Origin: an uncultured virus (IMG/VR IMGVR_UViG_2061766007_000148)
Lineage: Duplodnaviria; Heunggongvirae; Uroviricota; Caudoviricetes
IMG/VR virus record: IMGVR_UViG_2061766007_000148
DNA: 35,199 nt
Direction: 5' to 3' (one strand)
The translations under genes and the position numbers were made by a program. Shown here piece by piece: positions 1 through 35,199 of the stretch; position 1 is the stretch's first letter, and the number at the start of each line of letters is the position of its first letter. The notes under the pieces are model-generated. The model was not told the origin of the DNA. It was given only the letters and a program-made list of their open reading frames with translations, and ran no database searches.

Positions 1-1
1 A

Positions 2-700
2 TTATACACACAGTATGTCAGACTGCTCAGGGACATCTCCCCTAAAACATTCATCATGGAGAATGTGCCCGGCATGAGAAACGGCGCCATGAAGCCAATA
101 TTTTACAGGATTCATGCGGAATTGCGCAAACTCGGATATGGCGTATTTGAAAAACAACTTAATGCGAAAAATTACGGCGTTCCTCAGTCACGCAGCCGCA
201 TGATCTTTGTAGGTATCAGGGATGACGTTCTATCAGGTCTTCAGACCGGATTTAACGACACACACCCCGCACCAAAAAAATACGGGTTCATCTCGGCACG
301 CGAGGCATTGGAAGGGGTTCCCGATGATGATAAACACTTTATTGACAATGAACTCTGTCTCGATATCTGGAACAGATGTAAATTGGGCGTGTATTTCAGT
401 GAATATCACCCGAAAGGTCAGTGGTTTAACTCCGTTAAGCTCAACCCCGATATGCCTTCGCCGACCTTGAAAGCTAAAATCATGATACACGGCGAAGCGG
501 GATTCTTTCATTGGGATGAACCGCGCTTCCTGACAATCGCGGAAATCAAAAGATTACAGTCTTTCCCGGATGATTTCAGACTGTCGGGGGGATTCATTCA
601 CGAATGGCGGTGTGTGGGCAATTCGGTGCCGCCGCTCATGATGAAAGCCGTCGCCGAACATGTGAATAAGCGGATACTTTGCAACGAGGTGAACACATGA
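2..700 (+). CDS. DNA (cytosine-5)-methyltransferase, 5' part outside the window
   Basis: Frame open from position 2; motifs ENV, YGVPQSRSR, RLQSFPDDF and GNSVPP. Confidence 0.95.
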   Translation, partial: LYTQYVRLLRDISPKTFIMENVPGMRNGAMKPIFYRIHAELRKLGYGVFEKQLNAKNYGVPQSRSRMIFVGIRDDVLSGLQTGFNDTHPAPKKYGFISAREALEGVPDDDKHFIDNELCLDIWNRCKLGVYFSEYHPKGQWFNSVKLNPDMPSPTLKAKIMIHGEAGFFHWDEPRFLTIAEIKRLQSFPDDFRLSGGFIHEWRCVGNSVPPLMMKAVAEHVNKRILCNEVNT

Positions 701-739
701 CCTCCGTCATAGTTTTCGGAGAAACCGGGGTGTGATTGC

Positions 740-1684
740 ATGGCGCGCGTTCTCTTGGTAAATATCGACTCGAAAATCCCTAATCTCGCACTTATGCAGA
801 TAAGCGCACATCACAAACAACTCGGAGATACGGTCGGTTTCGATGTCGAAAACCCCGATTATGTGTATGTATCATGTATTTTCACGAAAAATGCAGAACA
901 GGCACGCGGCATCGCATCACTCTATCCGAGTGCGCAAGTCTCTCTTGGCGGCACGGGTATTGACATCCATAAACGACTGCCGGCAGAGTATGAGAAAATA
1001 CGTCCTGACTACTCGATATATCCGAAAATGGATTATTCTCTCGGATATACAACGCGCGGATGCATAAGAAAATGCAAGTTTTGTGTTGTCCCTGAGAAGG
1101 AAGGTAAGTATCACAGATGGCAACACATCCGCGAATTTCATGACCCGACTCACAAAAAGGTAATTGTTCTCGACAACAACCTTTACGCGGATAAGGAATG
1201 GTTCTTTGAAAACACGGATTATGTTCTGGAACACAAGCTCAAATTTAATGCAATTCAGGGTATGGACATCCGCATTTTAACCGAAGAGATTGCCGAAAGA
1301 TTAGGTCAGATAAACTGGTTCGGAGACATCCACTTTGCCTTTGACAACATCCGCGACGAGTCCAAGATTGTTGCCGGTCTTGAGATGTTGAAGAATGCCG
1401 GGATAAACACCCGAAAAAAAGTAATTTTTTACGTCCTCACAGGTTTTGATTCTACTTTTGAAGAGGACGTTTACCGCGTAAATCTGCTGAAATCACTCAA
1501 CACAAACACTTTTGTAATGCAGTATAAGAGCACCCCGCAGACAAGACGACTCGCGAATTATGCGAACCGAAGATGGCTTTACTGGAAAATACCGTTTGAA
1601 GAATACTCTCCGAAATTGCGTTATACGCAGGAGCAGATTATTGATTTCGAGACACCGTTGAGTCAACAGGCAAAACTTATATAA
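740..1684 (+). CDS. Radical SAM protein (type often found beside viral DNA methylases)
   Basis: TTRGCIRKCKFCVV (CxxxCxxC); N-terminal PNLALMQISAHHK; LDNN motif. Confidence 0.9.
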   Translation: MARVLLVNIDSKIPNLALMQISAHHKQLGDTVGFDVENPDYVYVSCIFTKNAEQARGIASLYPSAQVSLGGTGIDIHKRLPAEYEKIRPDYSIYPKMDYSLGYTTRGCIRKCKFCVVPEKEGKYHRWQHIREFHDPTHKKVIVLDNNLYADKEWFFENTDYVLEHKLKFNAIQGMDIRILTEEIAERLGQINWFGDIHFAFDNIRDESKIVAGLEMLKNAGINTRKKVIFYVLTGFDSTFEEDVYRVNLLKSLNTNTFVMQYKSTPQTRRLANYANRRWLYWKIPFEEYSPKLRYTQEQIIDFETPLSQQAKLI

Positions 1685-1743
1685 TTGATTGAAATCAAAG
1701 TGATGATAAATAAAAACACAAATTTATTTCAAAAGGGGGAAAA

Positions 1744-2157
1744 ATGGTAACCTACAATCAATTAATCAAAGCTGTAAAAAGCTATAAACCACGTTCTGCG
1801 TGGCAAAATGGGGTTAAAGAATACGCATTGGATTTTTTCAAATATCCTTCTGATATGGGTATTAAATTATCTGATAAGGTGCCCGAACCGCGTATTTTAG
1901 AAGATTTTCTTTTAAATGGGGCTGATAATTGGAAACAGTATTCTTATGGGGGTACTTCTTTGATTTATAATGAAGATATTGCCAGAAGGCTTTGCAGTCC
2001 GTCAGAACTTAAAAAAGTTTTAAAAAAGAATAAGTGGGGAGGTATAGAGGTTCGCAAACCGAATTCAAGTGAGGAATGGCTTGATACACAGGCTCGTGCA
2101 CTCTTTCAAGCATGTGAGTTAATAAAAAATACATATCGTGCTCTTAAGGGAAATTAA
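1744..2157 (+). CDS. Uncharacterised viral protein, RSAW family copy 1
   Basis: GGGGG RBS; KPRSAW, NWKQYS and PNSSEEWLD shared with the next two ORFs. Confidence 0.85.
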   Translation: MVTYNQLIKAVKSYKPRSAWQNGVKEYALDFFKYPSDMGIKLSDKVPEPRILEDFLLNGADNWKQYSYGGTSLIYNEDIARRLCSPSELKKVLKKNKWGGIEVRKPNSSEEWLDTQARALFQACELIKNTYRALKGN

Positions 2158-2169
2158 GGAGGAGAAAAT

Positions 2170-2577
2170 ATGGTAACAATTGGTCAATTATTAACGGCGA
2201 TTAAACGCTATAAACCTCGTTCTGCATGGGATAATGGGGTAAAACTATCCGCAATCGATATTATTGAATATACAAAACCTGATCCGAGATATCAGATTGA
2301 CAATATTAATCAGTTTGAAAAAATATTGCTCGACGGTAACCGTAATTGGAGGGAATATTCTGCTAATGGATTACCACTATCTTTTGAGCAAGATATAGCA
2401 AGGAGATTTTGTAATCCATCTGAGTTAAAAAAAGTTCAAAAGAAGACTAAAGATGTTTGGGGAGCATGGGAATATCGCAGACCCAATTCAGATGAGGATT
2501 GGTTTGATCTACAAGGTCGTGCATCATATCAGGCATTTGATTTAATTAAGCGCACATATTATGCACTTAGAGGTTAA
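2170..2577 (+). CDS. RSAW family copy 2
   Basis: GGAGG RBS; paralog of 1744. Confidence 0.85.
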   Translation: MVTIGQLLTAIKRYKPRSAWDNGVKLSAIDIIEYTKPDPRYQIDNINQFEKILLDGNRNWREYSANGLPLSFEQDIARRFCNPSELKKVQKKTKDVWGAWEYRRPNSDEDWFDLQGRASYQAFDLIKRTYYALRG

Positions 2578-2591
2578 TTTGGGGGGTTAAG

Positions 2592-3011
2592 ATGGTTACA
2601 TGGTTTCAATTATTAACGGCATTGAAGAAGTATAAACCGCGTTCTGCATGGGATAAAGGTGTCAGATGGTATGCGATTCATTTTATCAAATATACGGATG
2701 ACGGATGGCATAGAACGAATTGGTCAGCCAATATTCCAGATATTTTTGAATGTGAGAAAAAATATCGTAGGAGCGCTAAAAATTGGAAAGAGTATTCTGA
2801 GGGGGGTTATGGGGGGCAATTCTCAAACTACAAAATTGCTAAGAGGTTATCCTCTCCTTCAGAATTCAAAAGATTTTTCCATAAAGATGGATTTATGCGT
2901 GAATCACCAAATCCACGTGAAAGTTGGTGTGATGTTGAGGGTCGTGCAATGTATCAAGCATGGGATCTGATAAAACATACATATTATGAATTGAATGGCG
3001 GTAAATGGTAA
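2592..3011 (+). CDS. RSAW family copy 3
   Basis: GGGGGG RBS; paralog of 1744. Confidence 0.85.
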   Translation: MVTWFQLLTALKKYKPRSAWDKGVRWYAIHFIKYTDDGWHRTNWSANIPDIFECEKKYRRSAKNWKEYSEGGYGGQFSNYKIAKRLSSPSEFKRFFHKDGFMRESPNPRESWCDVEGRAMYQAWDLIKHTYYELNGGKW

Positions 3012-3064
3012 CTTATAAACAATTATTATCAACTGTAATAAGATACAAATTTCGTTCTAAGTGA
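3005..3064 (+). pseudogene. Truncated 4th RSAW-family copy (MVTYKQLLSTVIRYKFRSK*)
   Basis: 19-aa ORF matching the N-termini of the three paralogs; followed by a T-run. Confidence 0.7.
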
Positions 3065-3096
3065 GACAGATTCAACAAACTCTTTTTTTCGATTAA

Positions 3097-3973
3097 TTAA
3101 AAAAACAGAATGTATCCGGCAATATATGCCATCACATATCCTATTGTCATCGGCAGTATCAGCGGCATGGTGTATGTAACCCATAATTTGTCGGCATTTA
3201 ACTCATATCGGGGGTCTTTTTCATATAGCAACATATGGTTTATGAAATATTCTGTGCGATATTTGAGGTCTTTTTTCAGGATTCTCTTTGCAAATTCAAT
3301 AAAGGGAAGATATGTGTGTGTATCCCCCTCTCTTACCCCCTCTCTCAGACCTTGCGCATAATGCGCACGCACGCGAGAAGATGCCCCCTCTCCCCCTNNN
3401 NNNNNNNNNNNNNNNNNNNNNNNNNNNNNNNNNNNNNNNNNNNNNNNNNNNCCCGATTTTCTTAAAGAGGTCTTCAACTGAGACATATTGGCAAGTCATG
3501 AGGTAATACCAAGGCGCTTTGTTCCCTTTGATTAGGTTGACAATCAGTAACGCTATCGGGGCAAACAGGAGAGCAATTGCAAATCCTGCAATTACGGCAA
3601 TCGGGAAAAACACAGTCAGCGACGGCGTAAGTTGGGATATCGGTGCCGCGGCTGCGGCGGGCGCTATCGGGATAAACAGGGTGATAAATATTAATGACCA
3701 TGCGTCCGCACCGCCGAAGGCTTTCAGATATCTCGAAATGACATAGTATCCCGCACAAAACAGAACAACAAGCTCAATATATGTGGTAAGATACGGATTT
3801 TCAAGAAACAGTTGAATGTAATACAGACCCGAAAGCGGCGTGCAGATAATTATCATCGGGTACCATGCCCGAAACTTAACTCTGCGGAACATGACATCCA
3901 GACATGCGGCATAGGCGAGGTTGAGGAACACGACGATGCCGGATATCAGATACAATGTAGGGATGAGATCCAT
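3097..3973 (-). CDS. Prepilin/preflagellin peptidase (A24, FlaK-like); spans an N gap
   Basis: Multi-TM protein; YAACLDVMFRRV and FGGADAW aspartate motifs; C-terminal LWVTYTMPLILPMTIGY typical of the FlaK C-domain lies after the gap. Confidence 0.88.
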
Positions 3974-4005
3974 GTATGCCTCTCTTATGATTTTTGTTGT
4001 GTAGT

Positions 4006-4066
4006 AGAACTGCAATATGTTCTTAGACAATTATCTCGTAGACTTGCATGAACATATTGCAGTTCT
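4006..4066. repeat. Perfect 17-bp inverted repeat with 27-bp spacer
   Basis: AGAACTGCAATATGTTC (4006-4022) / GAACATATTGCAGTTCT (4050-4066). Confidence 0.9.
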
Positions 4067-4348
4067 TTGTTTTTTCAGGTTTGACTTTGTAATTTTCGAC
4101 CGTCATAGATTGATTCTGTGCCCATATTTTACATTAAGGTATGTGATTATACCTGTTAACATTATTTAAGAATAGCGTGCCTCTATTTGGCTCTGGGTAC
4201 ACACACAGACATGGGTTAAGGAATGTGCTCTTGGTCTGACACATCCCTTCCCCCTTTTCCCGTGTGATGCACAAAATTTGCTTTCGGAGCTTTGCTTATG
4301 ATCAATTATGATTTATTCTCTTGACTCTTGAAATTATTAGGTATATTA

Positions 4349-4645
4349 CTATGTATTCTCTTGTTGCTTGACAATGGAGGTTATTCGATATACTGTTCTG
4401 TAATTGTATCGTTTACTCTGCTGTTGCGTGCTTGTGCGGACAGATATGCTGTGGTCTGCGATGGTGACCGCGTTGTTTTGCATCAACCGTCGCATGGCAT
4501 GTGAAATCGCGGTATGATGCGCATGGATATCTGGGAACTTATTGAGAAGTTCAGCACTTGTAATCCAACACGAACCTCCGTTAGATTCAACATACTCATG
4601 TAGAGCTGATGCGACCCGATCATCCAGTGCAGACAGTCGAACCAT
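4349..4645 (-). CDS. Putative winged-helix DNA-binding protein
   Basis: ITSAELL...HTAISHAMRRL helix pattern and C-terminal TVYRIT wing; GAGG RBS. Confidence 0.55.
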   Translation of the reverse strand: MVRLSALDDRVASALHEYVESNGGSCWITSAELLNKFPDIHAHHTAISHAMRRLMQNNAVTIADHSISVRTSTQQQSKRYNYRTVYRITSIVKQQENT

Positions 4646-4679
4646 ATACCTGCCTCAACATCAACTTTGTCTAAAGCTA

Positions 4680-4703
4680 TATATAAAGATACATTATAAT
4701 CCG
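4680..4703 (-). promoter_or_regulatory. ATTATAATGTAT motif + TATA box (TTTATATA), promoter of 4349..4645
   Basis: Same 12-mer as the five array promoters. Confidence 0.7.
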
Positions 4704-4892
4704 AGAAATACGCAACGAACAGCGTATTTTGCTTGAAATAGGGGTTACTCGCATAAAACGGCGCGAATTTTCGCGTTTTTTAATATTCTATCTTAATTAA
4801 TAGATCCCCCACTCCCGACCCCNNNNNNNNNNNNNNNNNNNNNNNNNNNNNNNNNNNNNNNNNNNNNNNNNNNNNNNNNNNNNTATAACTAT

Positions 4893-5393
4893 ATGATAAT
4901 GAAAGGAAAGTCTACTAAAACAACAAAAAAATCCCCTTACCAGAACCAAATATCTACCAAACAAAAGGAAGCAATATCGGAAATTTTCTTAATGTGTATT
5001 GTTTCGGCAGACATACATCTCAAGTTGTCATTCCTGACCATGTTGTACTCATCCATACGGAGTGCGTTAATATCCACCAATAAAGTACAGTTTGATATGG
5101 TTTGGGATGCGGAAAAGAAGAAAAACGTCTGGAAAATTACTAAAGAGGACGAATTTAACTCGGCAGATAAACTGATTAAGACCAAAACTTATCTTTACAA
5201 AGCATATGAAAATTTTTCGCGCCGTGACACTTGGATTGCCGCGGAACAATATGCGATTGAGATTGCCGAACGACTGACAGAACTTGCATTCATTCATGAA
5301 TTCATTGATGTCGATTCCGAGAGATGGAGCGCGACGTATCATTTGATTTCACCTAATGGTGCGGGTTCGGGAGGAGACTCGGACGATGATTGA
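4893..5393 (+). CDS. Hypothetical protein coupled to the ATPase
   Basis: 166-aa ORF overlapping the ATPase start; K/T-rich N-terminus. Confidence 0.7.
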   Translation: MIMKGKSTKTTKKSPYQNQISTKQKEAISEIFLMCIVSADIHLKLSFLTMLYSSIRSALISTNKVQFDMVWDAEKKKNVWKITKEDEFNSADKLIKTKTYLYKAYENFSRRDTWIAAEQYAIEIAERLTELAFIHEFIDVDSERWSATYHLISPNGAGSGGDSDDD

Positions 5394-6393
5394 TCCAAGT
5401 CACGCGAAAAAGTTATGGGAAAACCTCCTCATCCACGATGACGGTATCTGCGGCACCGGAGGTACCTTTTGCGACCTTATAGGGGCTTTCGGTCACGGTA
5501 AGTCCACCCTCCTCATGCAGTGTGCGCAGCTCACCCGCTCTCTCCCCTACGGAGTTTCAAAACACGATCTTCGAAAATTCGATAAGGAGGCTCTCCAATC
5601 GGTAAAAACCGACCCTGAAATGGTTATTCTCCGCGGAATGTCGGATGACCACTGGAATTGTCTGATTCCCAAAAATTGGCGCAAATCTTTCCCGAAATAC
5701 GGCAAATCAAAACCCCTTATGGTTCATGTACATGATAACGATGACTACACCTTTACGGAGGTCTCTCTCGGCAAAAAACATACGATTAATAATGAGTTGA
5801 CTATCAAGCATTACAAGACCCCTCAAGACCTGTTGGATAATTTGCGGAAGGGAGGCATCAACGTAGTCTACGAACCATCGGAATATTTCCTCGGCGAAAA
5901 CATCCTGAAGACCCTCGCTCAGCAGGAATTGCAAGGTCTCAAGGAGATTCCGAGTGAAGGGGTTCTCGCCCCCCCTCCTTCGTGGTGGTTCGAGTTTTGC
6001 AACACCCTCCTTGAGGAGACACAGGGTCGTCATGTCACAATCATTCTGGATGAACTGCACACGGTGACCCCCTCTTATCCAGCGGGAAAACTGTTCCATT
6101 TGACGGGTAATTTCGCGAAATCCATGATACACTTCCGTAAAAATAACATATCCGTCTTTGGGAGTACGCACGATGATAATCTCCTCGATTATCGCGTAAA
6201 AGAGCGTTTGCCAATACGTGTGTGGTTTCCGGGGTCTCTCCCCAAAAATTCCATGGTTCAGCTGCGTCTTCTCCGGTCTCTGGATGACGTGGGACAGGCG
6301 ATCATAGAAGAGCAAAATATTGAGTTTGGAGTCCTGAATTTCGACAGAATCCCTAATCAGCCCCCCATTCTCAAGGCAAAATTGATAACATAA
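5386..6393 (+). CDS. P-loop ATPase (FtsK/HerA/Zot-like, possibly packaging/extrusion type)
   Basis: Walker A GAFGHGKST, Walker B TIILDE, downstream FRK...STH motif; GGAGG before ATG 5386. Confidence 0.8.
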   Translation: MIDPSHAKKLWENLLIHDDGICGTGGTFCDLIGAFGHGKSTLLMQCAQLTRSLPYGVSKHDLRKFDKEALQSVKTDPEMVILRGMSDDHWNCLIPKNWRKSFPKYGKSKPLMVHVHDNDDYTFTEVSLGKKHTINNELTIKHYKTPQDLLDNLRKGGINVVYEPSEYFLGENILKTLAQQELQGLKEIPSEGVLAPPPSWWFEFCNTLLEETQGRHVTIILDELHTVTPSYPAGKLFHLTGNFAKSMIHFRKNNISVFGSTHDDNLLDYRVKERLPIRVWFPGSLPKNSMVQLRLLRSLDDVGQAIIEEQNIEFGVLNFDRIPNQPPILKAKLIT

Positions 6394-6408
6394 TACCTCT
6401 CTTGAGTT

Positions 6409-7416
6409 ATGAGCACCTTTAAAAATTTACATGTCGCGTTCAAAAACAAAGATGATGAATATTATACTCTGTATGAAGATATAGAGAAAGAACTCTCTCA
6501 TTATTTTGAGTTCTTTAAAAATAAAACCATATATTGTAATTGTGACAATCCTCATATCTCTAATTTTCCAAGGTATTTCATACGATTTTTTCATAAAATG
6601 GGAATATCACGGTTAATCACCACTGGGTATAATCGATTATCAAATGGGTATGTACTCGATGTCAAAGTAAACGATATCCCCCCAGATGCCGCAACAATGT
6701 CTAATGCGGATTTGAATGACTTTATCGATGCCAGAACACAGTCTCTCTCAGGGAATGGTGATTTTGCGTCATATGAATGTATGTCCTATTTGAAAGAGTC
6801 GGATATTGTAGTGACAAATCCACCTTTTTCAAAATTCAGAGAGTTTTTTGAGTTGATTGTTTCAGTAAATAAAGATTTGATTGTGTTAGCCCCTTTTCTG
6901 GCATTAAGTTATAATGTTGTGTTGCCGTATGTTTCAACAGGGCGTATTAAAGTAAGTGATTTCTCAAAGACCAATTCTTTATCTTTTTTTAGCCCCCATA
7001 TCGAATCGCATATGAAATCCTTCAGAAAGGTTAGATGGTTAACTACTTTGAATATTAACTCAAAAGATCAATTAATTCTGTGCAAATACGATTCTGGGAA
7101 ATATTCCGTATATGATGAGTCTCCAAATATAATTAACATCAACCGTCTTAATGAGATACCCGATTATGATGGTATAATGGGGGTACCTGTGACTTATTTG
7201 GAACATCACAATCCAAGACTGTTTGAGATTGTGGCATACACTCAAAAACATTATCACATAAATAAAAAACAAACATTTGTGCGGGTATTAATACGTCGTC
7301 GGCAAAATAGTGAGAGTGGGGATACTAAATCTCAAAAAAGTGCTATGGATTGGGAGGATTATCAGGTAAATGATTTGAACACGGATGTGCAGACAAATCT
7401 CTCAAATTGGATGTAA
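6409..7416 (+). CDS. Adenine-specific DNA methyltransferase, EcoRI family
   Basis: DEYYT, IYCNCDNP, GNGDF, VVTNPPFS and DYDGIMGVP motifs. Confidence 0.93.
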   Translation: MSTFKNLHVAFKNKDDEYYTLYEDIEKELSHYFEFFKNKTIYCNCDNPHISNFPRYFIRFFHKMGISRLITTGYNRLSNGYVLDVKVNDIPPDAATMSNADLNDFIDARTQSLSGNGDFASYECMSYLKESDIVVTNPPFSKFREFFELIVSVNKDLIVLAPFLALSYNVVLPYVSTGRIKVSDFSKTNSLSFFSPHIESHMKSFRKVRWLTTLNINSKDQLILCKYDSGKYSVYDESPNIININRLNEIPDYDGIMGVPVTYLEHHNPRLFEIVAYTQKHYHINKKQTFVRVLIRRRQNSESGDTKSQKSAMDWEDYQVNDLNTDVQTNLSNWM

Positions 7417-7431
7417 AAAAGGGATTTGTGT

Positions 7432-7791
7432 TCAGAAAAATCTGCGCACAATTCTGTTTACAAAGTTTCGCTGTTCCTTCGAATTCTTATTTTTCTGTTC
7501 ATCCTTGAGATACTTATCAATACAACATATAAGTGCTGTTTTCTCCCGATTTTGATGATAATCCTCCCAATATTCGTCCTCGGTAATTCTTTCTAATCGA
7601 TACTGTGTACCTTCCAGACCCGCTTTTAATTCGGCGGGGGTGTGCATCACCCCCACTTTCGGAATATCATCAAGGTCGGGTAAATCATCATTATCGGTGT
7701 CACGGGTATTCGCGCTGATTAATGCGCTGAATGCATTGAATCCCGTGCCCCGTATTCGGTTATCGCTGTCAATCACTGCCCAAAATGCCAT
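7432..7791 (-). CDS. Hypothetical protein, HicB-like N-terminal motif
   Basis: AVIDSD..RGTGFNAFSAL resembles 32886 AVVDSD..YGIGSTRQGAL. Confidence 0.7.
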   Translation of the reverse strand: MAFWAVIDSDNRIRGTGFNAFSALISANTRDTDNDDLPDLDDIPKVGVMHTPAELKAGLEGTQYRLERITEDEYWEDYHQNREKTALICCIDKYLKDEQKNKNSKEQRNFVNRIVRRFF

Positions 7792-7797
7792 ATTTAG

Positions 7798-8391
7798 TCA
7801 TTTCCCTTCCGTATTCTTTGTTTCATCATCCGGCTCATATTCGTGAGAAAAACCGCACAGATTTTCAATATCTGATTCTATTAAATTAAGCAGATCATAT
7901 TTCCAATCCGAGATATTGCCCATAATATTATCACACATCTCCATGGCGTGTTTATTTGCAAGATACTTAGATAACGGGTCGATTATTGCCGAGTCCTGCA
8001 TAATCTCTCCGCGATGTGATTCAAATTCACTATAAGTGCGATTTATGGTGATAATTAATTCGTTCTGTGTGAATTGGTACTTTGAATTAATTCTCTCATT
8101 AATTGCGGTTTGAATCGGGTTAATGATGTAGTTATTTGCTCTATACAGTCTGCCCCGCATGTTTTCGGCAATTTCTTCGGCAATCCGGTATGTAAGAATT
8201 TTTCCAATCTCCGATCTGATATACCAGACCTGAGCATTCGTCAGTTCTTTAATCCTGTTTTTGATAATTATGTCGATTTTTGTTAACAGAAGTAACTTCT
8301 CTTTTGTTTCGGGATCATGTTCTTCATCCCACACTCTGACTTCGTTCTCCATCTGTTCGATACATATCTCAAGTTTTTTCTCATCTGTCAT
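7798..8391 (-). CDS. Hypothetical protein
   Basis: 197-aa ORF in a tightly packed operon. Confidence 0.75.
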   Translation of the reverse strand: MTDEKKLEICIEQMENEVRVWDEEHDPETKEKLLLLTKIDIIIKNRIKELTNAQVWYIRSEIGKILTYRIAEEIAENMRGRLYRANNYIINPIQTAINERINSKYQFTQNELIITINRTYSEFESHRGEIMQDSAIIDPLSKYLANKHAMEMCDNIMGNISDWKYDLLNLIESDIENLCGFSHEYEPDDETKNTEGK

Positions 8392-8394
8392 TTT

Positions 8395-8826
8395 TCACAC
8401 ATCCTTAAGTTTTGTAAAGTCAAATTTGTATCCGTCAATCTTTCTGAATTCGGTCGGCGGATAACATGTTCTCTGCGTGTCAGGGGTGTCGGGTTCCGCG
8501 TCGATACCGTAGAGTCCGATAAAATACTCCTGAGCTTGCGGCACGGATTCAAACCCGTCATTCCGATAATATCTGTGGATGAACGTTTCCAGATTTATCG
8601 GGGTTATGTCGGTTACCCTGAAAACATGCTTGCGGATTACAAAGCAGTCTCCTATGTTGCGATCCGCGGCATGTCTCCTGAATGTAACTGTTTTTTTGCC
8701 GTCAATGAGTTCATTGTGGAATCTTTCGTCGAATTTGAGCGGGTTTTTGGTAAGCATTACCTTACCCAATAACCAATCTCTGTATTCGGCGGTTTTCAAA
8801 GTATCTGAGTCAAAATTTGTTTTCAT
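8395..8826 (-). CDS. ASCH domain protein
   Basis: LKF...ELIDGKKTVTFRR and DGFES signature; GAGGTG RBS. Confidence 0.85.
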   Translation of the reverse strand: MKTNFDSDTLKTAEYRDWLLGKVMLTKNPLKFDERFHNELIDGKKTVTFRRHAADRNIGDCFVIRKHVFRVTDITPINLETFIHRYYRNDGFESVPQAQEYFIGLYGIDAEPDTPDTQRTCYPPTEFRKIDGYKFDFTKLKDV

Positions 8827-8836
8827 TTATCACACC

Positions 8837-9607
8837 TCATTCAACAAATGCGTGCAGCGCGTTCTTTCCTTTTTCCGTAACCGAATATTCCGATCTCTTC
8901 TTACAACCCGATGCGGTGATATAACCTCCTTCCAGAAGGGGATTAAGATACTTTCGCTGAACGGCATTGTGTATTCCCGGTGTCGGCGGGTTCTCGGCGG
9001 GAATGTCAAAACCAAGATGAATAAGAGATTCTATCAGAACGGTTTTTGTAACTCCGATGCCCATGTTTTCAAGATCGGCGATTGATTTCAGCGCGCGCAA
9101 AATCTCATCCTGCGGTTTTTCGATGCGGAAATCGAGTGAGAGTGTCTTAATATCAAATCCGACCTGCCTCCTGATTTTTCCCGTATAAAGGCGGGGTTTT
9201 GATTTCAGATAATACGGAATTATTTTTGTATTGTCTTTATCATCTTGGAAGAGCATTGCCGCGATAAGTCCTGCCGATGTCCAGATGTGTGATTTCGAAG
9301 GGCAATTAATAAAAATATAATTGCCGCGTTCGGACTCGATAATTTTCCGCAGGACTCCGATTGCATAATACAAATCGTCCTCGAATACTCCGCGGATTAA
9401 TTTGATATCTACATTTCTTGTCTCCGTTATCCGTGATTTAATCTTCTCGATATTCAGCGGTATCGGGTTGATACGGGTTGTAATCAGATACACTGTATCG
9501 GCTTCCATTTCATCGGGGAAATTCCATACTTTATCGGTATTAATATCCGTCGCAAATACAGGTATTATGTGAGTGCGGCGTGAATATTTTACTGAGCAGT
9601 TTGTCAT
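8837..9607 (-). CDS. CARF-like (DUF6293/HFX_2341-type) + wHTH protein
   Basis: ADTVYLI, IFIN...AGLIAAM, IIPYY; C-terminal KYLNPLLEGGYI...YSVTEKGK wHTH. Confidence 0.8.
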   Translation of the reverse strand: MTNCSVKYSRRTHIIPVFATDINTDKVWNFPDEMEADTVYLITTRINPIPLNIEKIKSRITETRNVDIKLIRGVFEDDLYYAIGVLRKIIESERGNYIFINCPSKSHIWTSAGLIAAMLFQDDKDNTKIIPYYLKSKPRLYTGKIRRQVGFDIKTLSLDFRIEKPQDEILRALKSIADLENMGIGVTKTVLIESLIHLGFDIPAENPPTPGIHNAVQRKYLNPLLEGGYITASGCKKRSEYSVTEKGKNALHAFVE

Positions 9608-10138
9608 TTAATCCGCCTCCCCGGATATTATGTTAAATATTTTGTTAAAATCCGATAATTTCAGTTCATGTATCTCAAAATCCTTTTTGAGTGTGTCTTT
9701 GTGTCTGAAGGTTGTTACGTAGTATGGGACAATTTCATTAATCCCGTCCCGATACAACACGGATGCCGCAACACCGGCAATTCTCCAACTCTGATATCCT
9801 GTGGATAAATTTACATAGATTGTATCCGTTCGGTGATTGCAAAATATCTTGAGATATTCATTCAATATCGGTTTCATATCGTCAATGTAAGGAGTTACGC
9901 AGACGTTTATTTTCGTTCTTTTTTTGCTGTGCTCGCGTATGTGTGAAGATATGTTGATTGCCGGGGTTGACGGGTAATCTTTGTCGGTCAGGATATACAC
10001 GATATCCGCATCCATACGTACCGGGGGGATGCCTGCTCTTAAAGTATCATCATATGACATCATATCGTTAACGGATAAGATATGAACTTTTTTGGTCTTT
10101 TGAGATGTCTTTTTTGAGTTAAGATTTTTTTCTGTCAT
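9608..10138 (-). CDS. Stand-alone CARF-like (DUF6293) domain protein
   Basis: KVHI, ADIVYIL, IYVNLSTG...AGVAAS, PYYV; no wHTH. Confidence 0.75.
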   Translation of the reverse strand: MTEKNLNSKKTSQKTKKVHILSVNDMMSYDDTLRAGIPPVRMDADIVYILTDKDYPSTPAINISSHIREHSKKRTKINVCVTPYIDDMKPILNEYLKIFCNHRTDTIYVNLSTGYQSWRIAGVAASVLYRDGINEIVPYYVTTFRHKDTLKKDFEIHELKLSDFNKIFNIISGEAD

Positions 10139-10414
10139 TTACTCCTCCGTGTAATCGCCATCTTCGGAAATATCTAAATTGATAATCCCATTATTGTCCT
10201 CTTTTTCCAAACTGTTCAGGATATCTACTTTTTCAAGAATCTGTTTGTATCGGTCACACTTTATTGCCAGAATCAGTCCGTGTGTTGCGGCACGGCTCAC
10301 ATTTATGCCTCGCGCTCTTGCCTCGGTGATAATATCGACGGGGACATACACGGTTACAAGTTGTTTTTTCGGCTTTGTCGCGGTTGGTTCTTCTGTTATG
10401 TTTTCATCCGTCAT
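10139..10414 (-). CDS. Ribbon-helix-helix (CcdA-like) protein
   Basis: VTVYVPVDIITEARARGINVSRAA; AGGTGA RBS. Confidence 0.8.
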   Translation of the reverse strand: MTDENITEEPTATKPKKQLVTVYVPVDIITEARARGINVSRAATHGLILAIKCDRYKQILEKVDILNSLEKEDNNGIINLDISEDGDYTEE

Positions 10415-10418
10415 GGTA

Positions 10419-11273
10419 TCACCTGTCTGACCCGTCATCCCCGGCATTCAACAGGGCGTCAGCCTCGTCAATCAGATTGCCGTAATAATTACATCCCCCG
10501 AATTCCGACCAATATGTTACGAGTTCTTCAAGCGAGTCTCCGTGTTTTGCGGCATTCAGGACTTCACACGGAATCCTGAACTCTATTTTGTCGCTCTTAG
10601 TGTCCTCATCCGTGATACGTGCATTTTTCGGGATGTTTTCGGGGGTCAGCTTTGCAAGCGCGGTATCTCCCATGTCGTATATGTATAGAAGATTCTTGAT
10701 TGCATCATCCGCAGTTGTTCCGGCAAATTTGCCGCGATATATCGAAAAGCGCATGTTCGGGTATTTGTTCGCAAATTTCTCCGTGAGTTTGTCAAATTCT
10801 TCTCTCAGCGCCGAATCGTCCGGGTTATCTGCATACAGGCTGAAATAATTGTAATATGAATGGAATTTTTTAAATTTGTTCCGTACGTTGAGTTCATTCA
10901 CAATTTCATGGACTTGCCGACTGTAATTAATATATTCATTCCCGTCTGACTCATCCCATTTTGTATTCCCGACAGATTCTTCAAGCGTAAAGTTGTGCAA
11001 CATCGCCGAATATATGTATGCCGGGTCTAAGTAGAAGAGATACATGTCACGCTCTCCCGTAGTATAGTCTTTATCAAATGATTCACTTTCATCGTAATCG
11101 GACGGGTCTAATGAGATGGACATGTATTTCCTTGCGGCATCTTTCAGGGCATCGCGGAATGTGAAACCCAATCCGGCAAATGAACTGCCGTAATACCAAT
11201 CTCCCCCCGTGTTCACGACGGCGCATATGTCGGAATCTTCGGGGATAAGGTATTGGTATTCTTCGTAAGACAT
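10419..11273 (-). CDS. Acidic hypothetical protein with HicB-like motifs
   Basis: GLGFTFRDALKDA and AGTTADDAIKNL; start coupled (TAATG) to the upstream stop. Confidence 0.75.
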   Translation of the reverse strand: MSYEEYQYLIPEDSDICAVVNTGGDWYYGSSFAGLGFTFRDALKDAARKYMSISLDPSDYDESESFDKDYTTGERDMYLFYLDPAYIYSAMLHNFTLEESVGNTKWDESDGNEYINYSRQVHEIVNELNVRNKFKKFHSYYNYFSLYADNPDDSALREEFDKLTEKFANKYPNMRFSIYRGKFAGTTADDAIKNLLYIYDMGDTALAKLTPENIPKNARITDEDTKSDKIEFRIPCEVLNAAKHGDSLEELVTYWSEFGGCNYYGNLIDEADALLNAGDDGSDR

Positions 11274-11980
11274 TAGCAATCCCCCTTGGATTCGGTTGCG
11301 GCAGAGTAATCTTTTGTATATTCTCTCCAGATGTCCGTGATTTTGTTCCAATCCGTATAGTATTTGCCCTCTAAATCGGTATATGCGTCCAAAAGTTTCA
11401 TGTAGAGCTCTTCGGGGATTTTGACGATTATCAGTTCATCTTTTATCTTTTCAACATCCTCAAATTTAGGATTATAAAGGATTTTGTAATCCGAGATGTT
11501 TGTTGAAAAGTTTGGGCGCCCTCCTTCCCACTCGCGCTCGTAGAAATCGCTCATGGTTCTGTGGAAGACCTCTTTTGCCGTTTCACCGAAATAGTGTATG
11601 TATGTGTTGTAGACCGTTATGTATGTGCGCGGTCGGTATTCATACATAATTTCATCGCGAATGTTGATTCTGTATTCATTGTCGGTAAGCTCAGAATTTA
11701 TAAACTGTAATTCCTGATTGATTTTGCACATATGTTTGAGAAGTGCGGCTTTGTCAATCTGCGGAAATGAGGATGAATTGTATTTCATAACGTCGGTGAG
11801 AAGGTTTTTCAGGTTTTCTCCGAAGTCCTCAAGCTCATTATTTATCTCGCGGTTCAGTCTGCGGATACCGTCGTTTAAAGCGTTGTCATCCGTATCTTCA
11901 CTAAATATGAATTCCCGGACGAGTATCTTATCCGCCGAAATTTCACAGCGGTGCGTGTAGTCTTTGTCTGCAAAGTTCAT
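11273..11980 (-). CDS. Acidic hypothetical protein, paralog of 17529..18284
   Basis: NELED...LKNLL, IVKIPEELY and IWREY shared. Confidence 0.8.
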   Translation of the reverse strand: MNFADKDYTHRCEISADKILVREFIFSEDTDDNALNDGIRRLNREINNELEDFGENLKNLLTDVMKYNSSSFPQIDKAALLKHMCKINQELQFINSELTDNEYRINIRDEIMYEYRPRTYITVYNTYIHYFGETAKEVFHRTMSDFYEREWEGGRPNFSTNISDYKILYNPKFEDVEKIKDELIIVKIPEELYMKLLDAYTDLEGKYYTDWNKITDIWREYTKDYSAATESKGDC

Positions 11981-12014
11981 TTTGTTTCACCTGTTGTATC
12001 CATATTTCCTTATT

Positions 12015-12224
12015 TTATCCCCTTATCCCAAGACTAAACCATAATGCGAATGTTGCCGTGACAATCACTCCAGCAACCAAGGCTTCACAAAACAATATGC
12101 CGGACTTCACACCTGACGGGAATAAGTAATCCAATCCGTAAGTTATGAGCATTGTTGGGATTCCGACGAATATAAAAAAGAATCCCATTTCAAATATCCC
12201 GAATACATCCTCGGCATCACCCAT
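12015..12224 (-). CDS. Small two-TM membrane protein
   Basis: Two hydrophobic segments; GGAGGTGA RBS before 12224. Confidence 0.7.
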   Translation of the reverse strand: MGDAEDVFGIFEMGFFFIFVGIPTMLITYGLDYLFPSGVKSGILFCEALVAGVIVTATFALWFSLGIRG

Positions 12225-12225
12225 T

Positions 12226-12432
12226 TCAGTCACCTCCAATCGGGGGAAGAGACCCTAATGTGAGGACTCCCGATAGTAATGCGGCGGTAATCACGGCTGC
12301 GGATAACGGGATCTCCGGTTCGTGCGGGAAGAATAAATTTGACCCATATACTACGAGACTCATCCCGATTCCCGTAACTATGAGATATAATACATATATT
12401 CCAATAATTGATTTCAGGTCAGTGAAATTCAT
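12226..12432 (-). CDS. Small two-TM membrane protein, probable paralog of 12015
   Basis: GI.M.L..YG...LF(F)P pattern shared. Confidence 0.7.
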   Translation of the reverse strand: MNFTDLKSIIGIYVLYLIVTGIGMSLVVYGSNLFFPHEPEIPLSAAVITAALLSGVLTLGSLPPIGGD

Positions 12433-12471
12433 GATATCATCTCTTTGGTTTGCAATCTGTCTGACTGTCTG

Positions 12472-12642
12472 TCAGTCATTCCTCTCAGTTGGATTTGTGT
12501 CCTCCACAATATCCAAGGTGTTCTCCAATTCGTAAGATATCTCACATATCAAAATATCTTGGAATACGGTAGGTACCTCATAGAGAGCAAGTATTTGCTC
12601 TTCTATGATTCGGCAAATTGTGTCAAATTCCGATCTTTTCAT
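12472..12642 (-). CDS. 56-aa acidic protein (MKRSEFDTICRIIEEQ...)
   Basis: ATGA overlap with the upstream stop, GGAGG RBS, fills an operon gap; not in the ORF track. Confidence 0.6.
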   Translation of the reverse strand: MKRSEFDTICRIIEEQILALYEVPTVFQDILICEISYELENTLDIVEDTNPTERND

Positions 12643-13115
12643 AGTGCATCCTCCGCGTGCATTCTTTCTTCTTCGTCTTCTTCTTCGTAATCAATAATTT
12701 TTTCAAGGAAAATTTTGTAGCTGTAATTCAGATCAGACATCTCGATTGCGGAGTATCCGTAATATGATGAGTTGCTGAGCCATTCGTAAAAGTCGTCGTC
12801 GATTTTGAGGAAATAATATCCGGTCGTGTTGTCGAGAACCGACATGTCATCGTATGTGTCAAGCATTCCGCATTCAAAATCCGGGGCATCGTACAGCCAT
12901 TGTACATCCAAAAATGTGTCGTTTTTTATCATGTAGTCATATGCCTCTTTGCGTGTGTCGCCCTGCCCCAAGACCACATATCCGATTGGATTTTCTCCAT
13001 CATCCAACCGATAGGGTTTTTCGAGACGTTCACGCGATACTATGCCGACATCACTTTCCGTATAGATTACATGCGGCGTATTGACCTTATCATATCCGTA
13101 GACTAAGATGTACAT
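12639..13115 (-). CDS. Acidic hypothetical protein
   Basis: GQGDTRKEA HicB-like motif; D/E-rich. Confidence 0.75.
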   Translation of the reverse strand: MYILVYGYDKVNTPHVIYTESDVGIVSRERLEKPYRLDDGENPIGYVVLGQGDTRKEAYDYMIKNDTFLDVQWLYDAPDFECGMLDTYDDMSVLDNTTGYYFLKIDDDFYEWLSNSSYYGYSAIEMSDLNYSYKIFLEKIIDYEEEDEEERMHAEDAL

Positions 13116-13116
13116 T

Positions 13117-13362
13117 TTAATTCTCCCTGATGTGTATGTCTATAACCTCATCCATGTGTGCGTTAAAGAACACTTTGACTCCGTTAACCTCGTCTTTGGT
13201 GATTTCTTTGGTTAAATATGACTGTCGGAGTTCTTTGTTAATTTCTTCGGACAGTTGAGAAATGTCCCAAAAAAGATAATATCCGTGATTGTCGTTGTCA
13301 CGGATATCTTCAAAACCATCCTCAATCTTTTTGATTATTTTTTGAGTTTCTTCGGCTGTCAT
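13117..13362 (-). CDS. Small acidic protein, paralog of 13363
   Basis: LFWDI, ELRQSY and FFNxHM shared. Confidence 0.8.
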   Translation of the reverse strand: MTAEETQKIIKKIEDGFEDIRDNDNHGYYLFWDISQLSEEINKELRQSYLTKEITKDEVNGVKVFFNAHMDEVIDIHIREN

Positions 13363-13611
13363 TTAATTTCCCTCCTTCAGGTGTATATTCGCAACCTTTT
13401 CCATGTGCGTATTAAAGAACTCCTTGAGACCGTCAAATTCGGCTCTGGTGAGTCTGTTTGCCGTGTATGATTGGCGGAGTTCTGAGAAGATTAAATCCGC
13501 GATAATGTGGATGTCCCAGAACAGCGCACTGCCGTTGTTGCCGTTGTCGGTAACCGCATCGAATTCATCCGATATTCTTTCAGTAAGTCTGTTTACTTCT
13601 TCTTCGGTCAT
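13363..13611 (-). CDS. Small acidic protein, paralog of 13117
   Basis: Same shared motifs; GGAGG RBS. Confidence 0.8.
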   Translation of the reverse strand: MTEEEVNRLTERISDEFDAVTDNGNNGSALFWDIHIIADLIFSELRQSYTANRLTRAEFDGLKEFFNTHMEKVANIHLKEGN

Positions 13612-13613
13612 TT

Positions 13614-13907
13614 TTATGCCTCCGGGTTCCCTTTGTGGGATGACAGTTTGTATTTTTTGCAGTCATATATGCGGTATTCAACGTCGTTGCCGCTTAACAG
13701 CGATAAGCGCATAACCTCATAGTGTGCGATTACATAATGATGGTTCAGACGGTCAAGACCGTCTGCGGGAAATGCGAACCTGTTAAACCAGATATCGCGG
13801 AATGCGTAGTCTTTGTCAAGATTGGAAATGTCTTTGCTGTTTATGTCAATGTATTGTTCGTGCAGTTTTTCGATAAGTTTCTGAGCTTTGATTTCATCGG
13901 ATACCAT
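13614..13907 (-). CDS. Hypothetical protein
   Basis: AGGAGG RBS, operon position. Confidence 0.7.
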   Translation of the reverse strand: MVSDEIKAQKLIEKLHEQYIDINSKDISNLDKDYAFRDIWFNRFAFPADGLDRLNHHYVIAHYEVMRLSLLSGNDVEYRIYDCKKYKLSSHKGNPEA

Positions 13908-13934
13908 TTTACTGCCCTCCTGAAAAATGAGGAT

Positions 13935-14483
13935 TTATTCCTCATCTCCGAAAACATTCTCAACACGCCAATAATCGTCGGTCTCGCTCTTGGCGTGCAT
14001 TCCGTCATACGTGTAATACAGATAATTCCCTTTTTTGTCACCAGCATAAACAAATTCGGAAACATTTTGGTATTCGTCGATATCCGCGCAAGGGATGAAA
14101 TCCCATATGCGCTCAGGGTCTTCAGACCATCCGCAGATACATGCCTGTATTGATAACGGCTCAAATCTGGAGGACGAATGGCGCGCGTATTCGTCGAAGT
14201 CATTTTGAATGTCTTCGGGAACGATTGTGTATGTTCCGTCATCCTCATCGATAAGATCCTGAATATGTGATACGGCACCGTCACGGATTACCTCGAAGTT
14301 CGCGATGGCTGCTTTCAAATCCGTGATGTCCTCACAATCCCATTCCGCAACACGATCTAACAGAATTTGTCTCATTACGCAAAGGCTGTTGATTATATCA
14401 TAGTAATCTTCACGCGGGTTATTTTTGTTGAGCTCTATAAATGAATTCAGGTATTCGTTAATATAGTAGATTTTCTTGGTCAT
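13935..14483 (-). CDS. Acidic hypothetical protein
   Basis: AGGAG RBS; 182 aa. Confidence 0.75.
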   Translation of the reverse strand: MTKKIYYINEYLNSFIELNKNNPREDYYDIINSLCVMRQILLDRVAEWDCEDITDLKAAIANFEVIRDGAVSHIQDLIDEDDGTYTIVPEDIQNDFDEYARHSSSRFEPLSIQACICGWSEDPERIWDFIPCADIDEYQNVSEFVYAGDKKGNYLYYTYDGMHAKSETDDYWRVENVFGDEE

Positions 14484-14511
14484 TTTTTACATCTCCTGAA
14501 AAATTAGGGAG

Positions 14512-14724
14512 TTATCCTTCGATAACTCCGTAGAGGTCATCCGCATAGTACTCACAGACAAAAGGATTGAATATCGCCGTGCATTTCTTGCCATTGTATT
14601 CGACGATGTAATACGGCTGTCTGGGGTTGTCAATCCTCTCGATTATTGTGATTTTGTCCATCTTTCCTTCCAATGAGTTTATGTGGGCTGTTGTTTCTAT
14701 ATTCAGTTTTGTCATGGTTTCCAT
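14512..14724 (-). CDS. Small phage-type hypothetical protein (start may be 14715)
   Basis: YNGKKCTAIFNPF...YYADD; AGGAG RBS. Confidence 0.75.
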   Translation of the reverse strand: METMTKLNIETTAHINSLEGKMDKITIIERIDNPRQPYYIVEYNGKKCTAIFNPFVCEYYADDLYGVIEG

Positions 14725-14748
14725 CTCCTAAAATTTTGTATTTTTTGT

Positions 14749-15030
14749 TCAGTCTCTTATTGCGGAAACCAAACAAATCAGCAAATAGTTGTTATAGTAT
14801 ATCGAGTCCTGAACATTGAGGAATTCACTGGACGTGAAATCCGGTTCCAATCCGTCAGAGTAGTCCTTACTCAATGCACTACTTAAAGTACTGAATTTCT
14901 CAAAATATTCTCTGATAAATTTGTATTTTTCCGCATCGGTCATCTGTCCGGGGAGTTTTGCAATAAATTCGGCTCTCAGCGAGTCTATTTCATCCACATA
15001 GTGTTTTGCGGTCTTGCTCATTTCTGTCAT
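14749..15030 (-). CDS. Hypothetical protein, first gene of a leftward operon
   Basis: AGGAG RBS before ATG 15030. Confidence 0.7.
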   Translation of the reverse strand: MTEMSKTAKHYVDEIDSLRAEFIAKLPGQMTDAEKYKFIREYFEKFSTLSSALSKDYSDGLEPDFTSSEFLNVQDSIYYNNYLLICLVSAIRD

Positions 15031-15057
15031 CTTTGTAACTCCTGTGCATTTGCACAA
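15028..15057 (-). promoter_or_regulatory. Leader with TGTGC-n-GCACA palindrome + RBS (copy 1)
   Basis: Near-identical to 18282-18308. Confidence 0.65.
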
Positions 15058-15243
15058 TAGATTATACTCACTAATATTATTTAATATTATTTAATTTTGA
15101 ATAGAGTTGTATGGCAGTATGTGGGTTATGTCGCATACGTAGGGCAAGTCAGGTTCGGATATAATGTAAATTTGTGTGCGATTTTGGAAAACAGAATGTG
15201 GTTTGTAAAAAAATAGTGAGATTATTAAAAAATAATTAAAGTT

Positions 15244-15600
15244 TTAATTCTCATTCTGTCCGGGATTGCGCATGAAATACCCGTTGCAGAGTCGGGTATA
15301 TCCGTATGCCGTCCTGTTCAGGTGGTTGTCAAGGGTAATGAGCTGATTAATCGAGATCGTGTTGCGGTTGCGCGCCGCGGTCAGTCGGTCGGAGAGTGCG
15401 CAGATATCTTGAGCAATGCGGCAAAGCTCCTCGCGTGAGACAACCCCATCCGATTTTGAGGTATTGTCACATGTTGAGATGTCGTAACTGACGCGGTTGA
15501 TGCCGCGCACAAGGTTCACATACGATAAGTCGTCCGAAAGGATGTTGTCCCCGGATAATTGCGGGTGCGGTTCTATGTCGGAATCTAATTGAGTGTTCAT
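15244..15600 (-). CDS. Hypothetical protein
   Basis: 118-aa ORF, no clear RBS. Confidence 0.55.
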   Translation of the reverse strand: MNTQLDSDIEPHPQLSGDNILSDDLSYVNLVRGINRVSYDISTCDNTSKSDGVVSREELCRIAQDICALSDRLTAARNRNTISINQLITLDNHLNRTAYGYTRLCNGYFMRNPGQNEN

Positions 15601-15753
15601 TTACGGTTGATGTGTCGTATTTGCGGATAAATATTGCTGTTGGGGATTTCGGCAAATAATTTAAAAAGGATGAATGCATACATATATATGATCAATACAA
15701 ATGTATCATCCGTCGGGACATGGGAAATCCCGATGTTGTATTGAGTAATTCCT

Positions 15754-15952
15754 GTGCTCCCCATGTTCATGGGGATGAACCGGCATTGGGAGTTTGAAAA
15801 GAGTTTACAGACGAGATTACAAATCTGCTCAATTCAGCTTCACGGATAATGTTTCCGGTTACAACGTTCCCCATGTTCATGGGGATGAACCTGCATTCAG
15901 ATTGTGAACTGTCGCGGTTCAATGATGTTCCCCATTTTATGGGGATTCACTC
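15754..15952 (+). CRISPR. Mini CRISPR array, type I-E-like repeats (3 repeats, 2 spacers), no cas genes in window
   Basis: GTGCTCCCCATGTTCATGGGGATGAACCG (15754-15782), ACGTTCCCCATGTTCATGGGGATGAACCT (15864-15892), degenerate ATGTTCCCCATTTTATGGGGATTCACTC (15925-15952); spacers of 81 and 32 bp. Confidence 0.85.
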
Positions 15953-15974
15953 ATTTTAACAGGATTAAATGATA

Positions 15975-16313
15975 TCAGCGGGGTGGGGTAATCGAAACTC
16001 CGTCGGGGATTTCGGAAATTGCCCTAAATTTTTCAAGTCCTTCGGTTAACTCCTCTACTTCATCATCAAGTTTATACCACGTATAGTCCTTTTCATACTG
16101 TTTCAGGCTGTAATCCAAATCATAGAGCACACCTGCCAAATCCCTCGAATACGGGCTGACATACCAATAATAATGATATCCTAATTTTATCCCGCACCTC
16201 TGCAACATATACACAATTGTTTGATAGTATATCTTGTCAGCTTTGGTTTCGTAGTTAAAGTCAATATCCAACTTTTTAAGGAGGAGATATATGATAATTG
16301 ATTCCGGTTTCAT
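15975..16313 (-). CDS. YwgA/DUF4065(Panacea)-like protein, possibly C-terminally truncated
   Basis: YQTIVYMLQ..GIKLGYHYYWYVSPYSRDLA resembles the QKLxY...GPYS signature. Confidence 0.6.
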   Translation of the reverse strand: MKPESIIIYLLLKKLDIDFNYETKADKIYYQTIVYMLQRCGIKLGYHYYWYVSPYSRDLAGVLYDLDYSLKQYEKDYTWYKLDDEVEELTEGLEKFRAISEIPDGVSITPPR

Positions 16314-16336
16314 GGATTGTTATCTCCTGTATTATG

Positions 16337-16957
16337 TCATTCTATCAGTATGCCGACCAATGGATCGGGATATTCCGCGGACTGGTGAGCGTCTACCCGA
16401 ATTTCATATTCTAAGGTTCTTCTGAACCTGTATTTTTTGCCGGATTCAAATGACATATACATATAATATTGAACGTTATCGGAGTATGAGAGATCCCCGT
16501 CATTTGCGATTCTGTAATCCGTGTATGAATCGGGGTTGTCGGGGAATTCGATTTCGGGGTGATTGGCTCTTGCCATCCGCAAGGCATCGCCGAATGTTTC
16601 ACCCCATCCGCAGACATCCCGGTTATACCTGAAAATCATTACATATGACCATTCGTGTGTTGCTTTCAGATGCTCTTTGTGTGTTTCGAGTTCTTTCAGG
16701 TATTGTGTTTTGGATATGTAATATACCCTAATGTCGGGTCTGCGCGCTTTAATAATCGCGTTCAGGGCGTCTTCCGGTGTGACTCCCGCTCTTTGTGCGA
16801 TACGATGTCCGCCCCATTCCAGAGTGCTTACATAGAATCCGCTGTACTGCGCATAATCATCTAAAACCATTACGGTTGAGTCATTCATCCAGTTTGTTAA
16901 TGCGTCCTTGGCATCGGGGTTTGGTGCGATGTAGTTATCATCTGTATTTTCGGTCAT
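16337..16957 (-). CDS. Hypothetical protein with two HicB-like motifs
   Basis: AGVTPEDALNAI and GWGETFGDALRMA. Confidence 0.75.
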   Translation of the reverse strand: MTENTDDNYIAPNPDAKDALTNWMNDSTVMVLDDYAQYSGFYVSTLEWGGHRIAQRAGVTPEDALNAIIKARRPDIRVYYISKTQYLKELETHKEHLKATHEWSYVMIFRYNRDVCGWGETFGDALRMARANHPEIEFPDNPDSYTDYRIANDGDLSYSDNVQYYMYMSFESGKKYRFRRTLEYEIRVDAHQSAEYPDPLVGILIE

Positions 16958-16993
16958 ATTCTGTCTCCTGTGATTTCTTTAGGTGTGTGTTGC

Positions 16994-17170
16994 TTAATCG
17001 GTTTCTTCGGGGAACATTTCTCTCATCTTTTCCTCACGTTCTACCGCGTTTTTTATGCCGTCGGATGCGGCTTTGCTTATGTTGATTCCGTATTCTCGCG
17101 CTTTCGTAAGTAATTCCGTTGATACATACGCGGTGATTATCTTTTTTTCTTCGGCGGATTTCTGTCTCAT
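16994..17170 (-). CDS. 58-aa RHH (CcdA-like) protein, paralog of 10139
   Basis: MRQKSAEEKKIITAYVSTELLTKAREYGINISKAASDGI...; ATGA overlap; not in the ORF track. Confidence 0.8.
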   Translation of the reverse strand: MRQKSAEEKKIITAYVSTELLTKAREYGINISKAASDGIKNAVEREEKMREMFPEETD

Positions 17171-17529
17171 AGGTCATTCTCTGAATCGTCGTTGTACAAC
17201 TCTTCGGATATGTGCGCGGTTTCGTTCATTTTTCTCAGCTCTGATATAATCCGGTTGAACTCATCTTCTGCCCCTTCATCTTTCGGATTAATATCCGTGA
17301 GTCTGTCCCATGCATGACGTAAGCAGATATCTATCTTATCATCCTCGGCGGTTCCGACACCTCTGATATACTGAACTCTTATTTCATGTCGGTAACGGTC
17401 TATAAGTGTTGCAAATTTGTCTAATTCATCCGAGATATTTTCAGTGTTATAGTCCGGGATACATAAGCAAAGGTTTTGGATAAAAATTTGGGTAGTCTGT
17501 GAGAAATTATCTCCTGAATTTTGTGTCAT
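17167..17529 (-). CDS. Acidic hypothetical protein
   Basis: Translationally coupled at both ends. Confidence 0.7.
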   Translation of the reverse strand: MTQNSGDNFSQTTQIFIQNLCLCIPDYNTENISDELDKFATLIDRYRHEIRVQYIRGVGTAEDDKIDICLRHAWDRLTDINPKDEGAEDEFNRIISELRKMNETAHISEELYNDDSENDL

Positions 17530-18284
17530 TATACCGTCTCCGTGAGGTTGTTCCTCTCATATTCTCTCCAGAGTTGATGGATGTTTACGCGGTTTGAGTT
17601 ATAACGATCCTCATAAAGTATGTCATATTTCAACCAATCCGTAATATATGCATTGTACACATCGTTAGGGATTTTTGCGACGATTAAACAGACTTCATTC
17701 TCAAATGATGAGTATTTTAAATCGGTATATATCGGAAATGTGAGTGTTTCTCCGTGGCGTTTTGCAACAATTTCCAAGTCCGAGACTTTGATTATCTTAC
17801 CATGGGGATCATATGTTTGGATATACTTTTCAACCAGTTCTTTCGGGTCATTCCCTCCCCTTAACGTCACGATGCCCGCTTTTGCGTCCGAGTCCGCGGG
17901 AACAGGTCTGAAAAATATATACCGTGCGGAATATATTTCAGAGATATCAGATACAAATTTATGATATCTCATATCGGGATGAAGGTAATGCGCTCCCAAT
18001 TCATGAGATCCTTCACGAACCGCGGCAAAAATCTCACATAGTGTCCAGATAAATCTGACACGTTCACGCACCGCGTTTTGTGAAGTATCTGTATGATTTT
18101 TTAGAAGGTTATCTAACTCATCCTCTAAATCAGATAATTCATGCTTTAATTCATGAATCGCACTCTGAAATTCTTCAATCAGTGTAACATTTTTATCATC
18201 ACAATTCGTCAGAGCATATGCAACGGCTTTTATCTGTGCTTCCTGCATCTGAGGTGATGGCAGATTTTCTGTAAGGTCTTTCAT
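17529..18284 (-). CDS. Hypothetical protein, paralog of 11273..11980
   Basis: HELSDLEDELDNLL, IVAKIPNDVY, LWREY. Confidence 0.8.
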   Translation of the reverse strand: MKDLTENLPSPQMQEAQIKAVAYALTNCDDKNVTLIEEFQSAIHELKHELSDLEDELDNLLKNHTDTSQNAVRERVRFIWTLCEIFAAVREGSHELGAHYLHPDMRYHKFVSDISEIYSARYIFFRPVPADSDAKAGIVTLRGGNDPKELVEKYIQTYDPHGKIIKVSDLEIVAKRHGETLTFPIYTDLKYSSFENEVCLIVAKIPNDVYNAYITDWLKYDILYEDRYNSNRVNIHQLWREYERNNLTETV

Positions 18285-18340
18285 TTTGTAACTCCTGTGC
18301 TTTGCACATATCCCTATATGATCGTCATATTATATAAAAT
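18282..18340 (-). promoter_or_regulatory. TATA box (TTTATATA) + palindromic leader (copy 2)
   Basis: TGTGCAAAGCACAGGAGTTACAAAATG on the minus strand. Confidence 0.65.
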
Positions 18341-18538
18341 TATATAATTTTGTATAACTTTGAGAACCTTACAGATCGGGGAAATGCGTTTTACTTAAAA
18401 AGGATAAGATAGAATATGTAATCGGTCAATAAATTTCTAATCATGACATGATCTCAGAACTGCTTATGAGATTTATTGATCCAAACATGTTAGTTCTCAT
18501 AAATATAGGCAGAGTAATTTTTGATTTTCATAGAAACA

Positions 18539-18581
18539 AAACCCCGAAGATATTTTCATTACCTTTGTATCTTCGGGGTTT
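18539..18581. terminator. 14-bp perfect stem-loop after the leftward basic-gene operon
   Basis: AAACCCCGAAGATA / TATCTTCGGGGTTT. Confidence 0.5.
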
Positions 18582-18614
18582 GTTGCTGACAGATAATATC
18601 ACTTTTAATGTATT

Positions 18615-18785
18615 TTAAAAAGAAGATTTTCTATTAGGTTTTGTTTTTCGGGTCGATTTTGATTTATGCCCGATTCTTTTTACCATTTTTGCATGTGCTT
18701 TGGCTCTTTTCAAATCTTTCTTAAATTCAGAACTCATTTCTATATAAGGAATTATGATTTTCCGCTTTCTCTTAGCAGGCATCAT
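18615..18785 (-). CDS. 56-aa very basic protein (MMPAKRKRK...KSTRKTKPNRKSSF)
   Basis: AGGAG RBS; abuts the upstream stop; not in the ORF track. Confidence 0.6.
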   Translation of the reverse strand: MMPAKRKRKIIIPYIEMSSEFKKDLKRAKAHAKMVKRIGHKSKSTRKTKPNRKSSF

Positions 18786-18908
18786 CTATCTCCTGAACTT
18801 TGTCTGAATCTGTGCGAGTGTGCTGAGCTTTGTATTCCTGAGCTTGGTCTTTGCCTTGAGAACGTCCGGGCTGTTTTCCGAGTTTGCATATTGAATGTAG
18901 CGTATCAT
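18786..18908 (-). CDS. 40-aa basic protein ending KFRR
   Basis: AGGAGG RBS; not in the ORF track. Confidence 0.6.
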   Translation of the reverse strand: MIRYIQYANSENSPDVLKAKTKLRNTKLSTLAQIQTKFRR

Positions 18909-18933
18909 GTTTTGTTCCTCCTATGGGTTTCAG

Positions 18934-19398
18934 TTATCTGCGGCGCTTTGCCGGGTAGGTGTGGATGGCTTTTTCTCTATCTGCAAGATAATCCAGATAT
19001 TTTTGTCTTTCCTGTTTATATGCGTAATTTGTATCCCACCTTTTTTCAATAATCCAATCATTGGCTTTAGGATTCTTATTATTCACATTCCTGAGAATAT
19101 AGGTATCAAGAATTCTGTTTCTTTCAATATTATCAGCTTCATGTTTTCTTGCATTATCTCGTGATTCTTTTAAGATTTTGTAAACTAATTTGCTTGGTAA
19201 CGTTTTTTTATCAACATTCCAACGAATAACTCCGTTAAAAAAAACAAATGCAAGTTCTTTGTAATCCCCATTCTCTCTTCGATTCATATCAGCATACATT
19301 ATTCCCGTGGGAAATACACCCATAAAAAGATCAATCGGTTTCTTGGATGCTTTCTTTGCGGATGTCTTTTTTGGTGTTGTTTTACGTGTTGTTGCCAT
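18934..19398 (-). CDS. Array protein, TLPSK family
   Basis: Start MATTRKTTPKK after GGGGG RBS; paralog of 19430 and 29616. Confidence 0.85.
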   Translation of the reverse strand: MATTRKTTPKKTSAKKASKKPIDLFMGVFPTGIMYADMNRRENGDYKELAFVFFNGVIRWNVDKKTLPSKLVYKILKESRDNARKHEADNIERNRILDTYILRNVNNKNPKANDWIIEKRWDTNYAYKQERQKYLDYLADREKAIHTYPAKRRR

Positions 19399-19429
19399 TT
19401 TTGTTTTCCCCCTGATAAGATATTGAGAT

Positions 19430-19906
19430 TTATTTCCTTTTGCGCATATTTGCGTATGAGTGAATTGCCTTTTCTCTTTTTGAAACGTAATCAAGATATC
19501 TTTGCCTATCTTTTTTATATTCGATATCTGCCCATGCCTGTTCATATTTTCTGCGGCTGTCCGCTTCTTCCGGTGTTAAGAATCCTTTATGTACATACCA
19601 ATCCATCTGAGATTTACGGGCATTATTTTCTGAAAGGTATCGTTCCTCCCTTTTTCTTACCATATCCCGTGATCTTTGTAATATTTTATATCTTATTTTA
19701 CTCGGTAAAGTATTTTCATCAACGTACCATAGAATATCCCCTTCGTTGTAAACCAATGCAAGTTTTTTGTAATCATTATGTTCTTCTCTGTTTTTGTCGC
19801 AATACATTATACCTGTCGGGAATACATATATGCCCAAGTCAATCGGTTTTTTGGATGCTTTCTTTGCGGATGTCTTTTTTGGTGTTGATTTACGTATTGT
19901 TGCCAT
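19430..19906 (-). CDS. Array protein, TLPSK family
   Basis: MATIRKSTPKKTSAKK...REKAIHSY. Confidence 0.85.
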   Translation of the reverse strand: MATIRKSTPKKTSAKKASKKPIDLGIYVFPTGIMYCDKNREEHNDYKKLALVYNEGDILWYVDENTLPSKIRYKILQRSRDMVRKREERYLSENNARKSQMDWYVHKGFLTPEEADSRRKYEQAWADIEYKKDRQRYLDYVSKREKAIHSYANMRKRK

Positions 19907-19952
19907 TTTCTTTTCTCCCTAAATTTTGTCAATATATTCTCAGTGTATAAAC

Positions 19953-20729
19953 CTATCCGAAGTAAGTTAAAATCCCGCGGATTCTCTTACGTTCTTTCCA
20001 ACCCCGCAAGTATTCAAGTGCATTTGAATCCATCGCTTTATTGAACATTTTCTCGTCAAGTTTAATCAGTTCAAAGTTGTTTCGTGTCAGTTGTCTTCTT
20101 CTCCTTTTTTTAATAGATTCACCAACCTTATAATAATCCCAATCCTCATTATAATTCTTTAATTCTTTATCCAATTCTTCCTGTGCTTCGCGTAATGTCG
20201 ATCCATATGCCCACCAAAACTCTGCTTTTTCTGCGGGTTTTTCTACATATGCGTATTTGAAGTTATATACAGGGCGTTCTTTGATATATCCGGGTTTGAT
20301 TGATGGCTCTTTTGGTTCGTATTTACTTATTCTCTCTATTTCAGTTAATATTTTTATATCATTATCTCTATTCGTTATACCTACTTTTTCAAATACCGAA
20401 TTGGGTATAAATTTCAATAATTTAATATAATCTGCCCTTGAACCCCCAATTCCTATATGTGGATAATTTTGGCGGAGATATAATGGGATAACTGTTTTTA
20501 AGCCATATTTCCCCGTAATATCCACTGCTTTATCTTTACTGGCATAATACACCGGTCTATAAAAGCTCAATCCATCCATTCCGATGGCAACAACTTTGTT
20601 CTTATACAGAATCATTGTCATTAAACCATTAGATGTACGAATTCCTTTAACGATTTCAAAATTTCCGTCTTTTATGACTCGATAATTGTTTTTATCATAT
20701 ATGTTGTTGGTTTTACGTGTAGTTGTCAT
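19953..20729 (-). CDS. Array protein, KDG family + HicB-like C-terminal motif
   Basis: VIKDGNFEIVKGI, LYKNKV, TGKYGLKTV; AYGSTLREA. Confidence 0.85.
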   Translation of the reverse strand: MTTTRKTNNIYDKNNYRVIKDGNFEIVKGIRTSNGLMTMILYKNKVVAIGMDGLSFYRPVYYASKDKAVDITGKYGLKTVIPLYLRQNYPHIGIGGSRADYIKLLKFIPNSVFEKVGITNRDNDIKILTEIERISKYEPKEPSIKPGYIKERPVYNFKYAYVEKPAEKAEFWWAYGSTLREAQEELDKELKNYNEDWDYYKVGESIKKRRRRQLTRNNFELIKLDEKMFNKAMDSNALEYLRGWKERKRIRGILTYFG

Positions 20730-20758
20730 TTTGTTTCCTCCTTAATATTTTCAAAGCC

Positions 20759-21250
20759 TTATTTTTTCAATCTCAGGTTTATTTTTTTGTAATTCTTTGA
20801 GTAGTTATTCCAATCATCTCCATATTTGTGTATGAAGGCATGATTACTTCTCATAATGCGTGATTGAGCAAGATCTCGTGGAATCAACCGTTCAAAAATA
20901 GATTCGGGTATCACATCAATAATCTCCGGGAGACATTTTGCAAAATGAAATTGCGGATATATTTTTCGGCTGTTTATAACCGATATCACAGTCTTAGGAC
21001 TGAATCTGTTTACGGCATATTCTCCAGATGCCCCATTCCGTGGTATGTATATCAATGTTCTAAAGTCATTTGCCCAAAAAATACACAGGACTTTATTCTT
21101 ATATGTGATTATGTCCATTTTATTTGGGTAATCTGGCTGACTTTTAAAAGGAACATTTTCCATTAATCCAAAATCTCCGTCTTTAAAAATTGGATAGTTG
21201 TATATACTGTTGCTGTTCTGTTTTGATGTTGATTTACGTGTTGTTGCCAT
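20759..21250 (-). CDS. Array protein, KDG family
   Basis: YPIFKDG, TYKNKV, RFSPKTV. Confidence 0.85.
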   Translation of the reverse strand: MATTRKSTSKQNSNSIYNYPIFKDGDFGLMENVPFKSQPDYPNKMDIITYKNKVLCIFWANDFRTLIYIPRNGASGEYAVNRFSPKTVISVINSRKIYPQFHFAKCLPEIIDVIPESIFERLIPRDLAQSRIMRSNHAFIHKYGDDWNNYSKNYKKINLRLKK

Positions 21251-21274
21251 TTTCTTTTCCCCCTTTAATTTAAT

Positions 21275-21817
21275 TTACCGTCGTAACGACGTTTTTCCAG
21301 ACCGTCTCCGTCTTGCACGATTGCGAATGGCTATTTTTTCTAATTCTTTATCAATTTCCGCTATAATAATCCCTGTGCGATCAGATGACGTAAATCCAAG
21401 GTATGGGATATTGGCATCTTTTATTTTCATATTGAGTGTTCGGGAAATTTCCTGTGCTTTATCCCCACCTTTCACAATAGCACTCAAATATTGTTTTTCA
21501 GTCACAGGGATTAACTGAACTTTCTGTTTAGGAATATCTATTGGATTAATTTTTGACGTTAATCCTCTTGAGTAATAATCAACTCTTCCGTCATTTTTAG
21601 ATGCAAGACGGGAATACCATAATAATCTGTCTTTGCGAACAGTATTTTTATTTTTACCGGATGGGATTTCAATATAATCTATTACAGGTTCATATGGGGC
21701 GTAATGTCCGTAATACTTGTCATAGATTTCTGAACGATTTACTTTTTTCCTCATAGATGGGGTATATGCGATTACCCTTTGTGGTTTGTGCTTTTGTTTT
21801 GTTGATTTTGTGGTCAT
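21275..21817 (-). CDS. Array protein, SGKTSLRR family
   Basis: Paralog of 26812 and 31402. Confidence 0.85.
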   Translation of the reverse strand: MTTKSTKQKHKPQRVIAYTPSMRKKVNRSEIYDKYYGHYAPYEPVIDYIEIPSGKNKNTVRKDRLLWYSRLASKNDGRVDYYSRGLTSKINPIDIPKQKVQLIPVTEKQYLSAIVKGGDKAQEISRTLNMKIKDANIPYLGFTSSDRTGIIIAEIDKELEKIAIRNRARRRRSGKTSLRR

Positions 21818-21835
21818 TTTATCCTCCGATTCATA

Positions 21836-22279
21836 TTATTTCCTATATGAAATGCTATGGAGATACTTTTCCCAAGTCATGTCATTGTAATACTTGCCCA
21901 TAATCGATTTTTTAATTGATTCTCTTGAGATACCTAATGATTTTAATATTGAACTTGGGAACATTTCCACCAATTCGGGATCGTGATATCTGAGAGATAT
22001 ACCGGGATATCTGTTTGGACTATTTAGAAGTGCAAATACTTTGTTTAATCCGTATTTTCCCGATATGTCTACACTTGGATCATATGCTCCTTTGGAGTAT
22101 ATGGGCTTTGCAAGCAATCCGTTATGAGCAATGGCAAGCACTTTGTTTTTATACAAAATCAGAGTCACTGTTGACGGATAATCATAGTTTGTGGGTATTC
22201 CTTTGATTATTTCATAATATCCGTCTTTGATGACCGGATATTTTGTAACATCTTTTGTAGTTTTTCTTGTTGTCGGCAT
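21836..22279 (-). CDS. Array protein, KDG family
   Basis: YPVIKDGYYEII, LYKNKV, SGKYGLNKV. Confidence 0.85.
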   Translation of the reverse strand: MPTTRKTTKDVTKYPVIKDGYYEIIKGIPTNYDYPSTVTLILYKNKVLAIAHNGLLAKPIYSKGAYDPSVDISGKYGLNKVFALLNSPNRYPGISLRYHDPELVEMFPSSILKSLGISRESIKKSIMGKYYNDMTWEKYLHSISYRK

Positions 22280-22319
22280 TGTTTTCCCCCTTTTGATAAG
22301 TATGTTTTCTTAAAAGGAA

Positions 22320-22340
22320 TATTTAAAAATACATTATAAT
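22320..22340 (-). promoter_or_regulatory. ATTATAATGTAT + TATA (TTTAAATA), leftward array promoter
   Basis: Conserved 12-mer at the operon head. Confidence 0.75.
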
Positions 22341-22380
22341 GCGACATTCCGCCATTTTTATGGGATTTGTGCCGTCAATC

Positions 22381-22406
22381 CCCGAATTATAATGTATTTT
22401 TATATA
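22381..22406 (+). promoter_or_regulatory. ATTATAATGTAT + TATA (TTTATATA), rightward array promoter
   Basis: Divergent partner of 22320-22340. Confidence 0.75.
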
Positions 22407-22510
22407 TTGTTTCAAACAAATCACAAAACAGTAATTTATCCGCAAGTTCAGCTACACACGATTTGCCGGGGATGATTTACGTATTTGAATCCAAAGAAGG
22501 GGGATTAAAA

Positions 22511-22942
22511 ATGCCATCAAGCACAAAGAAATCAACTAAAAAAACAACAAAAAACAAAAATTATCAGAATTATAATCATGCCAATTACAGAGACGAGGTA
22601 TATGAGATAATTACGGGTAAAAGATCTGAAATTCCCGCTGGCAAGAAATTGTATCTGGCATATGCTAACGCTGATTCTAAACCAGCCCTTCCTTTATGGG
22701 AGGGGGGTTACCCATTAACTCACTTTACGACTAATCGGCGAGAACTTATCTTTGAGAGACATGGAAGTACAGGAGCAGGTCGTAATTTTTACTTAGCTTT
22801 ACGTGCTCCCGACAGAATGCCGCGAATATATATCACATCAATGCCGATGAAAAAATTTGCTCGTAAATTTGATCAAGACAATATCAGATCGGAGATACGT
22901 CACAAGAGAGTAACTAAAGGTAAAAAATCGTATAGATCATAA
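22511..22942 (+). CDS. Array protein, RHKRVT family (chimeric N-terminus)
   Basis: GGGGG RBS; C-terminal RHKRVTKGKKSYRS. Confidence 0.85.
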   Translation: MPSSTKKSTKKTTKNKNYQNYNHANYRDEVYEIITGKRSEIPAGKKLYLAYANADSKPALPLWEGGYPLTHFTTNRRELIFERHGSTGAGRNFYLALRAPDRMPRIYITSMPMKKFARKFDQDNIRSEIRHKRVTKGKKSYRS

Positions 22943-22967
22943 ATTCAAAAAAAAGGGGGAAAACAAC

Positions 22968-23399
22968 ATGGTAACAACAAGAAAATCTACAAAAAAGAAC
23001 AGTAATCAGGTTTACAATCATCCGGTTTACAGAGACGGTGCTTATGAGATAATTACCGGTATTCACATCACATCTCCAAAAAATGAGTATCATACAAAGG
23101 GATTGCCTGTTTCATTTGTGACTTATAAAGGCAAAGTGATTGCAGTTATTACATATGGTTATTATACGCCCTTGTTGTGGTGGTTAGGTTATGTACCTGA
23201 CAAATTCTGTGAGGATCATCATATTTCTGAGGATGTATCTGGCAGATACAGCCCTAAAACAGTTATAAATATGTTAAATAATACAGATAAATTCCCATAT
23301 CTTGTATTTAGACCGGGATCTGATATGTATAATATATTACCCGCATCTGTTTTAATGAAATTGGGTTTTAGGAGAGGGATGTGGTCTCGCAAGAGATAA
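22968..23399 (+). CDS. Array protein, KDG family
   Basis: VYRDGAYEII, TYKGKV, SGRYSPKTV. Confidence 0.85.
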   Translation: MVTTRKSTKKNSNQVYNHPVYRDGAYEIITGIHITSPKNEYHTKGLPVSFVTYKGKVIAVITYGYYTPLLWWLGYVPDKFCEDHHISEDVSGRYSPKTVINMLNNTDKFPYLVFRPGSDMYNILPASVLMKLGFRRGMWSRKR

Positions 23400-23437
23400 A
23401 ACCATTATCATTATATATTCAGAAAAAGGGGGGAAAT

Positions 23438-23826
23438 ATGACAAATATAAGATTAAAATCACCTCAAACTGTAAAACCAACAAAATTATACGGGTATCCG
23501 TGTTTTAAATACGGGGATTGGAGAGTCATTCGTAAGATCCCTACATATTTCGGGGAACATCTCTCGATGGTCACGTATAAAAATAAATTTGCATATTTNN
23601 NNNNNNNNNNNNNNNNNNNNNNNNNNNNNNNNNNNNNNNNNNNNNNNNNAAAGATTATGATCTCGATATTGGATTCCGTGGGATTTATACACCTAAACAA
23701 GTTATCTCAATAATTCAAACTCCTATATCATGGAAGGATCGTTATTGGGTTATTTGGATGCTTGAGGGGTATTCTGGAATATACCCAAAAGAAGTAGAAG
23801 TGTTTTTGAATCGTGATAATATTTGA
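23438..23826 (+). CDS. Array protein, KDG family; spans an N gap
   Basis: YPCFKYGDW, TYKNK; after the gap GIYTPKQVISII...NRDNI*. Confidence 0.7.
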
Positions 23827-23844
23827 TTATTAGGGGGAAAAAAT

Positions 23845-24840
23845 ATGGCATCAAGAATAAAGGAAATTAGAAAAGAAAAGAGAAAACGTCGCAGAGAATT
23901 ATTCATCCGCAATCTTGTTGCGGATATTAAAGGTCTGCCGACAACACTTGATTTTAAGATAAGTAATGCAAAAACTGCCGTCAACAGATACCGGGTTAAA
24001 CGGCGTGTTGCTCAGATAGAGCGTAATCGTGCAAAACGAGAGGCTGAAGAACGGGCAAGAGCTTATGCACCTGATGATGTTGACGATTACGACGATGACT
24101 ATGAAGAAGATTTCGATGACGATTATGAAGAATATTCTCCGAAATCACGGGTAAGGTCATCCGGCAAGAGGACTCGCCCGGCATCGTCACGCAGCGGGTC
24201 GGGTGCCGTCGTTGCGAAGAAAGCGGCGGCGGTAATGGGTCAGTTCTTGAAGAATGCCGCGGCTAACATGGTCTCGGACGGCGAGTCAACAAAGTCCGTA
24301 AGATTCTGGGATGAGGGCAGACCTCCTTGGGAGACTCACCCCGAAGCCTACCAACCGAAAAGACAGACTCCGAGGAGGAGTCCGCCGAAATCGAGAGGTT
24401 TTGACTTCGGCGATGTCGGGTTTGGGGGTTTTGACAGTATGTCGATGCCGTCTTCAAAGCCGAAACGCAAATCCGTGAAATCATCTGCGTATTCGGACAT
24501 GTCGCGGTTGCCGTGGGATTCCCCGTCAGGTCGGGGTTCATCCCGGTCGCCCGCACCGCGGGAGGACTTCGGCGGCATGAGACGGTCGGGGTCGTCGATG
24601 CGTAAGAGCACGGATGATTTCATCAACGGATATCAGCTCAGCATTTCGCGTGACGGCACGGTTGGTTCAGCTTACAAGGGCGGCAGACACTACATTCCGT
24701 ATCACAAGGTGAAACGCGGTGAAAAAATCTATTGGATGCCGTGTATCAATCGCTATGAGCCTGCCGAAATCAGACCGTTGATTGCCCGCAAGGTCTTCAA
24801 GTGGGTATCCGAAGAACAGCATATGAACAGAGGGTATTAA
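23845..24840 (+). CDS. Array protein: basic/acidic/RS-rich low-complexity regions + YTPE-type domain
   Basis: MGQFLKNAAANMVSDG block shared with 25420; C-terminal INGY...RYEPAEI. Confidence 0.85.
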   Translation: MASRIKEIRKEKRKRRRELFIRNLVADIKGLPTTLDFKISNAKTAVNRYRVKRRVAQIERNRAKREAEERARAYAPDDVDDYDDDYEEDFDDDYEEYSPKSRVRSSGKRTRPASSRSGSGAVVAKKAAAVMGQFLKNAAANMVSDGESTKSVRFWDEGRPPWETHPEAYQPKRQTPRRSPPKSRGFDFGDVGFGGFDSMSMPSSKPKRKSVKSSAYSDMSRLPWDSPSGRGSSRSPAPREDFGGMRRSGSSMRKSTDDFINGYQLSISRDGTVGSAYKGGRHYIPYHKVKRGEKIYWMPCINRYEPAEIRPLIARKVFKWVSEEQHMNRGY

Positions 24841-24879
24841 CCCAAAATCAATTTATTTCAAAAATAGGGGGAAAAGAAA

Positions 24880-25398
24880 ATGGCAAAAAAGTATGAGTAT
24901 ATCACAACACAGTATAGAGAACCTAAGAAACAGGTACGCGCAAAACATGATCCTTTTATGACACACTCTGTCGGGAATCATATATATTATGCAAATATTG
25001 CCTCAAAAAAACCAATTCAGTGGTCATTTGGAACAATGTATTTTAAACATGGGGCACCAGCCGGGGATTTGGTAATACGCCCACGGGAAGAACGTCTTGC
25101 CATAGAGAGAGGTGCTATAAGTTCTGGTGAAAAGAGTTATGAAATTAAGCGTAAAAGCCAACCCCGTGCATACCATGTAAAAGGCATACCGGAATATGTT
25201 TCTTTGAGACAATATGTAGCACCTTATGATTATGCTACAAATATTCAGGAAAGAATCAAACTCAGTAAAAAAGAACCTCGTGTGATAATCTCCCCTGAAG
25301 AACTGGAATATAATCCGGTAGAGGCTATTAGATATAATCTTGCGAAAATTGCACGGCACAAGCGTGTTACCAGAGGTAAAAAGTCATTCAGGTCATAA
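24880..25398 (+). CDS. Array protein, RHKRVT family
   Basis: YYANIASKKP; ARHKRVTRGKKSFRS. Confidence 0.85.
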   Translation: MAKKYEYITTQYREPKKQVRAKHDPFMTHSVGNHIYYANIASKKPIQWSFGTMYFKHGAPAGDLVIRPREERLAIERGAISSGEKSYEIKRKSQPRAYHVKGIPEYVSLRQYVAPYDYATNIQERIKLSKKEPRVIISPEELEYNPVEAIRYNLAKIARHKRVTRGKKSFRS

Positions 25399-25419
25399 TT
25401 TCAAATAAGGGGGAAAATC

Positions 25420-25974
25420 ATGGTATCAACATCAACAAAAAAGAAGGTTGCGTCGGGTGCAAAGAAAGTCGGCGCATTTATGGGGCAGTTTTTGAAAAAT
25501 GCCGCGGCAAACATGGTCTCGGATGGCGGGACAACAAGGTCTGTGGGATTCTGGGATGAGGGCAGACCTCCTTGGGAGTTATATCCCGACCCCTATGAAT
25601 CCAAGCGGAAATCCGGTTCGGGCGGTTCAGGTGGTTCGAGAGGTTCAGGTTCATCGCGGTCGAAGAAATCTTCATCCTCGTCACGCGGCGGTTCGGGTTC
25701 AACGTCCCGCAAGAGTTCACGGGGCGGTTCCCGTGAAAGTTCACGCGGCGATGTCATTAACGGCTACGTCCTCGACCTTGCTGCGGACGGCACCGTAAAA
25801 TCAGCTTACAAGAATGGCAGAACCTACATTCCGTATGCTCTTTTCAGCTACACGGACGGCGATTATTGGGAGTCCTGTATCAGGGAATACACGCCCGATG
25901 AAATCCGGGAGTTCATCCGGCAAAAGGCGTTTAGATGGGTCGATGAAGAAAAGCACAACGGAAGGAGGGGATAA
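25420..25974 (+). CDS. Array protein: SRG-rich linker + YTPE domain
   Basis: Paralog of 23845. Confidence 0.85.
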   Translation: MVSTSTKKKVASGAKKVGAFMGQFLKNAAANMVSDGGTTRSVGFWDEGRPPWELYPDPYESKRKSGSGGSGGSRGSGSSRSKKSSSSSRGGSGSTSRKSSRGGSRESSRGDVINGYVLDLAADGTVKSAYKNGRTYIPYALFSYTDGDYWESCIREYTPDEIREFIRQKAFRWVDEEKHNGRRG

Positions 25975-25976
25975 TT

Positions 25977-26393
25977 ATGGCGGCAAAGAAAAATACATCA
26001 TTATTAGGTCGTGGTATTGCAAATAACAAATCAACACGCAAAAATTCAGATATATCGACAGGGAGTAATATCCAGTATAAAACAATGAATGGGTATCTTC
26101 TCGTAATTGCTCCAAGCGGCAGAGTGGGTGTTGCTTTTAAAAATGGTAAAATGTATATTCCGCATATAAAGTGTAGAAATGATATTGGGGTATTTTGGGC
26201 AACCTGTCATGAATCCTACACCCCGGATGAGATAAAAGATTTAATTCGTAATAAATCCTTTAGGTGGATAGAGTACGATAAAGCATATAGTAGTTATGGA
26301 GATGCTATAAGAGATGGACGTAAACATATCCCGTGGGCAAATTCTCATTCACTATATAAGGGTACGTTCGGGGGATCGTCGTTGAGACGTTAA
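25977..26393 (+). CDS. Array protein, YTPE domain
   Basis: NGYLL..GRV..KNGKMYIP..SYTPDEI; ends SSLRR. Confidence 0.85.
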   Translation: MAAKKNTSLLGRGIANNKSTRKNSDISTGSNIQYKTMNGYLLVIAPSGRVGVAFKNGKMYIPHIKCRNDIGVFWATCHESYTPDEIKDLIRNKSFRWIEYDKAYSSYGDAIRDGRKHIPWANSHSLYKGTFGGSSLRR

Positions 26394-26420
26394 TTCAAAT
26401 AAATCTAAGGGGGAAACACT

Positions 26421-26810
26421 ATGGTTATTAATTCAAATATACAGTCTGAAATTTATAAATTCTCAAATGGGGATTCTTATGAAATAATTCCTCGTGTTTA
26501 TATGCCGAATACTGGTATGTATTATACACTTATTTCAAAAAATAATAGAGTAGTGCTCGCTTGGAGTCCGGGAGACGGATTTCATGACGGGCTTTATCCG
26601 AGAGGATTTTACATCCCATCTAAAGTGGTGTATTATCCTGCGGGCAAATTTGTTGGGCAATTCAGCAGAGGTCTTGCACCGTCTACATTAATGTCTCGTA
26701 TGGCAAATAATTCAAAAAAAGAGACAATATTTATGAGTTATCTTTTCGCTGAAGATCGTGCAAGAAAGATATTACCAAAAAAGATATATGAAATATTTAT
26801 GAGGTGGTAA
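26421..26810 (+). CDS. Array protein, divergent KDG family
   Basis: GDSYEII, LISKNNRVV; GGGGG RBS. Confidence 0.8.
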   Translation: MVINSNIQSEIYKFSNGDSYEIIPRVYMPNTGMYYTLISKNNRVVLAWSPGDGFHDGLYPRGFYIPSKVVYYPAGKFVGQFSRGLAPSTLMSRMANNSKKETIFMSYLFAEDRARKILPKKIYEIFMRW

Positions 26811-26811
26811 T

Positions 26812-27327
26812 ATGACAACAAAAAAAACATCTAAGAAAATAACATCTGCAATAAGTAGGCAAAGGGAATTAGTTACATATTCTCCGTCATTGATGTTAAG
26901 AGTTAATTATCTTTATGATGATTCTTATAAATATGACCGACAATTTGTTCCATTTGTAATAACGGATTCTGTATATAACATAAGAAATACACTACTGCGA
27001 TATGCATTACGTGGTATGTTATATACAAAAACAGGTCGTCCAGTTAAACCGGATGAGGTTGATAAGTATATACACAGTGTCTATTCAGTTTCAATACCAA
27101 CCAATATTAGAAAACGTGCTTATAATAAGGGAAATACTTATGCATTTGAAAGGTTCTCAAATATTATCGCGAAAGAGACCTTAGATTCCAAAGATGTCGA
27201 TGAATTATATCGTAATCTAAAATTTGAAGAAATTGCTAAAGAGTTTGGAAAGGTTGCTCAGAAATCACATGCAAGAAAAAGACGCTCTGCGGGATTACAA
27301 TCATGGTCAAGGAGATATACATCATGA
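26812..27327 (+). CDS. Array protein, SGKTSLRR family
   Basis: MTTKKTSKK, TYSPSL, VPFVI, ARKRRSAG. Confidence 0.85.
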   Translation: MTTKKTSKKITSAISRQRELVTYSPSLMLRVNYLYDDSYKYDRQFVPFVITDSVYNIRNTLLRYALRGMLYTKTGRPVKPDEVDKYIHSVYSVSIPTNIRKRAYNKGNTYAFERFSNIIAKETLDSKDVDELYRNLKFEEIAKEFGKVAQKSHARKRRSAGLQSWSRRYTS

Positions 27328-27599
27328 ATACCAATAAAACAGGCATCGGCACGGTCGGTCGCATCGTGCCGCAGAAAAACGGGATGAGTTATATCATCGG
27401 ATATAATGAGAGAGTTATCGGCGCCATAAAATCCGATAATCCGACAGAGCAGTATGTTCTGGAGTATTACAACACGAAAAAAGACTCTTGGATAAAACCG
27501 TGGATGATGCCCAAGAATCATACAATTCAGGCAATCGAGAAAATGCTCAAAGAGGGCACGGCAAGGTTCACGGAATACAAAGGCTGTCTCGGTAATTAA
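27324..27599 (+). CDS. Array protein, possibly divergent YTPE domain
   Basis: ATGA overlap, AGGAG RBS. Confidence 0.75.
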   Translation: MNTNKTGIGTVGRIVPQKNGMSYIIGYNERVIGAIKSDNPTEQYVLEYYNTKKDSWIKPWMMPKNHTIQAIEKMLKEGTARFTEYKGCLGN

Positions 27600-27627
27600 A
27601 ACACGTTCGCAACCTTGGAACCGGAGA

Positions 27628-27667
27628 TTATCGGGGGAATCTGCCGATAAACCCAAATCATTTTTTT
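27628..27667 (+). terminator. Hairpin followed by T-tract
   Basis: TTATCGG/CCGATAA stem, then a T7 run just before the next promoter. Confidence 0.55.
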
Positions 27668-27680
27668 AAACACCTCTTCT

Positions 27681-27705
27681 CCGTTATTATAATGTATTTA
27701 TAAAT
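27681..27705 (+). promoter_or_regulatory. ATTATAATGTAT + TATA (TTTATAAA)
   Basis: Conserved 12-mer. Confidence 0.75.
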
Positions 27706-27806
27706 ATACGCACGCATCAACTCTTATATCGATAGTTCTGGTTGAAACTCACTGAATACATAGTTTCAAGCGAATTATATTGTTCAAATCCATTAAGGGG
27801 GAAAAT

Positions 27807-28457
27807 ATGGCAACAAAAAGAATTACACATATTGACAATCCACTTTCTAAAAAAATGATGGTTGAGGGGTTAATAGGTTATCCAAGAAGAATCTCACAGA
27901 TGGATAAATATTACTCAAATCTTAATTCCTCAAAACATAATAGGGGTTCGATGAGTGATTTACCACCTCGTCCTAAAAAAGATAAGAGATATTATCCAAT
28001 ATCACCAATTAGATCAATTCCTGATGTAGGTTACAAAACACCTATTGAGGCATATTTTGCGTATTTTAGGAACCCTTATGACACTTATTATTCGGAAGTC
28101 CACGGGAATCCGGTAACCAAAAGTGCGGTAGCTACGGAATTAAATCGGCAAATAAAGGTCTTATATGCCCCGTATGAAGAGGATATAGCATTTTATGAGT
28201 CTTATTTTTCACCGGAAAATTTAAGTCATTACCCAGATCCGGGGAACAGTTTGCGGGATCCTATGCCTCGTATGAATTATTTCATCAATTATGCTACGGC
28301 AAGGTTAAAAATAATGAGACCTACAAACAGAGCATTCATGCCCGAACCGGAACATTATGCTCGACACAGAAGCAGTTCTTCACGATCACGTCGGAGAGTA
28401 CCTGTTCTTAGTGATAAACACGGTACCAAAAAATATGGTAGTCTTGATAGGAGATAA
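27807..28457 (+). CDS. Array protein, unique core
   Basis: MATKR start after GGGGG; tail ARHRS...GSLDRR. Confidence 0.8.
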   Translation: MATKRITHIDNPLSKKMMVEGLIGYPRRISQMDKYYSNLNSSKHNRGSMSDLPPRPKKDKRYYPISPIRSIPDVGYKTPIEAYFAYFRNPYDTYYSEVHGNPVTKSAVATELNRQIKVLYAPYEEDIAFYESYFSPENLSHYPDPGNSLRDPMPRMNYFINYATARLKIMRPTNRAFMPEPEHYARHRSSSSRSRRRVPVLSDKHGTKKYGSLDRR

Positions 28458-28496
28458 TCATTTGACGTATTTTAAATTATTCATTAAGAGGTAAAA

Positions 28497-28958
28497 ATGA
28501 CAAAATATGTTGCAAGTAAATACCGAGGATATGTATATAAATTAGATAAATATGGGTGTGTTTCCCGAATTTATTATTATCCTCCGTCAGGTAAAAAAGG
28601 AAAGTTCTCAGATAAAATTTTGGAAATTGTCCCATGGTTTACCACACCGGTCGGTGCTGATAGGGCAATTGGGGAATATACCCCTGAAGAAGTCGATTAT
28701 AGATTGTCTGATTATTCAGATAGTGAACTCTTTATGTATGAAACAAAATGGGTTGATGCGAATTCTTTAAAAATCACACAAAAGAAAATGGCAATTCCAA
28801 AAGATAGGGATGTTTCTGTTTATTCAGACGATTGGCGGACGTTGAAAAATTCGGATATTAATTATCACAGGAAGCAATACCCTATTGAATCCTCAAAAAA
28901 CATTATCCGAAGACGTAGCCGAATAAATCCGTATGGAAATCCTAAAAGATGGATTTGA
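28497..28958 (+). CDS. Array protein, YTPE domain; paralog of 34046
   Basis: MTKYVAS..GY..PPSGKK..EIVPWF..GEYTPEEV. Confidence 0.85.
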   Translation: MTKYVASKYRGYVYKLDKYGCVSRIYYYPPSGKKGKFSDKILEIVPWFTTPVGADRAIGEYTPEEVDYRLSDYSDSELFMYETKWVDANSLKITQKKMAIPKDRDVSVYSDDWRTLKNSDINYHRKQYPIESSKNIIRRRSRINPYGNPKRWI

Positions 28959-28999
28959 TGGTATAATATTTAATGGTATAATATTTTGGTGAGGATACA

Positions 29000-29092
29000 A
29001 TGACCAATATTACAGTTTATAGAGTTGAACAGGGAAGATCAATTAACTTTGCGGCAAAATTACCGTATGAGTTACGTCCATATTATAAATAA
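29000..29092 (+). CDS. 30-aa mini-ORF (MTNITVYRVEQ...)
   Basis: GAGG RBS; NITVY also occurs near the N-terminus of 32365. Confidence 0.45.
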   Translation: MTNITVYRVEQGRSINFAAKLPYELRPYYK

Positions 29093-29104
29093 GGGTAATT
29101 TGAA

Positions 29105-29176
29105 ATGGTAACTAAAAAAACCGCACGTCATCGCCGCATAACAAGGAAGAGCAAATCGCCGTTGGAGAGACGTTAA
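29105..29176 (+). CDS. 23-aa 'tags-only' ORF MVTKKTARHRRITRKSKSPLERR
   Basis: Array-type N-terminus fused directly to an array-type C-tail. Confidence 0.6.
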   Translation: MVTKKTARHRRITRKSKSPLERR

Positions 29177-29195
29177 AAAAGGATGTGAGTACATT

Positions 29196-29603
29196 ATGCC
29201 CTATACAAGTCCGCAGTCTCAAAAAGAGCAAAAATACTGGACTCAATTAAAAAATCATTCATATTATCTATATACTGAATATCCTTCGGGGATGATTGAT
29301 ATTCATGATGTATGGAGATCAAAATCGGATGCCGCAAGATCTGCACGGGATTATGCACGAGAAAATCCGCACGGGCAAAGAAGAAATGTGGTAGCCAGAT
29401 TCAGTGCAAAACAAATGGATGATATAATACAGACATATAAGAAACACATGTTCGGTTCGGAGTGGACAAAACACAGATGGGACACACATTGGAAACCGGG
29501 TGTTCCTTTTATGAAAGATTTCATCAACAGCACTCCAACATGGAACAAAGTGGTTGATTATATGGTATATAACCGGAAGAATGATACAAGATACGATTGG
29601 TAG
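29196..29603 (+). CDS. Array protein, unique core
   Basis: 135-aa ORF in operon. Confidence 0.75.
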   Translation: MPYTSPQSQKEQKYWTQLKNHSYYLYTEYPSGMIDIHDVWRSKSDAARSARDYARENPHGQRRNVVARFSAKQMDDIIQTYKKHMFGSEWTKHRWDTHWKPGVPFMKDFINSTPTWNKVVDYMVYNRKNDTRYDW

Positions 29604-29615
29604 GGGGAATACAAA

Positions 29616-30176
29616 ATGACATCTACAAGCAAAACAACATCAAAGAAGACATCCGCAAAAACATTCTTTGATAAAATGAAACTATTAAACGATGAAAATA
29701 AGTGGGACACACAATTAAAAAAGATATCAACAAATAAATCCGGGAATCCAGTATATTTAGAAAAATCAATCGGAATGGATATTGATTATTATATTAACAA
29801 TAATCATATTGCACGAGTAAATAATGAAACAGGGAATATTCATTGGTATGTTAATGAAAAAACTCTACCAAGCAAAGCAATTTATGAGATATTAAAAGAC
29901 TCTCGAAATAGGATTCTTGAACGCGAAAATGCATATCTTTCAGCTATAAAAGACATTGATAATCAAATAAAAAAAGAAGCCTCATGGTGTAAAAAACAAG
30001 GTATGAATTATGAACAAACAATCAGACATTTGGAGAATTCATACGATTTCAGGACACTATTAGATAATAGAAACGTTGTAAAAAATAGATTAAATGAACT
30101 TTATGAGACTCGTAATAGCATTACATCAAACAGAGAAAAAGCCATCCACACATATTCGTCAAAGCGTCGCAGATAA
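29616..30176 (+). CDS. Array protein, TLPSK family
   Basis: KKTSAK, WYVNEKTLPSK, REKAIHTYSSKRRR. Confidence 0.85.
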   Translation: MTSTSKTTSKKTSAKTFFDKMKLLNDENKWDTQLKKISTNKSGNPVYLEKSIGMDIDYYINNNHIARVNNETGNIHWYVNEKTLPSKAIYEILKDSRNRILERENAYLSAIKDIDNQIKKEASWCKKQGMNYEQTIRHLENSYDFRTLLDNRNVVKNRLNELYETRNSITSNREKAIHTYSSKRRR

Positions 30177-30224
30177 ATCATATTTCTATTTTTGAATTAT
30201 TACTCAAAACCTTGTTTTGCATCT

Positions 30225-30248
30225 CCGATTATAATGTATTTTTATTAA
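30225..30248 (+). promoter_or_regulatory. ATTATAATGTAT + TATA-like (TTTATTAA)
   Basis: Conserved 12-mer. Confidence 0.75.
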
Positions 30249-30281
30249 TTCCCTTTAACAAATTGATTATCGGGAGATATC

Positions 30282-30494
30282 ATGGCTTATATTTATAACG
30301 CACCGTACGGTTACACACTCGTGACCGATGATCACGGGCGTGTCGTAGGGGTCTTGACTCCCGACGGCGGAGACTATCTGAAACCGTATGTTGCGGTCAG
30401 AGGCTCAATTACCGAAGTCAAGGACTGTATCGGGAAATATACGCCTGAGCAATTCCGCAAGAAACTGTATAACAAATCAGTCTATCTTGATTGA
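30282..30494 (+). CDS. Minimal stand-alone YTPE-domain protein
   Basis: YGYTLVTDDHGRVVG..KPY..CIGKYTPEQ. Confidence 0.85.
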   Translation: MAYIYNAPYGYTLVTDDHGRVVGVLTPDGGDYLKPYVAVRGSITEVKDCIGKYTPEQFRKKLYNKSVYLD

Positions 30495-30516
30495 GTAAAG
30501 AAAGGGGGAAAACAAA

Positions 30517-30758
30517 ATGGCAACAAGAAAATCAAAGAAAGAAGTCACAGGCGCTTACGGCTGTGAATTTATTACGAATGGCAAAGGACGTGTCGTGGGT
30601 GCATGGTGCCCGCCGAGGTCGGCTGCCGGAGAACTCGGCAGACAGTATAGAATNNNNNNNNNNNNNNNNNNNNNNNNNNNNNNNNTGAGTGTGTCGGCGA
30701 ATACACACCCGAACAGACACGCAGAAAGATGTATGAGGGCACGCTGTCCTTCCACTGA
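30517..30758 (+). CDS. YTPE-domain protein; spans an N gap
   Basis: MATRKSKK, GRVVG; after the gap ECVGEYTPEQTRRKMYEGTLSFH*. Confidence 0.75.
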
Positions 30759-30780
30759 TTGATGATAGGGGGAATATGAA

Positions 30781-31371
30781 ATGGTGACAAAAAAACAACA
30801 TTTGATTAACTTATGGTCTGCTTGGGGATACAAATTTCATACAAACAGAAACGGAAATGTAATATATGTTATAGAACCGTCGAATGACAGTAGAAGACCG
30901 CCAACATTATTATACCTTTATGAGTTGGACAAACCAAAGCTCAACATGGTATCTGCATGGGGTAAATACACCCCGGAACAGGCTCTAAACAGATTTGCGG
31001 AAAGAAAACTTTGGACATCCACTGAAAAGTTTAAAGCAGTGGATCAGATCTATGATCCTTTTGGGAGGACATGGTATTACTTCAGCCCGAAAAATGGTAT
31101 ATATTATGCTGAGAATTACCCCAATCCGCAACAATGGGCTGAAAAAGGATATCCGAGGAAACAGGCAAATCGCTATGTGAAAGGTCCTGCAAAGAGTATC
31201 TTAAAACTTGATGATGATGGGTATGTTGAAAGAGTAATTACAAAAGACGGTTCACATAAATCGCCAGTTCACGTTGTGCCTTCAGGCTCCTATGTTCTCG
31301 GTTCTAATAAGAAATACACGCCTGAGCAAGTAAAGAGAAAGTGGTATAACAAAACAATGGATTTCATTTGA
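30781..31371 (+). CDS. Protein with two YTPE domains
   Basis: GKYTPEQA and KKYTPEQV. Confidence 0.85.
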   Translation: MVTKKQHLINLWSAWGYKFHTNRNGNVIYVIEPSNDSRRPPTLLYLYELDKPKLNMVSAWGKYTPEQALNRFAERKLWTSTEKFKAVDQIYDPFGRTWYYFSPKNGIYYAENYPNPQQWAEKGYPRKQANRYVKGPAKSILKLDDDGYVERVITKDGSHKSPVHVVPSGSYVLGSNKKYTPEQVKRKWYNKTMDFI

Positions 31372-31401
31372 AATCCTGTATTTTTCAAAGGAGGAAACAA
31401 A

Positions 31402-31873
31402 ATGACAACAAGAAAATTAACTACAAGAAAAAGAAGACCCGCATCGTCAAAGACGAGATTTATAAACTATACTCCCGGATTGCAATATAAAGATGAATCA
31501 AAACATTCACACCCTGTACCATATGTAATATATGGTGCTTCTCCAAGGGAGCCACATTACATATATTATTTAGAAGATGATGCTCATTTTGGTCATCTGC
31601 GTGATCGGGATGGACGTAGGGTAAATGAGTTTGATTTTATTGATNNNNNNNNNNNNNNNNNNNNNNNNNNNNNNNNNNNNNNNNNNNNNNNNNNCTCAGA
31701 AAAAAATAGACAAAATAGCGGCATTAAGAGATGAGGCAGATCGTATCCGAGGATATACAGGAATGGATGCCCCGTTCAACATACGCGAAGCCTCCTATGA
31801 GGTTATGGCAGATTTAGCCCGCAGAACCCGTATGAGAAAAAGAAAGTCTGGAAAAACGTCTTTAAGACGTTAA
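31402..31873 (+). CDS. Array protein, SGKTSLRR family; spans an N gap
   Basis: MTTRKLTTRK, NYTPGL, PYVI; ends RKRKSGKTSLRR. Confidence 0.8.
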
Positions 31874-31896
31874 ATCTATTTTTTAGGGGGAATACA

Positions 31897-32340
31897 ATGG
31901 TCATAAACAAAACAGGTACATGGAAACACTATTTGGAAATAAGGGGTAGAAAAATACCTGTGCCATACGAGTGGTATGATAAATACGGGAATGACATGGA
32001 AAGACACTATGTACCGTATGCAAGAGGATCCCAATTTTGGGATTATAAGATAGTTACATCCGGTCGAAATCCACACGAAGCAAAGGAGGCATTATTGAAT
32101 ATCTATCCTTTTTCACCAGCAGATATGGATAAAATGAAGATCCATACTTTCTGGGCATCCGAATCCGAGATTGAACGTGCAAGAAAAAGGGCTGTAAGAA
32201 AGATTCAATCTGATCGTAAAAAGAAGGGGTTAGCACCTGCAAAAGCATATCATGAAATTATGGGTGAAGCAGATCGATTAGTTATCGGAAAACTCCGTTC
32301 AGACAGAGTTCGCAAGAGAACTCGCACGCATAGGAGATAA
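31897..32340 (+). CDS. Array protein
   Basis: GGGGG RBS; ends RKRTRTHRR. Confidence 0.8.
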   Translation: MVINKTGTWKHYLEIRGRKIPVPYEWYDKYGNDMERHYVPYARGSQFWDYKIVTSGRNPHEAKEALLNIYPFSPADMDKMKIHTFWASESEIERARKRAVRKIQSDRKKKGLAPAKAYHEIMGEADRLVIGKLRSDRVRKRTRTHRR

Positions 32341-32364
32341 ATATAATTTATAGGGGAAATTAAA

Positions 32365-32772
32365 ATGACAAATTCGGAAAATAATATCACTGTATATAAT
32401 TCACAACCGTTAGGGGGAGGGAGGTATGAAATAACACCTCAACCGAAAAGAACTGATGGATGGGGTTTAGTTCTTGATTTTTACAATCCACGCGCCGCAC
32501 CATCAAATTTCGAGACATTTAATTGCCTTACATACAATGGGAAGGTAATTATCGTAGAGAATAATGGTATATTCTATTATCCATATACTTTAAAATACAA
32601 TGGTCATGATCGAGGAATCGGATATTCGAGAATAAAAATAGGGGGTGGTAAATATACATTCAAAACATTTGCATGGCATGTTTATTGGCATGGATGGATA
32701 TATGAACAAATTCCAAAAAAAGATGTCTCAAAATTTGTGCCTAATGCGGTGCTTAAAGCCATGGGATACTAA
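32365..32772 (+). CDS. Array protein, divergent KDG family
   Basis: RYEIT, LTYNGKVI, GKYTFKT, VPNAVLK. Confidence 0.8.
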   Translation: MTNSENNITVYNSQPLGGGRYEITPQPKRTDGWGLVLDFYNPRAAPSNFETFNCLTYNGKVIIVENNGIFYYPYTLKYNGHDRGIGYSRIKIGGGKYTFKTFAWHVYWHGWIYEQIPKKDVSKFVPNAVLKAMGY

Positions 32773-32810
32773 TCTCACAAAATCATATCTTTTTTGCGTA
32801 TAAATTATCT

Positions 32811-32836
32811 CCCGAATTATAATGTATCTTTAAGAA
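32811..32836 (+). promoter_or_regulatory. ATTATAATGTAT + TATA-like (TTTAAGAA)
   Basis: Conserved 12-mer after a T-tract. Confidence 0.75.
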
Positions 32837-32885
32837 TACCCTTTGAGAATACATATTACTCAATCTCAAAATAGGGGAAAAGAAA

Positions 32886-33215
32886 ATGACATCTGATTAC
32901 ATAAAATTGGTAAGACACGGTTCAGGTAAACGGCAAAAGAGATTTGCCGTTGTCGATTCCGACGGATCAGCCATATACGGCATCGGATCTACCAGACAGG
33001 GCGCTCTCGAAGACGCGATAGGCTACATAAAATATTCCCGCATACCGTGGAATGGTTCGCGTGATGCAAAGGACTATCCCGACCGTCCTGTAAGGGGCAT
33101 AGGCATCTACATCCGCGAGGTTCCCGGACGGGTGGCAAAGTATGTCGAGACCGTCAACAACGGCAGAGATGCCGTGGAATACATGCTCATTCAGGACATG
33201 AAACGCAGGAAATAA
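32886..33215 (+). CDS. Array protein with HicB-like motif
   Basis: YGIGSTRQGALEDA; ends KRRK. Confidence 0.8.
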   Translation: MTSDYIKLVRHGSGKRQKRFAVVDSDGSAIYGIGSTRQGALEDAIGYIKYSRIPWNGSRDAKDYPDRPVRGIGIYIREVPGRVAKYVETVNNGRDAVEYMLIQDMKRRK

Positions 33216-33237
33216 TCTAAAATTAAGGGGGGAAAAT

Positions 33238-33627
33238 ATGGGTGTTAAAATCTATTCAAACAAAAGATACGGCAGACTTCTTAACGACAATGACGGTTTT
33301 GGTTGGGATTATGTCCTAAACAAAAACAACAAAGTTGTTTTCAGATTGGCTGACATTCATCGTGATGCTCTTCCGCCACGCGGGTCACCGTGGGGTTCGG
33401 GTGACTACGGATATTTGTATGTTGAAATGGTGCCTCTTAAAAAAGTCACATCACGAAATGGCGGTACCCGGTATGTCAGTTGTAGGGACAAATATACTTG
33501 GGATACACTGAGTAAAAAAATGGAGTCTGGGGACATCATATTCCAAGATAAGCATTACCGGCATATGAATCGCCGTCGGCAACACAGTACGCCCTATTAT
33601 GCGTATTATTCATCGATAGAAAATTGA
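33238..33627 (+). CDS. Array protein, divergent YTPE domain
   Basis: GWDYVLNKNNKVV..VP..SCRDKYTWDTL. Confidence 0.8.
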   Translation: MGVKIYSNKRYGRLLNDNDGFGWDYVLNKNNKVVFRLADIHRDALPPRGSPWGSGDYGYLYVEMVPLKKVTSRNGGTRYVSCRDKYTWDTLSKKMESGDIIFQDKHYRHMNRRRQHSTPYYAYYSSIEN

Positions 33628-33666
33628 AGGAATAAAAAAGAAGTATTGAATCTAAAAGAGGATATT

Positions 33667-33757
33667 ATGAAAGAACTCGATATTGATTAAATAAACAGAA
33701 TATTTTGACAGACAATCAAATTATAAAAAGAGATGATTCAGATGGTTACAAAGAAAA
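33667..33757 (+). repeat. ~90-bp leader repeat copy 1 with uORF MKELDID
   Basis: Similar to 34589-34678. Confidence 0.8.
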
Positions 33758-34032
33758 CAAGTAAAAAACAACCGGATTCTCTTACGAACAGAGAAAAAAT
33801 AGGAAATGCATGGCGGGCATATGACGGCAGTATCAGGTACTACGTCAACGACTGGAAGGACATGATCGGACNNNNNNNNNNCCCGATGAGCAATTCCCAC
33901 TACAACAAATACATTTCCGGCACCAAGGTCTGGATTGACGAGAATGACGGGATCCATGTAGATTATTGTAGGGATGGCGAGATTAAGTCCGCCATCATCA
34001 AGGCGGTCAGCAAGGAACTCAAGAAAAAATAA
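33742..34032 (+). CDS. Array protein (short gap inside)
   Basis: MVTKKTSKK...ELKKK. Confidence 0.8.
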   Translation: MVTKKTSKKQPDSLTNREKIGNAWRAYDGSIRYYVNDWKDMIGXXXXPMSNSHYNKYISGTKVWIDENDGIHVDYCRDGEIKSAIIKAVSKELKKK

Positions 34033-34045
34033 GGGGGAAAAGAAT

Positions 34046-34564
34046 ATGACAAAATATGTAGCAAGTATATATGCGGGATACACTTACCGTTTAAATAACA
34101 AAGGATTAGTGAATCGTATCTATTATCATCCGCCGTCAGGGAAAAAAGCAAAATTTCCTAATAAAGTATTGGAGATTGTGCCGTGGTTTACAGCAGATCA
34201 TCGTGCTGAAGAGGCAATCGGCGTATATACACCTAATGAAGTTGATTTGAAATTATTTAGCGGGGAATTATACCTGTTCAAAACCAAATGGGTCGATGCT
34301 GATTCACTAAAAATAACGCAAAAGAAAATGGCAATCCCTAAAAATAGGTCTCCAACAGTTTACTCGGATGATTGGAAAAAATATGTTCCATATCGTAACG
34401 ATGCGAGAGCTTGGATGCCTCACGAATTAGAACTCAAGCAAGATTATAATCCATATCGAATAGAGAATCCTGTTGAAAGTTATGAATCTTTAGCAAGGCG
34501 GGGTAAACCATTATTCCCGCAAAAAGGAGATCCTTTTTACAAACCATCAATCAGATGGAAATAA
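34046..34564 (+). CDS. YTPE-domain protein; paralog of 28497
   Basis: GGGGG RBS; GVYTPNEV; KITQKKMAIPK shared. Confidence 0.85.
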   Translation: MTKYVASIYAGYTYRLNNKGLVNRIYYHPPSGKKAKFPNKVLEIVPWFTADHRAEEAIGVYTPNEVDLKLFSGELYLFKTKWVDADSLKITQKKMAIPKNRSPTVYSDDWKKYVPYRNDARAWMPHELELKQDYNPYRIENPVESYESLARRGKPLFPQKGDPFYKPSIRWK

Positions 34565-34588
34565 TTGGTAATAATAGGGAGTAAATAT

Positions 34589-34678
34589 ATGTCAGAACTT
34601 GATATTGATTAATTTAACAGAATATTTTGACAGACACTCAAACTATAAACGGAGAGATAAGGATGGTTACAAAGAAAA
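34589..34678 (+). repeat. ~90-bp leader repeat copy 2 with uORF MSELDID
   Basis: GATATTGATTAA..AACAGAATATTTTGACAGACA..GATGGTTACAAAGAAAA. Confidence 0.8.
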
Positions 34679-35184
34679 GAACTAATAAATTGCCTTACTA
34701 TTCATCGGATTGTAAAACCCGTCAGGAATGGGAGAGTTGGTTTGATGAGTATGTATATCCGGGATTTAGTAAAAAAATACATTATATGGTCTATGCAAGA
34801 GATCCTAAAACACATATGTGGATTGAACCCGGTTCTTTTAATTTTAGATCTACTGATACGTTCGGCTCAAAAAGAGATCAATTAAGTGCACGGAAAATAC
34901 CTCCGTATGACACATTGGATGATTTCGATAAAGATTATGTCGGGAAACATTACCACATATTCTCTGAGAGGGATCGTCAGATGTTTAATCGGTCAATGGT
35001 TGCCATACCCACAAGTATTTCAAAAGAATGGACGGTGAGGCAGGAAGCAATTAAACAACAGAAAGAATTGTCTTTCCCCGACCCGTGGTATGCTCAAAGG
35101 GAATTTCCGAGAATGAACTTTGAAAAGCTGAGGAGTGCAGAGTACAGGCGCAACCGCTCAAAACATCCTTTACTGAGGAGATAA
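34663..35184 (+). CDS. Array protein, unique core
   Basis: MVTKKRT start; ends SKHPLLRR. Confidence 0.8.
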   Translation: MVTKKRTNKLPYYSSDCKTRQEWESWFDEYVYPGFSKKIHYMVYARDPKTHMWIEPGSFNFRSTDTFGSKRDQLSARKIPPYDTLDDFDKDYVGKHYHIFSERDRQMFNRSMVAIPTSISKEWTVRQEAIKQQKELSFPDPWYAQREFPRMNFEKLRSAEYRRNRSKHPLLRR

Positions 35185-35199
35185 TTATAAAATCAATTA

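Follow-up and report, generated by a model that had tools for sequence, protein, structure and literature searches.

Why would a mobile element carry a CRISPR array and none of the proteins that use one? The question is raised by a 35,199-nucleotide stretch of DNA from an uncultured virus (IMG/VR IMGVR_UViG_2061766007_000148), referred to below as the window. A sequence-only reading had described positions 15754–15952 as a cas-less mini-CRISPR with type I-E-like repeats in an archaeal mobile element, and had offered two roles for it: targeting of competing elements through the host's Cascade, or an RNA anti-CRISPR. The evidence now leans to a regulatory crRNA-like guide, a role related to both of these options.

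Read along the + strand, the array consists of a repeat (R1), an 81-nt spacer-like segment (S1), a second repeat (R2), a 32-nt spacer (S2) and a degenerate terminal repeat (R3). R1 (15754–15782, GTGCTCCCCATGTTCATGGGGATGAACCG) matches the host type I-E repeat described below except at positions 2 and 4 (2/29), with its hairpin, Cas6e-type cleavage context and 5′ handle, ATGAACCG, all intact. S1 (15783–15863) has a non-canonical length. R2 (15864–15892, ACGTTCCCCATGTTCATGGGGATGAACCT) starts with ACGTTCCCC, ends with GAACCT and departs from the host repeat at positions 1, 2 and 29 (3/29), while S2 (15893–15924) has the canonical length of 32 nt. In the alignment, R3 (15925–15952) keeps the 6-bp stem, has a loop shortened by 1 nt and is decayed in its 3′ part. 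The stem, CCCCAT/ATGGGG, is present in every repeat; the loop is GTTC in R1 and R2 and TTT in R3, and 24 nt are identical between R1 (15758–15781) and R2 (15868–15891). A repeat search of the window placed the repeat starts 110 nt (R1–R2) and 61 nt (R2–R3) apart, so that the canonical 29+32 period applies to the second unit alone. Sequence and alignment thus confirm what had been proposed of the array itself, that is, two 29-bp repeats with this stem, a degenerate third one and a canonical second unit; on the 81-nt first unit, the earlier reading had made no remark.

The repeats stand out clearly from the background. The core pattern matches the window five times against 0.47 expected, a count reached in none of 100 shuffles, and the host repeat aligned to the window scores 52 at R2, 50 at R1 and 32 at R3, whereas none of 20 shuffles scores above 26. 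A by-eye comparison revealed no hidden repeat inside S1, with about 8 of 29 identities, the chance level. Rfam returned no match at gathering score over the whole window, and its CRISPR-DR54 family only a sub-threshold match at R3 on the wrong strand (16.3 bits against 39). The fold z-score of −5.5 for the whole array was rejected as a sign of special structure, because it reflects only the pairing of R1 with R2. An 18-nt segment at 507–524 (+), TTCATTGGGATGAACCGC, inside a C5-methylase ORF, where it encodes HWDEPR, is similar to the 3′ half of the repeat. It has no hairpin partner and was dismissed as a repeat copy, being most likely a coincidence.

The array occupies a 374-bp gap between two minus-strand ORFs, 15244–15600 (118 aa) and 15975–16313 (112 aa), neither of which belongs to a known family in Pfam or PHROGs, and it lies on the strand opposite to both. 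The AT-rich, leader-like stretch in front of it (15601–15753, +) contains two TATA-like runs, AATAATTTAAAAAGG at about 15656–15670 and ACATATATATGA at about 15679–15690. Lying 60–95 nt upstream of R1, these runs would be the promoter of the array, and a second promoter, for the minus-strand gene starting at 15600, may lie in the same stretch. No clear homology was found between this leader and the 36-nt leader of the host array. The motif TCGGGGATTTCGG, with up to 2 mismatches, occurs eight times in the window (1.05 expected; 0 of 100 shuffles reach eight), at 15640–15652, 16003–16015, 16530–16551 and five more sites, with four of the copies clustering less than 1 kb from the array. A possible operator, the motif bears a loose resemblance to the repeat segment GGGGAT...CGG.

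That the window lacks cas genes, as had been noted before, was borne out by Pfam and PHROGs: no cas family is found among the 59 ORFs tested, a non-overlapping set picked from longer ORF lists of the 35-kb window, which makes the array an orphan, cas-less one. The genes that can be recognized include methylases and a phage-type radical SAM protein among mostly orphan ORFs; no tRNA gene was found in the window and no capsid gene was recognized in it. Archaeal markers found with Pfam are an A24 prepilin peptidase and proteins with HFX_2341_N and DUF6293_C domains, and one further protein has a relative in Pyrococcus abyssi virus 1 (PAV1; 23.5% identity, 93% coverage, E 1e-12). Sequencing runs that contain positions 11000–20999 come from bovine, sheep and goat gut, from manure and from one viral metagenome (20 rows from 12 studies, the best holder of which may be the source of the window itself). 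These archaeal markers and ruminant-gut runs identify the carrier as an archaeal mobile element of ruminant guts, as the earlier attribution to an archaeal element had it; it is probably a virus, and its host probably a ruminant-gut Methanomicrobium. Relatives of the element are almost absent from the collections searched, IMG/VR and the JGI metagenomes among them: none could be confirmed in IMG/VR for the two flanking ORFs, and none was found for ORF 16337–16957 in 39 genomes of the host's family.

Two other features of the element may be recorded here. The archaeal A24 prepilin-peptidase-like gene (3097–4030, −) is spread over two overlapping frames, 3296–4030 and 3097–3486, which may reflect a frameshift, a pseudogene or an assembly error. 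A GC-rich island at 23845–25974 (+), with a GC content of 0.47–0.50 against about 0.34–0.37 around it, contains a 331-aa ORF whose product is highly charged, rich in Ser and Arg and probably disordered; it has no family match and no usable Protein Atlas match.

Type I-E systems are uncommon in archaea. When TCCCCATNNNNATGGGGATRAAC was searched for in prokaryote genomes, one for each species, 47 loci were obtained, only one of which has the GTTC loop. This locus, L012, is on a contig of the MAG Methanomicrobium sp. RGIG1551, where three copies of GAGTTCCCCATGTTCATGGGGATGAACCG lie at the end of the contig, 36 nt downstream of cas2. The contig (L012/L075) encodes, in operon order, the C-terminal part of Cas3, Cse1, Cse2, Cas7e, Cas5e, Cas6e, Cas1 and a type I-E Cas2. 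The MAG repeat is matched by R1 at 27 and by R2 at 26 of 29 positions. Among 401 Methanomicrobiales genomes, the 25-nt repeat core occurs within 2 mismatches in 10 and exactly only in the RGIG1551 MAG, and in the JGI metagenomes the exact core is confined to a single contig, L070, which is the trailer end of a host-type array. In L070, the 29th base of the repeat can be A, C, G or T, indicating that the actual unit is a 28-nt repeat with a 33-nt spacer and that the final T of R2 is ordinary variation. The hairpin, loop and handle of both host arrays are identical to those of the window, and the 28+1-nt repeat and 61-nt unit are shared as well. The window copies deviate from them at positions 1–2, R1 also at position 4. 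A full cas operon lies next to the host array in L012/L075; no such genes were found among the 59 ORFs tested in the window. On these identities, the array is made of type I-E repeats that match a candidate host system, although the RGIG1551 MAG may not be the true host strain. The repeats had been called type I-E-like and potentially diagnostic of the host; both ideas hold, the hairpin and 5′ handle being found exactly in one Methanomicrobium MAG, beside I-E cas genes.

The same comparison disposes of the simplest alternative, namely that the repeats are palindromic protein-binding operators that look like CRISPR by chance, which the sequence-only reading had tied to the lack of any host array with this repeat and of any processed RNA. 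A palindromic core in an intergenic gap between two genes would suit such operators. A host array with the repeat does exist, and the identity to it extends over 26–27 of 29 nt, through the non-palindromic ATGAACC tail, in an array whose second unit has a 61-nt period. Identity through the tail excludes chance palindromes, and we leave this explanation a very small probability.

Little else links the window to the candidate host. In IMG/VR, the repeat pattern has one match, a chance one in GC-rich coding DNA. Compared with the window by blastn-short, the host spacers (L012, L019, L023, L070 and other Methanomicrobiales loci) give only chance matches of 13–19 nt, and a direct scan of the window with one of the two spacers of L012 reached 21/32 at best. 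Window DNA in the host MAG amounts to the repeats and one 35-nt match of 89% identity, between G001:C87:47-80, at the end of a MAG contig, and window positions 16944–16978, which hold the ribosome-binding site and first codons of ORF 16337–16957. This match was rejected as a spacer; a related element may have left it behind in the host MAG. The first letters of the penultimate spacer of L070 (minus strand, about 880–950), GCATCTGGGG, have a faint likeness to those of S1, GCATTGGGAG; it extends over about 9 nt and is probably due to chance.

Are these repeats still fit to make crRNA? In the type I-E systems of E. coli and Thermus, the Cas6e cut falls directly behind the final G of the hairpin, so that a crRNA begins with 8 nt of repeat, the 5′ handle, and ends with 21 nt, the 3′ hairpin. 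Stem, loop and 8-nt handle are all preserved in R1 and R2. In R3 the stem alone survives; the last crRNA requires no more than this, and the part of R3 that has decayed would have been the 5′ handle of a further crRNA, which the array does not have. Judged by this comparison, the parts required for crRNA are kept and those not required have decayed. The orientation of the repeats makes the + strand the sense strand; the array would be transcribed on this strand, and the host Cas6e, by analogy, would cut after each hairpin. The products expected of such processing would start with AUGAACCN: one of about 110 nt, made of AUGAACCG, S1 and a hairpin, and one of about 60 nt, made of AUGAACCU, S2 and a hairpin. 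They would then be loaded into the host Cascade.

Near-perfect host repeats in an element that has no cas genes, together with spacers for which no target was found, could also be explained by an RNA anti-CRISPR of the Racr type, in which repeat mimics soak up Cas6e and Cascade subunits into useless complexes irrespective of the spacers. R1 and the non-canonical 81 nt that follow could even act as a solitary repeat unit. However, the array has three repeats, spaced 110 and 61 nt apart, rather than a solitary one, and the 5′ parts of its spacers are conserved and alike, which a spacer-independent decoy does not predict. We therefore regard a decoy of this kind as improbable.

The likeness of the two spacers is indeed confined to their beginnings: S1 and S2 agree at 12 of their first 16 nt and at 2 of the next 16. 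The probability of at least 12 agreements in 16 is 3.8e-5 at p=0.25 and 2.7e-4 at p=0.3. Type I Cascades leave positions 6 and 12 of the spacer unpaired, and two of the four early mismatches between S1 and S2 fall on these very positions.

A comparison of four runs, X3, X14 (labelled as a viral metagenome), X18 and X20 (a metatranscriptome), extends this picture to relatives of the element. Contigs of three further studies (X3, X14 and X18) carry the array, and it is covered without gaps by one contig of X3 (15254–15994) and one of X14 (15334–15994). A second lineage, found in X14 and X18 and the commoner one in X14, matches the window at 15750–15799/15802, diverges, and rejoins it at 15879–15994, where it is about 89% alike (over 116 nt, 13 letters differ and 3 gaps occur); upstream of 15750, too, its DNA is a different one. 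The pattern implies that R1 and 17–20 nt of S1 (15783–15802) have been kept as a module while the rest of S1 was replaced. Conservation is thus limited to the seed-proximal part of the spacer both between S1 and S2 and in the second lineage. Within the array, the SNPs listed are 15804, 15812 and 15841 in S1, 15892 at repeat position 29, and 15915 and 15921 in S2; among those listed, none affects the body of a repeat or nucleotides 1–20 of a spacer, with chance probabilities of 0.035 and 0.11. As weak evidence, this placement favours a seed-proximal constraint. In X20, no contig spans 15508–15927; all of the runs consist of contigs, which have no bearing on transcription or processing. Contigs of other runs skip or replace 14678–15077, 14715–14890, 14909–15008 and 15435/15458–15750, and the region near the array appears to be a recombination hot spot among relatives of the element.

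These observations bear on the possibility that the array is an inert relic, a piece of a host array that was gained by recombination and is now decaying. The degenerate R3, the odd length of S1 and a leader that has no clear homology to that of the host are what a relic would look like. On the other hand, R1 and R2 have stayed identical over 24 nt while the adjacent 5′ parts of the spacers differ at 4 of 16 positions, the array persists in two lineages in spite of many differences elsewhere, and in the second lineage R1 and the 17–20 nt after it persist although the flanks on both sides have been replaced. A relic consequently appears quite improbable to us, slightly more so than a repeat decoy.

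If the array works as CRISPR arrays usually do, its spacers should match some competitor. In agreement with the earlier scan of the window, no self-target was found there (best match 21/32), and a partial match of S2 at 28712 (16/20) was judged to be due to chance, its mismatches falling in seed positions 1–2. In IMG/VR, S2 searched with every sixth base left free gave no match, and the 20-nt seeds gave 2 and 5 matches, none of which extends; a full protospacer for S1 or S2 was found neither in the window nor in IMG/VR. A conventional virus-borne mini-array, the crRNAs of which direct the host I-E Cas proteins to cleave competing related elements and so bring about superinfection exclusion, is nevertheless a serious rival. 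Its repeats match those of the host and appear fit for processing, S2 and its 61-nt unit are canonical, and the array persists in diverged lineages. One contig of X3 shows a repeat, a 32-nt spacer and a repeat, which, if it comes from the element, suggests ordinary spacer turnover. For the 27 extra letters of the joint in X3, there is no match in the window. In the survey of viral mini-arrays by Shmakov et al., most spacers are reported to target other viruses (PMC10120712). Moreover, with relatives of the element nearly absent from the collections searched, the missing protospacer weighs little. Against this role stand the 81-nt length of S1, the likeness of the spacers in their 5′ 16 nt only, and the second lineage, which retains just the first 17–20 nt of S1. 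We consider the targeting of rivals rather doubtful, yet a possibility of some substance. Taken together, the 81-nt S1, the shared 5′ parts of the spacers, the R1 module, the placement of the SNPs and the lack of a protospacer point away from plain spacer memory.

What points instead to regulation of the host's own system is a short match in its cas3 gene. Positions 1–14 of S2, positions 6 and 12 excepted, match L075 at 6682–6695, inside cas3 and preceded by AAG, which amounts to 12 specified bases. A guide made from S2 would pair there with the non-template strand. The seed pattern, GCATTNAGATTNTG, has one exact match in the whole 1.6-Mb MAG, and this is the cas3 site. The chance expectation is about 2e-3 for 12 bases in about 20 kb of cas-locus DNA, two strands and two spacers, with the AAG left uncounted. 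None of 300 shuffled versions of S2 reached the same run on L075 (maximum 12), by a run statistic that was chosen after the cas3 match had been seen. AAG is the PAM of the E. coli type I-E system; with any of the four bases possible at the 29th position in L070, it may not be that of the host system. The site is intragenic, about 470 nt before the cas3 stop codon, while the prediction made beforehand was a promoter target. Neither the promoter region of cas3 nor the 87-nt gap between cas3 and cse1 contains a match to the S1 or S2 seed. Of the places where the sequence-only reading had suggested looking for S2, viruses, in IMG/VR, gave no full match, the cas3 promoter region of the host gave no seed match, and the cas genes gave this 14-nt seed match with its AAG.

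Could the match simply record where S2 came from? In the reading frame of cas3, S2 would include a stop codon, from which it follows that it was not acquired from a cas3 allele. Homologues of Cas3 are found in 82 of the 401 Methanomicrobiales genomes, the best at 53% identity, and in 29 other aligned loci the homologous cas3 site has no match to S1 or S2. A search of all 401 genomes with the degenerate seed was rejected as too permissive: it matched in 163 genomes, and all 39 sites examined (30 judged from sequence context and 9 by tblastn) were unrelated to cas3, which indicates that such short matches are common elsewhere. The S1 seed has no exact match in the MAG and four with one mismatch; two of these sites were examined and lie in ordinary ORFs, without a plausible PAM. 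No CreR-like mini-array of the host with the S2 seed was found.

A second part of the element also has a counterpart in the host I-E locus. The window encodes a Csa3/HFX_2341-like regulator (8837–9607, −), with an HFX_2341_N and a winged-helix domain, and next to it a shorter paralogue of 176 aa (9608–10138, −) that has HFX_2341_N only and lacks the winged helix. In the candidate host, the 5′ half of cas3 is on another contig, L116, and a 264-aa protein with HFX_2341_N and winged-helix domains and weak similarity to Csa3_N is encoded directly upstream of it, in divergent orientation (569–1363, −). The 8837–9607 protein is 36% identical to this host regulator over its full length (E 1e-36), and had no match in a PDB sequence search. 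Among 14 other I-E upstream regions, the coordinates of which are estimates, such a regulator is found beside cas3 in one, G067, which has the closest Cas3 relative. HFX_2341 of Haloferax mediterranei is described as resembling Csa3a and, when over-expressed, as repressing all cas genes tested (PMC11434293). By similarity, then, two components of the host I-E locus, the repeats and the regulator, have relatives in the element, whose Csa3/HFX_2341-like proteins may act on cas expression as part of the same counter-defence theme.

In sum, we give about an even chance to the proposal that the array is a crRNA-like regulatory or anti-CRISPR array, analogous to the Cracr arrays of bacterial phages. 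If it is, only the 5′ handle and the first 14–20 nt of each spacer would matter, and repression would take place at the candidate site inside cas3. Two of the points against such a regulatory array are that S2 has the canonical 32 nt of an ordinarily acquired spacer and that cas3 is matched at one site only, of 14 nt, in a single MAG. A fuller scheme, in which the element turns copied parts of the host's own type I-E system against it in two ways, with crRNA-like guides that park Cascade in the cas3 ORF as a roadblock, maybe on two alleles, and with viral copies of the Csa3/HFX_2341-like proteins that rewire cas transcription, is more speculative and, on balance, unlikely.

The array may switch off the CRISPR defence of the host rather than fight rival viruses. 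RNA guides with which mobile elements silence host CRISPR would, if the regulatory proposal is true, also occur in archaea and also act inside genes. The proposal makes testable predictions, namely Cas6e products, binding of Cascade at a defined site in cas3 and a role for the co-encoded Csa3-like proteins. Irrespective of its function, the locus is a clean case in an element of a ruminant-gut methanogen, with a named candidate type I-E host system, and it provides a virus–host link for Methanomicrobium; in the literature on Methanomicrobium viruses, CRISPR and the rumen, we found no description of such a virus.

Cas-less viral mini-arrays and crRNA-like anti-CRISPR RNAs of phages are already known, and the published regulatory cases target bacterial systems. 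In the Sulfolobales, the viruses SPV1 and SPV2 reportedly carry mini-arrays that serve in conflicts between viruses (as Medvedeva et al. are said to have described in 2019) with no cas genes, repeats identical to those of the host and one or two spacers that fully match sibling viruses. The array studied here is likewise a cas-less one on an archaeal element, and differs in its non-canonical first unit and in that no protospacer was found. It has two features of a virus-borne mini-array, a location on a cas-less mobile element and repeats that match those of a host. The mini-arrays of two to three repeats described by Shmakov et al. in 2023 have conserved seeds and diverged distal parts, with the sixth position often mismatched, and one prophage mini-array has two largely identical spacers (PMC10120712). 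Matches of such arrays are reported to be enriched in cas loci, and there in intergenic regions (PMC10120712). The seed and distal parts of S1 and S2 follow the same pattern, whereas the match of the window lies in coding DNA, and the worked examples in that survey are bacterial phages and prophages. Racrs, described by Camara-Wilpert et al. in 2023 as solitary repeat mimics on viral genomes without cas genes (PMC10651486), resemble the array in being cas-less repeat mimics; unlike them, it has three repeats at array spacing and conserved 5′ parts of the spacers.

The closest parallels are found among the Cracrs of Liu et al., who list 219 phage candidates with predicted targets all in bacterial CRISPR-Cas loci, in a preprint whose main text does not use the word 'archaea' (10.1101/2024.10.29.618823). 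As reported there, 30 are arrays, 20 of them of type I-E with 2–3 spacers, and the spacer-like parts have atypical lengths of 21–24 nt, only PAM-proximal complementarity being needed (10.1101/2024.10.29.618823). Co-encoded guides are described as aimed at variants of one CRISPR type, and the third repeat of a Salmonella prophage Cracr array has a 1-nt deletion that shrinks its loop (10.1101/2024.10.29.618823). According to the same source, Cracrs were found by their similarity to host CreR or CreA, and those tested target promoters (10.1101/2024.10.29.618823). The array studied here differs from them in that it belongs to an archaeal element and is known from sequence alone, that no host CreR was found for it, that its only candidate site is inside the cas3 ORF and that S1 is 81 nt long, as against 21–24 nt. 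It shares with them cas-less repeats of the host type on a mobile element, a small number of spacer-like units and, in R3, the 1-nt deletion in the loop, and its anatomy, as read from the sequence, fits the class of Cracrs and viral mini-arrays well.

Follow-up and report, generated by a model that had tools for sequence, protein, structure and literature searches.

Evidence for a lineage-restricted domain superfamily in a basic-protein block of a rumen mobile element

Introduction

Why should a mobile element carry so many versions of what appears to be a single protein scaffold, 16-17 of them in a run of about 31 small consecutive genes? The question is raised by the 35,199-nt stretch of DNA analysed here (the window). 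A preliminary description had recognised in it a repeated pattern containing YTP(E/D), had suspected that a second group of proteins (KDG) shared the same fold, and had read the whole as the arms-race diversification of one scaffold, with binders of host proteins or of nucleic acid as examples. The element, a mobile element of the rumen about 71-75 kb in size, possibly has a methane-producing archaeon as host, the host label being that of a single relative, which is labelled as a Methanomicrobium genome bin. Neither capsid, terminase nor replication genes were found in the 35-kb window or in 20 kb of the relative L001. The genes of the locus were called from ORFs together with their ribosome-binding sites:

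18934..35184, both strands, basic-protein block of 31 genes, about 16 kb

The YTPE Domain

The domain was defined with an HMM seeded with the eight clearest copies and iterated to convergence. The search set comprised 742 sequences: every ORF of 45 aa or longer in the six frames of the window and of L001, together with fetched proteins and a reversed decoy set of all these. E-values were scaled to a database size of 100,000. The profile converged on 10 domains of about 65 aa in nine window proteins (23845, 25420, 25977, 28497, 30282, 30517, 30781 with two, 33238 and 33974/34046), at E-values of 1e-11 to 1e-22; among the 742 sequences no decoy or wrong-frame ORF gave an E below 10. The members and one further candidate are:

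23845..24840, + strand, 331 aa, YTPE domain at the C-terminus (aa 255-321), HMM E 7.2e-20
25420..25974, + strand, 184 aa, Ser/Gly/Arg-rich low-complexity region and YTPE domain (aa 108-174), HMM E 8.4e-22
25977..26393, + strand, 138 aa, YTPE domain at aa 32-98, HMM E 2e-19
27324..27599, + strand, 91 aa, possible member, sub-threshold (merged profile E 0.013 at the scaled size)
28497..28958, + strand, 153 aa, YTPE domain at aa 4-80, HMM E 1.2e-12
30282..30494, + strand, 70 aa, stand-alone YTPE domain and fold reference, HMM E 1.3e-22
30517..30758, + strand, about 79 aa, stand-alone YTPE domain with a masked run inside, HMM E 1.8e-11
30781..31371, + strand, 196 aa, tandem double YTPE (aa 9-80 and 131-196), HMM E 2e-16 and 1.1e-15
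33238..33627, + strand, 129 aa, divergent YTPE, 'YTW' variant with a KDG-like NKNNKVV strand, HMM E 1.7e-12
34046..34564, + strand, 172 aa, paralog of 28497, HMM E 3.3e-17

The columns conserved among 22 sequences of less than 80 % identity (G10, aromatic 11, [YLF]13, [IL]15, [ND]16, G19, V21, P35, Y36, C/A49, G51, Y53, T54, P55, [ED]56 and [QE]57) match exactly the motif first described, which the HMM and its decoys place far above chance. The layouts proposed at that time (single in 30282 and 30517, double in 30781, following low-complexity sequence in 23845 and 25420) were recovered as HMM domains, as was the membership of 25977, 28497 and 34046. Of the two copies described as weaker, 33238, whose counterpart in L001 lies at 17960-18286, is a clear member, and 27324 stayed below threshold. 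It is one of three sub-threshold matches of the merged profile, the others being the second domains of P0001 (0.0031) and 30781 (0.045), and the only one in a protein outside the included set.

Several members carry additional sequence. In 23845 a basic coiled N-terminus is followed by an acidic stretch, a Ser/Arg/Gly-rich low-complexity region and then the domain; 25420 is its paralog (blastp E 1.7e-51). A C-terminal extension is common to 28497 and 34046 (blastp of 28497 with ORF 33974, within which gene 34046 starts, E 2.6e-54). Three genes (23438, 30517 and 31402) are interrupted by masked N-runs whose length differs from the true length. Because of such a run (30654-30685) the YTP motif of 30517 lies in another frame (30687-30755), where the sequence reads ECVGEYTPEQ...SFH; P0024 is an unbroken relative of 79 aa.

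The AlphaFold2 model of 30282, built on a 17-sequence alignment (pLDDT 87.9, pTM 0.71), has strands at 4-6, 12-15, 21-25, 35-38 and 46-48, a helix at 55-63 and a strand at 67-69.

Kinship of the KDG and YTPE Proteins

Seven KDG proteins group as one family:

19953..20729, - strand, 258 aa, KDG HMM E 7.7e-62, blastp to 21836 E 7.5e-22
20759..21250, - strand, 163 aa, KDG HMM E 6.8e-51
21836..22279, - strand, 147 aa, the KDG protein modelled with AlphaFold2
22968..23399, + strand, 143 aa, with a hypervariable centre (aa 31-91) in the ortholog alignment
23438..23826, + strand, KDG-type N-terminus and GIYTPKQV C-terminal part across the masked run 23599-23649
26421..26810, + strand, 129 aa, KDG HMM E 5.3e-38
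32365..32772, + strand, 135 aa, KDG HMM E 9.6e-31

Protein 23438 was left out by the iterated KDG search. Its N-terminus, before the mask, matches 20759 (blastp E 1.7e-5) and 21836 (E 1.7e-4), and no KDG match follows the mask, where the frame of 23650-23826 encodes exactly the 58 residues that end P0038. Along with 15384 of L001, 23438/P0038 is a natural KDG/YTPE hybrid.

Do the two groups descend from one domain? Comparison by hhalign of a KDG-only profile (21 sequences) with a YTPE-only profile (49) gave a probability of 89.6 % (E 1.9e-6, 51 columns). In its second round the iterated KDG profile took in the YTPE double-domain cluster (E 1e-4); it converged at 68 sequences, and none of these was a reversed decoy, a wrong-frame ORF or a member of the block's other basic families. 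Conversely, the sub-threshold matches of the YTPE-only profile are KDG members only, with 26421 at 0.36. The model of 21836 (15 sequences, pLDDT 82.6, pTM 0.71) has strands at 16-19, 22-29, 37-43, 46-52 and 55-62, a helix at 78-85 and a strand at 93-98, and then four helices. In the order of its elements it thus repeats 30282 (five strands, helix, strand), and in both models the helix begins two residues past the conserved Tyr.

One might suppose instead that the groups are unrelated and came by convergence to be rich in strands and to share the short motif G-K-Y-x-P, with the superfamily an artefact of profile drift in small, biased data. Earlier profile comparisons were indeed weak (probabilities of 0.6 % and 5.5 %), the likeness of the models is one of element order, and the phage proteins found with the YTPE model (see below) were missed by Foldseek of the KDG model. 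We consider such convergence very improbable, however, given the later score with enriched profiles, the single register in all three comparisons, the clean recruitment, the identical helix offset and the existence of hybrids. The suspected kinship, and with it the idea of a single scaffold, is therefore supported by sequence profiles and predicted models, with KDG proteins as the distant members of one lineage-restricted superfamily. As the models show it, the core takes up about 65 residues: five strands running antiparallel, then a helix with G-x-Y-(T/S)-P as its cap, then one more strand. Conserved residues occupy the turns, the core and the helix cap. In the window 16 members, with 17 domains between them, are certain, and one further protein is a candidate.

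Novelty of the Fold

The 65-residue fold is previously undescribed. That the family had not been recognised is borne out by the databases: there were no matches above cut-off to Pfam and only one weak match to PHROG among 27 proteins, no PDB match for the superfamily, and a single weak NCBIfam match among 30 proteins (XopW to 29616, a member of another block family, E 0.0016, scoring 18.5 bits where the cut-off is 200). The superfamily is rare, with 13 small true matches among 1,835,955,588 representatives and 16 clusters among 5.77 billion, and IMG/VR yielded no relative for any of six protein queries.

The nearest structural likenesses are distant. Four uncharacterised phage proteins of 61-70 aa in BFVD (A0A8S5MDJ1, A0A8S5U2Q9, A0A8S5QLY6 and A0A858NNV6) have a YTPE-like predicted fold over nearly their full length (TM by query 0.63-0.73, rmsd 1.8-2.9), but with Foldseek E-values of just 0.019-0.085 and 7-20 % identity. 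A likeness to the WG repeat (Pfam PF14903) is seen in the first hairpin of the domain, whose pattern is aromatic-G-aromatic-x-hydrophobic-D/N-x-x-G-K/R-x-V, and WG-repeat proteins headed the ESM Atlas structure search at TM 0.50, a value of little meaning over 57 residues. However, none of 17 superfamily members has a Pfam match even at E up to 10, and WG repeats form long arrays without the helix cap.

Turnover and Selection

Related elements in ruminant-gut metagenomes differ by duplication and fusion, and by gain and loss of whole genes in a precise manner. The junctions of gain and loss lie at or beside gene boundaries, several of them at repeated ribosome-site/start-codon/leader sequences. 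Related DNA skips from 19368 to 19883, 20721 to 22269, 23396 to 23840, 24875 to 25389, 26814 to 27329, 27650 to 30202, 28991 to 29607 and 31405 to 32885, junctions placed at 85 % likeness within a metagenome, part of which could stem from more distant relatives. In the alignment of 22968 orthologs the central sheet is hypervariable and the ends are near-invariant (omega 0.60 and 0.12, respectively, with saturated dS). Diversification, as originally claimed, finds support in duplication, tandem doubling and fusions, in gene gain and loss, and in this variable sheet.

Could the ORFs be decaying duplicates or chance frames rather than functional genes? The block does contain short remnants (29000-29092 and 29105-29176), and three genes seem frame-broken at masked runs; the masks lack true length, and therefore these apparent breaks are not real evidence. 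In opposition, dN/dS is 0.06-0.48 in all 12 ortholog pairs, ribosome-binding sites precede nearly all genes and the fold predictions are confident, and we give the idea almost no credence.

Three superfamily ortholog pairs, with dN/dS of 0.14-0.26, are under purifying selection, among them 25420 (0.14) and 34046 (0.17, 99 % identical) with their L001 orthologs. No dN/dS above 1 was found, by pairwise estimates of little power and with dS saturated. An arms race is a plausible reading, but neither these gene-wide values nor the 0.60 of the variable centre of 22968 demonstrate positive selection.

Charge, Leaders and Promoter-Like Elements

The superfamily shares the block with other paralog families, distinguished by all-against-all blastp: C (18934, 19430, 29616), D (21275, 26812, 31402), E (22511, 24880) and singles. 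Each of the 31 products has a net positive charge; to the left of the block, 6 genes of 29 encode such a product (p 2e-11). A Ser/Thr-Lys/Arg N-terminal leader, M-x-T-T-R-K-S/T-T-K-K, is present in 15/31 block and 3/29 left genes (p 0.0017), and a basic C-terminal tail in 16/31 and 3/29 (p 0.00075), both spread over unrelated families. The leader Arg codon is CGT in leftward and AGA in rightward genes, and the constraint therefore acts on the peptide. Domain cores, too, carry a net positive charge (mean +3.9) in 44 of 49 non-identical copies. Nothing but this uniform basic charge points towards nucleic acid.

A G-rich, strong ribosome-binding site stands ahead of nearly every gene. In addition, a conserved promoter-like element of about 30 nt, ATTATAATGTAT with a T/A-rich box, occurs in five copies ahead of gene sets; its 12-mer is found six times, against 0.81 expected, a count reached in 0 of 100 shuffles.

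22329..22397, both strands, divergent promoter-like pair between leftward and rightward gene sets (exact 12-mers at 22329-22340, -, and 22386-22397, +)
27686..27697, + strand, promoter-like element before 27807-30176
30228..30239, + strand, promoter-like element before 30282-32772
32816..32827, + strand, promoter-like element before 32886 onward

Variant copies lie upstream of superfamily genes in L001. Contigs from RNA libraries match parts of the block; such matches are no proof of transcription.

Putative Function

Bacteriophages offer one precedent for basic paralogs, the T4 internal proteins and the inner-body paralogs of phiKZ-like phages. By analogy, the block might encode internal virion proteins, packaged and ejected with the genome, the leader being a capsid-targeting or DNA-tethering tag; a counter-defence action on entry may remain in such a scheme. 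The likeness is considerable: basic products encoded next to a run of genes for acidic ones, similar tails and a conserved short tag at the N-terminus of unrelated or fast-evolving proteins, paralog families, variation between close relatives with the high gene turnover of T4-type loci, and a 23-aa ORF (29105-29176) consisting of leader and tail and nothing else. We nevertheless judge this role unlikely: no structural gene or prohead protease was seen in the window or L001, downstream of the leader there is no conserved motif for cleavage, a cargo of about 31 different proteins would be large for such a genome and far exceeds that of the phage loci, and the six queries placed the element outside the viral contigs of IMG/VR.

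Less probable again is a general coating or chromatin-like function (genome condensation, competition with host histones, or RNA chaperoning) without target specificity. The positive cores, the basic tails and the Ser/Arg/Gly-rich regions of 23845 and 25420 would suit it, and strong ribosome-binding sites with a common promoter-like element suggest abundance. Architectural proteins are, however, usually few and conserved, whereas the differences among these 16-17 paralogs fall mainly in a variable face, and close relatives vary in gene content.

The most likely reading, which we favour tentatively, takes the block for an accessory arsenal under common regulation and strong expression, made up of putative effectors that are directed at the host and associated with nucleic acid. 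The element itself, be it a virus or plasmid-like, would belong to a rumen prokaryote, probably Methanomicrobium. In each protein the stable core would be a scaffold for a variable binding face, and basic tails could anchor it to nucleic acid or to host machinery bound there; the arsenal would serve host takeover or counter-defence; and its repertoire may be renewed through recombination between repeated 5' cassettes. Against this reading, no superfamily member has a known relative, and the uniform charge and common leaders and tails are unexpected for effectors with many different targets; they would better suit proteins packaged together with DNA or acting on nucleic acid in general.

Parallels for such an arsenal exist in archaeal viruses, whose early anti-defence genes have one strong promoter in common, with AcrID1 paralogs clustered (26 of 35) in four rudiviruses (PMC11065993). 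Both systems combine many small genes without assigned role, adjacent paralogs, a highly conserved promoter or regulatory sequence repeated before dissimilar genes, and a variable accessory region. The viral genes described there are single, however, and ours are in operons; and their hosts are Sulfolobales, ours a methanogen at best. Moreover, our products differ in being all basic with common leaders and tails, and no sequence or fold link to a known Acr was found.

Large eukaryotic DNA viruses also carry multigene families. Borgs, extrachromosomal elements of archaea, have multicopy gene families as well (PMC12660748). These are other elements and other families, many with recognisable folds, in contrast to the unmatched fold of our 71-75 kb element; like the present superfamily they are lineage-specific, expanded in one element and taken as signs of interaction with the host.

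The YTPE Domain and Its Members

A profile seeded with the eight clearest copies of the YTPE domain, a module of about 65 residues with a YTP(E/D) motif, was iterated against a test set of 742 sequences made up of the fetched proteins, every open reading frame (ORF) of 45 aa or longer in the six frames of the window and of the related metagenome locus L001, and reversed decoys of all of these. The E-values of this profile search and of that for the more distant KDG group were scaled to 100,000. For YTPE, convergence was reached at 10 domains in nine window proteins (domain E between 1e-11 and 1e-22), with none of the decoys or wrong-frame ORFs in the set scoring below E 10. Designated by the start positions of their genes, these proteins are:

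23845, 25420, 25977, 28497, 30282, 30517: one domain each
30781: two domains
33238, 34046: one domain each

Four residues (G19, V21, Y53, and P55 in the numbering of 30282) are invariant across the eight clearest copies. Among 22 YTPE sequences of less than 80 % identity, G19 is retained in 19 and V21 in 21, in a G-x-V hairpin that follows an aromatic-G-aromatic strand, and the cap G-x-Y-(T/S/G)-(P/L) preserves Y53 in 21, T54 in 19, and P55 in 20. The pattern that the preliminary description had read by eye is recovered in these conserved columns. That description had also named 33238 and 27324 as weaker members; the first belongs to the converged set, whereas the second (E 0.013) is retained as a candidate only.

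The KDG Group Probably Shares the YTPE Scaffold

The KDG group had been proposed to number seven proteins. Six of these (19953, 20759, 21836, 22968, 26421, and 32365) form a clear family by both blastp and profile, and 23438 joins them through blastp of its N-terminal part only, because the remainder is masked. On these memberships, the 31 genes called in the basic block (18934-35184), which extends from 18.9 kb to the end of the window, include 16 sure members with 17 domains in all, plus one candidate. Neither the YTPE nor the KDG profile matched any ORF to the left of 19953.

In the 35,199-base window the masking concerns six runs, 258 N in total:

3398-3451: masked run
4823-4883: masked run
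23599-23649: masked run, in 23438
30654-30685: masked run, in 30517
31645-31694: masked run, in 31402
33872-33881: 10-N run, in 33742

In 23438, 30517, and 31402 the family-typical C-terminus resumes in a different frame after the run, and at the 10-N run of 33742 the L001 ortholog has 19 extra residues, that is, at least 57 bases. The runs are therefore not length-true, and the apparent frame breaks across them are meaningless.

That the two groups share one scaffold, as had been suggested, is supported by four lines of evidence: profile-profile comparison, transitive search, the order of elements in the predicted models, and hybrid proteins. With small alignments, hhalign gave the KDG-YTPE comparison probabilities of 0.6 % and 5.5 % in a single register, which placed N-K-V-L-A-I on G-R-V-V-G-V and S-G-K-Y-G-L-N-K-V on I-G-K-Y-T-P-E-Q-F. 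With 21 KDG-only and 49 YTPE-only sequences the register was unchanged and the probability was 89.6 % (E 1.9e-6, 51 columns); the KDG N-K-V was aligned with the YTPE G-x-V hairpin in all three runs. When the KDG profile was iterated, divergent KDG-like genes of L001 entered first, a double-domain YTPE cluster followed in round 2 (E 1e-4, via the core and not the leader), and nearly all YTPE proteins came in later, with convergence at 68 sequences, not one of them a decoy and none from the other basic families of the block. In the reverse direction, the sub-threshold matches of the YTPE profile were KDG members only. Hybrids complete the series. The N-terminus of 23438 is of KDG type and G-I-Y-T-P-K-Q-V follows its mask; the related protein P0038 combines residues 1-44 of 26421 with the same C-terminal part as 23438; the KDG-like L001 gene 15384 has G-R-L-T-P-E-S; and in 33238 and L001 17960 a Y-T-W is combined with a KDG-like N-K-N-N-K-V-V strand. 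The alternative that KDG and YTPE are unrelated, which the hhalign values from the small alignments would by themselves allow, we consider improbable.

Predicted Structures and Relation to Known Families

The model of 30282 (70 aa; pLDDT 87.9, pTM 0.71) has five short antiparallel strands, a helix at 55-63, and a last strand. That of the KDG protein 21836 (pLDDT 82.6, pTM 0.71) has two extra leading strands followed by the same strands, then a helix at 78-85, a strand, and four helices; its leader is disordered (pLDDT 44). The two models were compared by the order of their elements; in each, the predicted helix begins at the second residue past the conserved Tyr (Y76 in 21836). A Foldseek search of the PDB with the YTPE model gave no match at E 1e-3 or better, and its fold likeness is limited to four uncharacterised BFVD phage proteins of 61-70 aa (TM 0.63-0.73, E 0.019-0.085). 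In the ESM Atlas, no lead of use emerged for YTPE, where scores did not exceed 0.77, or for KDG. The common core is probably a new small fold.

The family had not been recognised in the preliminary description, and the databases concur: scans of Pfam, PHROG, and NCBIfam gave no match above the curated cut-offs, the weak matches below them each being to another family, and sequence searches of the PDB with both profiles (best E 0.016 and 0.34) returned what we take as noise. Nor did the PHROG scan yield a match that would favour an anti-CRISPR or anti-defence reading. An origin from the WG repeat (PF14903) found no support in Pfam: none of 17 members matched the model at E up to 10, in a test where the HMMER filters discard most matches above E 0.1.

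The superfamily is also rare. When 1.84 billion representatives were searched exhaustively with hmmsearch, 25 proteins scored at E 1e-3 or better; 13 of these are small true members. The other 12 (601-3141 aa) matched over many partial stretches and were set aside as false positives; 11 of them have Pfam matches, several weak and below cut-off, and one has no Pfam family. In seven these matches are clear, to surface-repeat families such as SSSPR-51, Rib, InlB B-repeat, Big_3_5, and Laminin_G_3. A 90 % cluster collection held 16 YTPE and 13 KDG clusters, and no known domain is fused to the true relatives. Megablast of both window halves against 50,697 phage records gave no match. Tblastn of 28497 and 21836 against phages and of 30781 against plasmids gave nothing relevant, the sole match being a Klebsiella tail-fibre stretch (E 0.2). 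No relative was found by IMG/VR protein queries with 28497, 25977, 13935-, 32886, and the related proteins P0039 and P0054, or among species-genome contigs queried with P0029 and 34046. By all these sequence comparisons, YTPE and KDG constitute a new protein superfamily.

Common Features of the Basic Block

All-against-all blastp revealed further paralog families in the block: C (18934, 19430, and 29616), D (21275, 26812, and 31402), and E (22511 and 24880). All 31 block products carry a net positive charge (+1 to +25), against 6 of 29 for the genes to the left (p 2e-11), and the small genes of the adjoining leftward block, 7432-18284 (-), encode mostly acidic products (net -2 to -26). Taken alone, the domain cores are slightly basic (net charge positive in 44 of 49, mean +3.9). 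A general chromatin-like role would fit this charge but not the diversity of the proteins that bear it, and we judge it distinctly unlikely.

Two terminal features recur on unrelated families. A basic Ser/Thr-rich leader of the M-x-T-T-R-K-S/T-T-K-K type is present in 15 of the 31 block genes and 3 of the 29 left genes (p 0.0017), and a basic C-terminal tail (K-R-R-R, S-L-R-R, or S-F/Y-R-S) in 16 and 3 (p 0.00075). The charge, leader, and tail counts include three masked genes, checked by hand in their right frames with no change in the totals. The leader Arg is encoded by CGT in leftward genes and by AGA in rightward genes, a sign that the peptide is under constraint, and not the DNA alone.

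Signals for expression are also held in common. A G-rich ribosome-binding site (e.g., A-A-G-G-G-G-G-A-A-A-A) precedes nearly every block gene, and the exact 12-mer ATTATAATGTAT, with a T/A-rich box after it, is present in six copies where 0.81 were expected, a number reached in none of 100 shuffles:

22.33 and 22.39 kb: 12-mer, divergent pair
27.69 kb: 12-mer
30.23 kb: 12-mer
32.82 kb: 12-mer
4.69 kb: 12-mer, outside the block

In L001 the variant ATTGTAATGTAT lies ahead of three superfamily genes, and the element reads ATTGTAATG, which is incompatible with a bacterial -10 box. Sigma-70-type promoters are not enriched in the block (76 vs 63 +/- 6.4), nor are hairpin terminators (11 vs 12 +/- 3.3). 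Because of the L001 change and the lack of sigma-70 enrichment, we lean towards a putative archaeal TATA/BRE-type promoter or a regulator site.

Several smaller features accompany these signals. The acidic and basic blocks are separated by a gene-free spacer of 649 nt (18285-18933) containing an 11-bp G+C-rich stem (CCCCGAAGATA ... TATCTTCGGGG) flanked on both sides by A and T runs; it looks like a two-way terminator, and it was absent from the list of a simple terminator scan. Conserved 7-codon mini-ORFs, MKELDID at 33667-33690 (+) and MSELDID at 34589-34612 (+), lie within a 68-nt repeat (87 % identical) ahead of 33742 and 34663, and may represent a leader peptide or have a regulatory function. 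G+C content locally reaches 0.49 at 23845-24840 and 25420-25974, compared with about 0.35 nearby, where the Ser/Arg/Gly-rich low-complexity regions of 23845 and 25420 are located; in 23845 an Asp/Glu/Tyr run follows the basic coiled N-terminus, and in the sequencing run X3 a 9-base deletion occurs at 25621, in the low-complexity part of 25420.

Selection and Gene Turnover

Locus L001, 20.2 kb of a 75-kb metagenome contig, has the same families in a different order, including 11 superfamily genes. Its DNA and that of the window form a mosaic in which blocks of 85-95 % identity alternate with stretches of no detectable similarity, and dS between neighbouring genes ranges from 0.03 to about 1.9. 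In all 12 ortholog pairs dN/dS lies between 0.06 and 0.48 (0.17, 0.14, and 0.26 for the three superfamily pairs). We conclude that these are real genes under constraint and that recombination has taken place in the region; the notion that the block ORFs are junk is excluded by such selection, and we accord it a negligible probability. The six orthologs of 22968 that were compared hardly differ at residues 1-30 and 92-143 and are hypervariable at residues 31-91, which correspond to the central sheet; omega is 0.12 in the conserved ends as against 0.60 in the centre, with dS saturated. Both the arms race and the binding role proposed in the preliminary description are plausible hypotheses.

The stretch or part of it is present in 20 runs from 13 studies, two of which runs may be the source sample, and nearly all are recorded as ruminant gut or related metagenomes (bovine, goat, sheep, and manure). 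In the X3 DNA run, contigs on the block skip whole genes or gene sets, with junctions at or beside gene boundaries and several at ribosome-site, start-codon, or leader sequences:

20721>22269: leader of 19953 joined to the upstream region of 21836
31405>32885: 32886 placed at the start codon of 31402
24875>25389, 26814>27329, 23396>23840, 28991>29607: one gene lost in each
27650>30202: entire promoter-to-end unit lost

These junctions were found at 85 % likeness in a metagenome, and some may derive from more distant relatives. Short contigs from the RNA libraries of three studies match parts of the block with few differences, which is not proof of transcription, just as the lack of RNA-library cover elsewhere in the block is not evidence of silence.

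Two small ORFs are present in the block: one of 30 aa at 29000-29092 (+), a KDG-like N-terminal fragment, and one of 23 aa at 29105-29176 (+), whose entire sequence is the common basic leader plus a basic tail. The 28991>29607 skip, seen in runs X3 and X19, spans both. They are probably remnants of deleted cassettes.

The Element and Its Host

The remainder of the window is organised as follows:

Left third: C5 DNA methyltransferase; EcoRI-type N6 DNA methyltransferase
Left third: radical-SAM protein, best tblastn match (40 % identical) in a virus assigned to Methanomassiliicoccales
Left third: ASCH protein; CcdA-like protein
Left third: two HFX_2341-like proteins, one with a DUF6293 winged helix
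7.4-18.3 kb, leftward: small, mostly acidic proteins
18.9 kb to end: basic block

The window has no tRNA gene and no capsid, terminase, or replication genes. Three paralogs lie in tandem at 1744-3011 (+). They are 135-139 aa long, resemble one another at the N-terminus (MVT-x-x-QL-x-x-A-x-K-x-YK), match no family, and by their sequences are a further small expansion outside the block.

A KDG relative, MBR6448231.1, comes from a 71,097-bp contig in a genome bin labelled Methanomicrobium sp.; among the YTPE relatives, too, the longest recorded contig measures 71,097 bp. The label, weak as a bin label is, fits a methanogen host, as do the rumen habitat and the HFX_2341-like and DUF6293 families, which we take to be archaeal. 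Literature searches for Methanomicrobium viruses and plasmids listed no such element. The mobile elements of rumen methanogens, hosts relevant to methane emission, are almost unknown, and here an uncatalogued rumen element has an unusual, all-basic and commonly addressed gene array. Paralog-rich accessory regions are already known in viruses and other elements; it is the all-basic, commonly addressed array that is new.

Possible Functions of the Block

In the models, the conserved residues of the scaffold occupy turns, the core, and the helix cap, and the superfamily exists as stand-alone and tandem domains, fused to low-complexity regions, and with extra strands and helices. From a stable scaffold with a variable face, many architectures, common signals, leaders and tails, and turnover, we infer that the block encodes a co-regulated arsenal of proteins that would act on the host, either in its takeover or in counter-defence, a reading that we prefer tentatively and hold to be nearly, if not quite, an even call. 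The small stable scaffold would display a variable binding face, the basic tails would keep the proteins attached to nucleic acid or to machinery bound to it, and recombination between repeated 5' cassettes would renew the repertoire.

The main rival reading treats the products as internal virion proteins that enter the particle with the DNA and are ejected along with it. Internal proteins of the T4 type are present in the virion and have an N-terminal targeting sequence that is removed by the prohead protease; the block genes too encode a common N-terminal leader. Such a role would account better than an arsenal for the uniform charge and the common leader, but it stands without any structural context, and neither a prohead protease nor a cleavage motif at the leader is in view. 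We regard it as unlikely.

The preferred arsenal reading has its nearest described parallel among the early anti-defence genes of archaeal viruses (PMC11065993), which have one strong promoter in common and include clustered AcrID1 paralogs.

A more detailed scheme can be envisaged, a leader-guided cassette system for archaeal counter-defence in a Methanomicrobium-associated rumen virus or virus-like element, and taken as a whole we rate it as a long shot. About 30 co-regulated basic effectors, more than half of them on a previously unseen fold, would form an exchangeable array; the short N-terminal Ser/Thr-Arg/Lys tag and the basic tail would address every effector, which would be packed together with the genome and then introduced into the host. 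Their targets might be the host's histone-based chromatin, its RNA machinery, or its defence systems, and the repeated ribosome-site and leader sequences would also serve as recombination sites at which cassettes are shuffled, added, or deleted.

The expansion of one superfamily to 16-17 copies in a single element, under common control and with cassette turnover in the gut of cattle, goat, and sheep, would have practical value if its members are host-directed effectors: new inhibitors of archaeal machinery, or molecules that bind it, could be drawn from them, and they would offer a handle on the conflict between viruses and methanogens. The stand-alone 30282, with 70 aa, is an easy target for structure determination. 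The leader and tail common to unrelated proteins are a candidate addressing signal that can be tested. The leader core T-T-R-K-S-T (e.g., in 20759, 22968, and 19430) recalls the A-R-K-S-type motif of eukaryotic histone H3 tails, a likeness that in a prokaryotic element is most likely a coincidence.
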